A stretch of 64,000 nt of DNA from a virus (IMGVR_UViG_3300032236_000463:2837-66836); one strand, 5' to 3'. Counted from the stretch's first letter, positions 1 through 64,000 are shown. Made by a program: numbers and translations. The notes: generated by a model from the letters alone, not told the origin.

Positions 1-1
1 T

Positions 2-2284
2 ACTCAAGTAACTGGTACCGCCGCTGTTCTTACTGGTGCTAATACTTTTACTGGTACAGTAACTGCCCCAACTATAACTGCTACTACAGTAAACGCTACA
101 ACTGTAAACGCCACTAACGCAGTAATTAGCGGAACTATTTCAGGAGCCCCAACCGTTATTCCCAGATATATTTATGGGTATGGTGGCGTTGGCACTGGAG
201 CATATATTTCTGGTAACGTATCTGCTACATACCCCCTTGTTGCTTTTTCAGCAAGTACTACTCAAGTTCCTTTTTCTATTAGGCAAACTACTAGTCAAAC
301 GGCTAACCTTCAAGAGTGGTCTAATAATGCAGGAACTGCTTTAGCAAGTATTAGTGCGGTAGGTAACTTTACTGGACCTGCTGTAACTGCTACTACTGTT
401 ACCGCTACAACACTTACTGGTACTACCCATGTGGGAACCACCGCTACATTTACAGGGCAAGGTACATTTAATACAGCCGTTGCCACTACGGTTAATGCAA
501 CAACAGTAAACGCTACAACTATAAATGCCACTACTATTGCGGCTACTAATATAACAGTTACTGCTTCTGCTACTGCTTCTACAGATGTAGTTAATAAGTC
601 TTATGCAGACGTTATTTCTAACACTCCTATTACTTTAACTTCTTCTGGTATCACACTATCTACAACATCAGTTAAACTTGGCGGAACACTTGGGCTTACT
701 AATGCTGGGGTTACTAGTTTTAATACACTAACTAGTGATGTTGTGTTAACTGGCGGCACTAATATCAGCTTGAATACTACTGGAAATACAATAACAATTA
801 ACGGTGCTAATACGGGCGTTACTGGATTTAATACTTTAACTGGTAGTGTTACTTTAACTACTGGTTCAGGCATTTCGTTATCTACTACTGTAAATACTAT
901 TACCGCCACTAATACTGGAGTATTATCTTTTGCTGGTGCTACAGGCGCAGTCACTGTTGCAACAAGTAACGGTGCTACAGTAACCACCACAGGTTCCCAG
1001 ATTAATATTGGTCTTACTCAAGATATACAAACCTCCGCTAGCCCAACATTCAATGGTTTAACTGCTACTACTGTTACCGCTACAACTGTTAATGGTACTA
1101 CTATTCAAATGGGCGGTGTGTCTGCTACATCTGCTGCTACTAATAACGCGTTAGTTATTCGTAACTCTACTGCGGGCGCATCATTCAATACGGTAACTGC
1201 ATCAACTGTAACTGCAACTTCTGTAACGGCTACAACTATTAGCGCTACATCTAGTGCTCTTGGACTTGGTAGCGGTTCTGTTATTGGAACTCAAAAGTTC
1301 TGGGCTACTCAAACTGGTTCATCAACTATCTTACAAGCGGGTACATTTGGAAGTACTGGTATTACTGCTACAGTAAGCCTTCCAGTAGCTACAGGTACAC
1401 TATTATTAAATGATTTAAGTAACGCAGCAACTCCTACTAATAATTCTATTAGTTTAGGTTCTGGAACTATTACTGCGGCATCGGCTAGTATTACAGGAAC
1501 AGCTACCACAGGGTCTATAGTTATAAGTGGCACTGGTAACCTTACATTTGGCACATCAGGCTCAGCAAGTGGTTCGGTTGTATTTGGAAATACAAGCGGA
1601 GTTCAGGTTTTAAGAACTGGTACTGGTATTGGAACACAGACCTTACCTTCAGGTGTTGGTACGTTATTAAATGATGCTTCGGCTCTCAATGGCTCAAACA
1701 TTAGTAACGGAACAATTACCCCATCAAAACTAACTAGTAATGCTTTTGCACCAACTTTTTGGTATTCACCAACATCAAGTTACACATCGGGAACACTATC
1801 GGCAAACGTGCCTGTTGACCCATTTGGTTTGACCAATGGTGTGACGGTTGCAAATAACAAGACCTACTTTGTTGATTATCTCTTGACTGGTTCTTTTGTT
1901 CACACGACTGCTACAACAATTGGTCTACGCATAACCATTGGTGGTAATGCTGCTGCTAACTTCAATTTCATACAAGAACATTCAGGACTTATTGGTACAA
2001 CCGCAGCTGGTAACTGGTTGAACACTAACTTCTTTGGTGCCTTCGTTAACACCACTACTAACATGAGCCAGAATGGTGGAACAACTGCCGCTTCCAACAC
2101 GAACCATGTCTTCCAAATAAGGTTCACTGGAATCTTGCGTACAGGTTCAACAGGTTCTTACTTCCAGCCAAAAATAGGTACAACGACTGTGAACGGTACA
2201 ACTATGACAATTAACCGAGAAAGTTATGCATCTCTGACCGAACTGGGAGCAGACACAGTAACATCGCTTGGAACGTGGTCGTAA
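2..2284 (+). CDS. Tail fibre / adhesin-like virion protein, 5'-truncated by the window edge
   Basis: Frame is open from nt 2, upstream of the listed GTG at 431. Thr/Gly/Ser-rich repeats (TVNATT, GVTSFNTLT), a QTANLQEW motif typical of phage fibre proteins, and a globular C-terminal domain. Confidence 0.75.
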   Translation, partial: TQVTGTAAVLTGANTFTGTVTAPTITATTVNATTVNATNAVISGTISGAPTVIPRYIYGYGGVGTGAYISGNVSATYPLVAFSASTTQVPFSIRQTTSQTANLQEWSNNAGTALASISAVGNFTGPAVTATTVTATTLTGTTHVGTTATFTGQGTFNTAVATTVNATTVNATTINATTIAATNITVTASATASTDVVNKSYADVISNTPITLTSSGITLSTTSVKLGGTLGLTNAGVTSFNTLTSDVVLTGGTNISLNTTGNTITINGANTGVTGFNTLTGSVTLTTGSGISLSTTVNTITATNTGVLSFAGATGAVTVATSNGATVTTTGSQINIGLTQDIQTSASPTFNGLTATTVTATTVNGTTIQMGGVSATSAATNNALVIRNSTAGASFNTVTASTVTATSVTATTISATSSALGLGSGSVIGTQKFWATQTGSSTILQAGTFGSTGITATVSLPVATGTLLLNDLSNAATPTNNSISLGSGTITAASASITGTATTGSIVISGTGNLTFGTSGSASGSVVFGNTSGVQVLRTGTGIGTQTLPSGVGTLLNDASALNGSNISNGTITPSKLTSNAFAPTFWYSPTSSYTSGTLSANVPVDPFGLTNGVTVANNKTYFVDYLLTGSFVHTTATTIGLRITIGGNAAANFNFIQEHSGLIGTTAAGNWLNTNFFGAFVNTTTNMSQNGGTTAASNTNHVFQIRFTGILRTGSTGSYFQPKIGTTTVNGTTMTINRESYASLTELGADTVTSLGTWS

Positions 2285-2382
2285 TGGCATGTAGAACAGG
2301 TTGTCCAACTCAGGACTGTGAAGACTACGCGGCTTGTTGTCGTGGAATTATGATTGACCGCACTAGTTTGCAGGTGAAGTAA
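2284..2382 (+). CDS. Small Cys-rich protein (32 aa, MACRTGCPTQDCEDYAACCRG...)
   Basis: TAATG stop/start overlaps at both ends; fills the gap exactly. Not in the ORF track. Confidence 0.7.
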   Translation: MACRTGCPTQDCEDYAACCRGIMIDRTSLQVK

Positions 2383-2948
2383 TGAGTAGACCTTATACCC
2401 CTGGTGGTCGTTTTTCTTCTGATTGGGAAACTGGGGAAATACATGATGCTATTACTAAAGACTTAACTAATCCAGTAGGTACTACTATTGACTGGTATGT
2501 TTGGAAACCACACAATAATGCTGATTCAACATCTACCCAAATTGACCCAATTTATGATGTTGGCTCTCTAACCTATGATGGTAGTGGTGGTCGTAAGTGG
2601 CTAGAGCCTGTTAAGATTCCTGTAATTAGGGCAGTGCTTGGTCAAGGCTCAACTAACATGGTTCAGCAGGGTTTCTACAACTCGGATAGGTTGCACCTAA
2701 CTATTGACCATGATGTGCTTATTGACCTTATCCCAGAAATGCTATATAAATTAGACCCATTAAACAGTGAGAATCCAGACCCTCTAAATAGAGACAGAAT
2801 TGTTTGGAAAAGTCAAGTTTATCGCGCGCTTAAGAACAATTATGCTGGTATTATTAGTGAGAGATATACTCTGCTTACTTTTGATTGTCAGCAGATTATG
2901 CCTGAAGAACTCGTTAATGACCCACAATTCCAGTATTACGCTGGCTAG
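2382..2948 (+). CDS. Virion protein, probable head-tail adaptor/closure protein
   Basis: 188-aa ORF upstream of tail completion and sheath genes; function inferred from position only. Confidence 0.5.
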   Translation: MSRPYTPGGRFSSDWETGEIHDAITKDLTNPVGTTIDWYVWKPHNNADSTSTQIDPIYDVGSLTYDGSGGRKWLEPVKIPVIRAVLGQGSTNMVQQGFYNSDRLHLTIDHDVLIDLIPEMLYKLDPLNSENPDPLNRDRIVWKSQVYRALKNNYAGIISERYTLLTFDCQQIMPEELVNDPQFQYYAG

Positions 2949-2955
2949 GAGAGAT

Positions 2956-3213
2956 ATGTGTAAGAAATGCGGCAAGGCAAAATGTGCCTGCAAGCCAGCC
3001 ACCAAGTGCAATAAGTGCAATAAGTCACACTCAGGTGCATGCGATAAAAAGGCTGATAAGAAGCAAGATGCCAAAGCAATGAAGGGTATGTCCCCTGCTC
3101 AGAAGGCTAAGTTTGCTAAAGAAGATAAGAAAATGGACAAGAAGCCTATGTCTAAATCTGCTGATATTAAGAAAGATGCTGCCTTGGCTAAAAAGGTTAA
3201 AGGTAAAAAGTAA
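2956..3213 (+). CDS. Small basic protein: Cys-rich N-terminus plus Lys-rich tail (85 aa)
   Basis: AGGAGA RBS before ATG 2956; MCKKCGKAKCACK...KKVKGKK; followed by a terminator. Confidence 0.75.
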   Translation: MCKKCGKAKCACKPATKCNKCNKSHSGACDKKADKKQDAKAMKGMSPAQKAKFAKEDKKMDKKPMSKSADIKKDAALAKKVKGKK

Positions 3214-3228
3214 AAACTAATATGATTT

Positions 3229-3251
3229 AAGCCCCCGAAAGGGGGCTTTTT
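3229..3251 (+). terminator. Rho-independent terminator
   Basis: AAGCCCCC-GAAA-GGGGGCTT followed by a T-run. Confidence 0.9.
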
Positions 3252-3255
3252 CATT

Positions 3256-3286
3256 TACTATTGTAGTAGTTCCACTGCAGGAACTA
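3256..3286 (+). promoter_or_regulatory. Putative -10 box (TACTAT) and 5' hairpin for the tail operon
   Basis: TACTAT at 3256-3261, then hairpin TAGTTCC-actgca-GGAACTA at 3267-3286. Confidence 0.4.
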
Positions 3287-3337
3287 AGTCAAGAACCCTT
3301 GCTACCCAGTTGCTCTACTCCACCCAAGGAGATTTGC

Positions 3338-3466
3338 GTGTCCGAGAACAAAGTATCTCAGGCGGACTCTAATGAGTTCTATCGCGGTATTGTCTATGGC
3401 AATCCGCAGCCAAAGGGCGTATGGGTTGGAGTCTTGGCAGGCATACTGTGGCGCAGGGGTAAATAG
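3338..3466 (+). CDS. Small protein (42 aa) with hydrophobic C-terminus
   Basis: AAGGAG RBS, GTG start, TAG overlapping the next GTG; MSENKVSQADS...GVWVGVLAGILWRRGK. Confidence 0.65.
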   Translation: MSENKVSQADSNEFYRGIVYGNPQPKGVWVGVLAGILWRRGK

Positions 3467-3792
3467 TGACTTACTTTAGCGATTACATTGATGCAAAAAG
3501 AAAATATCTTAACGCAGCTTTTGTCAATATTGCCCTAGGTGCAAGTTGGTCTCCAGATATTGTTAGAAAGATTTCTGTAGAAATAAACGAAGGTGCTCCT
3601 GATTTACGCATACCTGCTGACATCAAAACTAAAGTAAATGATTTAGAATATGGTAAGCCTGGTCAACCAGCTACTTATGTTTTACGTAAATTTAAAGAAG
3701 TAGTAGATGACGTAGTATCAGAGGCAACTATAAACGCAGTCTACCACGCACTCTCTCCTAACACTGCACCTAGCATAAGCAAGGTGGAATAA
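3466..3792 (+). CDS. Hypothetical neck/tail-region protein
   Basis: 108-aa ORF translationally coupled to its neighbours. Confidence 0.55.
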   Translation: MTYFSDYIDAKRKYLNAAFVNIALGASWSPDIVRKISVEINEGAPDLRIPADIKTKVNDLEYGKPGQPATYVLRKFKEVVDDVVSEATINAVYHALSPNTAPSISKVE

Positions 3793-4424
3793 TGACTTTT
3801 ATTTTAGCTGAAGATGCTGCTCTTAAGGCTTACCTATCTGGATTAACAGTTTCGGATGAGAAAAGCAACCCACGCTCCGTAGGAGTATGGTTTGGCTACC
3901 CAGACGTTGAAATCCGTAGTCAGAGTTTTCCATTTATTACTATTGAACTAATGGACATTCGCCAGTCTATGGAACGTGCCCACTCTGGTTACTACTACGA
4001 TTCCGATAGCCAGGGTACCAGTGCAAATAGCAGTTCTAGTTTGTACGGCTATGAGTACCCAGTGCCTTACGACCTGGTATATCAAGTAACATCATACTCT
4101 CGTCATCCTAGGCATGACAGAGCACTAGCTCTCCAGTTAATGAATAAGTTCCCAGGATTCCGTGGGTTCTTACCAGTTCCTAATGATTTAGGTACTAGTG
4201 TTTCTCAACGACATATGTTTTTGGGAGACTTCACAAAACTGGACCGCGCTGAAGGTGAGAACGGAAACAAGCGCCTTCTTCGCAATATCTACACAATAAC
4301 TGTTGTAAGTGAGATGAGTAGTTCATCAGTTCTTACGGCAATAACACAGTCTGTTTCAATAAATAACGATGGTGCAAAAGTCCCATGGACTACAACGATA
4401 CCCGCAGACAAACAAGCTGTTTAA
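3792..4424 (+). CDS. Tail terminator / tail completion protein
   Basis: Directly upstream of the sheath; FPFITIEL and PVPYDLVYQV pattern typical of tail terminators. Confidence 0.6.
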   Translation: MTFILAEDAALKAYLSGLTVSDEKSNPRSVGVWFGYPDVEIRSQSFPFITIELMDIRQSMERAHSGYYYDSDSQGTSANSSSSLYGYEYPVPYDLVYQVTSYSRHPRHDRALALQLMNKFPGFRGFLPVPNDLGTSVSQRHMFLGDFTKLDRAEGENGNKRLLRNIYTITVVSEMSSSSVLTAITQSVSINNDGAKVPWTTTIPADKQAV

Positions 4425-4454
4425 TATTTATAACCTAACAATTAAGGAGAAATA

Positions 4455-6701
4455 ATGGCTCAGCCATATAATAAGCCTGGAGTGTACATCGAGGACTCGT
4501 TGTCACCAACTGTACCTGTAGTTAATACAGCCACACCATCAACTGCTGCTTTTATTGGGTATGCAGATAGAGGACCTACCACTCTTGTTGGTAACAATGT
4601 TGTTGCTGTTCCCACACTAGTTTCTAGCTGGTCTGATTTTATTAACACGTTTAGTTTTGGCAGCAACGTCAATACTTGGACTGGTATTCCACAAATCACG
4701 CTATTACCTACTGCTGGTAATTCTACTATTGCAATTTCTAACTCGACTACAAATGTTACAGTTAAAGACACTACTGGTCTATACGTGGGCTCAGTACTTA
4801 CTCTTGTAGGTGCTGCTGGTGCAGCGCTATCAACAATTTCTCCAACAGTAGTCGCTGCTATCGTTGACTCAACAACTATTAAGCTTAATCAAGCGCCTGT
4901 GTCTACTGGTACTGCAACATCTATTACTGCGTCAAATAACAAAGACCTTAAGTATGCTGTTAAGACATTCTTTGATAACGGCGGTAGCCAGGCATACATT
5001 GTTCGAGATGTTAGCCCAAGTGCTGTAAAAGCATCTACCACAATTAGAGATAGTAACCTTTCTACATCTCTTAGTGGAAGCCTCAGTTTTGATGCTTCCG
5101 CCACTAATTTTGGAAATAAAGTAGTAACTATTACATCGGCATCCGCAGTATTTACTGCATTCTCTGCTGGTAATACTGCTTCCATCTCTGGTGTAACAGA
5201 TTCTGATTACGTAGGTCTTAATGGTAAGACATGGGTTGTTTCTTCTGTATCTTCAGACAAGAAGACATTATCTTTGTACTATTCACCAGCAGCGGCTGTT
5301 GCAACAAGCACGACTACTTACTCCTCAGGAAACCCAGTAGTATTAACTGGTGGCGGTCAAAGCCCTACCGATGCCCTAAAAATTAGTGCAAAAGACCATG
5401 GAGTATGGGGTAATAGTGTATGGGTAGGAATCACTCCAAATAGTACTCCAGGTTTCTTTGACCTTACTGTGTACTTCTCAAACTCTGTATCTACTTCTGA
5501 TTCTCTAAAAGATGCAAACGTTGTGGAAAGATTCCTACAACTTAGCATGGACCCAGCAAATAGCCGATACTTCCTTAACCAAGTTAGTTCATTATGGATT
5601 GACGTAGCTGACCAAGGTTCTATTGGTAGCGGGGTTTACAGACTTCCTGCTTTCACGGGTACTTGGGGGAATACCTCTGACTCTAAGGCAGTTTCTGGAA
5701 CAAACGGCTCATTCTCTTGGAATACTGGAGGGTTTACAAATACTCCAGTTGCTGTAAAGATTGGCGCTGTTACAAGCGCTGCATCACAATCATCTGCTAC
5801 TGCTGGTTCAAGTGGTTCTACCGTTAGAGACAGAGCGGTACTAGTGCCCAGATTAGACTCAGTTACTACACCTCTTATTATCAACTGGGCTAATAACTCT
5901 TACACCCTTGATATTAATCAGCTTATTAGTTATGCAAGTGGTCGTAAAGACTCATTTGTTGTCATTGATGCTGAGTACTCAGCTACTCTAGACGATGTTC
6001 TTAGCACCAAGCAAGATATTGGTATTGCATCTTACACAGGTAACGTAGATTATGCTGCTGCATATTACCCTAATATTGCTATTGCTGACCCAGCATCTAC
6101 TACTGGAAACACAGTATTTGTAGCCCCAGGTGGAGCAGTAGCAGCGTTGTATACAGATACGGACTCTAGAAGAGGCGTATTTAAAGCACCTGCTGGTGTT
6201 GACGCACGTATTAAGTCTGCTGTAAATGTTATCCCACTAAGCAATACTGACTTTACTAGTGTTAATTCTTATAGCAGTAACCTAAATATTATTCGTTACG
6301 TTCCAGGTTCTGGCTTCTGTGTAATGGGTGCTAGAACACTTAGCACAGATTTCACTCTACGCTATATCCCAACCCGCAGAACCATTAGTTACGTTGGTTC
6401 CGCGCTTAAGGACCTTACACAGTTTGCTGTGTTTGCTCCTAATAACCAAGCGCTATGGAATACAGTCAGCGGTGTTGTTAGTAAGTTCTTAACTGACTTC
6501 TGGCGTAATGGTGGTCTTGTTGGAAATACTGCTAGCCAAGCTTTCTACGTAAAGTGTGATAGCAGCAATAACACTCCAGGTTCAATTGGCTCTGGAGAAC
6601 TTCACGTTGAAGTTGGTATTGCTACTCAGAAGCCAGCAGAGTTTGTAATTATCCGAATTGGTCAGCTTGATGGAAGCTCGACTGTAACCGCGTCTATTTA
6701 A
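4455..6701 (+). CDS. Contractile tail sheath protein
   Basis: N-terminal PGVYIE and TAAFIG.A.RGP, YFDNGG-like segment, GVFKAPAG, GARTL, C-terminal PAEFVIIRI; AAGGAG RBS. Confidence 0.95.
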   Translation: MAQPYNKPGVYIEDSLSPTVPVVNTATPSTAAFIGYADRGPTTLVGNNVVAVPTLVSSWSDFINTFSFGSNVNTWTGIPQITLLPTAGNSTIAISNSTTNVTVKDTTGLYVGSVLTLVGAAGAALSTISPTVVAAIVDSTTIKLNQAPVSTGTATSITASNNKDLKYAVKTFFDNGGSQAYIVRDVSPSAVKASTTIRDSNLSTSLSGSLSFDASATNFGNKVVTITSASAVFTAFSAGNTASISGVTDSDYVGLNGKTWVVSSVSSDKKTLSLYYSPAAAVATSTTTYSSGNPVVLTGGGQSPTDALKISAKDHGVWGNSVWVGITPNSTPGFFDLTVYFSNSVSTSDSLKDANVVERFLQLSMDPANSRYFLNQVSSLWIDVADQGSIGSGVYRLPAFTGTWGNTSDSKAVSGTNGSFSWNTGGFTNTPVAVKIGAVTSAASQSSATAGSSGSTVRDRAVLVPRLDSVTTPLIINWANNSYTLDINQLISYASGRKDSFVVIDAEYSATLDDVLSTKQDIGIASYTGNVDYAAAYYPNIAIADPASTTGNTVFVAPGGAVAALYTDTDSRRGVFKAPAGVDARIKSAVNVIPLSNTDFTSVNSYSSNLNIIRYVPGSGFCVMGARTLSTDFTLRYIPTRRTISYVGSALKDLTQFAVFAPNNQALWNTVSGVVSKFLTDFWRNGGLVGNTASQAFYVKCDSSNNTPGSIGSGELHVEVGIATQKPAEFVIIRIGQLDGSSTVTASI

Positions 6702-6715
6702 GGAGACAATAAAAA

Positions 6716-7336
6716 ATGGCAATTAATACAATTGACGACAGAGGAAGTATTATCTCTGACCCGTTACGCGCGTTTAGATTTAAGGTTGACTTTATTCAGG
6801 CTAAGCCTTTTGATAGTAGAATTACTACTAATACAAAGGGTGGCTTTACTGGAGGCTTTACTTCTATTTCTGGTCTAGGTATTATTAATGACCCTATTGC
6901 TTATCGTGAAGGTGGCTACAACACCACATCACATAAGGTTCCAGGAATGACACGTTTTAATGACATTACTCTTTCAAGAGGTGTACTTTTTGGTAATGAC
7001 CAAGCAATTACATGGATGCGCGGAATTTTTGCTGCCTCTGCTGGTGAAGGTCTTAACGTAGACACACTACCAGGAAGTACAACAGCCCAGTTCCGTTGTG
7101 ACGTAAAAATTGAAGTTATGGACCACCCTAACGCCGACTCTACTACAAACACACCAAGAATGGCGTTTTTGGTTAAGAATGCTTGGATTTCTGCGATTGG
7201 TTACTCCGACTTAGACGCAACTCAGAACACTCTTATGGTAGAAGGAATCACACTCGCGCACGAAGGTTTATCAGTTCTGTTTGTAAATGGTGATGGTAAA
7301 GCAAACGATAGTTACAACCCAGGAAATCAATTCTAA
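6716..7336 (+). CDS. Tail tube protein (T4 gp19-like)
   Basis: DPLRAFRFKV, YREGG, KVPG..F.DITLSRG and E.ITLAHEGL motifs; follows the sheath gene. Confidence 0.92.
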   Translation: MAINTIDDRGSIISDPLRAFRFKVDFIQAKPFDSRITTNTKGGFTGGFTSISGLGIINDPIAYREGGYNTTSHKVPGMTRFNDITLSRGVLFGNDQAITWMRGIFAASAGEGLNVDTLPGSTTAQFRCDVKIEVMDHPNADSTTNTPRMAFLVKNAWISAIGYSDLDATQNTLMVEGITLAHEGLSVLFVNGDGKANDSYNPGNQF

Positions 7337-7361
7337 TAACTAAAACAATAAGGAAAATAAT

Positions 7362-8156
7362 ATGGCTGAAATAACTAACCCAGATGTAGTAAATAGATTA
7401 GTAGAATCTATAGACACTAGTGAAGCTTCTAAAGAAGTTGAAACGTTACTACCTCCTAGTTCTGAAGTATACTTACCAGGCGGATTTATAGACTTTAATG
7501 GAGTTTTATATAAGTATGCTGAGGTTAAAGAATTAACTGGGGCTGATGAGGAAGCGCTTTCTAAAGCGGGTTCACTATACGGGGTGCTACAAACTGCTTT
7601 GTCTAGGGGTCTAGTAAATATAGGTGGGGAACCCGTAACTACTTCTGATTTTGACTCACTACTGGCTGGTGATAGAGATGCAATTTTACTAGGAATTAGA
7701 CGAGTAACATTCGGTAATATTATTAAGCAACCATCTGCTTGCCAAAACTGTGGTACTGGAGATATTTGGGAAATTGATATTGAGAATGATATTCCAGTAT
7801 CAGAACTAGATAATCCAATTACTGACAGAGTTTTCTCTGTAAAGGTAAAAGCTGGAGAAGTTGAACTTGGTCTACCAAATGGCATCACACAAAAGAAACT
7901 ACTACAGGCAGAAAACAAGACACCTTCTGAACTTATAACAATCGCTCTAGCGGGATGTATAAATTCTGTTGATGGTTCTGTTTCTATGGGTAGAACAACT
8001 GCCTTAGAGCTAGGTATTTCTGACCGTGAAACTCTAATCACAGAGCTGTACAGCAGAGCACCTGGTCCACGCCTTGGGGAGGTGTCAAAGGCTTGCAAGG
8101 CATGTGGGAAAGATACGTTTGTTCCACTAAGTCTTGCTGACTTATTTCGTTTTTAA
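7362..8156 (+). CDS. Tail assembly chaperone / baseplate hub assembly protein (T4 gp26-like)
   Basis: VKELTGADEEAL, LLAGDRDAILL.IR..TFG, two CxxC pairs; lies between tube and tape measure genes. Confidence 0.8.
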   Translation: MAEITNPDVVNRLVESIDTSEASKEVETLLPPSSEVYLPGGFIDFNGVLYKYAEVKELTGADEEALSKAGSLYGVLQTALSRGLVNIGGEPVTTSDFDSLLAGDRDAILLGIRRVTFGNIIKQPSACQNCGTGDIWEIDIENDIPVSELDNPITDRVFSVKVKAGEVELGLPNGITQKKLLQAENKTPSELITIALAGCINSVDGSVSMGRTTALELGISDRETLITELYSRAPGPRLGEVSKACKACGKDTFVPLSLADLFRF

Positions 8157-8178
8157 TGACGAAGACTATGTAAATTTA

Positions 8179-8292
8179 ATGGACCACTATGAAGTACTAA
8201 TTCGACTATTTAATTGGTCTCTGGGCGATATACGCTCACTCTCGCATAGAGAAAGAATTAATTGGATTGAAAGGGCTACGAGGAACCTATAA
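8179..8292 (+). CDS. Short tail chaperone partner (gpE'/GT-like), possibly expressed by +1 frameshift
   Basis: MDHYEVLIRLFNWSLGDIRSLSHRERINWIERATRNL; W..DI..L..RER..W pattern; stop overlaps the tape measure ATG. Confidence 0.7.
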   Translation: MDHYEVLIRLFNWSLGDIRSLSHRERINWIERATRNL

Positions 8293-9788
8293 TGGCTGAC
8301 CCAGGTGGTATTTTAGACTCTATTTTAGCCAAAGTTAATGCACTCACTGCTGCATTAAGTAGGCTAGGCACTAGTGCTGGTGGAGGAGGAAGTAGCTCTA
8401 GTCCAGTAACAACACCAGCCTCTGCATCTGCTGGTGGACCTATATCCGCAATGATGGCAGGAAGCGCACCAGATTACACTGACCCTGCTGTGCGTAATAC
8501 TCGTAATGTACTAGCAAAAGGATTTCTTAAAACTGCTGGTCAAGGAGTAATTGCCGCTATGGGCTTGTTGCCCACTGCTGAAGAAGCGATGAATCTTGAG
8601 ATGCTTGGCTCTCGCCAAATGTTTTATGGTGAATCGGGTATAAGTGGTCATAACTATTTAATTAATGCTTATCAAAAACAAAGAGGCGTAAGTGCATTAG
8701 GCTCCCCAACTAGTGCTTTTGATTCCGTTCAAGCACAAAACTATGGTGCTGGAATGGGTCTTATGCCAGGTCTTAGTAACTTTGGTGCTAATTCCAGCTT
8801 TGGTGGAATTATGGGTGGCGCTGCACTTGCCTCTAACTTATCTCCAGGTATTGGTATTACTGGTGGTATGGGTGCCATGGCTAGCCTTAACCAAGCTAGA
8901 AGAGTTAACTTGCTTAAAATGATTGGCGTTAACGTACGTGGCTCTAGCGGAAATATGAATGACCTGCCAGACATTATCCAACAGATTTATAACTTACTTA
9001 AAAATGCTGCAGGAAAAGTTACGCCTCAAATGATTGCAGTATCTGCAATGTCGGGTAATGCGTTAGATAGCATTCTTGACCAGTACTTTGGTGGTGATGA
9101 AAACTTAAGGGCAACCGTTATAGCAGGTCTTGTGCAAATGGCTAATAGCGGTGGTACTAACCTTTCAACATCTGGAACTAAAGCAGGTCTTATGAAGACT
9201 GGTGGAATGACAGATACTTTAGCAACTCTTGTTGGAACATACCCTAAGGAACTTGGGTTGCTACAGTCTTACACCAATGCTACCAATGCTGGAACTAATG
9301 CAGTAAACAGGGATATAATTCCAGGGCTTTACGATTTAGTATCTAATGCACAAAGTACTCCTGGAATTGGAACTGCTATTAAGGGTGCTCAAGCAGCGCT
9401 TACTGGTTTTGAAGTATTTGGTGGTGTACGTGGCGGTGCTGGTAACATGCTCACTGATGCTCTACTTAATTCATCTGGTAATTTCTCTGGTCTTAATAAG
9501 AGTAACGGTATGAATAAACTTATTGAAAAACTAGGTGGGGCTAAAAAAGCTGGTTTAATAGGAAAAATTGGTGGTGGAGTTGCTATTGGTGCGGCTCTTC
9601 TTGCTACTGGTGCAAACATAGACAGTATGCCAGGAACGTCTGATAACTCTGTTCCTACGGGCAGTGTTACGTCCTCACCTATTTTTACTGGAGCAATTAC
9701 TGTAAATGTATCAGCGCCTCCAGGAACAGACCCATACTCTTTTGGCTCTGCAATAACTACTGCGATGATATCGGCGGCTACAAAATGA
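8292..9788 (+). CDS. Tape measure protein (short, 498 aa)
   Basis: Ala/Gly-rich, in the canonical position after the chaperones; C-terminal ITVNV motif. Confidence 0.75.
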   Translation: MADPGGILDSILAKVNALTAALSRLGTSAGGGGSSSSPVTTPASASAGGPISAMMAGSAPDYTDPAVRNTRNVLAKGFLKTAGQGVIAAMGLLPTAEEAMNLEMLGSRQMFYGESGISGHNYLINAYQKQRGVSALGSPTSAFDSVQAQNYGAGMGLMPGLSNFGANSSFGGIMGGAALASNLSPGIGITGGMGAMASLNQARRVNLLKMIGVNVRGSSGNMNDLPDIIQQIYNLLKNAAGKVTPQMIAVSAMSGNALDSILDQYFGGDENLRATVIAGLVQMANSGGTNLSTSGTKAGLMKTGGMTDTLATLVGTYPKELGLLQSYTNATNAGTNAVNRDIIPGLYDLVSNAQSTPGIGTAIKGAQAALTGFEVFGGVRGGAGNMLTDALLNSSGNFSGLNKSNGMNKLIEKLGGAKKAGLIGKIGGGVAIGAALLATGANIDSMPGTSDNSVPTGSVTSSPIFTGAITVNVSAPPGTDPYSFGSAITTAMISAATK

Positions 9789-10837
9789 CATTTAAAACTA
9801 CAGGCGCTGCTAGAACTGGTGGCGCAACTACAGGTACAAAAAGTAAAAGGATTACTGTAAAGGATAAAGTTGTACCTACGCCTAGCCCAGGTCCTAAACC
9901 AACACCGCCTAAGAAAGACCCAAAAAGTAAAACGGATAAGGTAAAGCACAAGGTTAATACTCCTCCTGTTGCAAATCCTAATAAACCTATTGTTATACCA
10001 ACTGGTATAGGTCTTAATGGGTACAGGTGGAACCTACCCCCTCATCAGTGGAGCCTACCAGTTGAGCCACATGATATGGATAGCCTTGTAGTAAACAGCG
10101 AAGCGTTTTCTCTAGGCTCTAAATCAAAGTACCGCCGCGGTCGCATTTATTGGTACTCTCGTGTAGATACTACTAAAGTAGATTACAATACGTACAACAC
10201 TGGGGTTAAGTCTAAGAATGGTGAAGACCACTCTAAGGACCCACGTTATGGTTTTCAGTTCTTGTGGAACCCTAATGAAATTAACACATCAGTGTCTGTT
10301 AATATGGATATTACTCCCTCGTTTGCTGACCAGTTTGTTAATGTAGTTGGAGCGTTCCCAAGCGGTGAGTACTTAACATTTACTCTTAGACTTGATAGAA
10401 CTAATGATTTTGCATGTATTAAGTCTACGTCGCATATCCCAAAAGCTTCTGGTGAAATAACTACTTATGACAAACTAGCAAAAGAGTACACAGGTTATTA
10501 CTCAGCAGCTTCTGCTTTTGATTACGGTTTTGGAGATGACGTAGTTGATAAGATTCAAGACCTTCAAAAATATGGAACCATTGCTGACCTTGAGTACCTA
10601 TACAAAGCTATTAATGGTCCTGGTTGGACTAACCTCGCTACTGGTAAAAATAGTTCTGATATCGGTTTCTTAAGCCCTACTCTTTTAAAGATTGATATCG
10701 GTCCATTAAGTTATCTTGGATATGTAAATAATATAAGTATCAATCATATGGCGTTTTCAAAAGATATGATTCCTATCCGAACTGATGTTGGTTTGCAGTT
10801 TAACCTTATGGCTACTGCAGGATTGTCGAGTAAGTAA
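9785..10837 (+). CDS. Tail tube initiator / baseplate hub-associated protein
   Basis: FQFLWNPNEI motif and C-terminal GYVNNISINH..FSKDMIPIRTDV; Pro/Lys-rich N-terminus. Confidence 0.6.
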   Translation: MTFKTTGAARTGGATTGTKSKRITVKDKVVPTPSPGPKPTPPKKDPKSKTDKVKHKVNTPPVANPNKPIVIPTGIGLNGYRWNLPPHQWSLPVEPHDMDSLVVNSEAFSLGSKSKYRRGRIYWYSRVDTTKVDYNTYNTGVKSKNGEDHSKDPRYGFQFLWNPNEINTSVSVNMDITPSFADQFVNVVGAFPSGEYLTFTLRLDRTNDFACIKSTSHIPKASGEITTYDKLAKEYTGYYSAASAFDYGFGDDVVDKIQDLQKYGTIADLEYLYKAINGPGWTNLATGKNSSDIGFLSPTLLKIDIGPLSYLGYVNNISINHMAFSKDMIPIRTDVGLQFNLMATAGLSSK

Positions 10838-11118
10838 TGCCTATTTATTCTGGTTCTCGTTACGAAGATTCAACAGTAGATTACTTTAATAAAAAAGAGT
10901 ACCAATCTACAACCCCTATTGTGTTCTACTCACCTGACTCTTTAGCGTCTATTTCTTTCTTTACGCACAGCTATATCCCTGGAGAAACTCTTTGGGGACT
11001 TGCTGATAGATACATGAAACGACCAGACCTATGGTGGGCTATTGTTGAGTACAACCCAGAGATTGTTGACTTTATAAATATTCCATCTGGAACAATGCTT
11101 AGGATACCTAGTGTTTAA
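10837..11118 (+). CDS. LysM-like tail X / baseplate protein
   Basis: GETLWGLA.RY...PDLWWAI.EYNP...GTMLRIP. Confidence 0.85.
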   Translation: MPIYSGSRYEDSTVDYFNKKEYQSTTPIVFYSPDSLASISFFTHSYIPGETLWGLADRYMKRPDLWWAIVEYNPEIVDFINIPSGTMLRIPSV

Positions 11119-12442
11119 CTACGTATCTATTGAATTTCCTTTAGCTGAGAACCCACCTCAGCGGCTTTCCTATTTTTATTTAAATCTAAATAGGTATGCC
11201 CATGAGATGGCTGTTGTTAAATTCAGGGATTGGGATGTTAGGTACAATCATATTAGACCTGGTGAACCTGTAAAAGTTAACCTTAGAAGTTCTAATGGTG
11301 CTAGAGATTTTGTTGGTTACATTCATGATATTAAACCAGACATTAGCCCTGGTAAACAGTTTGTAGAAATATCATTAATTGGCGCATCATATAAACTAAA
11401 GCAAGCACGTCAAAGAGTGTTTAGCAATATGACTGCTTCAGATATTGTACGCCAGATTGCTGCGGAACATAACTTCTCTGCGTTTGTTACTGACCACCCA
11501 CGTGTTTATCCACAGGTAGCACAGACTGGGCACACGGACCTTGAAGTTATTACCAGGCTTGCTAAGCAGTGCGGGTATACGTTTAGAATTAAAAATACGG
11601 CTATTTACTTTGAGCCACTAACTACTGCGTACACAGCTACACGTAATAATGCCCCTTCATTTGTTATGCGTGAGGCTAACGACCCAAAGGGTTCAACCTT
11701 GTATACATTTAAAATGATTCTTGGTGAAAGCGTTCAGTATGTAGACGCTTATAAATCTGCTGGTCAAGTAGGTGGTGTTGACCCAGTTACCAAAGAAGTA
11801 AATATTATAACTAATAAAATACGACCAGAGTCCATTAGAAACATATCAACCCCAGAGTTTTTCGACAGTTTTGCTACGGAAACAGTAGCCCCTGGCTACA
11901 ACCCAGCGGCGTATGAAGCATATGCTATTGACCAACGCAATCGTTTCCCGTACCGCGCAGAAGTAGAGGTTGTAGGTACTTCTGATATATATCCAGATAG
12001 TCCTGTGTACCTGTCTGGTATTGGAACTGATTACTCTGGATACTGGATTGTTATGTCTGTTAATCATAGAGTTATTGAGACTCAGCCAAATATTCTTAGA
12101 TACACAACCGTACTTCAGGTTGGAACTGACTCTATTGGTTCAGCAAATGTATGGAGTGACGGTCAAGTAATAGATGTTCCTGATGTTATTCAGATTAGAA
12201 GTATAATCCCAGGAGTTATAAACAAAGTAGCTAATGAAAACTCTGTTTTAACTGATGGAAACACTGTATATAGTAATGAAGGTTTTGGTAGTACTAATAA
12301 TAGACCACAACCAACTACTGGAAAAGTACCTTGGATATGGCAAGCTAGTGGAGATATCTCATCAGATAATAACAAGTATGTTTCTAAGTCTGATATTAAC
12401 CAAGCTACTCTAGATAGATTGAGGGCTCAAGGTGTACGGTAA
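11111..12442 (+). CDS. Baseplate hub protein (gpD / gp27 / VgrG N-terminal-like)
   Basis: TASDIVRQIA..H, Q..TDLEVITRLAKQCGY, and SGYW.V.SV.H motifs. Confidence 0.85.
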   Translation: MFNYVSIEFPLAENPPQRLSYFYLNLNRYAHEMAVVKFRDWDVRYNHIRPGEPVKVNLRSSNGARDFVGYIHDIKPDISPGKQFVEISLIGASYKLKQARQRVFSNMTASDIVRQIAAEHNFSAFVTDHPRVYPQVAQTGHTDLEVITRLAKQCGYTFRIKNTAIYFEPLTTAYTATRNNAPSFVMREANDPKGSTLYTFKMILGESVQYVDAYKSAGQVGGVDPVTKEVNIITNKIRPESIRNISTPEFFDSFATETVAPGYNPAAYEAYAIDQRNRFPYRAEVEVVGTSDIYPDSPVYLSGIGTDYSGYWIVMSVNHRVIETQPNILRYTTVLQVGTDSIGSANVWSDGQVIDVPDVIQIRSIIPGVINKVANENSVLTDGNTVYSNEGFGSTNNRPQPTTGKVPWIWQASGDISSDNNKYVSKSDINQATLDRLRAQGVR

Positions 12443-13211
12443 TTTAGAACACTGGGACAAGAGGTTCTACGGCATCTATCGTGGTGTTGTTGCTGATATT
12501 AATGACCCAGAAAATTTGGGAAGAATTAAATTACAGGTACCACAGATTTTAGGCTCCGCTGTAACTAATTGGGCATTTCCTATTATTGGCGTTCCTGAAA
12601 ACTCAAAGGTTCCTTATGGTTCTTTTGTTAGTACGTCTACTCAAACTATTTCTAGCACTACATCTAATTATATTATTGGACTGAATACTAAAGAAACTGC
12701 TTATGGAGTTAACTTAGTCAACCCAGCAACTACTCCAGTAGCACTTACGGGGGCAACAAGCAAAATTGTTCCAGACAATACATCAGGCATTACCTTTGAT
12801 TATCCAGGTGTATACAACATTCAGATTTCTGCTCAAATAGACTCAGATATTAGTGGTAACTCCTCAATGACTGTTGACCTTTGGATGCTACAAAATGGTA
12901 GTCCTGTAAGTGATTCTGTTGGGCAAATCATGGTGTCTGCCAAAAGCCAGCGCACTGTGGCTTCGTGGAATTATGTGCTACCTATTAGCACTGGAGATAT
13001 TTTGCAATGGGCATGGAATATAAATAGTGCTACCACCACAAGGTTATTATACGCAGATGAACAACCAGGTCCACCCTATCAACCTACTACCCCATCCTTT
13101 ACAGTTTCTGCAAACTTACTCGGCGGGTTTCTCCCAACTCCTGGAGATGGTTGCTGGGTAATGTTTGAAGGCGGAGACCCTAATTTCCCACTATGGCTAG
13201 GAGCGTTCTAA
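12432..13211 (+). CDS. Baseplate spike (gp5/gpV OB-fold) with a large internal insertion
   Basis: N-terminal YGIYRGVV.D..DPE.LGRIKLQVP..WA.P; C-terminal P.PGDGCWVMFEGGDPNFPLWLG. Confidence 0.85.
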   Translation: MYGNLEHWDKRFYGIYRGVVADINDPENLGRIKLQVPQILGSAVTNWAFPIIGVPENSKVPYGSFVSTSTQTISSTTSNYIIGLNTKETAYGVNLVNPATTPVALTGATSKIVPDNTSGITFDYPGVYNIQISAQIDSDISGNSSMTVDLWMLQNGSPVSDSVGQIMVSAKSQRTVASWNYVLPISTGDILQWAWNINSATTTRLLYADEQPGPPYQPTTPSFTVSANLLGGFLPTPGDGCWVMFEGGDPNFPLWLGAF

Positions 13212-13645
13212 TGGCTACATTTGGTATAAGTAATAATTTACCACTAACTACTACTGTTATTGACCTTCCATTTGATATTAGTAGTAGCGGGCGGGTCGGC
13301 TATATCGCTGATACTGACCATAAAGTATGGAAAAATAAGGTACTTAGCTTATTATCCATAGATATAAATGAGCGTATTTGGTACCATAGTTTTGGCGCAA
13401 ATATAAATTCGTTACTATTTGAGGGAAATACTGAAGCCATTCTTTCGGCTAAAGCAGCAATATCTGAAGCATTTGTAATATGGGCACCAGAACTAACGCT
13501 TAAAGATATTGAAGCTTTTTACGATAGTACTCTGGCTACTGTATCCCTAAATATTATCTATCAAGTTCCAACTGGAGAGGTAGATTCTGTTAAAATAGTT
13601 AAGGAATCACTTACCCCAGCTGGAGAAATAATCGAGGTTCTATAA
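13211..13645 (+). CDS. Baseplate wedge protein (gp25/gpW-like)
   Basis: LPF...NER....FGA.I..LLFE...W.PE; ATG at 13211 overlaps the upstream stop. Confidence 0.85.
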   Translation: MATFGISNNLPLTTTVIDLPFDISSSGRVGYIADTDHKVWKNKVLSLLSIDINERIWYHSFGANINSLLFEGNTEAILSAKAAISEAFVIWAPELTLKDIEAFYDSTLATVSLNIIYQVPTGEVDSVKIVKESLTPAGEIIEVL

Positions 13646-15126
13646 TGGCTGACCCGCTATACGTCCCACAAGTGGACTACACGTCTAGAGACTACTCATC
13701 AATTAGAGATGATTTAATAGCTACCATTCCTAATTTTGCTCCACAATGGGTTTCTAGAGATGCGACTGATTTTGGTATCGTTCTTGTTGAGTTATTTGCT
13801 TACATGGGTGACCTATTAAACTACTATATTGACCGCGCTGCTAACGAGTCATTTATTGATTCATCTACCCAGCGAGAAACTGTTCTTAGACTTGCACAGC
13901 TATTAAACTATACACCAAGTGATGTCTCACCATCTACTGGTTCTGTTACTCTGACAAACTCGGCTACTTCTGCGGCTGTTGTAAAAGCTGGAACATTGTT
14001 TTCTACTACCGCAGATGGAACTAACACACAGATTACTTTTGAACTTAATAGCGATGTAACTATTTCTGCTGCTTCTGGGTCTACTTATGGTACTGCACCT
14101 GGCACAGTTACTCAAGGTGTTACTGTTTACAACGAGTTAGTAGGAACTTCAACTGGGGATGCATACCAAACTTTTCCACTTGCACACCCAGGCGTTTTAA
14201 CCAATAGTACATTCTATGTATATGCTGGAAATATTCTTTACCAAAAAGTAGACCATCTCCTTGACTACAATGCTGACGACCCAGTATTTTCAATATACAC
14301 AGATGGAACTGGTATTACTAACATTCAGTTTGGTGATGGTGTTTCTGGACGAGTCCCTCCTAATGGCACTGCTATAAACGTTACGTATCGATACACTGAT
14401 ACCCCTGGAAGTCTAGGAAACATTCTTCCAAATACTCTTACAGTAGTTATTAGTGATAAAAATAACCAGCCTGTTAATGACATACAAGTAACAAACGCTG
14501 CGGCATTTAGTGGGGGAGCTGATTCTGAATCAACAGCCTCAGTTAGAGTTAACGCCCCGCTTGCACTTAGGTCTTTAAACAGGGCAGTCACACTAAAGGA
14601 CTACGCTCAATTAGCAGTTCATGTTAATGGTGTATCTAAAGCTATTGCAGCAGCAAGTGTTTATACACAGGTTACTGTTTTTATTGCAGCTGCTGGCGGA
14701 TACGCCTCTGGTGATGACTTAAAGAATAGTGTATTTAATTACTTATCAACTAAGGTTCCACCAAATACGAGTCTAGCAATTAAAGACTTTACCCCTGTTT
14801 ACCCGTACCTTACAGTTACTGTGAACGTACTTCCACAGTACGAACCAACCATAGTCCAGGCACAAGTTACTGAGGCTCTATACACACTATTTAGTTATGA
14901 CAATGTTGTTTTCAATGACATCATTACGCAGGGAGATATTTACTCTACTTGTAAAAGCATAGATGGTGTTGCTTATGTAACTATTACAGGATATGAAAAG
15001 CAATACACAGTGTCTGCATCCCCTACACTTGTTGGGGGTGTAACAGACTTATCCTGTAATATTGATGAGGTTCCTATTCTTGAATCTACATATATCAAGG
15101 TTACTACAGCAGGTGGCATTAGCTAA
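13645..15126 (+). CDS. Baseplate J / gp6-like wedge protein
   Basis: DYTSRDY..IR, D.GIVLVELFAY.GD.L.YY.DR.ANE, FGDG..GR.P, GGAD.ES, RAVT..DY. Confidence 0.93.
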   Translation: MADPLYVPQVDYTSRDYSSIRDDLIATIPNFAPQWVSRDATDFGIVLVELFAYMGDLLNYYIDRAANESFIDSSTQRETVLRLAQLLNYTPSDVSPSTGSVTLTNSATSAAVVKAGTLFSTTADGTNTQITFELNSDVTISAASGSTYGTAPGTVTQGVTVYNELVGTSTGDAYQTFPLAHPGVLTNSTFYVYAGNILYQKVDHLLDYNADDPVFSIYTDGTGITNIQFGDGVSGRVPPNGTAINVTYRYTDTPGSLGNILPNTLTVVISDKNNQPVNDIQVTNAAAFSGGADSESTASVRVNAPLALRSLNRAVTLKDYAQLAVHVNGVSKAIAAASVYTQVTVFIAAAGGYASGDDLKNSVFNYLSTKVPPNTSLAIKDFTPVYPYLTVTVNVLPQYEPTIVQAQVTEALYTLFSYDNVVFNDIITQGDIYSTCKSIDGVAYVTITGYEKQYTVSASPTLVGGVTDLSCNIDEVPILESTYIKVTTAGGIS

Positions 15127-18100
15127 TGGCTGTACCCGCAATTATTTCTTCATCACTAAAGTCTACTATTTCTGCACGCCCTAATAACTACGGGGTTACT
15201 CATGTTGGAATTAGTAGTGTACCTGATAATATCATTTGGTATAAGGCTAGACTTGTTAAGAAATACACTGGGTACCCTCAAAATATTTACGATGGTGAGA
15301 CCGTATACGACCTTACTAATAAAAACTATGTAGTTAAAGTAGCTAGCGTTTATGGTGCAAACCCTATTGCTACATTTACTTACAGCGGTGGTGGAACAGT
15401 ATCATATGATGACACTGTTGACTATAAGAATTTTTATAACGTACCAGCCACTGGTGGTTCTGGAAACGGCGCTACCTTCAATGTAATACGAACAGGAAAA
15501 GCTGCTGGTGGAACTGGCGCTGTTGTATCAGTATCTTTAAGCTGTGCTGGTGAAGGCTATACAGTAGGAAACGCGCTAACCTTGGCTGCTGCTAATATTG
15601 GTGGTGGAGCCGCTTCTGATATTACTGTTGTTGTTAGTTCACTAGGAGCATCTGCTGCTGCTGGAATTAAGACTATAACAACTAGCATATCTGGAACCTC
15701 TCCAACAACTGCTAAAAGTAATATCTCTGGAGTACCTGTAAACTCTTCTGTAGGAAAAAACCCGTCATTTAATGTATCTACTGGAGGTGCTGTAACCATC
15801 GCGTCTGGTGGTGCTAACTTCTCAGTTAATGACTATGTTACTATCCCAAGTTATTCTTTAGGTACTACATCAGATACCTCTGAGCCTAATAGTTACGGCA
15901 CCACAGCAAGATACCATATCTATGACACGTTTGGCAGCACTGCTACAACAACTAACCCAACTACAACTGCGGCATCTAAAGTGCCATCTTCAGATAGAGT
16001 TTACTACTCTTTGTTTTTAAATTATAGTTTGACTACGGGTTCTCTTGTACCTTCAGATTACTACTGGAATAAAGTGGCTGAAGGCTCATCTGTAATGGTA
16101 AAAGATGTAGGAACAGCAACTCTTCTCGCTAACCACTTACCTAAATACTATATATCGGGGAGCTACAAAACTGTTATAAAAAACGGTAAGCCTGTAGTAG
16201 TTAATGATTTACTAGATTTTTTAAAGGTATTTGCATTTCAATTAGATATCTATAAGACTCAAGCAACTGATGTGTTCTATATGACAAACACCTTAAAAGC
16301 TGATGAGAAATTAATTAAAATGCTTCTTAAACAGTTTGGTGGGGACTACAGGGACGTAAATGATGTCGCTCAGGCACGCGTACTTTTAAATAATATAGTT
16401 AGAATTTTTCAAACGTCTGGTTCTAAATCAGGTCTTAGTACACTAATTGAATCATACACTGGGTATAACTCAACATTTACTCAGGGTAGAAATTACATGC
16501 ACGAGTATAGCTCCTCGTCATTTGAAGATGGAACAGGGTTTTGGTACCCAACTACTGACCAAACGGTTTATCCTAGTCTAGTATCCACTGGACCTATTGA
16601 TGGTAATATTGCTGCATTTTCTGATGCTGCATATAGCGCTAGCCAAGGACTTGTAATGTCTGGTGGTTCTGGCTCTGGTACTACAATTACTGTTACAGAT
16701 ACTACTAACTTAAAGACTGGTGCAGCGGTATTTGTATACGGAGGAACAGGTGTTTTTAAACCTGGAACTGTTGTTACATCAGTGCTGTCTTCTACTACAT
16801 TTAGAATTAATCAAGCACCAAGCACTGCGTTATCTAGCGCTTCCATTAGAGCATCTTATAATCTAGTAACGGGGATGGGTAAAGTATTAGCTGGTACAGG
16901 AGCAACTACAGCTAAACTTTACTTAGGTCCTAAAAAACTAAAAACAACAGCACTTGCTAGTTTTCCGACTAATACTATAACAATGAAGTCTGGAACAATT
17001 CCAGCAGTTAATGACTATGTACTGGGTACTGGTATTCCTTTTGGTACTCAAGTAATTGGTGTTAATTCTAGTACATCTGTCATAACTCTATCTGCAAGCA
17101 CTACTGCAAATATTTCTTCAGGAACTGAACTATGGTTTAGCCCTAACAACTCAGATAAAACTGGTGCTGCTACTGCTTGGTTACAGGTTGAGCAAAATAA
17201 ACCTTACTCGTTTAGCCTGTACGCAAATCTTGCTGGAGCAACCGCTACACCTACTATTACTTTATCTTTATATTGGTATGATATTCATGGGAATGCAATT
17301 AGTAATAACAGTGGTACAGCATTAAGTATTACATCGGGTAGTTCAACCTGGTTGCCAGCAAAGGTTTCAGCAGTAGCCCCACTTAATGCTTCATATGTTG
17401 AACCACAGATTTCTATAACTGGTATTAATGCTACTACAATCCCAATGTACATTGATGCTATTCAGTTTGAGCACGGGTTAGACACTGTACTTAGACAGTT
17501 ATTAACAAGCACAACAGTACAGTTAGTTACATCAACATCTCATAACTTTAGTACTATTGACACTGGCAGCGTAACTAACTACGTATCTGTTTCTGGTTTG
17601 GGTGCTCCGTATGATGGTGGACCTTACGCTATATCATCTGTTCCAGCTGTTAACTCTATTGTGTACACTATTCCAGCAACATCTACTGCAACTCAAGCAT
17701 CCCCAGTGTCTGTAACAGGCGGTAAAGTAGTTTCTACTACATTCTTTGAAGACGTAAAGTTAAATTATATTGACGTAGTTGCTGAAAGAATTAATTTAAT
17801 TACTAACCCATCTTTTGAAATTCAGAGTGGTGCTCCAGGTCTTGTAACTGGTACACAGTTTTGGTATGCAACTAATGCGGCTATTACTAGTACTACTGCT
17901 CAATCCATATCTGGACCTAGAGCATTAAAAGTTACCGCAAGTTCTACTAGTAATATTACTATGACAACTTACGCGGGTACCATTAGTGGTGGAGCTATAA
18001 CTAGCACTAATACTGCATTTGTAGTAACTAGCCCTACAAGCACTCTACAAGAAGTTTATTATACGTTCTCATTCTATACGTACGCTGCGACTACTGCTCG

Positions 18101-18491
18101 TACTGTTAATGCACAAATAAATTGGTCTACTGGTGATACAACTAATGGAACCGCAACTTCAAATGTTGTTGGGTCTTGGACTAGGGTTTCCCTTACCGCT
18201 AAGGTTCCTAATGGAGCAACATCAGCCACGCTAAACATAACTATCGCATCTCCTGCATCCACAGAAGTTCATTATATTGATGACGTACTTTTTGAATCTG
18301 GATATACATTAAAGCCATATTTTGATGGTACTTTTGATGGCTATAATTATGCTGACAATACTGGGACTATTGACTCTATGTGGGAATATAATGGTATTCC
18401 AAATGCATGCAGAAGCCACTATTACATTAACCGTGTAGCAAATGCTGGAAGACTTAAATCAATAATTACGGACGGTCTATATTATGCGTAA
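15126..18491 (+). CDS. Baseplate/tail protein (gpI-like core) with beta-barrel and carbohydrate-binding-like domains
   Basis: HLPKYY...DFLKVFAFQLD...GSKSGL..LIESYTG core; NLITNPSFE...YIDDVLFE CBM-like domains. Confidence 0.7.
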   Translation: MAVPAIISSSLKSTISARPNNYGVTHVGISSVPDNIIWYKARLVKKYTGYPQNIYDGETVYDLTNKNYVVKVASVYGANPIATFTYSGGGTVSYDDTVDYKNFYNVPATGGSGNGATFNVIRTGKAAGGTGAVVSVSLSCAGEGYTVGNALTLAAANIGGGAASDITVVVSSLGASAAAGIKTITTSISGTSPTTAKSNISGVPVNSSVGKNPSFNVSTGGAVTIASGGANFSVNDYVTIPSYSLGTTSDTSEPNSYGTTARYHIYDTFGSTATTTNPTTTAASKVPSSDRVYYSLFLNYSLTTGSLVPSDYYWNKVAEGSSVMVKDVGTATLLANHLPKYYISGSYKTVIKNGKPVVVNDLLDFLKVFAFQLDIYKTQATDVFYMTNTLKADEKLIKMLLKQFGGDYRDVNDVAQARVLLNNIVRIFQTSGSKSGLSTLIESYTGYNSTFTQGRNYMHEYSSSSFEDGTGFWYPTTDQTVYPSLVSTGPIDGNIAAFSDAAYSASQGLVMSGGSGSGTTITVTDTTNLKTGAAVFVYGGTGVFKPGTVVTSVLSSTTFRINQAPSTALSSASIRASYNLVTGMGKVLAGTGATTAKLYLGPKKLKTTALASFPTNTITMKSGTIPAVNDYVLGTGIPFGTQVIGVNSSTSVITLSASTTANISSGTELWFSPNNSDKTGAATAWLQVEQNKPYSFSLYANLAGATATPTITLSLYWYDIHGNAISNNSGTALSITSGSSTWLPAKVSAVAPLNASYVEPQISITGINATTIPMYIDAIQFEHGLDTVLRQLLTSTTVQLVTSTSHNFSTIDTGSVTNYVSVSGLGAPYDGGPYAISSVPAVNSIVYTIPATSTATQASPVSVTGGKVVSTTFFEDVKLNYIDVVAERINLITNPSFEIQSGAPGLVTGTQFWYATNAAITSTTAQSISGPRALKVTASSTSNITMTTYAGTISGGAITSTNTAFVVTSPTSTLQEVYYTFSFYTYAATTARTVNAQINWSTGDTTNGTATSNVVGSWTRVSLTAKVPNGATSATLNITIASPASTEVHYIDDVLFESGYTLKPYFDGTFDGYNYADNTGTIDSMWEYNGIPNACRSHYYINRVANAGRLKSIITDGLYYA

Positions 18492-21400
18492 CTCAGTAGA
18501 GGCAGCAACACTTGCTGCAGTTGTTACGTCTGTTTCTATTAGAAGTGACGGTAAAGCAGTCACCTATAATACTCAAGACCCACATAACTTTAAGCCTGGA
18601 CAATCAGTTACTATTACTGGTCTTACCACAAATACTGCTGCAAATCTTTCTGGAGCATTAATCAGCAGCGTTACTGCTGCTGGTTTTACTGCGTACGTTC
18701 CAGATGTCATTAGCGCTACTACAGGTCAACTAGTTAGTACATCTATTGCTACAACAGCACCTACTGTTGCTTCTACTACAACTGCGTGGGTTACTAACAG
18801 TTGGGCTAATCAGAATAAGATTCGTTATGGAACTCCTGCACCTGTTACTGCACTTCCTTACTTCCTAGATACGACACCATCATTAAGTCTATCTGCTGTT
18901 ACTTATAACTCATCAGGTAATGGTGTAGTAACAATTAGTTGGTCCTCATTGGGTGCATCTAACCCAGTAGCAACATTTACACTTACGCAGTCTTCTGTAT
19001 TTGGAACAGTTACGCTTACATCAGGCGCTACTACTTCTATTGGTTCCACTACTGTTTCTAACCTTGTTGCTAATAATCAGTATACATATGAGATTACAGC
19101 AAGTAACTCTGTTGGCTCCCGTGCTACATCTGCAGCAGTACGCATTGACCCAGCTATTGGTTCTATGGGTGCTGTAACCGCTACAGCTAAAGCAAGTGTT
19201 GCTGGAACTATAACAATCAACTGGGTTGCGCCAAGTATTTCTGCCCCATCTATATCTAACTACTATATACAAAGAGCAACATCTACAGATGGTATAACTT
19301 TTGGTGATTGGTCAGACCTAACTAGTGTATCTGGAACAACGCTTACGTATGATGATACAACTGCTACAACTAATAGCACGTATTATAAATACCAAGTACG
19401 TGCTTACAACGGAATTGTTTACACACCTTATAACCAAAGTGCACCTACTCTAGCAAACTTCTTGTCAACTCCTACTGCGCTACCTACTTATGTATCAACG
19501 TCATCGGTAAATATTTCAGTTACCTCCAGCTCGTTTGTAAGTAATCCTACAGTTACATCATGGAAGGTAGAGCGTTCACTTACTGGCTCTGGTAGTTGGT
19601 CTACATTAACAGCGTCTACTTCTACACTGCCATATGTTGACTCTTCAGTTTCTCAAAACGTAACTTATTACTACAGAATTACTGCAAATAATGGTCAGAT
19701 ACTATCAACGTCTGCATCATCAACGGGTATTACTACTTACGCTGTTCCTAGTTCTCCATCTGGAGTCTACTCACTTGCGGGAGCATCTAGCGTTACTGTC
19801 TACTGGACAGCATCCACAGTTACTAATGCTGCAACCCCTGTAGTTAATTACGTAATTGAACGTTCAACTAATAACTCTACATGGACAACAGTTACAACTG
19901 CAGTAAGTGGTAATGCTACTTCGTATACGGATACATCTGTTAATAACAGTACATCATACTACTATCGAGTCACTGCAGTTAATGGTATTGGCTCATCAAC
20001 ACCAAGCACAGGTGTTCAAGATTATTACATTGCTACAGTAACACCTACTGTTAGTGCAATAGCTAATACTGCTAATCAATTAAGTGTTACTTGGTCTGCT
20101 CCGTCTTCAAACCCAGCGCTAAGTTCTTACACGTTAGTTAGAGCAACTTCTACAGATAACGTAACCTGGTCTTCTTGGTCAGCACCACTTTCATTATCAT
20201 CACCTACTGCAACATCTTACACAGAGTCTGTAGCATTAACTTCTACATACTACAAGTACCAGTTGACAGCAAATAACGCTCAAGTATCAAGCACACCAGC
20301 AGTAAGCAACTCTATACAGCCTTACTACATTACGTCACCTATGACAACCCCTAATGTTACTAGAAATAATACGGATAAGAACCTAACTATATCTACAGTT
20401 AGTTACGTAAGTAACCCAGCAATTACAACTTGGACAATTGAGCGCTCATTAACTGGTTCTAGTGGGTGGTCTACAGTTGTAAGTACTAACGCTCTTCCAG
20501 TAGTTGATAGTTCAGTTGCTCTTAATACTACGTATTACTACAGACTTACTGGAGCAAGCGCGCAGTTAACATCTTCTCCTTCTAGCGCATCATACGCGGT
20601 AACTACTAACGCAGTACCTAATGCTCCTACTAACGTATCAGCAATCGCAACAGCGTCCAATACAGTTATTACTTGGACTGCTTCTACAGTTACAAATCCA
20701 AATACTCCAGTACTTAACTATGGCATTGACCGTTCAACTGACGGCTCTACTTGGACAACCATTACAACTGGTATTGCTGGAGTTGCGTCTACTTACACAG
20801 ATACAGTTGGAACAAGTAATAGTGTATACTACTACAGAGTTTACGCAACCAATATTATTGGAACATCATCTTACAGTACAAGTATACTACCGTACTACGC
20901 TAACTCAACAACACCAACTGCTGCTGGGACATCCGCTAAAGCTAATAGCATCACTATTACTTGGAGTGCCCCAACTTCTAACCCAGCAATTAGTAGTTAC
21001 CTACTTGAACAATCATCTTCTACAGATAACTCAACGTGGGGCTCTTGGTCAACCTTGCCTACTACATACACAGGTTTATCAATAAGCCACAGTGGTGGAG
21101 CTCCTGTACTTTACGATACAATTTCTGGATTTACTAGTACTGCTGGATTAAATGTTGGTCAAAAAGTTATACTATCTGGATTTTCAAATGACATATTTAA
21201 TACCCCATATGAAACAACTATTACACAAGTTAATTCTACTAGTATACGTGTAACATCTAATGGGACTAATGGTTCTGGAACTGGTGGTCAAATTTCAGTA
21301 TCTGGTACATCTGCAATCACAGGTACAACATATATATCTCCATACCTTTCAAGTTCTACTTATTACCGTTATAGACTTACTGTTAATAATGCACAGGTAT

Positions 21401-23112
21401 CTAGTCCATCAGTAATTAGTAACTCAACTCAATCGTACTACTTAACTTCACCTATGAGTTACCCAGTACTAACCAATAGCTCTATATCAACAACTGCTAT
21501 TAATATTGCTGCTCCTGTTTACATCAGTAACCCAGCAATTACAACCTGGACAGTTGAGCGTGGAACAACTAATGGTCTTTGGACAAGCACAACTACTACT
21601 GCAACCTTACCAATAACTGATACAACAGTATCTGCTGGAACCACGTACTACTACAAACTTACTGGTACAAACGGTCAGTTAACATCATCCTCAGTATCAG
21701 GAACAGCAATTACTACGTACGCTGTACCTACTGCTCCATCTGGATTTACAGTTAACGCATCAGCATACAATACTGTATACCTAAACTGGACTGCATCTAC
21801 CACTAACAACGCTGCAAACCCCGTTATTGATTACAAGATTGAACGTGCTACAGATAGTGGGTTTACTACAAACCTTGTTACAGTATCGAGCACGGTTACT
21901 GGAGTTTCGTACACAGATGTTACTACGTCTCAACTAACAACATACTACTACCGAGTCTCTGCTAGAAATGGTTTAGGGTACTCTTCAGCATCTGCAACAG
22001 CAAGTGGTACAACCCCAGTACAACCTATTTACACGACCATTACTGCGTCAGCAACAACTGCTACGTATCCTTCATTAGTAACTATTTCTGGTACAGTATC
22101 CCCAGTTCCTACTGGTGGCTCAGTAGGTGTAGCTTGGACATCATCTTCACCTACATCCACGTCAGTTAACACAACTACTGGTGCCTGGTCTATTCCTAAT
22201 ATTGGATTCCCTGGAACTAACAACGGATTCCAAGCAACTTACACTGGATACAATGCATACCAAACATCATCAACAAATGGAAGTTATGTACTAAACCAGG
22301 GACAACCAGTAATAACTCAAAACCTAGTAGATGGTTCTAATGTTTCATCTTACATATTTAATGTAGGAAGTACAATGTACTACAAGGCATCACTGGCTCT
22401 ACCTACAACAAACACACCTCTGTCTGGTGAAACAATTAGATTCGAAGCCTATAATTCAACGTCAGCAACTTGGGAATCTATTGGAAGTGCTACTACAGAT
22501 GTCAACGGAGCAGTTCAAATTCCTTGGACACCTACAACAGTTGTGTACACGTATATTCGTGGTGTATATGATGGCTCAGTATACTACCAAGCATACACAT
22601 CTAACTCGTATTCAATAACTATTCGTAATAAATACACGGCAACATATAGTTCAGGTGGTTCTGGAAGTGTTGGAACATTAACACTATCTTCTGGTCAAGA
22701 GTTAGCCTCTACATTTGTAGTGCCTATTGTTAATGGTGCAGTAAATTATACAGTTGATTCTATGACACTAAGTATCGCTGGAAGTAGTTCATCGGTTACT
22801 GTTAAACCTTCTATCTGGACTAATGATACTATTGGTTCTGTTTTGTATCAAGGTGGCTCAAGTTCAGTTGCAAGTTCAGCATCTCCAGTAGTTAAAACAT
22901 TTACTGGAGTTAACCTTCCTGTTACAGCAGGAAGCACGTACTACGTTGGTTTATGGAGGAGTACAGCTTCTATGCTTTATTCATACGGAGCAGTAGCTAA
23001 CTCAACCACTGTTTATGACGATAGTGCTTCAACTGCGGGTGTTCTTAACCATGATAGAACATCAACTGGTAGAGGCATCAACTACACCGTTACGTACTCG
23101 TACTACAAGTAA
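18484..23112 (+). CDS. Long tail fibre / adhesin with tandem fibronectin type III and Ig-like domains
   Basis: Repeated P..P..V...V.W....Y.IERS.....W...Y.D......YYYRV.A.N FN3 signatures over 1542 aa. Confidence 0.88.
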   Translation: MRNSVEAATLAAVVTSVSIRSDGKAVTYNTQDPHNFKPGQSVTITGLTTNTAANLSGALISSVTAAGFTAYVPDVISATTGQLVSTSIATTAPTVASTTTAWVTNSWANQNKIRYGTPAPVTALPYFLDTTPSLSLSAVTYNSSGNGVVTISWSSLGASNPVATFTLTQSSVFGTVTLTSGATTSIGSTTVSNLVANNQYTYEITASNSVGSRATSAAVRIDPAIGSMGAVTATAKASVAGTITINWVAPSISAPSISNYYIQRATSTDGITFGDWSDLTSVSGTTLTYDDTTATTNSTYYKYQVRAYNGIVYTPYNQSAPTLANFLSTPTALPTYVSTSSVNISVTSSSFVSNPTVTSWKVERSLTGSGSWSTLTASTSTLPYVDSSVSQNVTYYYRITANNGQILSTSASSTGITTYAVPSSPSGVYSLAGASSVTVYWTASTVTNAATPVVNYVIERSTNNSTWTTVTTAVSGNATSYTDTSVNNSTSYYYRVTAVNGIGSSTPSTGVQDYYIATVTPTVSAIANTANQLSVTWSAPSSNPALSSYTLVRATSTDNVTWSSWSAPLSLSSPTATSYTESVALTSTYYKYQLTANNAQVSSTPAVSNSIQPYYITSPMTTPNVTRNNTDKNLTISTVSYVSNPAITTWTIERSLTGSSGWSTVVSTNALPVVDSSVALNTTYYYRLTGASAQLTSSPSSASYAVTTNAVPNAPTNVSAIATASNTVITWTASTVTNPNTPVLNYGIDRSTDGSTWTTITTGIAGVASTYTDTVGTSNSVYYYRVYATNIIGTSSYSTSILPYYANSTTPTAAGTSAKANSITITWSAPTSNPAISSYLLEQSSSTDNSTWGSWSTLPTTYTGLSISHSGGAPVLYDTISGFTSTAGLNVGQKVILSGFSNDIFNTPYETTITQVNSTSIRVTSNGTNGSGTGGQISVSGTSAITGTTYISPYLSSSTYYRYRLTVNNAQVSSPSVISNSTQSYYLTSPMSYPVLTNSSISTTAINIAAPVYISNPAITTWTVERGTTNGLWTSTTTTATLPITDTTVSAGTTYYYKLTGTNGQLTSSSVSGTAITTYAVPTAPSGFTVNASAYNTVYLNWTASTTNNAANPVIDYKIERATDSGFTTNLVTVSSTVTGVSYTDVTTSQLTTYYYRVSARNGLGYSSASATASGTTPVQPIYTTITASATTATYPSLVTISGTVSPVPTGGSVGVAWTSSSPTSTSVNTTTGAWSIPNIGFPGTNNGFQATYTGYNAYQTSSTNGSYVLNQGQPVITQNLVDGSNVSSYIFNVGSTMYYKASLALPTTNTPLSGETIRFEAYNSTSATWESIGSATTDVNGAVQIPWTPTTVVYTYIRGVYDGSVYYQAYTSNSYSITIRNKYTATYSSGGSGSVGTLTLSSGQELASTFVVPIVNGAVNYTVDSMTLSIAGSSSSVTVKPSIWTNDTIGSVLYQGGSSSVASSASPVVKTFTGVNLPVTAGSTYYVGLWRSTASMLYSYGAVANSTTVYDDSASTAGVLNHDRTSTGRGINYTVTYSYYK

Positions 23113-23127
23113 AATCTACATACCGAT

Positions 23128-23155
23128 TTGACGACTAAAAATCTTGATGTAGTAT
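23128..23155 (+). promoter_or_regulatory. Sigma70-type promoter for the replication operon
   Basis: TTGACG-16 nt-TAGTAT upstream of an AAGGAG RBS. Confidence 0.55.
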
Positions 23156-23183
23156 AAGTCTCCTAACCGTCTAAGGAGACAAC

Positions 23184-23726
23184 ATGTACGAAAATATCGT
23201 AGTGATTGGCAATGGTAAGACGAGCAGGGAAAACGTAGAAGCCCTGATTGACGACTATATTTATGCCAACAAAGAAGTAGTATTCCACCTAATCTCATCG
23301 GATAAACAGTCTGAGGGACAGGTATGGGCTAAGCAATACTTAACAGATAAAAAGATAACTGTTGAAGTTGGAACCTCGCTTAAAGTATATGAAAATGCAG
23401 CGTTCTTTATCCTATGGGATGATGAAGATGATGAGTCTGTAAACGCTCTAGCGAACGCTAAAGAACAGGGTATACCTGCGTTTGACCTCACAAACGGTCT
23501 AGTCGAGATAAGCCCATCAGAAACTATAGAAAAGATTGAGCGTCCTCGACCACACGTTGCGGAAATCATCGATAAGGTTGTCAAAGATAATAATAAATTA
23601 TTTGAGAAACTTTCTGACTCAGATGAGGAAGCTGAAGACGATGTGTATGAAGACCCATTATATGAAGGAATACGCATCATTGCTAGTATCTTTGCTGAAG
23701 AGTTTGCAAAGGTACTCAAAAAGTGA
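23184..23726 (+). CDS. Hypothetical protein (acidic C-terminus)
   Basis: 180-aa ORF with strong RBS. Confidence 0.7.
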   Translation: MYENIVVIGNGKTSRENVEALIDDYIYANKEVVFHLISSDKQSEGQVWAKQYLTDKKITVEVGTSLKVYENAAFFILWDDEDDESVNALANAKEQGIPAFDLTNGLVEISPSETIEKIERPRPHVAEIIDKVVKDNNKLFEKLSDSDEEAEDDVYEDPLYEGIRIIASIFAEEFAKVLKK

Positions 23727-24625
23727 TTTCAGCGGAAGCTACAGGCGTTTTGAGCGTCTGTGTGTACGAGGATGTACCCCCAACCTCTCCTGCCCTTGTA
23801 CGCCGTTTTAGAGGCATTAAGAGGCAAGGTGAGGACTACTTCAAACGAGTACTAAAAGAACTCCGAGAGATAGGGTTTATTGCCACAGATATCAGTAAGA
23901 TTGGTGGCAGGTTTCAGACCGAAAGTTGGGTAACATCTGAGGGTATTGACTACTTACAAGAGCGGGGTTTTCCCCCTCCCGTAAAGTCCATCACAGGAGA
24001 GGGATTTTCCACCCCCCTGTTACAGCAGAGTGAGCTAACTAGTACTAGTTATATAAGTAGCTTAATTAGTAAGGAATACACGGGGGGACCCCGTGAAGAA
24101 GTTTTCGAGAAAGTAGAATTGGAGGTAGCGGATATGTCATGGGGTGGACTCTTTGAGACCAACGTCTCTAGCGACAAGTTAGAAGAACGGGCTCAGGCAC
24201 AGAAGTTTAAGAAAGCCGAATACGATGCGGCTAAAGAAGAAGCACGAACAGAGAAGTTAATCAAGCGGCAGGATATTCATCCATCACAATGGACGTGTAG
24301 CGATGTTGCCTATGAGTTTGGTTCTCGTATCCAAGCCAAGTGGCATATCAAACCCTGGTCAGTTAGAGGTAGCCGATTTAGTCAGGCTCTGGGTACGTTT
24401 AGGAAACAACACGATACCAACGGTGAGATTGAATTAATCCTTCTAGATATGTTTTTTTCTACAGTCGATTTGGACAAATACGACAACGGCGAAATACTAT
24501 GGAAGATGTTTATTAAGCGTTCTCCAGATTACCTAACTCAGGCTAGGGGAATGGTTCGTACCGAAGAACAGTTAGAGGATGCAAAGGCATCTGCTAAGAA
24601 GTCACAGGAGTGGTTGTATGAGTAA
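23723..24625 (+). CDS. Putative replication initiator (wHTH-like N-terminus)
   Basis: LKELREIGFI wHTH-like segment; lies upstream of a DnaC-like loader. Confidence 0.5.
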   Translation: MISAEATGVLSVCVYEDVPPTSPALVRRFRGIKRQGEDYFKRVLKELREIGFIATDISKIGGRFQTESWVTSEGIDYLQERGFPPPVKSITGEGFSTPLLQQSELTSTSYISSLISKEYTGGPREEVFEKVELEVADMSWGGLFETNVSSDKLEERAQAQKFKKAEYDAAKEEARTEKLIKRQDIHPSQWTCSDVAYEFGSRIQAKWHIKPWSVRGSRFSQALGTFRKQHDTNGEIELILLDMFFSTVDLDKYDNGEILWKMFIKRSPDYLTQARGMVRTEEQLEDAKASAKKSQEWLYE

Positions 24626-24761
24626 CATGAAAGATGAAGCGCTACGTATTGCTGAAGAGCAAGAGCGCGATAGTCAAATGCGCGCGGCTGGTCTTACCAG
24701 AGAAACTATGGATAAGATAAACGCTTATATACGTAACGCCCAGGAGAAGAAGAATGATTAA
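24618..24761 (+). CDS. Small hypothetical protein (47 aa)
   Basis: Overlaps both neighbouring genes; GGAG upstream. Confidence 0.55.
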   Translation: MSNMKDEALRIAEEQERDSQMRAAGLTRETMDKINAYIRNAQEKKND

Positions 24762-25443
24762 GACAGATGAACTTCCTGTACGCAGGCGTTCTTGGGTACA
24801 GGTTGCTGGAGTTCCTAAAGCACGTATGGGCTGGGAACTATCAGACTGCAAAGAAATAACCAAAGGCGATATGTCACTTGCTAAAGCTTGGATTGATAAA
24901 GTGCGTGATGGTTCTGTGATTCGTGCCGAAGGAAAGAAAACCTGCGGTAAAGGTTTACTTCTTGTAGGTGAACCAGGTCATGGTAAAACTACGTTTGCTT
25001 TATCCATTATTCAAGAGATGGTTAGGACGTTTCCATTAGATGCTTTTTCAGTAGATACAAATAAAGCGCTCGTGACTCCATGTTACTTTGCCACATTTAA
25101 TGATATCATTGACTTAAAAGGTGCTCTAATGGGTGAACATACCGATGAGCAGGAACGTCTGTTCTTAGGTATGCACGGTGAGTGCAAAGATGATGCTTAT
25201 AACATACGCGTCTTAGTGATTGATGACGTGGGTAAAGAGCATACATCTGGTACAGGGTGGCAGCGTTCTATGCTACACCATCTACTACGCACTAGGTTTA
25301 ATAACGGTTTACCAACTATTATTACTACAAACCTTGCAGTAGACGCTTGGGATGCAGCATATGGTAACGCCACTGAAAGTTTCATACGTGAGGCTTTTGC
25401 AATTATTGAACTACAATCTACCAATGGAGACTTGCGACGATGA
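24754..25443 (+). CDS. DnaC/IstB-like AAA+ helicase loader
   Basis: Walker A GEPGHGKT, Walker B LVIDDVGKE, R.NNGLPTIITTN. Confidence 0.9.
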   Translation: MIKTDELPVRRRSWVQVAGVPKARMGWELSDCKEITKGDMSLAKAWIDKVRDGSVIRAEGKKTCGKGLLLVGEPGHGKTTFALSIIQEMVRTFPLDAFSVDTNKALVTPCYFATFNDIIDLKGALMGEHTDEQERLFLGMHGECKDDAYNIRVLVIDDVGKEHTSGTGWQRSMLHHLLRTRFNNGLPTIITTNLAVDAWDAAYGNATESFIREAFAIIELQSTNGDLRR

Positions 25444-25751
25444 TGGAGGGTACAATGAAAGACACACGTGTAGTACAGATGTTCCTTAGCCAATCTATGG
25501 AGCCAGGTCCTGGAATCTACGAAGTAAGCACTACAAAGGATAAAGAATTTATTTGTACGTGCCCAGGGTTCAATGGTAGAAGTACTTGTAAACATGTAAA
25601 GTTTGTAAAAGCTCGTGTTGATAGTAACAAGGGAACTTACCCATTAGAGATATCAACTCGCTGTACCCCAGAGGATGCTGATAAAGCACAGGAGTCAGCA
25701 GAGGCTTTTCGTAACTTTATTATTAAGTACGGAAAAATAGAGGTCTGTTAA
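25440..25751 (+). CDS. SWIM zinc-finger protein
   Basis: YEV...CTCPGF..R..CKHV. Confidence 0.8.
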   Translation: MMEGTMKDTRVVQMFLSQSMEPGPGIYEVSTTKDKEFICTCPGFNGRSTCKHVKFVKARVDSNKGTYPLEISTRCTPEDADKAQESAEAFRNFIIKYGKIEVC

Positions 25752-25753
25752 AA

Positions 25754-26149
25754 ATGTACAAAGGGGATATTAGTAACAACGCACCAAAACGTGTGTTAGT
25801 TGCTGAGGAACTTGTGTTTGTAAAAAAGCAGCACATAGAGAAGAAGTTTAAGTTCTTCCCAGTTGTTAAGACAGAGCACCAGTATGACAAATTTATGCTT
25901 AATAAGTTATACCAGTTTACTACTAACCGAATGGTTACTTTAGAACTGGTATCTTTTGAGCACGATTATGCTGAACTAGAAATCATGTACAACGAATTAG
26001 ATAGGGCTGGGCTAAACCCATTCCGAGGATTCGCATACTATAAATCACCACAGAAGTTAGTGGCAGACCTGCCATACAGACCAGAAGTAATCGGAGTACT
26101 TGACCCAGAGAACCAATTGATGTATGGTCACTGGGGCATAGACCTTTAA
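25754..26149 (+). CDS. Hypothetical protein
   Basis: 131-aa ORF within the operon. Confidence 0.6.
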   Translation: MYKGDISNNAPKRVLVAEELVFVKKQHIEKKFKFFPVVKTEHQYDKFMLNKLYQFTTNRMVTLELVSFEHDYAELEIMYNELDRAGLNPFRGFAYYKSPQKLVADLPYRPEVIGVLDPENQLMYGHWGIDL

Positions 26150-26157
26150 GGAATAAT

Positions 26158-27387
26158 ATGAATTACGAAACAGAATTAATTAATCGGGCTATACAAGACC
26201 AAGATTTAACACCAATGTTTGAACGCGGTGTTCAAGATGATTGGTTTACCAATGCGTTAGAGCAAAGGATTTGGCAGTTCTTATGTGAGCATAACTCTAA
26301 GTACGGGCAGTTGCCTAGTATGGATGTGCTTACTGATAACTTCCCTACCTATACTTTCCGACCTGTAACAGACAATCCATTTTTCTTAATTGACCAGATT
26401 GTCGAATCAAAGAAAAAAGCTGTAGTGCATGACTTCATGCGTACTGCCATTGAAGATATTGAACAGCGCAAGGACTACAGTGCCGCAGTTGAAAGTATCC
26501 AAGTAGGTCTCAGCGCGTTACAGGGTAACGGTCTTTCTGGTTCATCAGACCTAGACCTAACTAAAGATGCAGAGAAGCGCTGGGAAGAATACCTTGAGCG
26601 CAAGAGCTTGCCTAATGGTCTACGTGGTATCCCTACAGGATTTGCTACTATTGATGCGGCAACTAGTGGGCTACAAAAAGGTCAGTTGATTGTTGTAGTT
26701 GCTCCACCTAAAACAGGTAAGTCAACTCTTGCTATGCAAATTGCTAACAACGTCCATCTTTCTGGATACTCTCCAGTATTCCAGTCTTTTGAGATGTTGA
26801 ACTCTGAACAGGCTACTCGATACGACTCTATGCGTGCCCGAGTATCTCACCATAGACTAGCAACAGGAACACTTACACCAGAAGAAGAGACGCGATACCA
26901 AGCAAAGTTGAAGAGCATATCTAAAATGGATACTAGGTTCTGGCTTACCGAGTCGTCTAACGCGTTAACTGTAAGTGGCATTTCTAATAAGATTCAGTCA
27001 CTAAGACCAGATGTACTGTTTCTAGACGGTGTATACCTTATGAAGGACGAGCAGTCTGGTGAGGCTAATACCCCGCTTGCTCTAACTAATATTACCCGTT
27101 CATTGAAGCGTCTTGCTCAAACTGCTGAAATTCCTATTGTGGTTTCTACGCAGGCTCTGAAGTGGAAGATGAACAAGGGTCAGGTAACTGCGGACTCTGT
27201 TGGTTATTCCTCATCTTTCTTGCAGGATGCTGACGTGTTGTTTGGTCTACAACGTGAGGACGAGAACGTAGATGATATGCGTATCCTTAAGGTCCTTGCC
27301 AGCCGTAACTGTGGACCTATGGAAGTATCTATGGTATGGGATTGGAACACTGGTGACTTCCGAGAGATTAGTGGAGATGATTACTAA
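26158..27387 (+). CDS. dnaB: Replicative DnaB-like helicase
   Basis: GIPTGF..ID....GLQ.GQL, Walker A APPKTGKS, SFEM, QDAD motifs. Confidence 0.93.
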   Translation: MNYETELINRAIQDQDLTPMFERGVQDDWFTNALEQRIWQFLCEHNSKYGQLPSMDVLTDNFPTYTFRPVTDNPFFLIDQIVESKKKAVVHDFMRTAIEDIEQRKDYSAAVESIQVGLSALQGNGLSGSSDLDLTKDAEKRWEEYLERKSLPNGLRGIPTGFATIDAATSGLQKGQLIVVVAPPKTGKSTLAMQIANNVHLSGYSPVFQSFEMLNSEQATRYDSMRARVSHHRLATGTLTPEEETRYQAKLKSISKMDTRFWLTESSNALTVSGISNKIQSLRPDVLFLDGVYLMKDEQSGEANTPLALTNITRSLKRLAQTAEIPIVVSTQALKWKMNKGQVTADSVGYSSSFLQDADVLFGLQREDENVDDMRILKVLASRNCGPMEVSMVWDWNTGDFREISGDDY

Positions 27388-28334
27388 TGAAGGTTGAGGA
27401 GATGGAAGGCGTACTTGACCGTTTAGGTGTTGAGTACGTTGGCTCACGAGGAGATGAGATTCAAGGTTACTGCCCAGGACATGAAGCTCGCACAGGTAAG
27501 GTGGACCGCAATCCTTCTTGGTATATCAATTCTGAAACAGGTGCACATATTTGTTTCTCCTGCCAGTTCAAAGGAAGCCTGCAGTCTCTAGTCAGTTACC
27601 TAAATGGTTTTGAAACTTTAGACGAAGCCAAAGAGTGGATAAACGTAGGAGGAGAACTTAGCGAAGCGCTTGAGCGTGCTCTTACTAAAAAGAAAGAAGT
27701 GTTTGAGGAACTGGTATATGTATCAGAAGCAACTCTTGCTGCTTTCGTAGAGCCTCCGTCTCACGCACTACGCTCACGTGGTCTAACCCAGGATGCAGCG
27801 TACCTGCATGAAATTCTGTGGGATAGTTTACGAGACAACTGGATTATTCCAATACGAGACCCAGAGAGTAAGAAGTTAATGGGGTGGCAGGAAAAAGGTT
27901 TTGTAGGCAGATACTTCAGAAACCAGCCACAGGGTATGCAAAAGAGCCTATCTTTATTTGGGTATGACAAGTACACAGGTGGGGATATGATTTTGGTTGA
28001 GTCTCCTTTAGATGTAGTTCGACTGGAGTCTGTAGGTATATCTGGTGGTGTCGCTAGTTTTGGTACATCTGTATCAGAGGAACAGATTAAACTATTAAAG
28101 TCTGCAGATAGAGTCATAATTGCAATGGACAATGACCAACCTGGTCAATACGCATCCTCTCAGGTACTAATTAACTTGTTAGATATAGAGAAAGACGCAT
28201 GGTTCTTTAACTACGGAGAGTCAGATGTAAAGGATGTTGGAGCCATGAGTAGACAAGAAATATTAAATGGTATAGACTCGGCAGTGCACTCTATCCGCTA
28301 CTCATTATGGGGACAGAGCGTAAGCTCTAACTAA
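27387..28334 (+). CDS. dnaG: DNA primase (Zn finger + TOPRIM)
   Basis: CPGH...CFSC zinc finger; VESPLD, MDNDQPG and KDVG TOPRIM motifs. Confidence 0.9.
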   Translation: MKVEEMEGVLDRLGVEYVGSRGDEIQGYCPGHEARTGKVDRNPSWYINSETGAHICFSCQFKGSLQSLVSYLNGFETLDEAKEWINVGGELSEALERALTKKKEVFEELVYVSEATLAAFVEPPSHALRSRGLTQDAAYLHEILWDSLRDNWIIPIRDPESKKLMGWQEKGFVGRYFRNQPQGMQKSLSLFGYDKYTGGDMILVESPLDVVRLESVGISGGVASFGTSVSEEQIKLLKSADRVIIAMDNDQPGQYASSQVLINLLDIEKDAWFFNYGESDVKDVGAMSRQEILNGIDSAVHSIRYSLWGQSVSSN

Positions 28335-28352
28335 AATCTATTAGGAGATAAA

Positions 28353-28763
28353 ATGGCATTGCCAATTAAGAATGGACACATTGGAACACCTTACGGTAAA
28401 CCAGGTGCTATCTGGATGGCAGGACACCACCAAGGAGTAGACTTCCCTACCCCTGTTGGCACACCTGTACTTGCAGCAGCAGATGGAACTGTGATTGGAG
28501 TCGGTCAGTGCTGGGGACCTAACTTCGGTAACCACCAGGTCATCGTTAAGCACGTAGTTGAAAAGCGAGCCTTCTACACTATCTACGCACACTGCTCTTC
28601 TGACTTTGTAAAGGTCGGAGAAGAAGTAAAGAAGGGTCAGAAGATTGCCCTTTCTGGTGCTGAGGGTCACGTTACTGGACCGCACTTACATTTCGAAGCA
28701 CATACTGTATCGCACTGGGATACTAAGACTGACGTTAACCCGCAGCCTTTGCTAGACGCATAG
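28353..28763 (+). CDS. M23 family peptidoglycan endopeptidase
   Basis: H.GVDF....GTPVLAAADG, YAH, GPHLHFE. Confidence 0.92.
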   Translation: MALPIKNGHIGTPYGKPGAIWMAGHHQGVDFPTPVGTPVLAAADGTVIGVGQCWGPNFGNHQVIVKHVVEKRAFYTIYAHCSSDFVKVGEEVKKGQKIALSGAEGHVTGPHLHFEAHTVSHWDTKTDVNPQPLLDA

Positions 28764-28764
28764 T

Positions 28765-30351
28765 ATGTTCACAGGTACGCTATTCCCGTACCAAGTCGAA
28801 GCCGTGGAGCGTATGTGCGAGCAACAAAAAATGCTCGTAGCATACGACCTCGGTCTCGGCAAAACTGTTCTAACCATAGCCGCGTTAGAACGGTTAATGG
28901 ATGAGGGGAAAATAAAAGAACCAGGGCTTATCGTTTGCCTGTCCAGTTTAAAATACCAGTGGGCTAATTCTATTGATAAGTTTACTGACAATACATCAGT
29001 CCCACTAGTCATTGACGGAACCCCCAAGCAACGTCAGGCTCAATATGCTCAGGCTATGGACTGGCATAATACTCAAGTTGATTACGTCATTATGAACTAC
29101 GAACAAATAGTTAATGACTGGGAGTATGTAAAGAAACTTCCACGCGGATTTGTTGTACTAGACGAAGCGACCGCTATTAAATCTTTTAGGTCTAAACGCT
29201 CAAAGCAAGTAAAGAAGCTATCTGATTCACCATTTAAGTTTGCTCTAACTGGTACTCCAATTGAAAATGGCAAGCCAGAAGAGTTGTACTCAATCATGCA
29301 GTTTGTAGATAAGGAGGTGCTAGGGCGCTTTGACATTTTTGACTCAGCATTTATTGTCCGTAATACTTGGGGCGGTGTTGATAGGTATAGAAATTTACCT
29401 ACGCTACATACAAAAATGAAAGAGGCTTCCGTAAGGAAGTCACAGAAAGACCCAGATGTAGCACCCTACTTACCAGAGTCTATTCATAAAGACCCACTGC
29501 TCGTATACTTAGACCGAAAGTCAGCAAAACTATACAAGAAAATAGCTAACGACCTGATACAGGACCTAGATGCTGCTCAGGACCTATTTGGCAAATCTTT
29601 TAATCTGTTATCTCATTACGGCTATGCGTCTAGCAATGGCGGACAAGCAGATGAGGTACGTGGGGCAATCATGTCTAAGGTTGGTTGCCTTAAAATGCTA
29701 TGCTCCCACCCAGACCTGGTAAAGATTAGCGCAAATAAATTTAAGAATATGACTGGCGATGGTTCATCTTACGCTTACGAACTTCTAGATGGGGGACACC
29801 TAGATGGTGTAAACTCTGCTAATAAGTTTGATACTTTAATTGAATATGTAAAAGACTTCTTGTCACAACGAGAAGATAACAAAGTCGTTATCTTTGCTAC
29901 GTATGTAGATATGGTTGACCTAATACAGAAAGCATTAGGTGAGGATATAGCCAAAACATATACTGGCAGACTAGATGCAAAGACTAAAGAGGAGAATAAA
30001 ATTGCTTTCAACACTGATTCATCGGTACGGGTTTTGGTCAGTAGCGATGCTGGTGGTTATGGTGTGGACCTTCCTGCCGCTAATCTGCTGGTTAATTATG
30101 ATTTACCTTGGTCGTCAGGTCTTGCGGTACAAAGAAATGGACGAATCAAACGAGCCTCCAGTACCTGGGAAACAATTGTAATTCAAGATATATTGGTAGC
30201 CAATTCTATTGAAGAGCGCCAACATGCTTCACTACAGCAAAAAAGTTCTGTGGCTAGTGCGGTTATTGATGGTGAAGGTATAGATGATAAAGGTGGGGTT
30301 GAACTAAATCTCGGTACTTTACGTCAGTTCATACTATCTTCTTCAGTTTAA
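28765..30351 (+). CDS. SNF2-family helicase/ATPase
   Basis: DLGLGKT, LDEAT, LTGTPIEN, G.GVDL..AN...YDLPW, QRNGRI.R. Confidence 0.92.
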   Translation: MFTGTLFPYQVEAVERMCEQQKMLVAYDLGLGKTVLTIAALERLMDEGKIKEPGLIVCLSSLKYQWANSIDKFTDNTSVPLVIDGTPKQRQAQYAQAMDWHNTQVDYVIMNYEQIVNDWEYVKKLPRGFVVLDEATAIKSFRSKRSKQVKKLSDSPFKFALTGTPIENGKPEELYSIMQFVDKEVLGRFDIFDSAFIVRNTWGGVDRYRNLPTLHTKMKEASVRKSQKDPDVAPYLPESIHKDPLLVYLDRKSAKLYKKIANDLIQDLDAAQDLFGKSFNLLSHYGYASSNGGQADEVRGAIMSKVGCLKMLCSHPDLVKISANKFKNMTGDGSSYAYELLDGGHLDGVNSANKFDTLIEYVKDFLSQREDNKVVIFATYVDMVDLIQKALGEDIAKTYTGRLDAKTKEENKIAFNTDSSVRVLVSSDAGGYGVDLPAANLLVNYDLPWSSGLAVQRNGRIKRASSTWETIVIQDILVANSIEERQHASLQQKSSVASAVIDGEGIDDKGGVELNLGTLRQFILSSSV

Positions 30352-30393
30352 GTCAGGTTGAACTCTCCCTAATTATTTGATAGGGTGGAGTTA

Positions 30394-30852
30394 ATGTTAG
30401 ACAAAACCAAACGTCTGACCACCGCTATAGCGCTTCTTACTAGCTTGCTAGTATCGCTACCTATAGCCCAGGGTCAGGCTAACGCTAATGCGAAACAGAC
30501 GAAATGCAGGACGCAAACCGCGTCAAGAACGTACGCTCGTGTACCGTATGCTTCTCCAGAATATAATAAACGGTTAGCCCAAACAATCATGGTGGCTAAA
30601 TACGACTGGTGTGGTGGTCAATATACTTGTCTACACACTCTATGGACTAATGAGAGTGGCTGGCAGGTTACCGCACATAACCCATCGTCAGGTGCTCACG
30701 GAATACCACAGGCACTACCAGGAACTAAAATGGGTACGGGTTGGAAATCTAATCCTTCCGTTCAAGTTAGATGGGGTCTAAAGTATATTAAAATAAGGTA
30801 CGGAACACCGTGCCAGGCTCTCCAATTTTGGAATAGCCACAACTGGTATTAG
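30394..30852 (+). CDS. Lytic transglycosylase-like (SLT / aggregation-promoting-factor type) secreted protein
   Basis: Signal-like N-terminus; CL..LW.NESGW...A.NPSSGAHGIPQALP...Q..WGL.YI..RYG.PC.A..FW..H.WY. Start could be 30385. Confidence 0.88.
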   Translation: MLDKTKRLTTAIALLTSLLVSLPIAQGQANANAKQTKCRTQTASRTYARVPYASPEYNKRLAQTIMVAKYDWCGGQYTCLHTLWTNESGWQVTAHNPSSGAHGIPQALPGTKMGTGWKSNPSVQVRWGLKYIKIRYGTPCQALQFWNSHNWY

Positions 30853-30865
30853 AATAGGAATACCA

Positions 30866-30940
30866 TCCCGCTTAGCTCAACGGCAGAGCAGCCGACTGTT
30901 AATCGGCAGGTTATTGGTTCGAATCCACTAGCGGGAGCCA
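30866..30940 (+). tRNA. tRNA-Asn(GTT), CCA encoded
   Basis: Cloverleaf: TCCCGCT/AGCGGGA acceptor stem, GCCGA-CTGTTAA-TCGGC anticodon arm, TTCGAAT loop; one T-stem mismatch. Confidence 0.93.
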
Positions 30941-30941
30941 A

Positions 30942-31014
30942 GCCCCCTTAGCTCAGGGGATAGAGCAGCAGGTTTCTACCCTGCGTGTCGCTGGTTCGAA
31001 TCCAGCAGGGGGTA
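30942..31014 (+). tRNA. tRNA-Arg(TCT), CCA not encoded
   Basis: GCCCCCT/AGGGGGT acceptor stem, GCAGG-TTTCTAC-CCTGC anticodon arm, GCTGG-TTCGAAT-CCAGC T arm. Confidence 0.93.
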
Positions 31015-31077
31015 CGATTTGCGCGTTGCTAATTGTGTGCTATGCTGTACCTACACCCTATAACAATAAGGAAAAAT

Positions 31078-31509
31078 ATGAATAAGACTGTAAAACAAAT
31101 CAGTATGGTACTCGTAGGCTTTGTTATCGTAGTATTTCTCGTTGGAAATTTAAGTTCAGATAGCAAATCATCCAGCGCACCAGATACTGCAGTAACTACT
31201 GCTCCTCCAGTGGATACCTATGTACCACCTACTCCTAAAGAGCAGTTCCTATCTGATGTTAACTCACTTAATGACCCAATCATTGCCCAAACATCTGACT
31301 CTGAATTATGGTCTCTTGCTACCAATACTTGTAATGCTCTAGACCAAGGTAACTCAGTAACTGATTTGATTAATTACTTGGCTAATAGCGGTGCTATGAC
31401 TAACGATAACGCAAAGTCAATTGGTGAAGTAATTGGTGCTTCCGTTAAAGATGTTTGCCCATCCCACTTATCAGAACTACAGGATTATATTAACCAATAC
31501 GGTTCATAA
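31078..31509 (+). CDS. Membrane-anchored protein with DUF732-like domain
   Basis: N-terminal TM segment, Pro/Thr linker, QFL......A..TC.ALD.G......A....CP. Promoter-like TTGCGC..TGcTATGCT at 31019-31046. Confidence 0.7.
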   Translation: MNKTVKQISMVLVGFVIVVFLVGNLSSDSKSSSAPDTAVTTAPPVDTYVPPTPKEQFLSDVNSLNDPIIAQTSDSELWSLATNTCNALDQGNSVTDLINYLANSGAMTNDNAKSIGEVIGASVKDVCPSHLSELQDYINQYGS

Positions 31510-31527
31510 TCGGGTATAATTACACCT

Positions 31528-31686
31528 ATGCCCAATGCACCGAAAACACCAACTCGTACTATCAGAGTCGATGATGAACTATGGCGGACTGTCCAAGCGA
31601 AAGCCGCGTCAGAGGGAATCACTGTAACCAGTATCATAATTGATGCTCTTCTAGCCTATTTGACACCCAAGGTTGACACCGAATAG
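31528..31686 (+). CDS. Ribbon-helix-helix DNA-binding protein (52 aa), probably leaderless
   Basis: MPNAPKTPTRTIRVDDELWRTVQAKAASEGITVTSIIIDAL; TATAAT ends 7 nt before the ATG and there is no SD. Confidence 0.8.
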   Translation: MPNAPKTPTRTIRVDDELWRTVQAKAASEGITVTSIIIDALLAYLTPKVDTE

Positions 31687-31701
31687 ATTAGTGTGTAGCA
31701 T
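31673..31701 (+). promoter_or_regulatory. Sigma70-type promoter
   Basis: TTGACA-17 nt-TAGCAT; TTGACACC is duplicated immediately upstream. Confidence 0.7.
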
Positions 31702-31727
31702 CACTGCTATACATTAAGGGGGTCCAA

Positions 31728-32129
31728 ATGGACATCGAAGAACTAAAAGATTTGGTTCAACAGAACTCAATCTTAAAGGGTCGTCTAGACGAACTAACAT
31801 CACTACAATCGCAGGTCAAGAAATCCTTGAACTCGGCTGTAAATGAATTAGGTGAAGCAGATGACAAAGGTCACATCGTTGTTGAAATTAATGACGAGGT
31901 GTCAGGTATCAATAAGGTAATGCGTCAACGAAGAGTATCTAAGTCATTAGACATTCACGTTGCCGAAGAACTTCTCGCAGAGCGTGGACTTCAAGATAAA
32001 TGTATCAAGATGGTTCCAGTGCTCGATGAGGATGAAATCATGTCTGCTTACTACGAAGGCTTGATTACCGAACAGGACATTGACACAATGTTCCCTGCTA
32101 AGGTAACATGGGCGTTAGTGATGAAGTAA
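31728..32129 (+). CDS. Hypothetical coiled-coil protein
   Basis: 133-aa ORF with AAGGGGG RBS. Confidence 0.7.
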   Translation: MDIEELKDLVQQNSILKGRLDELTSLQSQVKKSLNSAVNELGEADDKGHIVVEINDEVSGINKVMRQRRVSKSLDIHVAEELLAERGLQDKCIKMVPVLDEDEIMSAYYEGLITEQDIDTMFPAKVTWALVMK

Positions 32130-32593
32130 TGAAAGATTTTATAGAAGACGCGTTCTCTGCGCTTGACGAGTTCTACCCAGGTAGTAAGCGCAAGCGTAAA
32201 GAGAAGGCTGCACCTAAAGAAGTAGCAGAGATAAAGAGTTGGGACGCACGTCCCTATTTCAAGACTATGCCTAACGGTCAAGATATGGAACTCTTTACAC
32301 TCGGCGCTTTGGCAGATGCACTAGGTCGTCCTATAATAACTGTTAGGCATTGGATTAAGGTAGGACATCTACCTACATCCCCTTATCGGCTTCCAACAAA
32401 GCCGAATAAAAATGGAGACCCACACCAGGGTCGCCGACTTTATAGTCGGGCTCAAATTGAGGCTGCTATAAAGATTTTTGATGAGGCTGGACTTTTACAC
32501 GAAGGTCGTGTAGAGTGGTCTTATCACCAGCAAGTCACAAAAGATATTGCTGAGGCGTGGGATAAACTCCGCGTAGAAGAAACTACCAACTAG
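32129..32593 (+). CDS. MerR-like HTH DNA-binding protein
   Basis: FTLGALADALGR...TVR.W...G.LP...RRLYS. Confidence 0.75.
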   Translation: MKDFIEDAFSALDEFYPGSKRKRKEKAAPKEVAEIKSWDARPYFKTMPNGQDMELFTLGALADALGRPIITVRHWIKVGHLPTSPYRLPTKPNKNGDPHQGRRLYSRAQIEAAIKIFDEAGLLHEGRVEWSYHQQVTKDIAEAWDKLRVEETTN

Positions 32594-32615
32594 TGAAAAT
32601 AAGGAAATAGAAACC

Positions 32616-33278
32616 ATGGCAATTAACCGCCCCGAATTCAAGACCCCAGATATCGAAGTTGCTTTTGAAGATGACTTTGATGTAAACGCTCGTCCAGAGC
32701 AGAGCACCAGCAATGCTGTTGGTTCTGGTTGGGATGCTGCAGAAGCACTAACCACACCTGCGGGTAACTACCCTGTAGATTTCAAGCACAGTGAAGAGAT
32801 TCAGGTAGTCAAGTTCATTGACCCTGATGGTCCTTTTGCTACCTACAAGCAACACTTCCTAAATGGCAAGCCAGGTAAGAAGTCATACGTATGCTTGGGT
32901 GACAACTGCCCACTCTGCACCGTGCTAAACCACCGTGCTGAAGAGAAGCGTGGATTCACGATTATTAACTTCAGTGTTAGCCCAGCGCAACGTCAGATTC
33001 TTACTGCGACTCCACGTCTATTTAAGCAACTGCATCAAGCGCATTTCTCCCCACAGGGACCCCTAAATAAAAACTTCTGGGCTCTAAGTAAGTCAGGTGA
33101 ACGTCAGACAACTGTCTACCACTTGAATGCAATTAAGGCACGTGACCTTGATGAAGACTGGAACATCAGCGCAACTGCAGCAGAAGCTGCTATCGGTGAG
33201 TTCGAGCCATACACACGTTCAGTTATTAAGGAAAATTCCTATGCTGAACTCGTAGAGATTGCCAACAGCCTTCTCTAA
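32616..33278 (+). CDS. Single-stranded DNA-binding protein (gp32-like)
   Basis: VKFID..PF..YKQHF, C....CPLC; directly upstream of the polymerase. Confidence 0.7.
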   Translation: MAINRPEFKTPDIEVAFEDDFDVNARPEQSTSNAVGSGWDAAEALTTPAGNYPVDFKHSEEIQVVKFIDPDGPFATYKQHFLNGKPGKKSYVCLGDNCPLCTVLNHRAEEKRGFTIINFSVSPAQRQILTATPRLFKQLHQAHFSPQGPLNKNFWALSKSGERQTTVYHLNAIKARDLDEDWNISATAAEAAIGEFEPYTRSVIKENSYAELVEIANSLL

Positions 33279-33291
33279 TACCACACAGACT

Positions 33292-33328
33292 GCCCACCTA
33301 GTAGGTTTCCCCTTCCTGCTAGGTGGGC
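33292..33328 (+). promoter_or_regulatory. 14-bp hairpin with UUUCCCCUU loop immediately upstream of the polA RBS
   Basis: GCCCACCTAGTAGG-TTTCCCCTT-CCTGCTAGGTGGGC, then TTTAGGGGA...ATG. Confidence 0.75.
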
Positions 33329-33342
33329 TTTAGGGGATTTAT

Positions 33343-35322
33343 ATGAATATTATTACTACCATTGACCAATTAAATGAAATGGTCGAACATTATTTAACTC
33401 AAGATGCTTTTGCATTTGACGTAGAAACCGTTGGTGATAACCGCGGGCTTACTCCAATAAATGAAGTGCTGTGGATTACCTTTGCTACGCATGGTCGTTG
33501 CGATGTAATTCCAATGGGTCATCCCAATGGTGACTTTATTGAAGATATCTTTCCGCTAACTGAGGCTGGAGAGAAGCGAGTTGCTGCAGGTCTTACTCCA
33601 CGTGCTAGTGACTACTCAAAAGATAAGAAAAAAGCAGACAAGATTTTTAGCACTCCTCCAGCACAGTTGTACCCAGGTGAAGTGTTTAGTGCACTACGAC
33701 CATTAATGTTTAACATGGACATACTTACTGTAGGTCATAACTTAGTATTTGATTTAACGTCTGTTGCTAAGTACTTTGATGGTGATATTCCATCTGCTCC
33801 ATACTTCGATACGATGATTGGTTCATTCATTATCGATAATAAGAACAAGAATAAGTGCGGTCTCGATGATTGTCTCAAGCGTGAGTTTGGTTATGAGATG
33901 GTCAAGGGCGTTGGTAAAGAAGTAGAGAAGTATTCATTTGATGTAGTAGCAAAATATGCTTACCTAGATGCTAAGTACACATTTTTGCTGTGGAAAAACC
34001 TAGCACCTCGTATTGAGGAAGATAATCTAAAGGTAATTATGGACCTAGAGATGAAAGTTCTAGGGGTCTTGTGCGACATCAAACTAACTGGTTCACCTAT
34101 TGACGTAGAAGAATTAGATAGGCTAGATGCTCAGTTACGGTTGGATATCGAAACAGCTCGAGCTGATATCTTTAGAATTGCACAGAAGCCTTTCAATATT
34201 AATTCTAATAAAGAAAAGCAGTTCATACTTTACGGACCAAAGTCCGAAGGTGGTCGTGGGCTTAAACCTAAATTACTAACTACTGCTGGTCAGAAGAAGT
34301 CTGATGAAGGTAAAGAGATTACCTATGAAGACTACTCTGTAGCCGCTGATGCCCTAGAGCATTACCGAAATGTAGACCCACTAGTAGAAGCCCTACTGAC
34401 ATACGCAGACCTTAATAAATTAAGTACTACATACGTAGTTCCCTACAAAGGTGGGGAAGTAGTTCGTACCACAGGAGGTAAAGAGAGACGTGAACAAAAA
34501 GATAGCCTGCTTATTAGTGGGCGCATCCATTGTGACTTCGTACAACATGGGGCAGAAACAGGGCGGTTCTCCAGCCGTAACCCAAATCTCCAAAACGTAC
34601 CTGCCCCACATACACCACATGGAAAAGCAATTAGAAACCTCTTTTACGCACCAGAAGGATACAAGCTTGTGGTTGCAGACTATTCGCAAATTGAGCCAAG
34701 GATTATTGCGTCTATGTCAGAAGACCCGATTATGATGGATAACTACCTTAACGGTAGGGATATCTATACAACTGTTGGTGAGACTATGGGAGTAGATAGG
34801 CGCGCTGGTAAGACATTGGTTCTTGCTATGGCTTATGGTGTTGGTCCTAATAAGATTGCTGCAGATATAGGCTGTAGTGTTACCGAGGCTCGTACGTTGC
34901 TTGATGACTTCTCTGAGAAGTTCTCCTCAGTTAGTTCTTACCGAGCAAGGGTGCTGGGAGCAACTAAAAAGAAAACACCTAACTACGTTGCTACTATTCT
35001 AGGTCGCCGTAGGTACCTTCCAGAGATTACATCAAAGGACCAGTTCACACGAGCACAGGCAGAACGTCAGGCATTTAATACTCGTATTCAAGGCTCAGCC
35101 GCGGATATTATTAAACTTGCTATGGTTCGAGCACATGAGAATCTTCCAACTGGGGCTAAATTAATCCTTACAGTACATGACGAGTTGGTAACTTTGACTC
35201 CAGATGATAAGGTAGATGAAACAGTGGATGTAATTAGAGAGGCTATGGAGGGTATAGACTTGTTAAGCATACCTTTGGTAGCAGATATTAAAGTAGTACA
35301 ACGATGGGGTGAAGCCAAGTGA
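33343..35322 (+). CDS. polA: Family A DNA polymerase (3'-5' exonuclease + polymerase)
   Basis: FDVET, GHNLVFD, TGRFSS.NPNLQN, ADYSQIEPR, K...L...YG, IQGSAADIIK, VHDEL. Confidence 0.96.
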   Translation: MNIITTIDQLNEMVEHYLTQDAFAFDVETVGDNRGLTPINEVLWITFATHGRCDVIPMGHPNGDFIEDIFPLTEAGEKRVAAGLTPRASDYSKDKKKADKIFSTPPAQLYPGEVFSALRPLMFNMDILTVGHNLVFDLTSVAKYFDGDIPSAPYFDTMIGSFIIDNKNKNKCGLDDCLKREFGYEMVKGVGKEVEKYSFDVVAKYAYLDAKYTFLLWKNLAPRIEEDNLKVIMDLEMKVLGVLCDIKLTGSPIDVEELDRLDAQLRLDIETARADIFRIAQKPFNINSNKEKQFILYGPKSEGGRGLKPKLLTTAGQKKSDEGKEITYEDYSVAADALEHYRNVDPLVEALLTYADLNKLSTTYVVPYKGGEVVRTTGGKERREQKDSLLISGRIHCDFVQHGAETGRFSSRNPNLQNVPAPHTPHGKAIRNLFYAPEGYKLVVADYSQIEPRIIASMSEDPIMMDNYLNGRDIYTTVGETMGVDRRAGKTLVLAMAYGVGPNKIAADIGCSVTEARTLLDDFSEKFSSVSSYRARVLGATKKKTPNYVATILGRRRYLPEITSKDQFTRAQAERQAFNTRIQGSAADIIKLAMVRAHENLPTGAKLILTVHDELVTLTPDDKVDETVDVIREAMEGIDLLSIPLVADIKVVQRWGEAK

Positions 35323-35789
35323 ATTGGAAGTTTTGGAAAAATAAAGAGAACAATGAACTTAATAGTATTGTGGTTGATTCAGAAGTACTACCACTAAGTA
35401 CTTTGTTTCGTTGGTTCTGCTATGACACAGGTGTCACCAATACTAATGAGTTTGCGGAAGCCTTTGGGTTAAACCCTATTAGCCAAGAGGGTGAGGACAT
35501 GGAGCTTGACGAGTCTGCAGACAGGCTAGAGAAGGTAATCCCATATCTATCATTCTTAAATGTTATGTCAGATATCAATGCTATGATTCTGGTAAAGACA
35601 ATGGCTGATGTGCTTCTTAAAAAAGGTCTTGTAGATGAAAATGCTTTAAAGGAGTCTCAGGAAGACCTACTAGATGTATATACAACCATAACTCTTGGTG
35701 CTCTTGTTGGTAGTTTCTCTTCTGCACTAGCATTAGGTATAGTAGTTAATCCAGGAAGTTTTACATCGGAGGTTGATGATGAGTTCTAA
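35319..35789 (+). CDS. Hypothetical protein
   Basis: 156-aa ORF coupled to polA. Confidence 0.6.
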   Translation: MNWKFWKNKENNELNSIVVDSEVLPLSTLFRWFCYDTGVTNTNEFAEAFGLNPISQEGEDMELDESADRLEKVIPYLSFLNVMSDINAMILVKTMADVLLKKGLVDENALKESQEDLLDVYTTITLGALVGSFSSALALGIVVNPGSFTSEVDDEF

Positions 35790-36153
35790 TAATTGGTGGG
35801 CAAGCAAGATGGGTACCACAACCCCAGTACCGTCACGACCAGAACCAATTCCTACATCTCCTGTACCTACACCATATAACCCTACCCCACAGGTGCCCCA
35901 GGAAGCCCCCAGAATGCCTCAGAGCGCCGTAAATGCCTCTAGGTGTCCTGGATGTGGTAGTGGAAACTACGGCTCTACAGACCCTTCTGCAAAGGCTCGT
36001 TGTTATGACTGTGGGTACCCAGTTGTACAGTCAGGTAGTGGTATGGGTAAGGGAATCTCTGGCGGACAGGGTTCTGGACCCGCTCAACCAGCACGTCAAA
36101 TTAATACTGCAAATAACTTTAACCCTCAAACTATTATCGGAAAGATTGAATAA
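35773..36153 (+). CDS. Pro-rich zinc-ribbon protein
   Basis: CPGCGS...CYDCGYP; exact start uncertain. Confidence 0.65.
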   Translation: MMMSSNNWWASKMGTTTPVPSRPEPIPTSPVPTPYNPTPQVPQEAPRMPQSAVNASRCPGCGSGNYGSTDPSAKARCYDCGYPVVQSGSGMGKGISGGQGSGPAQPARQINTANNFNPQTIIGKIE

Positions 36154-37205
36154 TGAATGGTGAACTACTAAAGGTAATCGCAAAACTAAATAAGAAGTTT
36201 GGCGTGGATACTATTGTTCGTGGAGAGGATATCAGGGACGATACTATTGGTCGTATGACTACTGGTTCACTAGCACTAGATGTAATCCTAGGTGGTGGGT
36301 TTCCTACCAACCAGTGGCATGAGATTGTAGGCGAAGCTTCAAATGGTAAGACTGCTGTGGCACTAAAAACTGTAGCAGCAAACCAACAACGCGACCCAGA
36401 GTTCATAACTGTGTGGGTTGCTGCGGAGCAGTGGGTTCCTTCGTATGCAGAGATGTGTGGAGTGGACCTTTCGCGGGTTTATGTGATTTCTACCAATATT
36501 ATGGAAGAAGCATACGAAGCAGTAATTGAATTGGTAGGCACTAAAGAGGTTGACTGTGTTGTTATTGACTCGTTACCCGCGCTAGTGCCTATGGCTGAGG
36601 ACGAGAAGAATATGGATGAGGCTACTGTTGGTCGTGGTGCCTTGCTTACTGGGAAGTTTTTTCGCAAGGTTGGCAAAGCATCCAAGCGGTCCCTTACAGA
36701 ATCTGAGCGTCCTTTCATAGGCATTGTTATCAATCAGTACCGCATGAAGATTGGTGTCATGTATGGTGACCCACGTACTACTCCAGGAGGGGAGGCTAAG
36801 AACTATGCATTCTTTACTAGAATTGAAGTTAAAAGAGATGATTGGTTAGAGGTAGGGACTGGTCAAGAGAAGAAGCGTGTTGGGCAGACAATTAAAATTC
36901 GTACCTTAAAGAACAAGTCAGCCCCACCTTCACAAGTAGCATACCTAGACTTCTATTTTGATAACGGAAATTGTTTTGCAGGTGATTATGATTTCGCTAA
37001 AGAAATTGTCGCACTCGGCATTATTAATAAAGTAATTACCAGAGCAGGTGCCTATTACAGTTACAAAGAACAAAAATGGCAAGGCGCTGAGTCTGTAGTA
37101 AATGCTATCCGAGAAGATATTGACCTTAAGGATGCATTAGATAAAGATGTTCGTGACGCTGTTCGTGCAGCCTCTAAGTATGTTCAGGAAACTAATGAAG
37201 TCTGA
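36153..37205 (+). CDS. recA: RecA-like recombinase
   Basis: TGSLALD.ILGGG.P, GEASNGKT, VIDSL.AL.P, INQ.R.KIGVMYGDP.TTPGG, KNK.APP. Confidence 0.96.
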   Translation: MNGELLKVIAKLNKKFGVDTIVRGEDIRDDTIGRMTTGSLALDVILGGGFPTNQWHEIVGEASNGKTAVALKTVAANQQRDPEFITVWVAAEQWVPSYAEMCGVDLSRVYVISTNIMEEAYEAVIELVGTKEVDCVVIDSLPALVPMAEDEKNMDEATVGRGALLTGKFFRKVGKASKRSLTESERPFIGIVINQYRMKIGVMYGDPRTTPGGEAKNYAFFTRIEVKRDDWLEVGTGQEKKRVGQTIKIRTLKNKSAPPSQVAYLDFYFDNGNCFAGDYDFAKEIVALGIINKVITRAGAYYSYKEQKWQGAESVVNAIREDIDLKDALDKDVRDAVRAASKYVQETNEV

Positions 37206-37527
37206 GGGTCAGAAGCAGTCTAAGAAGCACGAGAATAGGCTGGCTAAGGTAGTTGGTGGAGGAACAGTTGCTGCCTCTGGAGCCTTCTGGAGCCGTAAAG
37301 GTGACGTTAGGTCTAGCGACTTACTTATTGAGCATAAGTGGACAGGAAAGAAACAGGTAACCGTTAAGTCTGATGTTCTTGAAAAGATTGTTAAGGAAGC
37401 AATCCTTGATGGTCGTATGCCTGTTTTAGGGTTCCATCTAAATAACGAAAATTATATAATGCTAGATGAAAATGATTTTCTAGAGATGCGTCAGAAGATT
37501 CAGGAGTGCAGGTGCGCGACCCATTAG
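37195..37527 (+). CDS. PD-(D/E)XK Holliday junction resolvase-like nuclease
   Basis: HE..LA....G....SGA....KGDV......IEHK. Confidence 0.75.
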   Translation: MKSEGQKQSKKHENRLAKVVGGGTVAASGAFWSRKGDVRSSDLLIEHKWTGKKQVTVKSDVLEKIVKEAILDGRMPVLGFHLNNENYIMLDENDFLEMRQKIQECRCATH

Positions 37528-37823
37528 ACATAGAAAGCTGGCGTGCAGACGCTAAGTGTATGGGCATGGATACAGAACTATGGTATCCTCCTAGAGACAA
37601 AGATAAGTATAAGCCTATTGCAGAAGTATCAAAAGGTGTATGCTTTGGACGAGATGGTAAACCTGAGTGCCCAGTACGACTTGAGTGCTTACTATACGCA
37701 GAAAGTATAAATGAAGTGTATGGTATCTGGGGTGGTCTATCTCACAGAGAAAGAAACGCTTTACGAAGAAAAGCAGAGCGTAACAATAAAACGTTAGAAC
37801 AATGGGTCACAGAAAATCAATAA
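37512..37823 (+). CDS. whiB: WhiB-family Fe-S transcription factor
   Basis: W...A.C....E.WYP; four Cys; CPVR.ECL.YA; YGIWGGLS.RER. Confidence 0.93.
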   Translation: MRDPLDIESWRADAKCMGMDTELWYPPRDKDKYKPIAEVSKGVCFGRDGKPECPVRLECLLYAESINEVYGIWGGLSHRERNALRRKAERNNKTLEQWVTENQ

Positions 37824-37832
37824 GGAGAACTA

Positions 37833-38135
37833 ATGAGTGACAAAGAATATACACCGTTTAAGTGTCCAGACTGTAAGGTTTGGTGGAGAGGTGAGACTCA
37901 CAAGTGCGAACCTCCTAGAGTAGCTGTTACAGTAAAGCCTGGCGTTACAGTCGAGGATACAGGCGGAGGTTTTGTTATTAAACCTACTCCGTATACTCCT
38001 TACGTCAAACCTGCAAAATGTAAAATTTGTAATGTTCCATTAGAGAACGCAAAAGCTATGTTTTGCTTTAAACATAAAAACAAGAAATGGGATAAGGGGC
38101 ATGGACATGGTTACAACGAAAAAACCCCATGGTAA
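37833..38135 (+). CDS. Small zinc-binding hypothetical protein
   Basis: CPDC...HKC and CKIC...C..H; AAGGAG RBS. Confidence 0.65.
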   Translation: MSDKEYTPFKCPDCKVWWRGETHKCEPPRVAVTVKPGVTVEDTGGGFVIKPTPYTPYVKPAKCKICNVPLENAKAMFCFKHKNKKWDKGHGHGYNEKTPW

Positions 38136-38982
38136 TCTTAAGAAATTGGTAGACGCAGGTAAGATAGAAACTCGCGTAGTAGGTACGGTAGAGCGTTACC
38201 TATTGTCTAGACCAGCAGATACATCACGTGCTACTAATGTGATTCACCCATCTGCTATGGTCAAGTCTGACTGGTGCCACCGAGCAGAGTACTACACTCT
38301 GCAAGGTGCAACACCTGCCCCATCGAAGTACAAGGCTTCAATGAAGCAACTACTTACCTTTGAAGAGGGTCACCGTATCCACTCCCGTTGGCAAAACTGG
38401 TTTGGTGACATGGGTAAATTACACGGTAAATGGTCTTGCAATGATTGCAGGTCTTCTTTCTGGGATACAAGCCCAGAGGTTCCATGTACATCTTGTGGTA
38501 GTTCTTTAGGGTTTTCATACAAAGAAGTTCCTGTTTATAGCAAAGAGCACGGTATTTCTGGTCATGCTGACGGTTGGTTAAAAGGCTTTGGTGATGACCT
38601 GCTACTTGAGATTAAGTCTGTAGGCGAGGGTACTATTCGTTGGGAAGACCCACACTTCTTACGTGAGCATGGCAATGATTTTAAGAAAGCTTGGGCTGCA
38701 TTACGCCAACCTTTTACAGTTCATATTGCTCAGGCACAGGTGTACATGAAACTCCTTGAGATTATGGACCCAGTAAATCATCCTAAAGAAGCAATCTTTA
38801 TCTACGAGTCTAAGGTAGACCAGTTAGTAAAAGAGTTTGTGGTTCCTAAGAGCGACTTTGGTATTGCCAATTTGTTTGAGGACGCAAAGAACATTATGAT
38901 TGCCATAGAAAAAAAAGAACCACCAAGGTGTAATGTAAATCCTGGTAGTTCCTGCTACAAGTGCGAGGTTTATAATGATTAA
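38101..38982 (+). CDS. Cas4/RecB-like PD-(D/E)XK exonuclease
   Basis: HPS....WCHR, G..IH, GHADG, LEIKS, Q.Q.YM, C-terminal C..C..C. Confidence 0.85.
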   Translation: MDMVTTKKPHGNLKKLVDAGKIETRVVGTVERYLLSRPADTSRATNVIHPSAMVKSDWCHRAEYYTLQGATPAPSKYKASMKQLLTFEEGHRIHSRWQNWFGDMGKLHGKWSCNDCRSSFWDTSPEVPCTSCGSSLGFSYKEVPVYSKEHGISGHADGWLKGFGDDLLLEIKSVGEGTIRWEDPHFLREHGNDFKKAWAALRQPFTVHIAQAQVYMKLLEIMDPVNHPKEAIFIYESKVDQLVKEFVVPKSDFGIANLFEDAKNIMIAIEKKEPPRCNVNPGSSCYKCEVYND

Positions 38983-39463
38983 GATGAATGTTGGAGTAAG
39001 CGGTGGTCTTACATTGAGCACCCTACATACTCAGGGATTTGAAATCGAGCAAGAGTTTCATGGAATCATCCCACAGATGCCTAATGACATTACAGATTTA
39101 GATGACTTAGGTGTTATGCGTTTATGGCAGGAGTACATTGCTTACTCAGAGTTCATTTTGGCACAGGTTACTGTTGCTGAAATGGATGAGCAAGCGGCTA
39201 AGAAAAAGCTAGACTTAATTGAAGCTCGCTACAGTGCTAAGCATACTCAGCCAAAGATGACTGTATCTGCTATTAAGGCTTTGGTAATGGCTGAGGAAGA
39301 AGTCATTGATGCTGACTATGATTATGCTGTGGCGCATAACTACCGTAAGGGTATGGATATGATGTACACCAATGTAACTGGTCAGTGTAACTTTATTAGC
39401 CGTGAATTAACACGCCGTACATCAGGTAGTTTTAGCAGTCGTGCAGGTAAGTTTACGACCTGA
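38975..39463 (+). CDS. Helical protein, UvsY-like recombination mediator candidate
   Basis: All-helical pattern ending ISRELTRR; recombination-gene context. Confidence 0.45.
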   Translation: MIKMNVGVSGGLTLSTLHTQGFEIEQEFHGIIPQMPNDITDLDDLGVMRLWQEYIAYSEFILAQVTVAEMDEQAAKKKLDLIEARYSAKHTQPKMTVSAIKALVMAEEEVIDADYDYAVAHNYRKGMDMMYTNVTGQCNFISRELTRRTSGSFSSRAGKFTT

Positions 39464-39536
39464 TGTGTGATGTTAGTATTGATATGGAAAAGCTAAAGGA
39501 AGCTTTGGCTAAAAAACAATTGGATAACGAGAAGTA

Positions 39537-40398
39537 ATGCCTAAGAAATTAACGCGTGAAGAGTTACTAACTCAATACGGTCCTCAAAAGCGTAAGCGTA
39601 AGGAGCAACTTCCTACTTACCTAGAGGTACAAACCCGTCATCTAGAGCGTCACGCAGAGGAAAACGGAAACTGCATTATGTGTGTAGAGACTGTAGATGG
39701 GGTTGAACAACCGCAGAAGTATCCTTGTGCATCTTTAAAGAGAGTAGGATTAGGATGAACAAAGTAATTTTTATCAGTTTATTGTTATTATGGATAGGAC
39801 AAGCTAGGAGAGGCGCATGAACATCACTGAGATTCTATTAGGATTCTTTTTAGTATCAACAGCCAGTGTGATGTTGTTGAGCACCGTGGTAATGCTTAGT
39901 TTAATGTGGGAAGACCTGAAAGATGTCAAGAGCAGGAAAAAGAAATGATTAAAAAACACCCATACCGCACAGCGGTAAAGCACATTCGTGAATTACACCA
40001 CGCAGAAAAACTTGGTACACACGCTCCAATTACATGTGCAGTGTGCCATATTCCATATCCATGCAAGACCATCCAGTTAATTGATGATGACCTGTATGAA
40101 GATGGCGATAATGCTTAAAGAGTCTGACTGGAAACTTGATGAGTGTGCCCTCCAGTCTTACTTAGATGAAACTTTAATCCGAGACTTTGTATTTGTTAGC
40201 AGAGACTTAATCCACGAGACTGAGTGCGAGAGTAAGTGTAGCTGCCTGCCTAAAGCTTTTACTAAGTTGGCGGGGTTTTTATGGAAATGCTACAGCAACG
40301 GAGTTCTTCCAGAACACATTACAGACGCAGTGGTTAAGTTGATGGATAAAAAACGTGGACAACTAACCGAAACATTAGCAGGGAAACTAGATGCCTAA
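39537..40398 (+). other. Cluster of small hypothetical ORFs (39537-39758, ~39945-40118, ~40111-40398 and shorter ones)
   Basis: Short coupled ORFs; two share an H...C..C...YPC motif. Confidence 0.55.
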
Positions 40399-40939
40399 GC
40401 CAAAAATTTGGGGGAACCCAAATCTCAAAGGAGCAGTAGCCATAGGCATTGACCAGTCTTATTCTGGTTTTGCCTTAACTGCTATTGACGATAAAGATAA
40501 CTACTACACAGAGGTCTGGAAACTAGAAGGTAATGGTGTAGAGCGATTGGTATACGCCGAGTCTCTTATTTATGATTTTTCATCCAAGTTTAACGTCAAA
40601 GCAATTGCTATGGAAGGTTACGCTTTTGGTAGTCAAATGGCTAACATGTTGGGGGAACTGGGTGGAACCGTAAAGCTTGCTTTATTTCAATACTTTAATA
40701 AGCCAGAGTGTGCGTACCCACTTGTAGTACCGCCTACTAGTCTTAAGAAATATATCACAGGTAAAGGTACTGGGGTCAAGAAGAATCAGGTACTCCTTGC
40801 TGTATACAAGAAGTGGGACGTAGAGTTCACAGATGATAACGCCGCTGATTCGTATGGTCTAGCCCGCCTTGTACGAAACAAGCACGACTTTGAGTACGAA
40901 AAAGAAGTATACGATAAATTGACTTCGCCAGGAAAATAA
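40391..40939 (+). CDS. RuvC-like Holliday junction resolvase
   Basis: IGIDQS, AMEGYAF, ELGG.VK, P.SLKKY.TG.G...K, DDN.AD. Confidence 0.88.
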   Translation: MPKPKIWGNPNLKGAVAIGIDQSYSGFALTAIDDKDNYYTEVWKLEGNGVERLVYAESLIYDFSSKFNVKAIAMEGYAFGSQMANMLGELGGTVKLALFQYFNKPECAYPLVVPPTSLKKYITGKGTGVKKNQVLLAVYKKWDVEFTDDNAADSYGLARLVRNKHDFEYEKEVYDKLTSPGK

Positions 40940-41000
40940 GGGATTTTTACCTCATAATTGATATAGAAGTAAAATACTCTACTACTATACGAGGTATAAA

Positions 41001-41279
41001 ATGTCTGAAACACCAGATGAGCAAGTACTTAAAGTAAGTGCTGGCTCTAATCCACAGTCTGTGGCATCCGCTATTGCCCACAGTATTTATGAGAACCATA
41101 CCTGTAAAATCCGTGCCGTAGGCGCTGGAGCAGTCAATCAGGCTGTAAAAGCTATTGCTATTGCGCGTGGTTATACAGCCCCAAGAGGTCTAGACCTCAA
41201 GTGTATCCCTGGTTTTGCAAGTATCGAAAGCCATGATGGTCAGATTTCGGCTATTGTTTTCACAATTGTCTCTGATTAA
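41001..41279 (+). CDS. spoVS: SpoVS family protein
   Basis: VLKVSA.SNP.SVA.AIA......I.AVGAGAVNQAVKAIAIARGY.AP.GLDL..IP.F. Confidence 0.92.
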   Translation: MSETPDEQVLKVSAGSNPQSVASAIAHSIYENHTCKIRAVGAGAVNQAVKAIAIARGYTAPRGLDLKCIPGFASIESHDGQISAIVFTIVSD

Positions 41280-41348
41280 ACACTGACTATTTAGTTTTTA
41301 AGCCTTAAACTTTAATAAGGAATTCCTTTCAACCCTAAAGAGGTAGAC

Positions 41349-41675
41349 ATGGCAAAAAACATTGCCCCACTTCCAGCGTCTGGTTCAGCTCCTGCTGCCT
41401 CAGGTGCAGTAAACAACGTATCTGGTGCACCGTCCCCGCATACCATTGTTGTTGCTCGTAAAGCAGCCCAGGCTGCTGACCCAGCACTACAGCCACTTGG
41501 TAAGCATCCATACGCACCACGAGAAGTAAGCGGTGCTTCATATGGTACTCAGGTAGGATTTGAAGCAGCTCAGGCTCCAGAAGCAGGTCTTACCCAGGCT
41601 AATGGTCGCTTGATGCAGAGCGCAATTAATCGCTCGGCTCCTAACTTCCGTGCAGGTACTGCAGAAAGTTATTAA
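41349..41675 (+). CDS. Ala/Pro-rich hypothetical protein
   Basis: 108 aa, AAGAGG RBS. Confidence 0.65.
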   Translation: MAKNIAPLPASGSAPAASGAVNNVSGAPSPHTIVVARKAAQAADPALQPLGKHPYAPREVSGASYGTQVGFEAAQAPEAGLTQANGRLMQSAINRSAPNFRAGTAESY

Positions 41676-41720
41676 CACTATGCTTGATTAACAGGCATAA
41701 ACAGACATAAAAGCACATCA

Positions 41721-41746
41721 CCCCGCCAAACTACTGGCGGGGTTTT
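41721..41746 (+). terminator. Terminator hairpin overlapping a downstream promoter
   Basis: CCCCGCCA-aactac-TGGCGGGG-TTTT; then TTGTCA (41745) and CATAGT/TAGTAT (41769-41776). Confidence 0.75.
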
Positions 41747-41814
41747 GTCATTTGTGGACTAAATGTGGCATAGTATGTGTTACTCTATTTATAGTCAAGG
41801 AATAGGAATACAAA

Positions 41815-42069
41815 ATGATACTTGATATCTTAGAAGAACACATCAAGACCGCGAATAGTAAGTGCGTGGTTGGAAAATGGTTAAGCCTTCTAACTATTGA
41901 AGAACAAGATAAATTCAAAGAATTAATTGCCCAAGAAAAAATCAATGCGTCCGACCTGTTTAGAAGATTAGACATCAGACACATGGAAGAAGTAAGTAAA
42001 CATCTGCCATTTAAATTAACTGCTTTCAAAGCACATACAAGAGGATATTGCACATGCCCACAACAATAA
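41815..42069 (+). CDS. Hypothetical protein with C-terminal H..G.C.C
   Basis: C.VG.WL...H.RG.CTC; precedes the phosphoesterase. Confidence 0.65.
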   Translation: MILDILEEHIKTANSKCVVGKWLSLLTIEEQDKFKELIAQEKINASDLFRRLDIRHMEEVSKHLPFKLTAFKAHTRGYCTCPQQ

Positions 42070-43067
42070 GTGTTTTAGACATTCTCGCTGAAGCTTTAAT
42101 CGAGCCAGCGATTGACACATCTACAGTGTTAAAGCCTGCAGTCGCAGCAACAATGCCTAAGACAACAAAAACAAAAGTATCAAAGAAGAAGACCGATTGG
42201 AAACTAGCAGTAGTTCTTCCTGATACACAGATTGGATACCGCCGTTATGAAGACGGTACCCTAGACCCATTCCACGATGTTCATGCTATCAACGTGGCTA
42301 TGCAGATTCTTTCTGCTATGGAACAAGAATACGGGGTAGACAAGGTAATCAATCTAGGTGACACTATTGACCTACCTATGTTCGGCAAGTACGCACAAGA
42401 GCCGACATTTGAAAACACAGTAAACGAATCGTTACAGGCTGGTCACGATTACATCGCTACCCAGCGCGCCCTAGCCCCCACTGCAGAGATTGTATACATT
42501 GACGGTAACCATGATTGCCGTGCTAATAAATATGTAGGCTTGCAGGCTCGTAGTATGTCTACTATTAAACAGGTGGGAAATGAATTACCTGTTATTAGTA
42601 TCCCATTCCTATTGAACATGGATAGCATCGGTAATGTGACTCACGTCTCAGGATACCCAGCAGACAAGTACTATCTAAACCCACGTCTTGTAGCCCGCCA
42701 CGGCACATCGGCAAAGGCAAGTGGTTCTACTGCTAACATGCATATTAACTCTAACCACCACGAGTCAGTTATTTATGGTCACTCACATCGTATGGAGTTG
42801 CTATACAAGACCCACGATACAAGCGGTGGCGCAATCCAGAATGGTGCTTATAGCCCAGGATGTCTATGCCGTATTGATGGCGCAGTTCCTTCATACAAGG
42901 GCGGGGTTATGACTAATCTTCACCCAGTAAAGCAGTATGAAAACTGGCAACAGGGTGCTGGTATCGTGTGGTATAAGGACAACGGAGACTTTACAATCGA
43001 AAACGTCCATATTATGGATGGTTGGGGAGTTTACGCAGGTAATGAGTTTAGGTCATCAATTAAGTAA
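42054..43067 (+). CDS. Calcineurin-like metallophosphoesterase
   Basis: PDTQ, GDTID, GNHD, HG, GHSH motifs. Confidence 0.9.
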   Translation: MPTTISVLDILAEALIEPAIDTSTVLKPAVAATMPKTTKTKVSKKKTDWKLAVVLPDTQIGYRRYEDGTLDPFHDVHAINVAMQILSAMEQEYGVDKVINLGDTIDLPMFGKYAQEPTFENTVNESLQAGHDYIATQRALAPTAEIVYIDGNHDCRANKYVGLQARSMSTIKQVGNELPVISIPFLLNMDSIGNVTHVSGYPADKYYLNPRLVARHGTSAKASGSTANMHINSNHHESVIYGHSHRMELLYKTHDTSGGAIQNGAYSPGCLCRIDGAVPSYKGGVMTNLHPVKQYENWQQGAGIVWYKDNGDFTIENVHIMDGWGVYAGNEFRSSIK

Positions 43068-43087
43068 AAATGCTCTAAAATTAAGTT

Positions 43088-43627
43088 ATGCCTAGTAGTC
43101 ATCAGAACGTCCAAAATCTTGGCGCAAATGGGATGTACGGCACTAAAACTGTGTACGGCGGTGGTGGTGTTCCAGTTGCACGCTCTGACCTTGACTTTCT
43201 GCGCCTTGGCGTTGGTAGAGTACCTTCTGCTGAGTACCCTGATGGTTATCTAGGAACTATCCGTTCACGTCGCGATGACCGAGGTAGACCTTCTAGCGTT
43301 TCGGACACTGTTCTTAATAGCATGAAGCAACGCCTCGGTCAACGCGGTTACCAACGTGGAGTTCACCGAGGTGAACGGATTGACCCTAGCGATTACTACT
43401 ACCCAGCAGAGTTATCTGCTGAACGTGGTATCAAAAGACAAAAGCGTGCAAAGTATAACGGTAATGTTTATATGTCTACACGTTATGTAGAAAACCAAAA
43501 ACTAGTACCTGCCCCTCACCTTCCTAACGATGGTAAAGCGGGTCCAAATGTGCGTAGCGATTCCCCTTACGCAATTAATGAAAAACGTGTTAGCCAACTA
43601 TCTAACATGAGACCAAGTTGGAGATAA
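43088..43627 (+). CDS. Hypothetical basic protein, probably leaderless
   Basis: 179 aa; TAAAAT ends 6 nt before the ATG. Confidence 0.7.
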   Translation: MPSSHQNVQNLGANGMYGTKTVYGGGGVPVARSDLDFLRLGVGRVPSAEYPDGYLGTIRSRRDDRGRPSSVSDTVLNSMKQRLGQRGYQRGVHRGERIDPSDYYYPAELSAERGIKRQKRAKYNGNVYMSTRYVENQKLVPAPHLPNDGKAGPNVRSDSPYAINEKRVSQLSNMRPSWR

Positions 43628-43630
43628 CTA

Positions 43631-43948
43631 ATGGCAATTAACTCTACAGGTCCAATGCCTGTAACCAATAGAGAACCACATCATAATTACCCAGACCCAC
43701 CAATTAGACCTATGCCCACTTCACCACCAGCTATGCCTAAATTCCCAGGCAAGAGCCCAGATACTGGGCATACTACAAAACCAGTTACTACAAAAGACCA
43801 ACCAGGTAAGTACATAGGTGTTACTAATACACCATCTAAAAATCCAATGCCGAAGACTCCACCAGATAAATCTTCACATATTGGTAGAAAACCCTCAGCC
43901 CCAATCTCACACGTAGATAATACGTGGAATTACAGAAACCAGGAGTAG
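43631..43948 (+). CDS. Pro-rich low-complexity protein
   Basis: 105 aa; shares MPKFPGK.PD.G with 46737-47171. Confidence 0.65.
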   Translation: MAINSTGPMPVTNREPHHNYPDPPIRPMPTSPPAMPKFPGKSPDTGHTTKPVTTKDQPGKYIGVTNTPSKNPMPKTPPDKSSHIGRKPSAPISHVDNTWNYRNQE

Positions 43949-43954
43949 AAAACA

Positions 43955-44569
43955 ATGACCACACTACCGCAAGTTCCAAACCCACCACTACCAAACTTAC
44001 CAAAGCCACCAAGTGGTCCTAAACATCCTTATACTATTAGCGACTGGGGCATGCCCCAAGGACCTACCCCACCTCAAACCTACCACACTCCTGGTCACCC
44101 AAATGATAGAGGTGGCTCACGCGCTTATCAGGGTGGTGGGATTTTTACACACTTAACAGATAAGCATGCAGAGCACGTTACCCCTCCAGCCGTAGGTGGT
44201 GGATGGTCATTTGGTCGTATTGCACATGACATCGGTAGTGGGTTACAAAAGGTAGGCTCCGCATTATTTGGAGGTAACACACCAGACCCATCTCAGCCTC
44301 ATGGAGACGGGATTAGTCCAGATGGTCTTTGGATGAACTCAACTACAATGCCTGGCAAAAAATCACTTGTTAATCCTCCTAAACAAGGTTTAGAACCATC
44401 AAACTTTGTTCGTCAGGCAAATGAGCATGATAATATTATGAAAAATGCTAGAGAAATGTCTGCAGAAGAACCTGATAAATATCATGGTGGCGATGGTCTT
44501 GCAAAAGCAATTGACATTCAAAAGAAAAAATCACTCTACAATCAGCGTAATCAAGATTACAATCCTTAA
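43955..44569 (+). CDS. Pro/Gly-rich hypothetical protein
   Basis: 204 aa, AGGAG RBS. Confidence 0.65.
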   Translation: MTTLPQVPNPPLPNLPKPPSGPKHPYTISDWGMPQGPTPPQTYHTPGHPNDRGGSRAYQGGGIFTHLTDKHAEHVTPPAVGGGWSFGRIAHDIGSGLQKVGSALFGGNTPDPSQPHGDGISPDGLWMNSTTMPGKKSLVNPPKQGLEPSNFVRQANEHDNIMKNAREMSAEEPDKYHGGDGLAKAIDIQKKKSLYNQRNQDYNP

Positions 44570-44573
44570 GATT

Positions 44574-44858
44574 ATGACACTTAAAAAGGATTACAATAAA
44601 GCAAAGCGTAAAAGGTTAAACGCGTTTGCTCATGGCATGTCAAAAAATCCTGCTGTTCTTGCTGCTGAGGCTATTCCAGGTAATGGAAGTAGGGTAAAGA
44701 TACACGAAGCGGTTTACTCACATAGTGACCCATCGTGCTCCTATTGCGTAGAAGATAAGATTTGGCGTGCAGGTGCACCTGGTAGAACGGCTTTGGCTAT
44801 TGGTGCCGCAAGCGACGTGATTAAGTCTAAAGTTAAGTCTAAAATAAAGGGTAAGTAA
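44574..44858 (+). CDS. Basic hypothetical protein (94 aa)
   Basis: ATG at 44574 just after the previous stop; TAATG coupling to the next gene. Confidence 0.6.
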   Translation: MTLKKDYNKAKRKRLNAFAHGMSKNPAVLAAEAIPGNGSRVKIHEAVYSHSDPSCSYCVEDKIWRAGAPGRTALAIGAASDVIKSKVKSKIKGK

Positions 44859-45205
44859 TGCCTAATATGCAGAATGGAGTTTACTCCAATCGTCCGTGGA
44901 TTGCGCCGCCAGAAGCGGCGTACCCTCCACAGGCGTACATTGGTCCATTCTCTAGTAACCAAGAGCAGAATCTATCGCAGGCTCTAGCCTCTATGACCAT
45001 GACCAGTGAAGAACTACAACAGTACGTTCGTCCTAACCTACCCCAGGTTAATCTATTTCCAGACCGTTTTGGGTATGTAAAGACAGCGTATGGCATTAAA
45101 GATATGATTGATTTAGGTACTCGCGTTACAGAACGTGTTGATACTCCAAACCCTGCTGCTCAAGCAGAATCATCTTCTAGAAACACGTTAGGATACGGTG
45201 TCTAA
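44858..45205 (+). CDS. Hypothetical protein
   Basis: 115-aa coupled ORF. Confidence 0.65.
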   Translation: MPNMQNGVYSNRPWIAPPEAAYPPQAYIGPFSSNQEQNLSQALASMTMTSEELQQYVRPNLPQVNLFPDRFGYVKTAYGIKDMIDLGTRVTERVDTPNPAAQAESSSRNTLGYGV

Positions 45206-45985
45206 ATGGACGAAGAAGAATTAACTAATAACCCCGCAACAGGCACTTCAATTAGCCCAATTACTTATAACTCTTGGGGAACACCAGAAGGCGGAAGTCC
45301 AAGCAACTCAGGCGGTGGACGTGGATTTTTTGGTAGTATTGGAAATGCCGTTGGAGACTTTGTTGGCACTATGATGGGTGAAGCTCCTGGTGAGTCTTTA
45401 CAGGGTGGTAAAACATCTAAATGGGGCAATTCTTCGGTAACAGCAACCAAAGACTACCCAAATGTTCCAAAAACTATATCTCTTCCTCCTGTTACTATGA
45501 CAAAGACAACTGGTGGTTTTCAACCTGTTGAAGGTGCTGGGTTTGATTCACGTACTATTACTACTACTAGCACACACGCAATTAATGACCATGATAGTCG
45601 TATGACTCAGCGTCAAGAAGGTGCGGCTATAGATAAGGGTAATAAACACTACATGAAAGATGATACAAAAACTACTACTTCAACTTTCAATGTTCCTAGT
45701 GTTCTTGACCAAATTAGAAACAATAAATTTGTCTCAATGCCTGAGTGGGCACGAAATGGTACAGCATTTCAGACACGTCAAGGGCATTTGTTTCCTTTTT
45801 CCCATATTCATATGCCTAATACTACTAGCACGGTTACAACATCACCTAGTGGAAATCAAGTTTTAGGAACTGTTCGTAAAGCCCCTACAGCAAAGCCGTC
45901 TGTTAGTAACCCAGGTGCTGGGTATAAACTTGTTAGTTCACAGTTCCCAACTGCTGCTCAGCAAAGACAACATAAAGGTAAGTAA
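45206..45985 (+). CDS. Thr/Gly-rich hypothetical protein
   Basis: 259-aa coupled ORF. Confidence 0.65.
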   Translation: MDEEELTNNPATGTSISPITYNSWGTPEGGSPSNSGGGRGFFGSIGNAVGDFVGTMMGEAPGESLQGGKTSKWGNSSVTATKDYPNVPKTISLPPVTMTKTTGGFQPVEGAGFDSRTITTTSTHAINDHDSRMTQRQEGAAIDKGNKHYMKDDTKTTTSTFNVPSVLDQIRNNKFVSMPEWARNGTAFQTRQGHLFPFSHIHMPNTTSTVTTSPSGNQVLGTVRKAPTAKPSVSNPGAGYKLVSSQFPTAAQQRQHKGK

Positions 45986-45987
45986 TT

Positions 45988-46227
45988 GTGGTAAATGACC
46001 CAGGATTAATGACTGATAGCACAGGCTCAGGTATGGCTGGTGCTACAGATGTTTCTTTTGGTACACAACAAATTCTTAAAGAAACGTACTATAATGGTAG
46101 TAAGCCTTGTTTAGAATGTGGTTTGTTAATTCAGCCACAGGACGTATTACAGGGCAGAGAATTATGCCCGAAGTGCCAAAATCGTAAAGGTGCTTCCTTA
46201 GTTAAGAATAGGATGGTAGCGGAATGA
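45988..46227 (+). CDS. Small zinc-ribbon protein
   Basis: CLECG...CPKC. Confidence 0.6.
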   Translation: MVNDPGLMTDSTGSGMAGATDVSFGTQQILKETYYNGSKPCLECGLLIQPQDVLQGRELCPKCQNRKGASLVKNRMVAE

Positions 46228-46430
46228 CCGTACCTTATCGTCGTTCACCCAATGCAGATATGCAAGAGGGAGCCACTGACGGAAAATATCGTAAGCGCCG
46301 TCCAAATACTACAGTAGCCCGCGGAATGGGTGACCAGATTGTTCAGGCTAACCGCGCTGACCTACATCCTTACATGAACTATGGTTTTATCAACTCTGAA
46401 GAACCAAGCAAGGTAAATCCAGGTAAGTAA
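46224..46430 (+). CDS. Small hypothetical protein
   Basis: 68 aa, ATGA overlap with the previous gene. Confidence 0.6.
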   Translation: MTVPYRRSPNADMQEGATDGKYRKRRPNTTVARGMGDQIVQANRADLHPYMNYGFINSEEPSKVNPGK

Positions 46431-46431
46431 T

Positions 46432-46734
46432 ATGCAAACACCTAGAGACCGAGCACGTGAAGCAAGTCGTCAAGCACGTTTACAAGATACTAAGCGTGAA
46501 CTAGCAAACTTAATGGATGATAACAACCGACGTGGAGACTCTGGTGAACAAGTAACTGGTCGGACTTTAACTCCAGATGTGGCTAGAAAAAATAAAGATT
46601 TACTTCCTCATGCGAGAAAAGCCGCTATTGCAAAACGAAAGACGGACCGCGAGTCAACAGGTAAATATCCACTCGGACTTTACCATGGTATCACCTTAAA
46701 AGGTGAAAACAAAAGACCACTTAAGGATATTTAA
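46432..46734 (+). CDS. Arg-rich hypothetical protein
   Basis: 100-aa coupled ORF. Confidence 0.6.
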   Translation: MQTPRDRAREASRQARLQDTKRELANLMDDNNRRGDSGEQVTGRTLTPDVARKNKDLLPHARKAAIAKRKTDRESTGKYPLGLYHGITLKGENKRPLKDI

Positions 46735-46736
46735 TC

Positions 46737-47171
46737 ATGGCATTTGACCCAACTAACAGATTTAATAAGACTACTACCGTTAAGCCTGGTAAGCCTTCTG
46801 GTGAACAGCCAGGCTCAGGTTATACATGGGGTGGTGGGCGTACTGATACTAATACGTTTGCATCTCCAGATGTTAGTAAGCAAACTAATAGAACCCCACA
46901 TCTACCAGGCAATCCTTGGCACGGAATTTTTAGACCAACTGGACCAGTTGGTGGTGGGTCTATGCCTAAATTCCCAGGAAAGACCCCAGATAATGGACCA
47001 GGTGCCAAAGGTAACAAAACATATTCTAATACTGGAACTACCCCACCATCTGGTAGCCCTAGTGGTATTAGTACTACTAAGACAAGTACTAATCCAGTTG
47101 GAGGACCAGGACCTATGGGAACCAAAACTTCAAATACATCATCATCACCAATTAAGTCACGAATCAAATAG
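46737..47171 (+). CDS. Pro/Gly/Thr-rich low-complexity protein
   Basis: 144 aa; motif shared with 43631-43948. Confidence 0.65.
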   Translation: MAFDPTNRFNKTTTVKPGKPSGEQPGSGYTWGGGRTDTNTFASPDVSKQTNRTPHLPGNPWHGIFRPTGPVGGGSMPKFPGKTPDNGPGAKGNKTYSNTGTTPPSGSPSGISTTKTSTNPVGGPGPMGTKTSNTSSSPIKSRIK

Positions 47172-47180
47172 GAGAATAAC

Positions 47181-47864
47181 ATGGCTGCAAAGAAAGAACC
47201 AACAAAAAAGGCTGCTGCTAAAAAAGCAACTGCTAAAAAAGCAACTAAAGTAACGCGTTTAGATAACAAGACTGCTACTAAACAAGAGCGTGCTATTGCT
47301 AAGAAGTCTGATGCCGCATCTCGTAAAAAGGCTACTGCTGAACGAGTTAGTAGAGTTAAGGGCGTTGGCAACCGTAGAGCCACTGCTGGAGAAGCTGCTC
47401 AAGGTTCCGCTGTAGAATCAGAAATTGCTAGACTTAACGAAGCACGAAAAGCAGAAATCAAAGCAGCAGACGCAAAGTTATCTGGTGGAGCAATTCCTAC
47501 TAGCAGATTTAGAAGGACTGGTTTAGATGATGATACTGCAGTAAATGCTGTTTCAGAATCTACTAAAAGTCATATAAGAAAAAGTGCTAAAAGACAAAAA
47601 AAAGATGGACCCCCTACCGCTAGTATTGAAACCTTAAAAGAACGTGAACACATGGCTGAGTATAGAGACCATGTAAAACGAGGTCGTGCTGATAAAGCAT
47701 CAGCTGCAAAAACAGCCTACTTCACACATGTCACTACCCACGGTGCAAGCATTGACGATGCAGACGCTATGCAGCCTTGTGCAACACAAGGATGCGGTGG
47801 TGAAGCGCATAAGGAACTAGATGATGATATTTGCCCATCTTGTGCTGCTGCAGGAAAAGTGTAA
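47181..47864 (+). CDS. Histone H1-like (AKK-repeat) basic protein with C-terminal zinc finger
   Basis: KKAAAKKATAKKATK at the N-terminus; C....C...CPSC at the C-terminus; AGGAG RBS. Confidence 0.7.
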   Translation: MAAKKEPTKKAAAKKATAKKATKVTRLDNKTATKQERAIAKKSDAASRKKATAERVSRVKGVGNRRATAGEAAQGSAVESEIARLNEARKAEIKAADAKLSGGAIPTSRFRRTGLDDDTAVNAVSESTKSHIRKSAKRQKKDGPPTASIETLKEREHMAEYRDHVKRGRADKASAAKTAYFTHVTTHGASIDDADAMQPCATQGCGGEAHKELDDDICPSCAAAGKV

Positions 47865-48337
47865 TGGTTGCTCAAGAGGGGCAACAGTTTGAGGGTCGTG
47901 CAGAAGGACCTCCAGCGGGTCATAAACTATACAGTGTATTTCACGACCACGAAATTAAATCTGGTGGTAAATGTACTACAGGATGTGCTGCTAGAGGTGT
48001 AACTGCTAGTAATAATCGTTTATTGCAGGCACAATCAGAAGCACAAGATGCTGGTACTCACGAAATTCGCATGGGTTACACACACCCTAAAACTGGTAAA
48101 AAACTACCTCTTTATTCTTTTGGACCTAGGTCTGGTCTTGAAAAAGTGAAAACTGCGGTTGGTATAAATCCCCTTGGTGCTGACGCAGGTCCTAGCATAG
48201 AGCAGGCAACAGCAGGTGTGCGCCTCACTAAAAGAGGAAAACCTTGGGTAGGTAGAGGTCACCACTCTTCTCCTAACAGAGGTGGACGTAATAAAAAAAG
48301 CGGAGAAACTGCAGTTAACCGCAAGAAAAAAGATTAA
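47864..48337 (+). CDS. Basic hypothetical protein
   Basis: TAATG coupling; 157 aa. Confidence 0.6.
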   Translation: MVAQEGQQFEGRAEGPPAGHKLYSVFHDHEIKSGGKCTTGCAARGVTASNNRLLQAQSEAQDAGTHEIRMGYTHPKTGKKLPLYSFGPRSGLEKVKTAVGINPLGADAGPSIEQATAGVRLTKRGKPWVGRGHHSSPNRGGRNKKSGETAVNRKKKD

Positions 48338-48381
48338 TTTAACAATTTGTAAAAACAATATAGAAATGGTACACTTTACAC

Positions 48382-48930
48382 ATGGATTTTAGCGGAGCAA
48401 TAGACCTTAAAAAAGCGGACTTAGACCCGAACGAACCTATGATTCGTTTATTAGTATGTCGGGACTGTAAAACAATCGAGGAACTGCCAGACTTTGATGG
48501 CGACCCAAGAGATGATGTTTTATTAAATATCTCAGTACAAAAACACCAGCGACCAATTGAGCATATTGGTCTGTTATTTAAGTTTCCTGTTAAATATTGG
48601 GTAGTTCCTAAGGTACAGGAAGAGATTATCAAGCAGATTCGTGGCGGTTCTGAGGGTCTAGATGCATTCCAGAAGAACTTCTATGCTACCAAGATGACCT
48701 TTGCTGAGGACGCTATGACCTGCTATGCGGACCATAACCGACCTAAAGGTCAGTGTGCTGACTACAAGTCAGATAAAAAGATTCTAAAGCCAGATACAGC
48801 CTCGGAGCGTAAGGACGCAGGTTTAGATAAACCTGGTACTACTGGTCCAAAGGTGTATTTATGCGACTTTTGCCCAGTAAAGTCGTTTAATATGGCGAAA
48901 TTCAACGAGGAAAAAGGTCTGTACAAGTAG
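48382..48930 (+). CDS. Cys-containing hypothetical protein, probably leaderless
   Basis: CRDC and C.FCP motifs; TGgTACACT ends 6 nt before the ATG. Confidence 0.7.
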   Translation: MDFSGAIDLKKADLDPNEPMIRLLVCRDCKTIEELPDFDGDPRDDVLLNISVQKHQRPIEHIGLLFKFPVKYWVVPKVQEEIIKQIRGGSEGLDAFQKNFYATKMTFAEDAMTCYADHNRPKGQCADYKSDKKILKPDTASERKDAGLDKPGTTGPKVYLCDFCPVKSFNMAKFNEEKGLYK

Positions 48931-48970
48931 TACACTAGATATAGGGAATCTACTCTAAAGGTGTACTTCT

Positions 48971-49171
48971 ATGTATTTTGAGATGAACTGCTCGTGCAGT
49001 GCTGCTATCAATCTAGAACTAGGTAAGGACAGAGAAGACGCTGCTTGGTTATTAGCCAATCGGTTTGTTAATGCACACGCAGTCTGCGGATTTGTATCAC
49101 CGTTGAATGAAGAACTACCGATGTCTACAAAGAAGTATGATATTAAACTTAAGAAGGATAAAGAGTCATAA
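48971..49171 (+). CDS. Small hypothetical protein (C.C...H..CG)
   Basis: 66 aa, coupled to the next gene. Confidence 0.6.
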   Translation: MYFEMNCSCSAAINLELGKDREDAAWLLANRFVNAHAVCGFVSPLNEELPMSTKKYDIKLKKDKES

Positions 49172-50100
49172 TGAATTACTACGAGGTTTTGCGTACCTCT
49201 GCTGAGCCCGTAGAAATCAATCCAAGCGAGACTTCTTACTTCAGCAAACCAGAATCTAAGTTAGACCCAAGATTATTTATAGATAAATCATTAGTGCCAT
49301 CCGTGCGTGATGGTGTTTTAGTATTACTATTTAATCATCTTAAATTAGGATACAACGAACCAGAGGCGTGGGCAGTCGCATGGTTAGCAGGTTCTGGTAT
49401 TTCGTATAGTTGGAACGCACAAAGACAACCAGCAGACCTAGACTGTTTAGTTGGAATTAATTATGAACAGTTCCGTAGGTCAAACCAAGAATATAAAGGT
49501 TGGTCCGACAAAGAAATTGCTGCAGAAATTAATCAAGGTTTTAAGAACGAGTTACATCCTCGCAGCGAATCTTTTATGGGTAACTTTGAATTAACCTTTT
49601 ATGTAAATGTGCAGAGTGATATTACTAAATTAAAGCCATACGCAGCATACTCAGTAACTGATGACCACTGGGTTGTAGACCCAACCGAAGAATACACAGA
49701 GATAAATCCTGAATGGGAAAAAGTAGTACAAAATGACGAGTCATCCGCTAAACAAATAATTAAAAGGTATGGAACAGCCCTCAGCGGTGTTCGTACAGCT
49801 ACAAATCCAGCTGCGCGTGTTAATTACGAAACTGCATTAAAACATTCTGTTGACCAAGGTGCCGCTTTGTTTGATTCTATTCACGAAGCGCGTGGAGCAG
49901 CCTTTAGCGAGGGCGGTACTGGTTACTCAGACTTTAATAACTACCGTTGGCAAGCAGGAAAGCGTGTGGGAACAATTCCCGCACTAAAAAAGTTAAAAGA
50001 AGTACAGAAAAACGCAAAATCAATTTTTGCTACAGAGACTTATGGTGTAGAATTACCTGATGTAGAAACTCTTATTAGGAGAGCATCACAACACCATTAA
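49171..50100 (+). CDS. Pol-beta-superfamily nucleotidyltransferase
   Basis: hAGS..SY.W......DLD.hh signature; later ELTFYV and AYS...D.W. Confidence 0.75.
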   Translation: MNYYEVLRTSAEPVEINPSETSYFSKPESKLDPRLFIDKSLVPSVRDGVLVLLFNHLKLGYNEPEAWAVAWLAGSGISYSWNAQRQPADLDCLVGINYEQFRRSNQEYKGWSDKEIAAEINQGFKNELHPRSESFMGNFELTFYVNVQSDITKLKPYAAYSVTDDHWVVDPTEEYTEINPEWEKVVQNDESSAKQIIKRYGTALSGVRTATNPAARVNYETALKHSVDQGAALFDSIHEARGAAFSEGGTGYSDFNNYRWQAGKRVGTIPALKKLKEVQKNAKSIFATETYGVELPDVETLIRRASQHH

Positions 50101-50140
50101 TCTATGATAGGTTAGACCCAAATACTATATGGAGTGATAT

Positions 50141-50857
50141 ATGAAACAGAAAGATACCGTTGCCATTGCATGGGCACATACGCATGAAATTGATACAGAG
50201 TTTGCCCTCAGTATTATGCAGATTATCCGTGAAAAAAATAAGCGTGTAGGGTCCTTCTACTGTGTAGAGGGCACAGGGTTACTGGCTAAGAGCCGTAATA
50301 TCATGGTAAAGCACTTCCTAGATAACACCACAGATGACTGGTTATTAATGATGGATGCAGATGAGCGTATCTCAGTACCTACGTTTGATTTATTATGTTC
50401 CACAGCAGACCAACTTGAACGACCAGTAGTTGCAGGTTTATACTTTGCCGCAATTTGGGAAGGTCTTAACCTACGACCAGTACCTCTAATCTTTAATCAA
50501 GATGAGAGCGGGGCGATTAATCCAATTGATAATTACCCTAAAGATGAAATTATTCCTATTATTGCAGCAGGTACGGGGTGTCTACTAATGCACCGTTCAG
50601 CACTACAGAAGATTCGCGATACCCATGACGAGAATAACCAAGACTGGTGCTGGTTCCAAGACGGACCTATTGGCGGTAATAAGTGGTTGTCAGAAGACCT
50701 ATCGTTCTGTGCTAAGTTACAACAGCACGGTATTCCTATGGTAGCCCACACAGGAGCAGTCCTTCAGCACCATAAACGACTATGGATAGATGCCCCACAC
50801 CACGAAGCCTGGTTGCAAAATAACGAGGCTGGTTCTGGATTAGGACAACTACAATAA
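50141..50857 (+). CDS. GT-A (family 2-like) glycosyltransferase
   Basis: SRN.....FL, WLLMMDAD (DxD), GTGCLLMHR, SEDLSFC. Confidence 0.85.
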   Translation: MKQKDTVAIAWAHTHEIDTEFALSIMQIIREKNKRVGSFYCVEGTGLLAKSRNIMVKHFLDNTTDDWLLMMDADERISVPTFDLLCSTADQLERPVVAGLYFAAIWEGLNLRPVPLIFNQDESGAINPIDNYPKDEIIPIIAAGTGCLLMHRSALQKIRDTHDENNQDWCWFQDGPIGGNKWLSEDLSFCAKLQQHGIPMVAHTGAVLQHHKRLWIDAPHHEAWLQNNEAGSGLGQLQ

Positions 50858-50979
50858 TGGCATCACATGACTCAGATGAAGATGAAGTATGGATGATTTG
50901 TAATGGGTGTAATTCATTAGCCTCCACAGTTACCATCACCCCAGGTGAAGGCCGTAGGTGTGCAGCGTGTCGGTCCTAA
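50857..50979 (+). CDS. Small zinc-ribbon protein (40 aa)
   Basis: CNGC...CAAC; TAATG coupling. Confidence 0.5.
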   Translation: MASHDSDEDEVWMICNGCNSLASTVTITPGEGRRCAACRS

Positions 50980-51431
50980 TATTTGTTGATGGTATTATCC
51001 GTAAAGAAAGAGACCAGTCTGTAATCGTTGACGGTGTGAACCTATACCGTTCCCTAAATGAGACCAATAGAGTACTTCTATTAGCCAAAGATAGGGAGCG
51101 TACAGATATTTGGTTAAAAACTAATAATATGGCTAAAAAACTAGATGATATTATTGGGTACGTAGATAACCCTATCGATGACGCAAGGTATCTAACCGTA
51201 GAGTCACTAAGAAGTAAGGGTAAAATTGATTTTGTTGTTACAGACGATACAGAACTAGCCCTACGTTTCTTAGAAGTAAGTATTCCTGTTCTAATGTTCT
51301 TGAACCCTAAGTACACCAGACCAGAGTTTAGACCAGATGCCCGTGAGGGTGTAAAGAGTTGGTCAAAAATCACTGAAGAGTTGGACAAACAACAAGGGTT
51401 ATATCTAGAGGACCCACGAACGGAGAACTAA
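50967..51431 (+). CDS. HAD-fold-like protein (motif I appears degenerate)
   Basis: VLIFVDGII, W.K.N, and FVVTDD acidic motif IV. Confidence 0.55.
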   Translation: MSVLIFVDGIIRKERDQSVIVDGVNLYRSLNETNRVLLLAKDRERTDIWLKTNNMAKKLDDIIGYVDNPIDDARYLTVESLRSKGKIDFVVTDDTELALRFLEVSIPVLMFLNPKYTRPEFRPDAREGVKSWSKITEELDKQQGLYLEDPRTEN

Positions 51432-52924
51432 TGCGCCTTATTTACTTAGGGGCGGACGTACCTAGTAATAGGGTAATCTTGGAAACAATGGGCATCCAAA
51501 ACGTTGGTGTGTCATTTTGGAGATTAAAACAGCGTGGACTTCCTAAAAATAAAGAGTATTTATTAAGTAATTATTTTAGTCCTTTTATGAATATCCACGT
51601 CCATCCAGGCATACCTGAGAAGACCGTACTCAGTCCGTTAGACCTAGAAGAGTTTATATCTGATTACGAGCATTTCCTTGCAATGAATATGGAAAGAATT
51701 ACTTCTTTTATGGAGGTAGACCATAATATAGTCCCAGAAAGTATGCTAGAGCTTCAGAGAGAGGCTGCCTGGTCAGAGGAAGAGAAGTTCTGGGCGGTAG
51801 TTCGTAAGGATGATACTTACGGAGACCTCGTAGACCTAGCACAAAATTATGATAATATTGCAATTCCTTATGATGTAATTGAGTCTGATACGTCTATGGC
51901 AGCGAAGGTACGGTCAATCAAGACCCAGTATGGTGCACAGTTCCATGCCCTAGCGTGTGCTAAGCCTGATAACTTACGCCAAGTTCCAGTAGAATCCGCA
52001 AGTACCATGTCATGGCTAAGCCCTATGATGCGCGGAGAAACAATCGTATGGGACGGCAATAAGTTAGTTCGATACCCTAAAAAGATGAAAGACCAAGCAA
52101 GACCAAGATACAAGGCTGTCTATGAGAAAGCAGGCTTAGATTTTGATAAAATTATAGATGATGACCCCGTTGAGGTTGCTAAACTAGCCCTCTGGTCATA
52201 TGACCAATTTGAGGAGCGTTTTAACATGGTTAATAATCCATACTTGTCCGCAGAAGAACCATTTGATGATGAGGAGTTATATGATAACACCCCTGAAATG
52301 CATGAGTCAAAAAGTGCGGAAACTACCCCCGTTGTATATGACAAGAGGGGGTCCGACATGCGGAAACTTGAGGTGCGAAATCCACAAGAAATGACCACCT
52401 TGCCCGTGTTCGGAGCGGAGATTAAGACAGTTGTCGAGAAGGATGCGGATGGCAGAGATGTCATTAAAGATATCACAGTCCTACGTTCTAATCAGAACAG
52501 TTTGAGGATGTGCAACACCTGTTTTGTAGCCTCTAATTGCCCTGCTTTTAAGAAGGATAATACCTGTGCGTTCAGTCTACCAGTAGAGGTAAAGACCAAA
52601 GAACAACTATCTGCACTGCTTACTTCTATTATTGAAATGCAGGGTCAAAGGATAGCATTTGCAAGGTTTTCCGAGGAATTAAACGGCGGATATCCTGACC
52701 CAAATACCAGTCAGGAAGTCGATAGATTATTCAAGTTAATCAAGACGATGAAGGATTTGGAAGATAACTCATCATACGTTAAGATGACTGTTGAAGCAAA
52801 AAATGGAAGCGGAGTTTTGTCACAGATTTTTGGTGAGAGGGCTAGCACACTTAACGAATTACCTAACAACGGATTTGACGAAAGCCAGACCACGCGTATA
52901 ATTCAAGATGCCATTGAAGGCTAA
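51431..52924 (+). CDS. TGT/DpdA-like TIM-barrel protein fused to a Cys-rich/helical C-terminal domain
   Basis: FHALAC.KPD.L..VP.ESASTMSW...G resembles the HxxG...S.DS.SW region of phage tRNA-guanine-transglycosylase-like proteins; CNTC....CP......C in the C-terminal part. Confidence 0.5.
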   Translation: MRLIYLGADVPSNRVILETMGIQNVGVSFWRLKQRGLPKNKEYLLSNYFSPFMNIHVHPGIPEKTVLSPLDLEEFISDYEHFLAMNMERITSFMEVDHNIVPESMLELQREAAWSEEEKFWAVVRKDDTYGDLVDLAQNYDNIAIPYDVIESDTSMAAKVRSIKTQYGAQFHALACAKPDNLRQVPVESASTMSWLSPMMRGETIVWDGNKLVRYPKKMKDQARPRYKAVYEKAGLDFDKIIDDDPVEVAKLALWSYDQFEERFNMVNNPYLSAEEPFDDEELYDNTPEMHESKSAETTPVVYDKRGSDMRKLEVRNPQEMTTLPVFGAEIKTVVEKDADGRDVIKDITVLRSNQNSLRMCNTCFVASNCPAFKKDNTCAFSLPVEVKTKEQLSALLTSIIEMQGQRIAFARFSEELNGGYPDPNTSQEVDRLFKLIKTMKDLEDNSSYVKMTVEAKNGSGVLSQIFGERASTLNELPNNGFDESQTTRIIQDAIEG

Positions 52925-52941
52925 CTGTTATCATATAACAG
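52925..52941 (+). promoter_or_regulatory. Extended -10 (TGtTATCAT) inside a 7-bp inverted repeat upstream of nrdJ
   Basis: CTGTTAT-cat-ATAACAG. Confidence 0.45.
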
Positions 52942-52999
52942 ACCTACGCAAGACCGTGGAACACCACATTATCTATAAACAACTATATAAGGAATAAAT

Positions 53000-55018
53000 A
53001 TGCTATCTTTTAAATTAACTGACGAGTTCGTGTCTACCTACGAAGCCAAGAAAGTACCTTGGGGATACCGAGATGCTGGTGGTAATTCTGTGGGTGAGGT
53101 TACCTTTTTGCGTACCTACTCTCGTATTAAAGAGGATGGCACTAAAGAGACTTGGGCAGATGTATGCCGTCGTGTAATTGAGGGTATGTACTCAATCCAG
53201 AAAGACCACTGTAAGAAGAGCCGTCTACCATGGAATGAGAATAAAGCACAAGCGTCCGCCAAAGAAGGCTATGACCGCCTATTCAATCTAAAGTGGACAC
53301 CACCTGGTCGTGGTTTATGGGTTATGGGTACACCTTTGGTTAATGAGCAACTAAACTCCGCAGCCTTGCAGAACTGTTCCTTTGTATCCACAGAGTCAAT
53401 GACCAAGCACAATCCTGCCAAGCCATTTGCGTTCCTAATGGAAGCATCAATGCTTGGTGTAGGCGTGGGCTTTGATGATAAAGGCGCGGACAAAGATTTT
53501 ACTATCTATGAACCGACAGAACCAGAACAGGTAATGGTTATCCCAGATAGCCGTGAAGGTTGGGTAGATTCTGTTACTGCCCTAATCAACTCATACCTAC
53601 GCCCTGAACAGCACATCTTAACATTTGATTACAGTCAAGTGAGACCAGCAGGGACTCCCATTAAGACCTTTGGTGGAACAGCCGCTGGTCATGAACCGTT
53701 GGAAGCCTTGCATAACCATATCCGCCGTATCTTTGGTGGTCGTGCTGGTCAGGCTTTGACCCGCGTAGATATTGCTGATATCGGTAACCTTATCGGTGTT
53801 TGTGTTGTATCAGGTAACGTACGCCGTAGTGCTGAGTTATTAATGGGACGATTAGATGATGACAACTTCTTGAACCTAAAGAATCAAGAGCGATTCCCAG
53901 AGCGCAACTCCTACGACTCCAAAGCACCAGGTTGGGGCTGGATGAGTAACAACTCTGTTGGTATTTCTGTGGGCGATGACCTGTCAGGAATCATTGATGG
54001 TATTGCACTTAATGGTGAGCCTGGTGTTATTTGGATGGATGTTACTCGTAAGTATGGTCGCTTAATTGACCAGCCAAACAATAAAGACTGGAGAGCCGCT
54101 GGTTACAACCCGTGCGCGGAACAGAGTCTAGAATCCTTTGAGTGCTGTACATTAGTAGAAACGTATTTGAATCGCCATGATGATTTGAATGATTACCTTC
54201 GTACGCTGAAGTTTGCTTATCTTTACGCCAAGACTGTGACCCTACTTCCTACCCACTGGGAAGAAACAAATGCGATTATGCAAAGAAATAGAAGAATTGG
54301 TACATCTATGTCTGGTGTAGCGAACTTTGCGGACCGCAAGGGTCTACCTGCGCTGCGAGATTGGATGGATGCAGGATACGATTTGGTAATCAAATATGAT
54401 AGATTATACTCAGAATGGTTAGGTATTCGTGAATCAATTAAAACTACGACAGTCAAGCCGTCAGGAACGGTCTCTATCCTCGCTGGTGAATCTCCTGGTG
54501 TTCATTGGACTCCTGGGGGTAAGTATTTCCTTCGTGCTATTCGATTTAGTAATGATGACCCTATGCTACCTCTCTTCACTTACGCAGGATACAAAGTGGA
54601 ACCTGCTAGTGAGTCTCCTAAAACTACGAGCGTGGTGTTCTTCCCAGTAGAATCAGATGCTTCTCGCTCAGAGAAAGATGTATCTATTTATGAAAAGGTC
54701 GCTCTAGCGGCTATGGCACAGCGACATTGGTCTGACAACTCGGTGTCTGTTACGGTATCATTTAATAAAGATACGGAAAAGAAAGATGTTGGCACAGTGC
54801 TTCACTTATTTGATGGGCAACTCAAAACCGTTTCCTTCTTGCCTATGGGAAACGAGACTTACCCACAAATGCCGTACACGCAAATAACTGCTGATGAGTA
54901 TGAAAAATATAAATATGAACTGCTACCCATTGACTTTACTGATGTCTATGCAGGTATGGCAGCCGATGCCATTGGTGAAAAGTATTGCTCTACGGACTTC
55001 TGTGAAATACCAAAATAA
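53000..55018 (+). CDS. nrdJ: Class II (B12-dependent, monomeric RTPR-type) ribonucleotide reductase
   Basis: RTYSR, PPGRGLW, LQNCSF, GNVRRSAE, NPCAEQSLE...C.LVE, TTVKPSGT, DNSVSVT, C-terminal C.TD.C. Confidence 0.95.
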   Translation: MLSFKLTDEFVSTYEAKKVPWGYRDAGGNSVGEVTFLRTYSRIKEDGTKETWADVCRRVIEGMYSIQKDHCKKSRLPWNENKAQASAKEGYDRLFNLKWTPPGRGLWVMGTPLVNEQLNSAALQNCSFVSTESMTKHNPAKPFAFLMEASMLGVGVGFDDKGADKDFTIYEPTEPEQVMVIPDSREGWVDSVTALINSYLRPEQHILTFDYSQVRPAGTPIKTFGGTAAGHEPLEALHNHIRRIFGGRAGQALTRVDIADIGNLIGVCVVSGNVRRSAELLMGRLDDDNFLNLKNQERFPERNSYDSKAPGWGWMSNNSVGISVGDDLSGIIDGIALNGEPGVIWMDVTRKYGRLIDQPNNKDWRAAGYNPCAEQSLESFECCTLVETYLNRHDDLNDYLRTLKFAYLYAKTVTLLPTHWEETNAIMQRNRRIGTSMSGVANFADRKGLPALRDWMDAGYDLVIKYDRLYSEWLGIRESIKTTTVKPSGTVSILAGESPGVHWTPGGKYFLRAIRFSNDDPMLPLFTYAGYKVEPASESPKTTSVVFFPVESDASRSEKDVSIYEKVALAAMAQRHWSDNSVSVTVSFNKDTEKKDVGTVLHLFDGQLKTVSFLPMGNETYPQMPYTQITADEYEKYKYELLPIDFTDVYAGMAADAIGEKYCSTDFCEIPK

Positions 55019-55030
55019 TATATAAATAAG

Positions 55031-55062
55031 AAAGCCCCCAGCCAATCGGCTGGGGGCTTTTT
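55031..55062. terminator. Bidirectional terminator between convergent genome arms
   Basis: AAAGCCCCCAGCC-aatc-GGCTGGGGGCTTTTT. Confidence 0.92.
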
Positions 55063-55067
55063 CTATA

Positions 55068-55253
55068 TTAGAACTTAATAACTATCTCGTCACCAGTTTT
55101 ATTATGTGGAAACACATCAAAGACAATCACATTTTTTACGCAGTCTACTTGCTCAACAGCATTAATGATATCGTCCTCGTTCCAAGACACTAGGCTGGTA
55201 TCGCTATCATACCCGTCCTCAACTGTCAGAACTAAAAGTACTCTCTTCTTCAT
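55068..55253 (-). CDS. Small hypothetical protein
   Basis: 61 aa with a (GA)n motif upstream. Confidence 0.6.
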   Translation of the reverse strand: MKKRVLLVLTVEDGYDSDTSLVSWNEDDIINAVEQVDCVKNVIVFDVFPHNKTGDEIVIKF

Positions 55254-55452
55254 CTCTCTCTATCTCTCTCTCTTTTACATTATTATGCGAACGTAGTTTT
55301 TTATTTGCCTTACCAATGCTAACCAACTGATTACACAATGGGCAAGGAGTCTTAATTGAATTGGTTCGTGGGTCAATCCACTGAAGGCTATCATCTTGCG
55401 TAGCGTCCATACCAGAACCAAAACATGGGTTAGTAATATGTTTATTTGCCAT
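55219..55452 (-). CDS. Small zinc-binding hypothetical protein
   Basis: C.GSG...CPLC...LRSH. Confidence 0.6.
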   Translation of the reverse strand: MANKHITNPCFGSGMDATQDDSLQWIDPRTNSIKTPCPLCNQLVSIGKANKKLRSHNNVKEREIERDEEESTFSSDS

Positions 55453-55688
55453 TAAATTAACTCTCTCACTTTCATATTATTTCCAATTTCTAATAATAAA
55501 TCTGGTATTGATAAGTTTAGGCTAGAGCAAATACTCTCTAACATATCTGATGAGACCTCTTTAACACCCCGCTCAACTTCGCTTAGGTATCCTAGTGAGA
55601 TAGGTATCTCGCTAGATAACTGCCTAATACTCTTACCTTGTGATTCGCGCTTATCCCTAATTACAGCACCTAGTTCTAATCTATACAA
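55452..55688 (-). CDS. XRE-family HTH regulator, ClgR/PopR-like
   Basis: LG.VIR..R..QG.S.R.L....ISLGYLSEVERG.KE.SS..L..IC..L. Confidence 0.85.
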   Translation of the reverse strand: MYRLELGAVIRDKRESQGKSIRQLSSEIPISLGYLSEVERGVKEVSSDMLESICSSLNLSIPDLLLEIGNNMKVRELI

Positions 55689-56040
55689 GTTTATCTAGAC
55701 CACCTGCACTTGAATCCCAGTTACCGTCTATTACCATTAATGCAATTAAAGCATAGTTTGCTAAATCTACGAAAGAATCCCGCAGCGACTCATTTTCAGG
55801 AGTAACTCCTGTATCTAATAGGTTATTAATACGAGAGACCTTATCAAATATACGGACGCGCAGACCATTTAACGGACCCCCTGGTGCGTTACTTATATTT
55901 TTAGGACCATAATCGTTTTGTTTCTTTATTAACATATTGGTGCACTCGTCCCCAACTTTCCACACAGCATTTATGAACGAACGTGGTACGTTTGGCAACT
56001 CTACAAACGGCAAGTCTTTTATGCTTCTCTCTCTATTCAT
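55681..56040 (-). CDS. DUF1599 / nucleotide-modification-associated domain 1 protein
   Basis: KKQ.DYG..N......GL.VR..DK..R..NL.......ESL.DSF.DLANYA.I. Confidence 0.85.
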   Translation of the reverse strand: MNRERSIKDLPFVELPNVPRSFINAVWKVGDECTNMLIKKQNDYGPKNISNAPGGPLNGLRVRIFDKVSRINNLLDTGVTPENESLRDSFVDLANYALIALMVIDGNWDSSAGGLDKLV

Positions 56041-56048
56041 TATCTCTC

Positions 56049-56228
56049 TCACAATCGGTTTTCATTTACTAGTCTTACTACAACATGGCAAGGGTCGTTA
56101 CCGTTTTCCCAATCAGCAACTTCTTCTTCGTTATCGTATGGTGAACCATCGTGGGTTACGCAATATGGCATGGATATCCAGCCATTTTCTACCCCAACTG
56201 TGAGCCACTCTGATACATCTTTATTCAT
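56049..56228 (-). CDS. Small hypothetical protein (59 aa)
   Basis: MNKDVSEWLTVGVENGWISMPYCVTHDG...DPCHVVVRL; not in the ORF track. Confidence 0.65.
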   Translation of the reverse strand: MNKDVSEWLTVGVENGWISMPYCVTHDGSPYDNEEEVADWENGNDPCHVVVRLVNENRL

Positions 56229-56266
56229 TACTTTTAACCGCCTTCGGGCTTAACCAACACAAACTA

Positions 56267-56707
56267 TTATTCATTATCGTCCCCCAACCATACATAAGGC
56301 AAATCGTCTGGGACATCTCCAAATACAGGAATATAAAAAATAGGGTTCTTTCTAATTAGATTACTTTGGTGCGATAGGTGCAAATGCTCGTTGCCTATGA
56401 AACTTGGTAAAGTGAACTCGTCTGGACAAGTATCTAAATAGTCATAAGTACGGTCAATAAACTCTGGTAGCAGGGTATCTTTGTACCCTCTATCTCTCCA
56501 CTCCTTGCAAATGATTACCCCATATTGCGCCAGAGAGCCCCTGTGACCGCGCCACATCTTAGTCGCTGGGTGATTAGTCCACCCCTTGCTCAATCCGTCT
56601 AGAGCATTTAATATCTGTTTAGTTTCTACTCTCTGCTTACCTAAACGCTTGTAATCAAGCGCGTAGGCAGAGTGAGCAAAGTCTGGATAAGGTAAAAAGG
56701 TTTGCAT
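56267..56707 (-). CDS. Pyrimidine-dimer DNA glycosylase family protein (MSMEG_6728/DenV-like)
   Basis: MQTFLPY.DF..SA..LD.KRLGKQRVE..QI, GW.NHPA..MWRG, SHQSNL.RK, LPYVW. Confidence 0.9.
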   Translation of the reverse strand: MQTFLPYPDFAHSAYALDYKRLGKQRVETKQILNALDGLSKGWTNHPATKMWRGHRGSLAQYGVIICKEWRDRGYKDTLLPEFIDRTYDYLDTCPDEFTLPSFIGNEHLHLSHQSNLIRKNPIFYIPVFGDVPDDLPYVWLGDDNE

Positions 56708-56711
56708 AGTT

Positions 56712-58752
56712 TTACTCCTGTACTTCTGCCATTACAACAATGTAGGTTTCAATATCTACGTTGTTACCGTTCAACTCAAACGCATAGTCCTCTGCCTTGC
56801 TCTCATCAAGAAACAAGGCTGGTACACCGTCCGTACCCTCTTCATCATTAACTACTGCCCAAATATACATATTAGTTCTCTCTCTCTTTAATAATAAAAT
56901 TACCTTTGTTAATACTATCTAAATAGACAGCAAGCACATCTTCTACTAAGCGCGAGCCTTCTTGGTCTGACCACCCATTAAACTCTAGGTAGTCTGCTGG
57001 GTCATATGTATTACCATTATTGAACACCGCGCTCTGGGTATCAATATCTAATTTCCATAGGTCTGTATCTGTATCGTATTTAACTACAAAGTGATGTTGC
57101 ATTATTTTTTCTCCCATACTATTGTTTCCCAAATATTATTGGTAATCTCATTATCATCTAATTCATCACGACCCCAGTCCTTAGTTAATTCTAAGGCTTC
57201 TGCATCGCTACTTGCTTCTACTTCTACTTCCCAAACGGTAGTCTGGGTAAGTTCTAATATGTATTTTGGCATTATTTATTATCTCTCTCTTGGCAGGTTT
57301 TGCAAGGTTGGTTTAGGTCTGGAGTCTCTGCTTTGTAGCAGACACCGCATATATAACTCATACTCATTATAGTTCTTTTACTATTTCTCTCTCGTAATTG
57401 TGCGCGACCCACTCTACCGCGCGCTCGCCTTGACTTTCAGGCTCGTACCCTGTGTATTCATCAACACAGCAGGAAAATAGACAGCACTCCACACAGTACG
57501 CTTCATTGTCCTGCATAGAGTTCTGGCAAGCGTACTCTGCCATACTGTTGTCACACATACAGCAGGTAGTATTCAATAGTTCCTGTTCTGTGTAATCCTT
57601 TAGGTGCTTAATCATTTGGGTGCTCTCCTTGTTTGCAATCAGTACATAGATAAGTATCAATGTCTTTTGTATCCTCAATGCAGTCGCAAAGACAACTACA
57701 AGTTACTATTATTTCCATTAGTTCTCTAGTTCCCCTTCTTCTTCATCAAAGATATTGCGTACTTCACAGATACCTTGTTTTTCTAAATTAGATAATTGTT
57801 TTAGTACTTCTTCTAAATGTTCTGCTTCTACATCTAAACTAATTACATACATATTAATTTACCTCTACGCTTTCATCATAAAGTTCTATGTCATTATCCT
57901 GCCACTCAATAACTCCCGTTCGTGGATTGTCATTCCACTTACGCATGGCTTCCTCTGGCGTTTCCGCCGTAACTAAATAACTAATTATTTGGGTTACCTC
58001 GTATTGCATTATTTACTCCTATTGTTAATTATTTTAATATTCTTTTCTGCAAGAGATACTCTGCTCTCGCAGTCGTTTAGGTAGGTGTGGTTGATACTGT
58101 TACGGTATCTAATGCTTCCCTTGTCATACTGGTTGTCTAGCCACTTGATTAGGGTAGGCAAATAACTAGCCACAACGAACACCTTAGGCTTTTCTGCGCT
58201 CTCCACGTTCCATACAACATAGCGTGCGTCACCGTCATACAAATCGGTTACTTCCCCTTTGTAGTTTGTTCGCTTAAAATGGTGCTTACGTTCTGTTATT
58301 ACATATCCTGTTTTATGAATAGCAATATCAATATCAATATCAGGTTTGGTTTTCATTAGGCGTAGCCCTCGCTTTCATCATCTGAGTAATCATCAGTATC
58401 AACATATAACGGTATAATTTCTTGTTCGTTATCAGAGACTTCGTACGAACCGTCCAACACAAACTGTTCATCGGAAGTGAATCCAATCTTTTTCTTAGCC
58501 AACTTGTTCACCTGTTTCATCTACTAGTAGTACATACTTGTCTGGCAAGTCATTGATATCATCAACACACTTGTTGTAAATATATTCCATAATTAATTCT
58601 TTGTCAATCTCGTCAGGCAAATAGCCCGCGTCAAATAAATCCTCTAGCACAATTCGTACATCATAAGTAACAGCCTTCATAGCAGTCACACGTTCTGGTA
58701 ATTCCTCCATTAACATATCTAACTCCAAACTAATTTCTTTCATTGTTCCCAT
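56712..58752 (-). other. Array of short early ORFs (e.g. 56712-56870, 56872-57102, 57102-57272, 57272-57367, 57367-57615, 58009-58356, 58495-58752)
   Basis: Tightly coupled 30-115 aa acidic or Cys-rich ORFs on the minus strand. Confidence 0.65.
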
Positions 58753-58778
58753 AATAATATAATCCTTAATTGTATAGA

Positions 58779-58829
58779 GTGACGGTACGGATAGTCAGAA
58801 AGGAAGGAAAGACCTATCCGTACCGCCAC
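58779..58829 (-). promoter_or_regulatory. 16-bp hairpin with anti-SD-like loop
   Basis: Minus strand GTGGCGGTACGGATAG-GTCTTTCCTTCCTTTCTGA-CTATCCGTACCGTCAC; one position is a G.U pair on the minus strand only. Confidence 0.75.
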
Positions 58830-58834
58830 GTTTG

Positions 58835-60814
58835 TTACCTGTTGGATAGTGAGCGTACCACGTCACGCGCTACGTTCACAATATCCTTAGGACGATTAAT
58901 CAAAGTAATTGCATGGCAGTTATGTAGCCACCGTTGCATTGACTTCTTTAATTCATCTTTGTCTAATCTATTAGACTGGTATCCATTAGTAATATAAACT
59001 AGATTACTAATAGTACCTTTAATAGAATTGATATTAGTAATTGTTTTATTACACTCGTCCTCGTTGTACCACTCGCCGTCAGTTACAACGAACAACAGTT
59101 TAGTTTTGCGTTTTGTAGCCTTGAATATACTTTCTGCTTCACGCAAGCCCTCAATAGGATTAGTAGAACCACCTGCACCAACGAATCTAAACTCCTGACC
59201 GTTTGCCTTTTCATCGGCAGAGTACAGCAACTTAGTTTCATCATCGAATACATAGACTGTTACTTTAGCATCAATAGTTTCTAATGCTTTCTTGATAGTC
59301 CAAGCAGAGCGACAAGCATCTGGCATCTGACCGTCCATACTGCCAGAGTTATCTATTAGAATAACTGCTTCAATATCAAACGCTTCGTTACCATTGTCCC
59401 AACGGTCAAATAATCTATTAAGATTATTAATATCCATGTTCATAGTCCGTTGAATATTTAACTTGCCACTAGGTAGTTCTCTATGCCAAGCAGGGTCATT
59501 ATCAATCTGTAACTTAATTAACTCATTACCAAACGCACGCGCGTTAGCGCGCTCGTCACCTGATAAATTGTGGCTCTTGTAGGAAGTCTTGCCTACGTTG
59601 TTGAACCTAGTATCTGACTGCTTGATAGCCTGACGCACTTGTCGCACATCTTGTTTAGCCTGTGCAGATTTCATCACATTATCAATCGCTTCGTTAATCA
59701 TATTGACTAAGTGTTCATCTAATGGATTAGCCTGTGTCTCGTTATCAGACTTGGCATTACCACCTGTACCACTACTACCAGCATTGTTAGTAGAGTTACC
59801 GTTAGACTTATCAGTACTGTTATCACCTGACTGTTCTACTAACTGCTCTTGCTCGCCGTCCTTACCCTGTGCGTTCTCAGACGTTTTAGTCTGCGACTTA
59901 ACACTCTCGGTACGACCATTTTTCATAGGCTTACGTTCACCGCAAGTACCGTTTGGGACGTGTATATCATCAATGCCACCGTCACTACCGTTGCCATTGT
60001 TGTAACCGTTATCATCGTCACGCTTTAGATTAAGCAGGTCTGCAAACTGTTCGACCAGTTCGACAGCGCGCTTACCGTCTGACTTAGTGCTAAGGATAAG
60101 GAATCGGTACTCGCTAACAATATCTGATATCTGATTAGCCAAAGTAGCACCAAACTTATTAATAAACTTGTCTGCTAGTGTCTGACGAATATCAATAGGC
60201 AAGTACTTACGACCAGTCATTAATGGAAACAGGGTAGGTAGTACTTTGTCATTCGCATTACTAAGTATATAAGTAAGAGCACTAGACGTTAGCGATATTG
60301 TAGTGCTAGGGAACCGTTCGACCATTAGAGTTTCAATCCGTTGGTCCTCTAGGATATTCCAAGCCTTAACTAATCCCTTTTCCATTAATTGCTTAACTAC
60401 TTCGCTACCTGCGCGTGGAGTCCACAGTAGGTGAGCGACCTCATGATAGTTAATACCGTTAAGACTAATAATAGTTTTATCATCAATGTCTTTTAGTACT
60501 CTATCATTAAGATAGATATTAGTTCCGTCACTCCAAGCAGGGTTATCATTACCTTTTTCAAGCGCACCGAACGTAGCAATACGCACAGATACTTTAGAGT
60601 TAGTAAGAATACTATCGGCAGTCTGATATACACCAGCAATAGCATCAAACCTTTGCGCGCGCTTTTGTTTGTTTTGGGATATTTCGCGTGACAGTTCATC
60701 ACGTTGTTCCCACGACATATCGTTACTAAACTCTGGGTGCTGATGTAACTCCCAATAGTTTGCAGACAAATCCCTAAGAGCATTGGGACGTACTTTAGAT
60801 GTTCTACGAGCCAT
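58835..60814 (-). CDS. VWA-domain protein with N-terminal HEXXH metallopeptidase-like domain (CobT-like)
   Basis: HEVAH...NILEDQRIE; acidic linker; MIDAS motif DNSGSM, GGST, VTDG. Confidence 0.9.
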   Translation of the reverse strand: MARRTSKVRPNALRDLSANYWELHQHPEFSNDMSWEQRDELSREISQNKQKRAQRFDAIAGVYQTADSILTNSKVSVRIATFGALEKGNDNPAWSDGTNIYLNDRVLKDIDDKTIISLNGINYHEVAHLLWTPRAGSEVVKQLMEKGLVKAWNILEDQRIETLMVERFPSTTISLTSSALTYILSNANDKVLPTLFPLMTGRKYLPIDIRQTLADKFINKFGATLANQISDIVSEYRFLILSTKSDGKRAVELVEQFADLLNLKRDDDNGYNNGNGSDGGIDDIHVPNGTCGERKPMKNGRTESVKSQTKTSENAQGKDGEQEQLVEQSGDNSTDKSNGNSTNNAGSSGTGGNAKSDNETQANPLDEHLVNMINEAIDNVMKSAQAKQDVRQVRQAIKQSDTRFNNVGKTSYKSHNLSGDERANARAFGNELIKLQIDNDPAWHRELPSGKLNIQRTMNMDINNLNRLFDRWDNGNEAFDIEAVILIDNSGSMDGQMPDACRSAWTIKKALETIDAKVTVYVFDDETKLLYSADEKANGQEFRFVGAGGSTNPIEGLREAESIFKATKRKTKLLFVVTDGEWYNEDECNKTITNINSIKGTISNLVYITNGYQSNRLDKDELKKSMQRWLHNCHAITLINRPKDIVNVARDVVRSLSNR

Positions 60815-60819
60815 TGTAA

Positions 60820-62169
60820 TTATCCTTTCACTAATTGTTCGATGTTAGCCTTGTAAGTATCCACTACTAACTGGATAGGTGCTTGTTCCGCCATTGGGAA
60901 AGTATTGACGTATGAGTACATCGCGTAATCAATACCTAAGTTATTAATGTTTTTCTGGAACGCTACCAGTGAGCGAGTAGAGATAGGTGTACTAATCTCG
61001 TCCTGCTCGAAACGGTCACGCAACTGCCCAGCCATTTCTCTAATAGCCTTGTTAGGGATTAGTTCCTTTTCGATATCCGCATCGTATGGGAAGTACAACT
61101 GGTGAGCGAAACGGTCACTAAATGCTTCGTTAAGTTCACGAGTACCACGATAGGTAGGGTTCATATCTGCGATGATGAGCAAGTCCTTATGAGCCTTGAT
61201 AACCTCGCCGTCCTTGTCCATTAATTGAATCTCGCGCCTATCATCTAACAGGCTGAACAGTACTGTGCTTACGCGCTCTGGCATAAAGTTCACCTCATTA
61301 AGAAGTAACACTCCACCGTTGCGTACCAAGTCTGTTACTGCACCGTCCTGCCAGCAAAAGTGACCGTCAGATGTAGGGTTATGCTTACCGAATAACTGGC
61401 TTGGTTCTACTCCAATGTGGTTAGATACGTTGTAGTAACGAAGTCCACGCGCAGATGCGTATGCCATGACTGACATAGTTTTGCCTGAACCTGCATGACC
61501 TTTGATTAGTACATTCTGGTGCTCGCGCATAGCAGTATCGAATACGTCAAACTCTGTTAAGCCTGCTACTTTACGATGAATATATTCCTGTGACCACTTG
61601 ATATCTGGAACACTTGCCAAGTCCATTATTGGTGCGGAACCTGCAAATACTGGTTCTCTTACTGTAACAGGCTGATTAGTAGATACTACTGGTGTAGGTT
61701 CTACTGACTCCTGCACAGAATCGGAAATCGGGGTAAGGCTAATAGTCTTATTAGTCATACGCTTATCTACAAGATAGGTAGCAAGATTGATATTATCGCC
61801 ACGTTCAAGAGCATCTACTAAGCCTGCTACTACTACCGCATGGTTATCCTCGTCCTTGTTAGAAAGAGGATTCATATTATCTGTATGTGCAGTAATAGCC
61901 TTGATAGCAATAGGTGTAATCTTGCCATATTGAATAGCAACTTCATCATTAGCAGTAAGACGAATAGCAACTGGCTTGAATATTACTTCTGTACTAGGTA
62001 GCACGAGACTATCTGATACAGGTTTCCAAGCATCTGCACGACCACGACTACCTGTTGATACTCGGTGATATACATCTACTTTATTGGCAGTAGGATTAGG
62101 TACAATTAGTGTCTGTTCCAAACCTAAGCCGTCATTATTTGGGCTTTCTACGAATAGCGCAATAGTCAT
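60820..62169 (-). CDS. MoxR/CbbQ-family AAA+ ATPase with N-terminal extension
   Basis: GHAGSGKT, WQDG.VT, LLLNEVN, MNP.Y.GT.ELNEAF.DRF, ISTRSL. ATG 62169 preferred over GTG 62178 given the AAAGGAAG RBS spacing. Confidence 0.9.
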   Translation of the reverse strand: MTIALFVESPNNDGLGLEQTLIVPNPTANKVDVYHRVSTGSRGRADAWKPVSDSLVLPSTEVIFKPVAIRLTANDEVAIQYGKITPIAIKAITAHTDNMNPLSNKDEDNHAVVVAGLVDALERGDNINLATYLVDKRMTNKTISLTPISDSVQESVEPTPVVSTNQPVTVREPVFAGSAPIMDLASVPDIKWSQEYIHRKVAGLTEFDVFDTAMREHQNVLIKGHAGSGKTMSVMAYASARGLRYYNVSNHIGVEPSQLFGKHNPTSDGHFCWQDGAVTDLVRNGGVLLLNEVNFMPERVSTVLFSLLDDRREIQLMDKDGEVIKAHKDLLIIADMNPTYRGTRELNEAFSDRFAHQLYFPYDADIEKELIPNKAIREMAGQLRDRFEQDEISTPISTRSLVAFQKNINNLGIDYAMYSYVNTFPMAEQAPIQLVVDTYKANIEQLVKG

Positions 62170-62260
62170 ATGCGCCACTTCCTTTCGTTAGTGGCTGTTG
62201 CTCCTTGCAACAACCTGATAAATAAAATATAACACATTAAACTGACAGACCGACAACCTC

Positions 62261-62280
62261 GCTCATTCTAATTAACCTAA
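62261..62280 (-). repeat. 20-bp direct repeat, copy 1 (minus strand TTAGGTTAATTAGAATGAGC), upstream of an early promoter
   Basis: Identical copy at 63972-63991; 12-bp core at 62593-62604. Confidence 0.85.
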
Positions 62281-62399
62281 GCAAAATAATAAGGCTTATA
62301 TCATACTTCTAACGAATAGTCAATAGCGCGCGCCTAGAAAAATAATCGGGGTTTTACTAATTCCACCACCAATCATATAAAAGAATAGATAAGAGTATA

Positions 62400-62723
62400 G
62401 TGTAGGACTCTCTCTCTCTTGCCCCTGCCTGTTATCATATATCTCTCTGCGACCAGTAGTCTCTCGTCTGGTCACGCGAGCAGTCACAGGCTCTCTCTCT
62501 CATTACAGTAGCCTAAACAGGCTTATTACTATCTCTCTCTCCACTGGCGTAGTCTACACTATGGCTCTCTCTTCACCGTAGACTTGACGCACTCTAATTA
62601 ACCTTGTTTGTGTTGGCTGTATATTGCTGATGCTGCGCTAGCAGCACATTCAAGCCGTTTAGCAGCAATATACAGCCAACACAAACAAAACAGCCCTGCT
62701 AGCAGATTGCTAGCAGGGCTGTT
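62400..62723. ncRNA. Candidate structured non-coding RNA / regulatory region with (CT)n tracts and a long inverted repeat
   Basis: No ORF; six CT tracts; + strand -10 boxes at 62396 and 62430; 26-bp inverted repeat at 62604-62688. Confidence 0.4.
62689..62723 (-). terminator. Terminator after 62735-63205 (possibly bidirectional)
   Basis: AACAGCCCTGCTAGCA-gat-TGCTAGCAGGGCTGTT with a T-rich tail on the minus strand. Confidence 0.85.
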
Positions 62724-62734
62724 AAGGACTTGAT

Positions 62735-63205
62735 TTACCAAGAGGCTTGGTAGAGGAAGGCTTCAGAACCACTATTAAGGGCTCTATCTAGGATTTCAAT
62801 GGTCTCTACTAGACTTCCGTAGTAGTATTCATCATAATCCGTACCCCCGAAAAAGAAACCTGACTGTGTAGGTAGTAATTCCTCAGCCTTTTCAGGGTTT
62901 TCTATTACATTTTGGCATATATCACGCAGTTCTTGTAGTTTATATAGCGGTACACCAATAGGCTGGCACTCGTCTACACCGTCTGCCAGTTCTTTTACGA
63001 ACCAATTGTGGATGTGATTGGCTTTGCGCCAGTACCCAACAGGTAGTTCAATGGTTAAACCCGACCAACCGTTAGGCTCAACCTTGTGATTAAAGTCAAG
63101 AACGTTGATAACATTAGAAAACTTCTGGTTTTCAATGGCTTGACCGTCTTTATAATCGTTACGACTTACATATTCTCTTGCACTTAAATACATATCTAGA
63201 CCCAT
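62735..63205 (-). CDS. Conserved phage protein (MGLDMYL family)
   Basis: MGLDMYL...YWRKANHIHNWF...LLPT.SGFFFG...Y.ASW; AAAGGAG RBS. Confidence 0.85.
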   Translation of the reverse strand: MGLDMYLSAREYVSRNDYKDGQAIENQKFSNVINVLDFNHKVEPNGWSGLTIELPVGYWRKANHIHNWFVKELADGVDECQPIGVPLYKLQELRDICQNVIENPEKAEELLPTQSGFFFGGTDYDEYYYGSLVETIEILDRALNSGSEAFLYQASW

Positions 63206-63248
63206 TTTAGTACTCCTTTTTGTAGCGGGCTAATATTAGTTTTATTAA

Positions 63249-63374
63249 GAGTGTAAGGCACAGGACCAACAACGAAACCTATGCCCTACACTCCCCGAAA
63301 GGCGAGTAGGTAGGGGACAGAAACCCTACCTACCCTCATTTGCTAGGAACAACTAAGTCCAAAACTCCTAGCAA
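63249..63374 (-). ncRNA. Three tandem long-stem hairpins with U-rich loops in an intergenic leader
   Basis: Stems at 63339-63374, 63305-63334 and 63249-63293; mismatches on the + strand are G.U pairs on the minus strand. Confidence 0.55.
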
Positions 63375-63381
63375 GCCTGTT

Positions 63382-63876
63382 TTACTCTACTTCCGTAGCA
63401 GTAAAGGTCAATTCATCGGCGATATCGAAATGGTAACCTAACTCAACATCATTTACGTCACCGCACCAGCCACTAATACCGCAAGTAATATTAACGCTTG
63501 CACTATTCATCTCGATTTGGTCACGAACCTGCTGGATTGCATCGTCATCGTCGTCTGCTTCAAGTGTTACCTCAAAAAGAACGTCCCAATTGTAGGAGAC
63601 TTCGACTTCGTACATGGTAGGGAATAACTTATCCCAAGCGTAACCTAATTCACTACCCACTTCTTGAAAAATGCGGTTTGCTGTGTCCTTAGTCATGCTG
63701 TGTTCACTTACTTCAGTCTCTAGAACCTTAACTAAAGTATTACGGAAATTACCAGTTAATTCAATGGTAGTATTTCTACGCGTATCAGAACGAATAGATT
63801 CTAACTGACTAACTATAACTTCGTGCATTGTCTCGTTATTGTCTTGCGGTATTTCTTGAGGCGTATCGTTTTCCAC
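63382..63876 (-). CDS. Acidic hypothetical protein
   Basis: 164 aa, GTG start with GAAAGGTAGG RBS. Confidence 0.75.
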   Translation of the reverse strand: MENDTPQEIPQDNNETMHEVIVSQLESIRSDTRRNTTIELTGNFRNTLVKVLETEVSEHSMTKDTANRIFQEVGSELGYAWDKLFPTMYEVEVSYNWDVLFEVTLEADDDDDAIQQVRDQIEMNSASVNITCGISGWCGDVNDVELGYHFDIADELTFTATEVE

Positions 63877-63971
63877 GATAACTACCTACCTTTCGTGTTG
63901 TATCAGGGACTCTCTTTCCCTGACTTGGTTTCACCAGTCTATAACAATCTCTTTCTCTCACCGAGCACTTG

Positions 63972-63991
63972 GCTCATTCTAATTAACCTAA
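63972..63991 (-). repeat. 20-bp direct repeat, copy 2
   Basis: Identical to 62261-62280. Confidence 0.85.
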
Positions 63992-64000
63992 AAGTTTGTG

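Follow-up and report, generated by a model that had tools for sequence, protein, structure and literature searches.

In S. aureus icaR, the 3′-UTR carries a UCCCCUG word complementary to the Shine-Dalgarno sequence UAGGGGG at the gene's own 5′ end, and the authors of that study (PMC3868564) propose that the word acts in cis or in trans, blocking ribosome loading and creating an RNase III substrate. The 6C small RNA of actinobacterial hosts pairs its C-rich hairpin loops with G-rich ribosome-binding sites (RBSs), e.g. AGGGGGG of panD, without a chaperone, and has the replication gene dnaB among its targets (PMC6486639). Upstream of the DNA polymerase gene of phages T4 and RB69 (gene 43) lies an operator whose control region reaches the RBS; it is a short hairpin (16–18 bases) whose loop is of the UAAC type and to which a family B polymerase binds (PMC3014915). 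In cluster K mycobacteriophages, non-structural genes have SAS/ESAS, a conserved word of unusual sequence where the RBS would be, which in about half of the cases follows 17-bp inverted repeats with a 4–13-bp spacer; it is of unknown function, with a role in translation proposed (PMC3203893).

The hairpins described here span positions 33,292–63,374 of a 64,000-nt stretch (IMGVR_UViG_3300032236_000463:2837-66836), hereafter the window, from an uncultured freshwater phage infecting actinobacteria. An actinobacterial host had been assumed in an earlier note on this DNA; a WhiB-like ORF, and Streptomyces and Gordonia phages as the nearest cultured relatives, make an actinophage very likely. Parsed with Watson-Crick and G.U pairs only, all five hairpins of that note are present, between ORFs and on the strand of the adjoining genes. 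H1 (33292–33328, + strand) has a 14-bp stem with one G.U pair and the loop UUUCCCCUU (33306–33314), and lies between a 220-aa ORF (32616–33278) and polA. H2 (58779–58829, − strand; 16 bp, one G.U pair) has a 19-nt loop (58795–58813) containing CUUCCUUUC(U) and begins 8 nt 3′ of the stop codon of a cobT-like gene. The remaining three form a tandem trio before the ORF at 62735–63205, all on the − strand: H5 (63340–63374; 10–11 bp, loop of 15 or 13 nt) starts 8 nt past the stop codon of the ORF at 63382–63876, H4 (63304–63335; 12 bp, one G.U pair, 8-nt loop) is second, and H3 (63247–63295; 18 bp, four G.U pairs, 13-nt loop) is third.

Each hairpin was folded against 200 dinucleotide shuffles, none of which was as stable as H1 (−28.4 kcal/mol, z −4.8), H2 (−29.7 kcal/mol, z −7.2), H3 (−30.9 kcal/mol, z −7.4) or H4 (−21.6 kcal/mol, z −3.6). 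H5 by itself (−11.9 kcal/mol, z −1.15) is no better than chance in energy because 28 of the 200 shuffles fold equally well; folded jointly, H3, H4 and H5 reach −68.1 kcal/mol (z −6.8). Assignment to the transcribed strand holds for H1–H4, whose opposite-strand forms are shorter or weaker, and is ambiguous for H5. All five have UAGG in the 5′ arm close to where the loop begins, and the loops are U/C-rich as reported, with pyrimidine fractions of 0.60–1.0. The proposal of one family fared less well, as a covariance model of H1 and its flanks matches only H1 in the window (E ≤ 1); the five have a design in common but do not form a single homologous family. Stem changes among relatives are compensatory or of G.U type, which supports selection on sense-strand RNA structures; of the 57 unique leaders, 30 have the longer stem on the sense strand, 18 show no difference between strands and nine have a shorter stem on the sense strand. 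The compensatory changes thus indicate that the hairpins are coding-strand RNA structures, and from these comparisons we regard the five as genuine messenger-strand structures of at least two kinds.

H1 is located 3′ of three genes (31728–33278), with promoter-like hexamers at 31660–31701 upstream of the first, and just 5′ of polA, assigned by Pfam and PHROGs as DNA_pol_A, a family A enzyme; its stem is followed by UUUAGGGG, without a U run. The polA RBS, AGGGGA (33332–33337, +), lies 3 nt past H1, with the ATG at 33343 another 5 nt on, and can be matched by six complementary nucleotides of the H1 loop (UCCCCU). A second 6-nt complementarity (CCCCUU) involves the RBS of the first gene, AAGGGGG (31716–31722, +; gene start 31728). 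G runs of at least four at −20 to −4 precede only four of 85 genes in the window, three of these in the polA block, and the H1 loop, compared with the 85 RBS windows, has its most stable duplex (−10.6 kcal/mol) at the adjacent polA site.

A long hairpin precedes polA in all 57 unique leaders of relatives, with entirely rewritten stems. Across 28 aligned rows of H1 homologues 96.8% of cells are paired and both-sided changes occur at 14 of 15 pairs; none of 500 shuffles reached the observed pairing, and slid controls were 29–53% paired. CCCC is kept in the loop of 38 of the 57 leaders, 36 of which then carry an AGGGG site (GGGG within the 13–22 nt before the start), as against no GGGG before the polA start in the 19 leaders without a CCCC loop. 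A GGGG-type first-gene site accompanies 27 of 32 unique CCCC-loop contexts versus one of ten without CCCC. Exceptions are L027 and L025 (CCCC loop yet a GGAG-type site), L216 (CCCC loop, no visible site), L009–L011 and L023 (CCCC loop, first-gene site not GGGG), L030 (no CCCC loop, yet a GGGG first-gene site) and L220 (CCUCC loop with just a 4-nt fit to its own site). In more distant lineages, with polA 58–64% identical, a loop ACCCCUU is complementary to AAGGGGU over 7 nt (reached by 12 of 1000 shuffles) and a loop CUCCUU to AAGGAG over 6 nt; UAUCCCC/GGGGAUA is a further loop/site wording among relatives. Mapped on the polA tree, the loop switches state about three times and the RBS about four times, with two to three independent pairs (sign test p = 1); independent events being this few, the CCCC/GGGG link could reflect shared ancestry.

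H2 is matched in a comparable manner with a site 3.4 kb upstream. Its loop word CUUCCUUUC is complementary to the RBS of a cobS-like gene, GAAAGGAAG (62178–62186, −), over 9 nt in the window, and over 9–11 nt across six loci. The start of this gene is likely, by homology, the ATG at 62169–62167 rather than the GTG at 62178. Six of 500 shuffles reach the match between the H2 loop and its own cobS leader in the window, and 0–2 of 500 reach the 9–11-nt matches in five relatives. The word is maintained across cobT proteins 42–86% identical: it is kept on a rewritten stem in L084, L097, L096, L127 and L139, and occurs as variants in L101 and L138. L101 has an additional G in the cobS site together with an additional C in the loop. 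For the most part loop and site are both conserved rather than covarying; the L138 loop matches the window-type leader (8 nt) no worse than the leader of L138 itself. Stem changes relative to L084 are all compensatory or of G.U type, and the stretch 3′ of H2 has no U run. A weak promoter-like match (9/12 positions) overlaps the 3′ arm of H2.

The tandem hairpins behave differently. Relative to L084, H3 and H4 each show two compensatory and three G.U-type stem changes with no disruptive ones, whereas their loops diverge even at 87% DNA identity (4 of 13 positions differ in H3, and the H4 loop is unconserved); H5 is identical in L084. L084 retains the AACGAAAGG leader but no longer has the pairing with the H3 loop that was proposed earlier. 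H3–H5 may constitute a lineage-specific structured spacer in which stems matter and loops do not, with processing, stability or attenuation as candidate roles. The general claim that the loops are complementary to RBSs stands for H1 and H2, whose loops are conserved, anti-Shine-Dalgarno-like (anti-SD-like) and complementary to particular sites of the phage's own genes, and is not supported for H3 and H4. No loop fits the full set of 85 RBS windows better than shuffled loops do, as 300, 68, 188, 115 and 227 of 300 shuffles equalled the observed match lengths of the five; genome-wide, this is the outcome that the earlier note had named as refuting its idea. Tests at single loci are for the most part weak as well, since a pyrimidine loop suits purine sites through its composition.

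Both H1 and H2 share with icaR a pyrimidine word near the 3′ end that is complementary to an RBS of the same unit, and the layout is alike for H1 with the first-gene site and for H2 with the cobS site. The differences from icaR are that here the word sits in the loop capping a long, perfectly paired hairpin, that the units are multi-gene phage blocks, and that H1 additionally abuts a second matching site, that of polA. H1 resembles 6C in its apparent sequence fit of a C-rich loop to a G-rich RBS, which is conserved, but the elements here are single phage-encoded hairpins within operons whereas 6C is a free-standing sRNA gene with two loops. An Rfam search of the whole window at gathering scores returned only two tRNAs and no 6C (RF01066), and searches around H1 (E ≤ 10) and over 58600–63500 (E ≤ 5) gave only sub-threshold matches to microRNA-like hairpins; identity with 6C is thus rejected for want of a covariance-model match.

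Like the T4 gene 43 operator, H1 sits upstream of a polymerase start, and 3 nt separate its end from the polA RBS (AGGGGA). The stems here are 13–19 bp with pyrimidine-rich loops and a family A polymerase, in contrast to the T4 operator, and H1, with its 14-bp stem, UUUCCCCUU loop and DNA_pol_A neighbour, is not of the short-stem, UAAC-loop, family B form. SAS/ESAS combine conserved 17-bp arms with a conserved 13-bp word repeated at many genes, whereas here stems are free, only the loop is fixed and few genes are concerned; they were rejected as an identity, given stem sequences that vary among sites and relatives and a G-run site at only 4/85 starts. Gene- or unit-end positions and stable G+C-containing stems are reminiscent of intrinsic terminators, and a true terminator occupies the polA place in a sister clade, but the loops here are 8–19 nt and a U tract is absent. 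The combination of a short loop (3–8 nt) with an immediate U-rich tract is found in none of the five. As the earlier note had it, they lack a small loop with a long U tail: a terminator scan, whose stretches left out hairpin 3229, flagged those at 55031 and 62689 and none of the five.

Tentatively, and at somewhat less than an even chance, we posit that H1 and H2 are 3′-of-unit hairpins whose loops pair with chosen RBSs, in the manner of icaR or 6C RNA. Each comes after the last gene of a block (H2 after cobS–cobT), with an apical loop presenting a conserved pyrimidine word that resembles the 3′ tail of 16S rRNA and is predicted to recognise a particular, unusually worded RBS of its own block, CCCCU(U) the AGGGG sites of polA and the block's first gene, and CUUCCUUUC the GAAAGGAAG site of cobS. 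Of 173 unique long hairpins across the wider group of phages, 43 have a C-run loop and none a G-run loop, a pattern in keeping with this reading. We infer that pairing would take place between molecules, or at long range within a single transcript, and would reduce translation, perhaps by way of an RNase III target. The long stems probably also mark or protect transcript 3′ ends, the positions of which are likewise predictions. If the loops do pair, the replication genes (polA and neighbours) and cobS/cobT would be controlled by a mere loop word, the anti-SD mechanism of the icaR 3′-UTR and that of C-rich loops (6C, RsaE, RNAIII) would extend from bacteria to phage operons, and the odd G-run RBSs of a few phage genes would have a reason.

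A broader version is doubtful, namely that hairpins at block 3′ ends throughout this freshwater actinophage group carry loops in block-specific anti-SD dialects (CCCCUU, CUCCUUUCU, CUUCCUUUC), with the same dialect in the RBS of the first gene of the block or of the gene that comes next, and that the transcript or a stable 3′ fragment feeds back on its own block. Were it true, it would represent phage-built, operon-addressed translational control without a protein or a separate sRNA gene. The polA hairpin occurs in dozens of uncultured lake phages with several loop/site dialects, which offer a natural mutant series and potentially a small module for building orthogonal translational control in actinobacteria.

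A serious rival, quite possible if somewhat on the improbable side, is that these are plain transcript-end hairpins, i.e. terminators (factor-independent but U-less, or part of Rho-dependent ends), stabilisers of 3′ or 5′ ends, or RNase processing sites, in which the RBS fit is a by-product of composition and C- or pyrimidine-rich loops are a habit of the group, e.g. avoiding false RBSs or helping Rho. Several C-run loops elsewhere belong to hairpins with a U-rich tail, which may mean that terminators in these phages tend to have C-rich loops. One clade (26 of 82 tree rows) has a classical terminator before polA (9–12-bp G+C stem, 5–7-nt loop, UUUU), the hairpin before polA in Streptomyces phage BRock has 15 bp and a non-pyrimidine loop, and ordinary terminators or other hairpins follow cobT in other lineages; the equal fit of real and shuffled loops to RBS windows and the free drift of the H3 and H4 loops point the same way. 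Composition alone, however, would not account for an invariant CCCC in 38 loops of variable length and sequence, nor for a 9–11-nt word after cobT kept at 42% protein identity; the fitting RBSs are the unusual ones (G run in 4/85 genes), and neither a U tract nor a terminator-scan hit marks any of the five. If correct, this rival would still leave well-supported transcript-end hairpins of a non-canonical kind, U-less and with large loops, in actinophages of low GC content.

Protein-binding operators are an unlikely explanation, in which a phage or host protein would read the loop word and, at polA, also the adjacent AGGGG, either as autogenous repression by the polymerase as in T4 gene 43 or through a poly(C)-binding stabilising protein. 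A stem free in sequence, a constant loop word and an equally constant single-stranded stretch on the 3′ side would suit such an element, as would the precedent of T4 gp43 binding a hairpin upstream of its own start and RBS-overlapping sequence (PMC3014915), and a protein would be free of the steric problem facing local RNA–RNA pairing. A protein site need not be complementary to the RBS, yet loop and site are so in several wordings (CCCCUU/AAGGGG, UAUCCCC/GGGGAUA, CUCCUU/AAGGAG, CUUCCUUUC/GAAAGGAAG); moreover, polA is of family A and not of the T4 type, and no candidate RNA-binding protein was identified.

We consider it very improbable that H1 acts as a local pseudoknot switch, its loop hiding the adjacent polA site of the same molecule, despite 5–7-nt complementarity to a site 3–5 nt past the stem in 36 of the 38 CCCC-loop leaders. 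A linker of 3–5 nt is probably too short to cross a 14–19-bp helix, and this is the geometry of the window and its near relatives, where several basal G-C pairs would have to open; such pairing is presumably sterically hard, and H2, with its partner 3.4 kb away, would go unexplained, although distant lineages with an 8–9-nt linker and a longer loop would permit pairing. A role as DNA-level elements (cruciforms, origins, or promoters overlapping the repeats, as the 9/12 match over the H2 3′ arm could suggest) deserves hardly any credence, given that the G.U pairs, like the longer stems (30 versus 9), point to the sense strand, that one-sided changes in L084 preserve pairing only as RNA on that strand, and that gene-strand loops are C-rich, never G-rich.

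All five hairpins described in the earlier note as one family, with anti-Shine-Dalgarno-like loops that might mask ribosome-binding sites (RBSs), are real, and each lies between genes on the coding strand: H1 (33292-33328, +) precedes the family A DNA polymerase gene polA (33343-35322), H2 (58779-58829, -) follows a cobT-like gene, and H3-H5 (63247-63295, 63304-63335 and 63340-63374, -) stand in tandem before a 156-aa ORF (62735-63205). Four of them are far stabler than shuffled sequences (z -3.6 to -7.4), while the fifth, H5, is not (z -1.15). The lack of a U tail noted earlier holds as well: none of the five has a U tract or is called by a terminator scan that picks up 55031 and 62689. What they share is a design, which makes them a class and not the single sequence family suggested earlier, because a covariance model of H1 plus flanks, run on the window, matched H1 alone and retrieved no other hairpin, and an Rfam search matched none of the five, giving only tRNAs and sub-threshold microRNA-like matches. 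The words TGCTAGS and CTAG are not enriched in the window.

The window covers positions 2837-66836 of an IMG/VR virus record that is 66.8 kb long and ~70% complete. Its G+C content is 39-43%, and its genes lie on the + strand as far as 55018, then switch to the - strand at 55068. Together with polA it encodes a DnaB-like helicase, a primase, an SNF2 helicase, RecA, a class II ribonucleotide reductase, a CobS-like AAA protein, a CobT-like VWA protein and two tRNAs, in addition to WhiB-like (37506-37823, +), SpoVS-like (41001-41279, +) and queuine tRNA-ribosyltransferase (TGT)/DpdA-like (51431-52924, +) ORFs, the last of which suggests DNA base modification. Megablast of 33000-36000 and 58400-63900 against cultured phages returned no match at the DNA level. 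The premise of an actinobacterial host is backed, since the nearest cultured polA and CobT-like genes are those of Streptomyces phages (41% identity) and Gordonia phages (26-30% identity), respectively, and the WhiB family matched only one of 14 control genomes, that of Corynebacterium. We infer a low-GC and perhaps freshwater actinobacterium, the freshwater label coming only from small-share runs.

The best 80 of 128 IMG/VR polA relatives (68-93% identity) and the window provide 57 unique leaders, in each of which a hairpin separates polA from the upstream gene. Stem covariation is evident for H1 in these relatives: both-side changes occur at 14 of 15 pairs across 28 model-aligned rows, and 96.8% of cells are paired, compared with 69% in shuffles and 29-53% with a slid partner. 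Although the stem is rewritten throughout, CCCC in the H1-type loop is kept in 38 of the 57 leaders, and GGGG is found in the short stretch before the polA start in 36 of these 38 versus none of the other 19. The site in CCCC-loop leaders is (A)AGGGG(A), 3-5 nt past the stem, and its fit to the loop is prolonged by the flanks in differing ways (CCCCUAA/UUAGGGG and UAUCCCC/GGGGAUA). The 19 leaders without CCCC belong mostly to one clade, which carries an ordinary terminator and a GGAG or AGGA site.

Ten further contigs reached via cobT relatives encode polA proteins 58-79% identical to that of the window. Two have class-A-type leaders, one combines the loop ACCCCUU with AAGGGGU (7 nt; reached by 12 of 1000 shuffles), two combine the loop CUCCUUUCU with the site AAGGAG (6 nt), one has a loop ACCUCCUUU fitting its site poorly, another shows a CCCC loop but lacks a visible site, another forms a branched hairpin with a pyrimidine-rich internal loop and an AAGGAG site, and the remaining two lack a pyrimidine loop. 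In Streptomyces phage BRock the polA position likewise carries a 15-bp hairpin, its loop being unrelated. Many relatives (e.g. at L007:7141, L013:5402 and L016:7138) share a second conserved hairpin of 11-12 bp with a CGCCAA-like loop, ~4.1 kb downstream of the polA start.

A run of at least four G at -20 to -4 precedes only four of the 85 starts in the window, three of which share one block: the first gene (31728, +), polA (33343) and the post-polA gene (35319). The first gene, which opens the three-gene block 31728-33278, is preceded by promoter-like hexamers, and its site AAGGGGG is complementary to the H1 loop over 6 nt. When 42 unique contexts were scored for the CCCC loop, the polA GGGG site and the first-gene GGGG site, 27 had all three, nine had none, four had the loop and the polA site, one had the loop only and one the first-gene site only. 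Based on these fits and counts, H1 sits at the 3' end of a three-gene unit in which the first RBS and the RBS of the next gene match the loop dialect. The first-gene leader (31690-31727, +) has its own 13-bp hairpin with two G.U pairs and the loop UCAC, ending at AAGGGGG (parsed on a relative, L002, whose leader is identical), which reproduces the layout of H1 before polA minus the pyrimidine loop.

Single-protein scans of viral contigs recovered no cobS-like locus and one distant cobT-like locus, and an alignment-based scan with a three-sequence query alignment recovered 72 cobT loci; cobT is present in five of 15 contigs of polA relatives. Compared with the window, H2 of L084, a metagenome contig with 87% DNA identity, has a single stem change, A to G, yielding G.U, and a single loop change by which the fit to the cobS leader grows from 9 to 10 nt. 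Four loci with cobT 42-43% identical (L097, L096, L127 and L139) have a 13-16-bp stem of different sequence 8-9 nt past the stop, with a larger apical region within the stem still holding ACUUCCUUUC, and their cobS RBS is GAAAGGAAG; three double changes, read off by eye, distinguish the stems of L097 and L096. In a fit test covering 22 of 74 sources (the 72 loci, the window and L084) picked for a hairpin or high rank, of which 15 passed filters, the H2-type loops of six loci matched their own cobS leader over 9-11 Watson-Crick nucleotides, a length reached by 0-6 of 500 shuffled loops. At L101 the site is GAAAGGGAAG and the loop CUUCCCU, the additional G of the site being answered by an additional C in the loop (a 7-nt fit, reached by 32 of 500 shuffles). 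The L138 loop and its own leader are complementary over 9 nt, including one G.U, and a window-type leader fits this loop equally well. Seven more distant cobT loci gave no loop-leader fit. Among the 46 better-scoring of the 72 loci, which were examined for an H2-like hairpin, those with cobT at only 34-39% identity had none or one of another type. By homology the cobS-like gene probably starts at ATG 62169, nine bases past the listed GTG 62178, which falls inside GAAAGGAAG. The H2 loop word is one letter off what we take to be the actinobacterial 16S tail, as quoted in the earlier note.

Among 173 unique hairpins of at least 12 bp, surveyed across every fetched locus (L002-L167) on the strand of its anchor gene, 43 have loops with a run of at least four C (32 before polA and 11 elsewhere, e.g. 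L109:711, L120:1663, L121:34 and L159:7174) and none has a run of at least four G. The loops average 0.61 pyrimidine (background 0.47), with a content of at least 70% in 70 of them and at most 30% in 21. UAGG lies near the loop in 17 of the 173 hairpins versus ~2 expected; these cases are mostly polA homologues, and UAGG is no general rule.

Both the structures and the conservation of the loop words are solid. Action of the words through RBS pairing is close to an even call, a tentative reading supported by fits that are conserved in several dialects and by two published precedents. In icaR, a UCCCCUG word of the 3' UTR is reported to pair with a UAGGGGG site, keeping ribosomes off and attracting RNase III (PMC3868564), and actinobacterial 6C RNA uses C-rich loops to bind G-rich sites, among them the one of panD (PMC6486639). 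No description of loop-addressed hairpins of the H1/H2 kind in phages was found in the literature searched; the nearest phage feature is the Cluster K SAS/ESAS, which is yet different (PMC3203893). Against pairing, the expected excess of loop complementarity did not materialize when the loops were compared with all 85 RBS windows, and across the genome, as in most tests of one locus, purine sites were matched almost as well by shuffled pyrimidine loops. On the polA tree the loop state changes ~3 times and the site state ~4 times, too few independent pairs for a contrast test. A true terminator at the pre-polA position in a sister clade and the U tails of some non-polA C-run hairpins also speak against pairing, and plain transcript-end hairpins are a serious, if somewhat less likely, rival explanation. 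Lineages with mismatched loop and site count against pairing too; a protein operator is improbable. RBS pairing, if it occurs, would be favoured between molecules or over long range and not with the adjacent polA site, because local pairing of H1 looks sterically strained, for which reason a local pseudoknot is very unlikely. The sense-strand stem is longer than the antisense in 30, equal in 18 and shorter in nine of the 57 polA leaders, and DNA-level elements are scarcely credible.

Relative to L084, two compensatory and three G.U-type changes are seen in H3 and the same numbers in H4, none of them pair-breaking, and the loops of both change freely; H5 is identical. Folded together, H3-H5 reach -68.1 kcal/mol (z -6.8). 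The supposed pairing of the H3 loop with the AACGAAAGG leader did not survive, its 7-nt match being at chance level and gone in L084. The H4 arm as a copy of the GGUAGGUAG leader of ORF 63876 was discarded because L084 keeps the leader but rewrites H4. The tandem set preceded homologues of the 156-aa gene at none of 30 loci examined, of 45, with 21 of the 30 having no hairpin of at least 9 bp within 220 nt, and the 156-aa ORF was found in none of five contigs of polA relatives.

Nearby on the - strand, a terminator-like 16-bp hairpin (62689-62723) is directly followed by a second hairpin (62604-62688), whose perfect stem is 26 bp long; the joint fold reaches -82 kcal/mol (z -11). The 26-bp stem has three compensatory changes in L084 and a length suited to RNase III. 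A promoter-like word starting AGGTTAATTAGA occurs in three - strand copies (~62604-62590, 62278-62261 and 63989-63972), each heading a leader, and all copies in L084 have the same differing 3' half, a concerted change which may mark where a phage-specific factor acts. In L084 the module of terminator, long hairpin and word recurs just past the window's right end. GA-repeat words (GAGAGAG...) occupy the RBS position of several small - strand ORFs (starts 55253, 56870 and 57272), with five more in a region poor in ORFs (62179-62735, -). Of all 60-nt local folds in the window, the strongest (-35.3 kcal/mol) is at 23961-24020 (-), on the non-coding strand within ORF 23723-24625.
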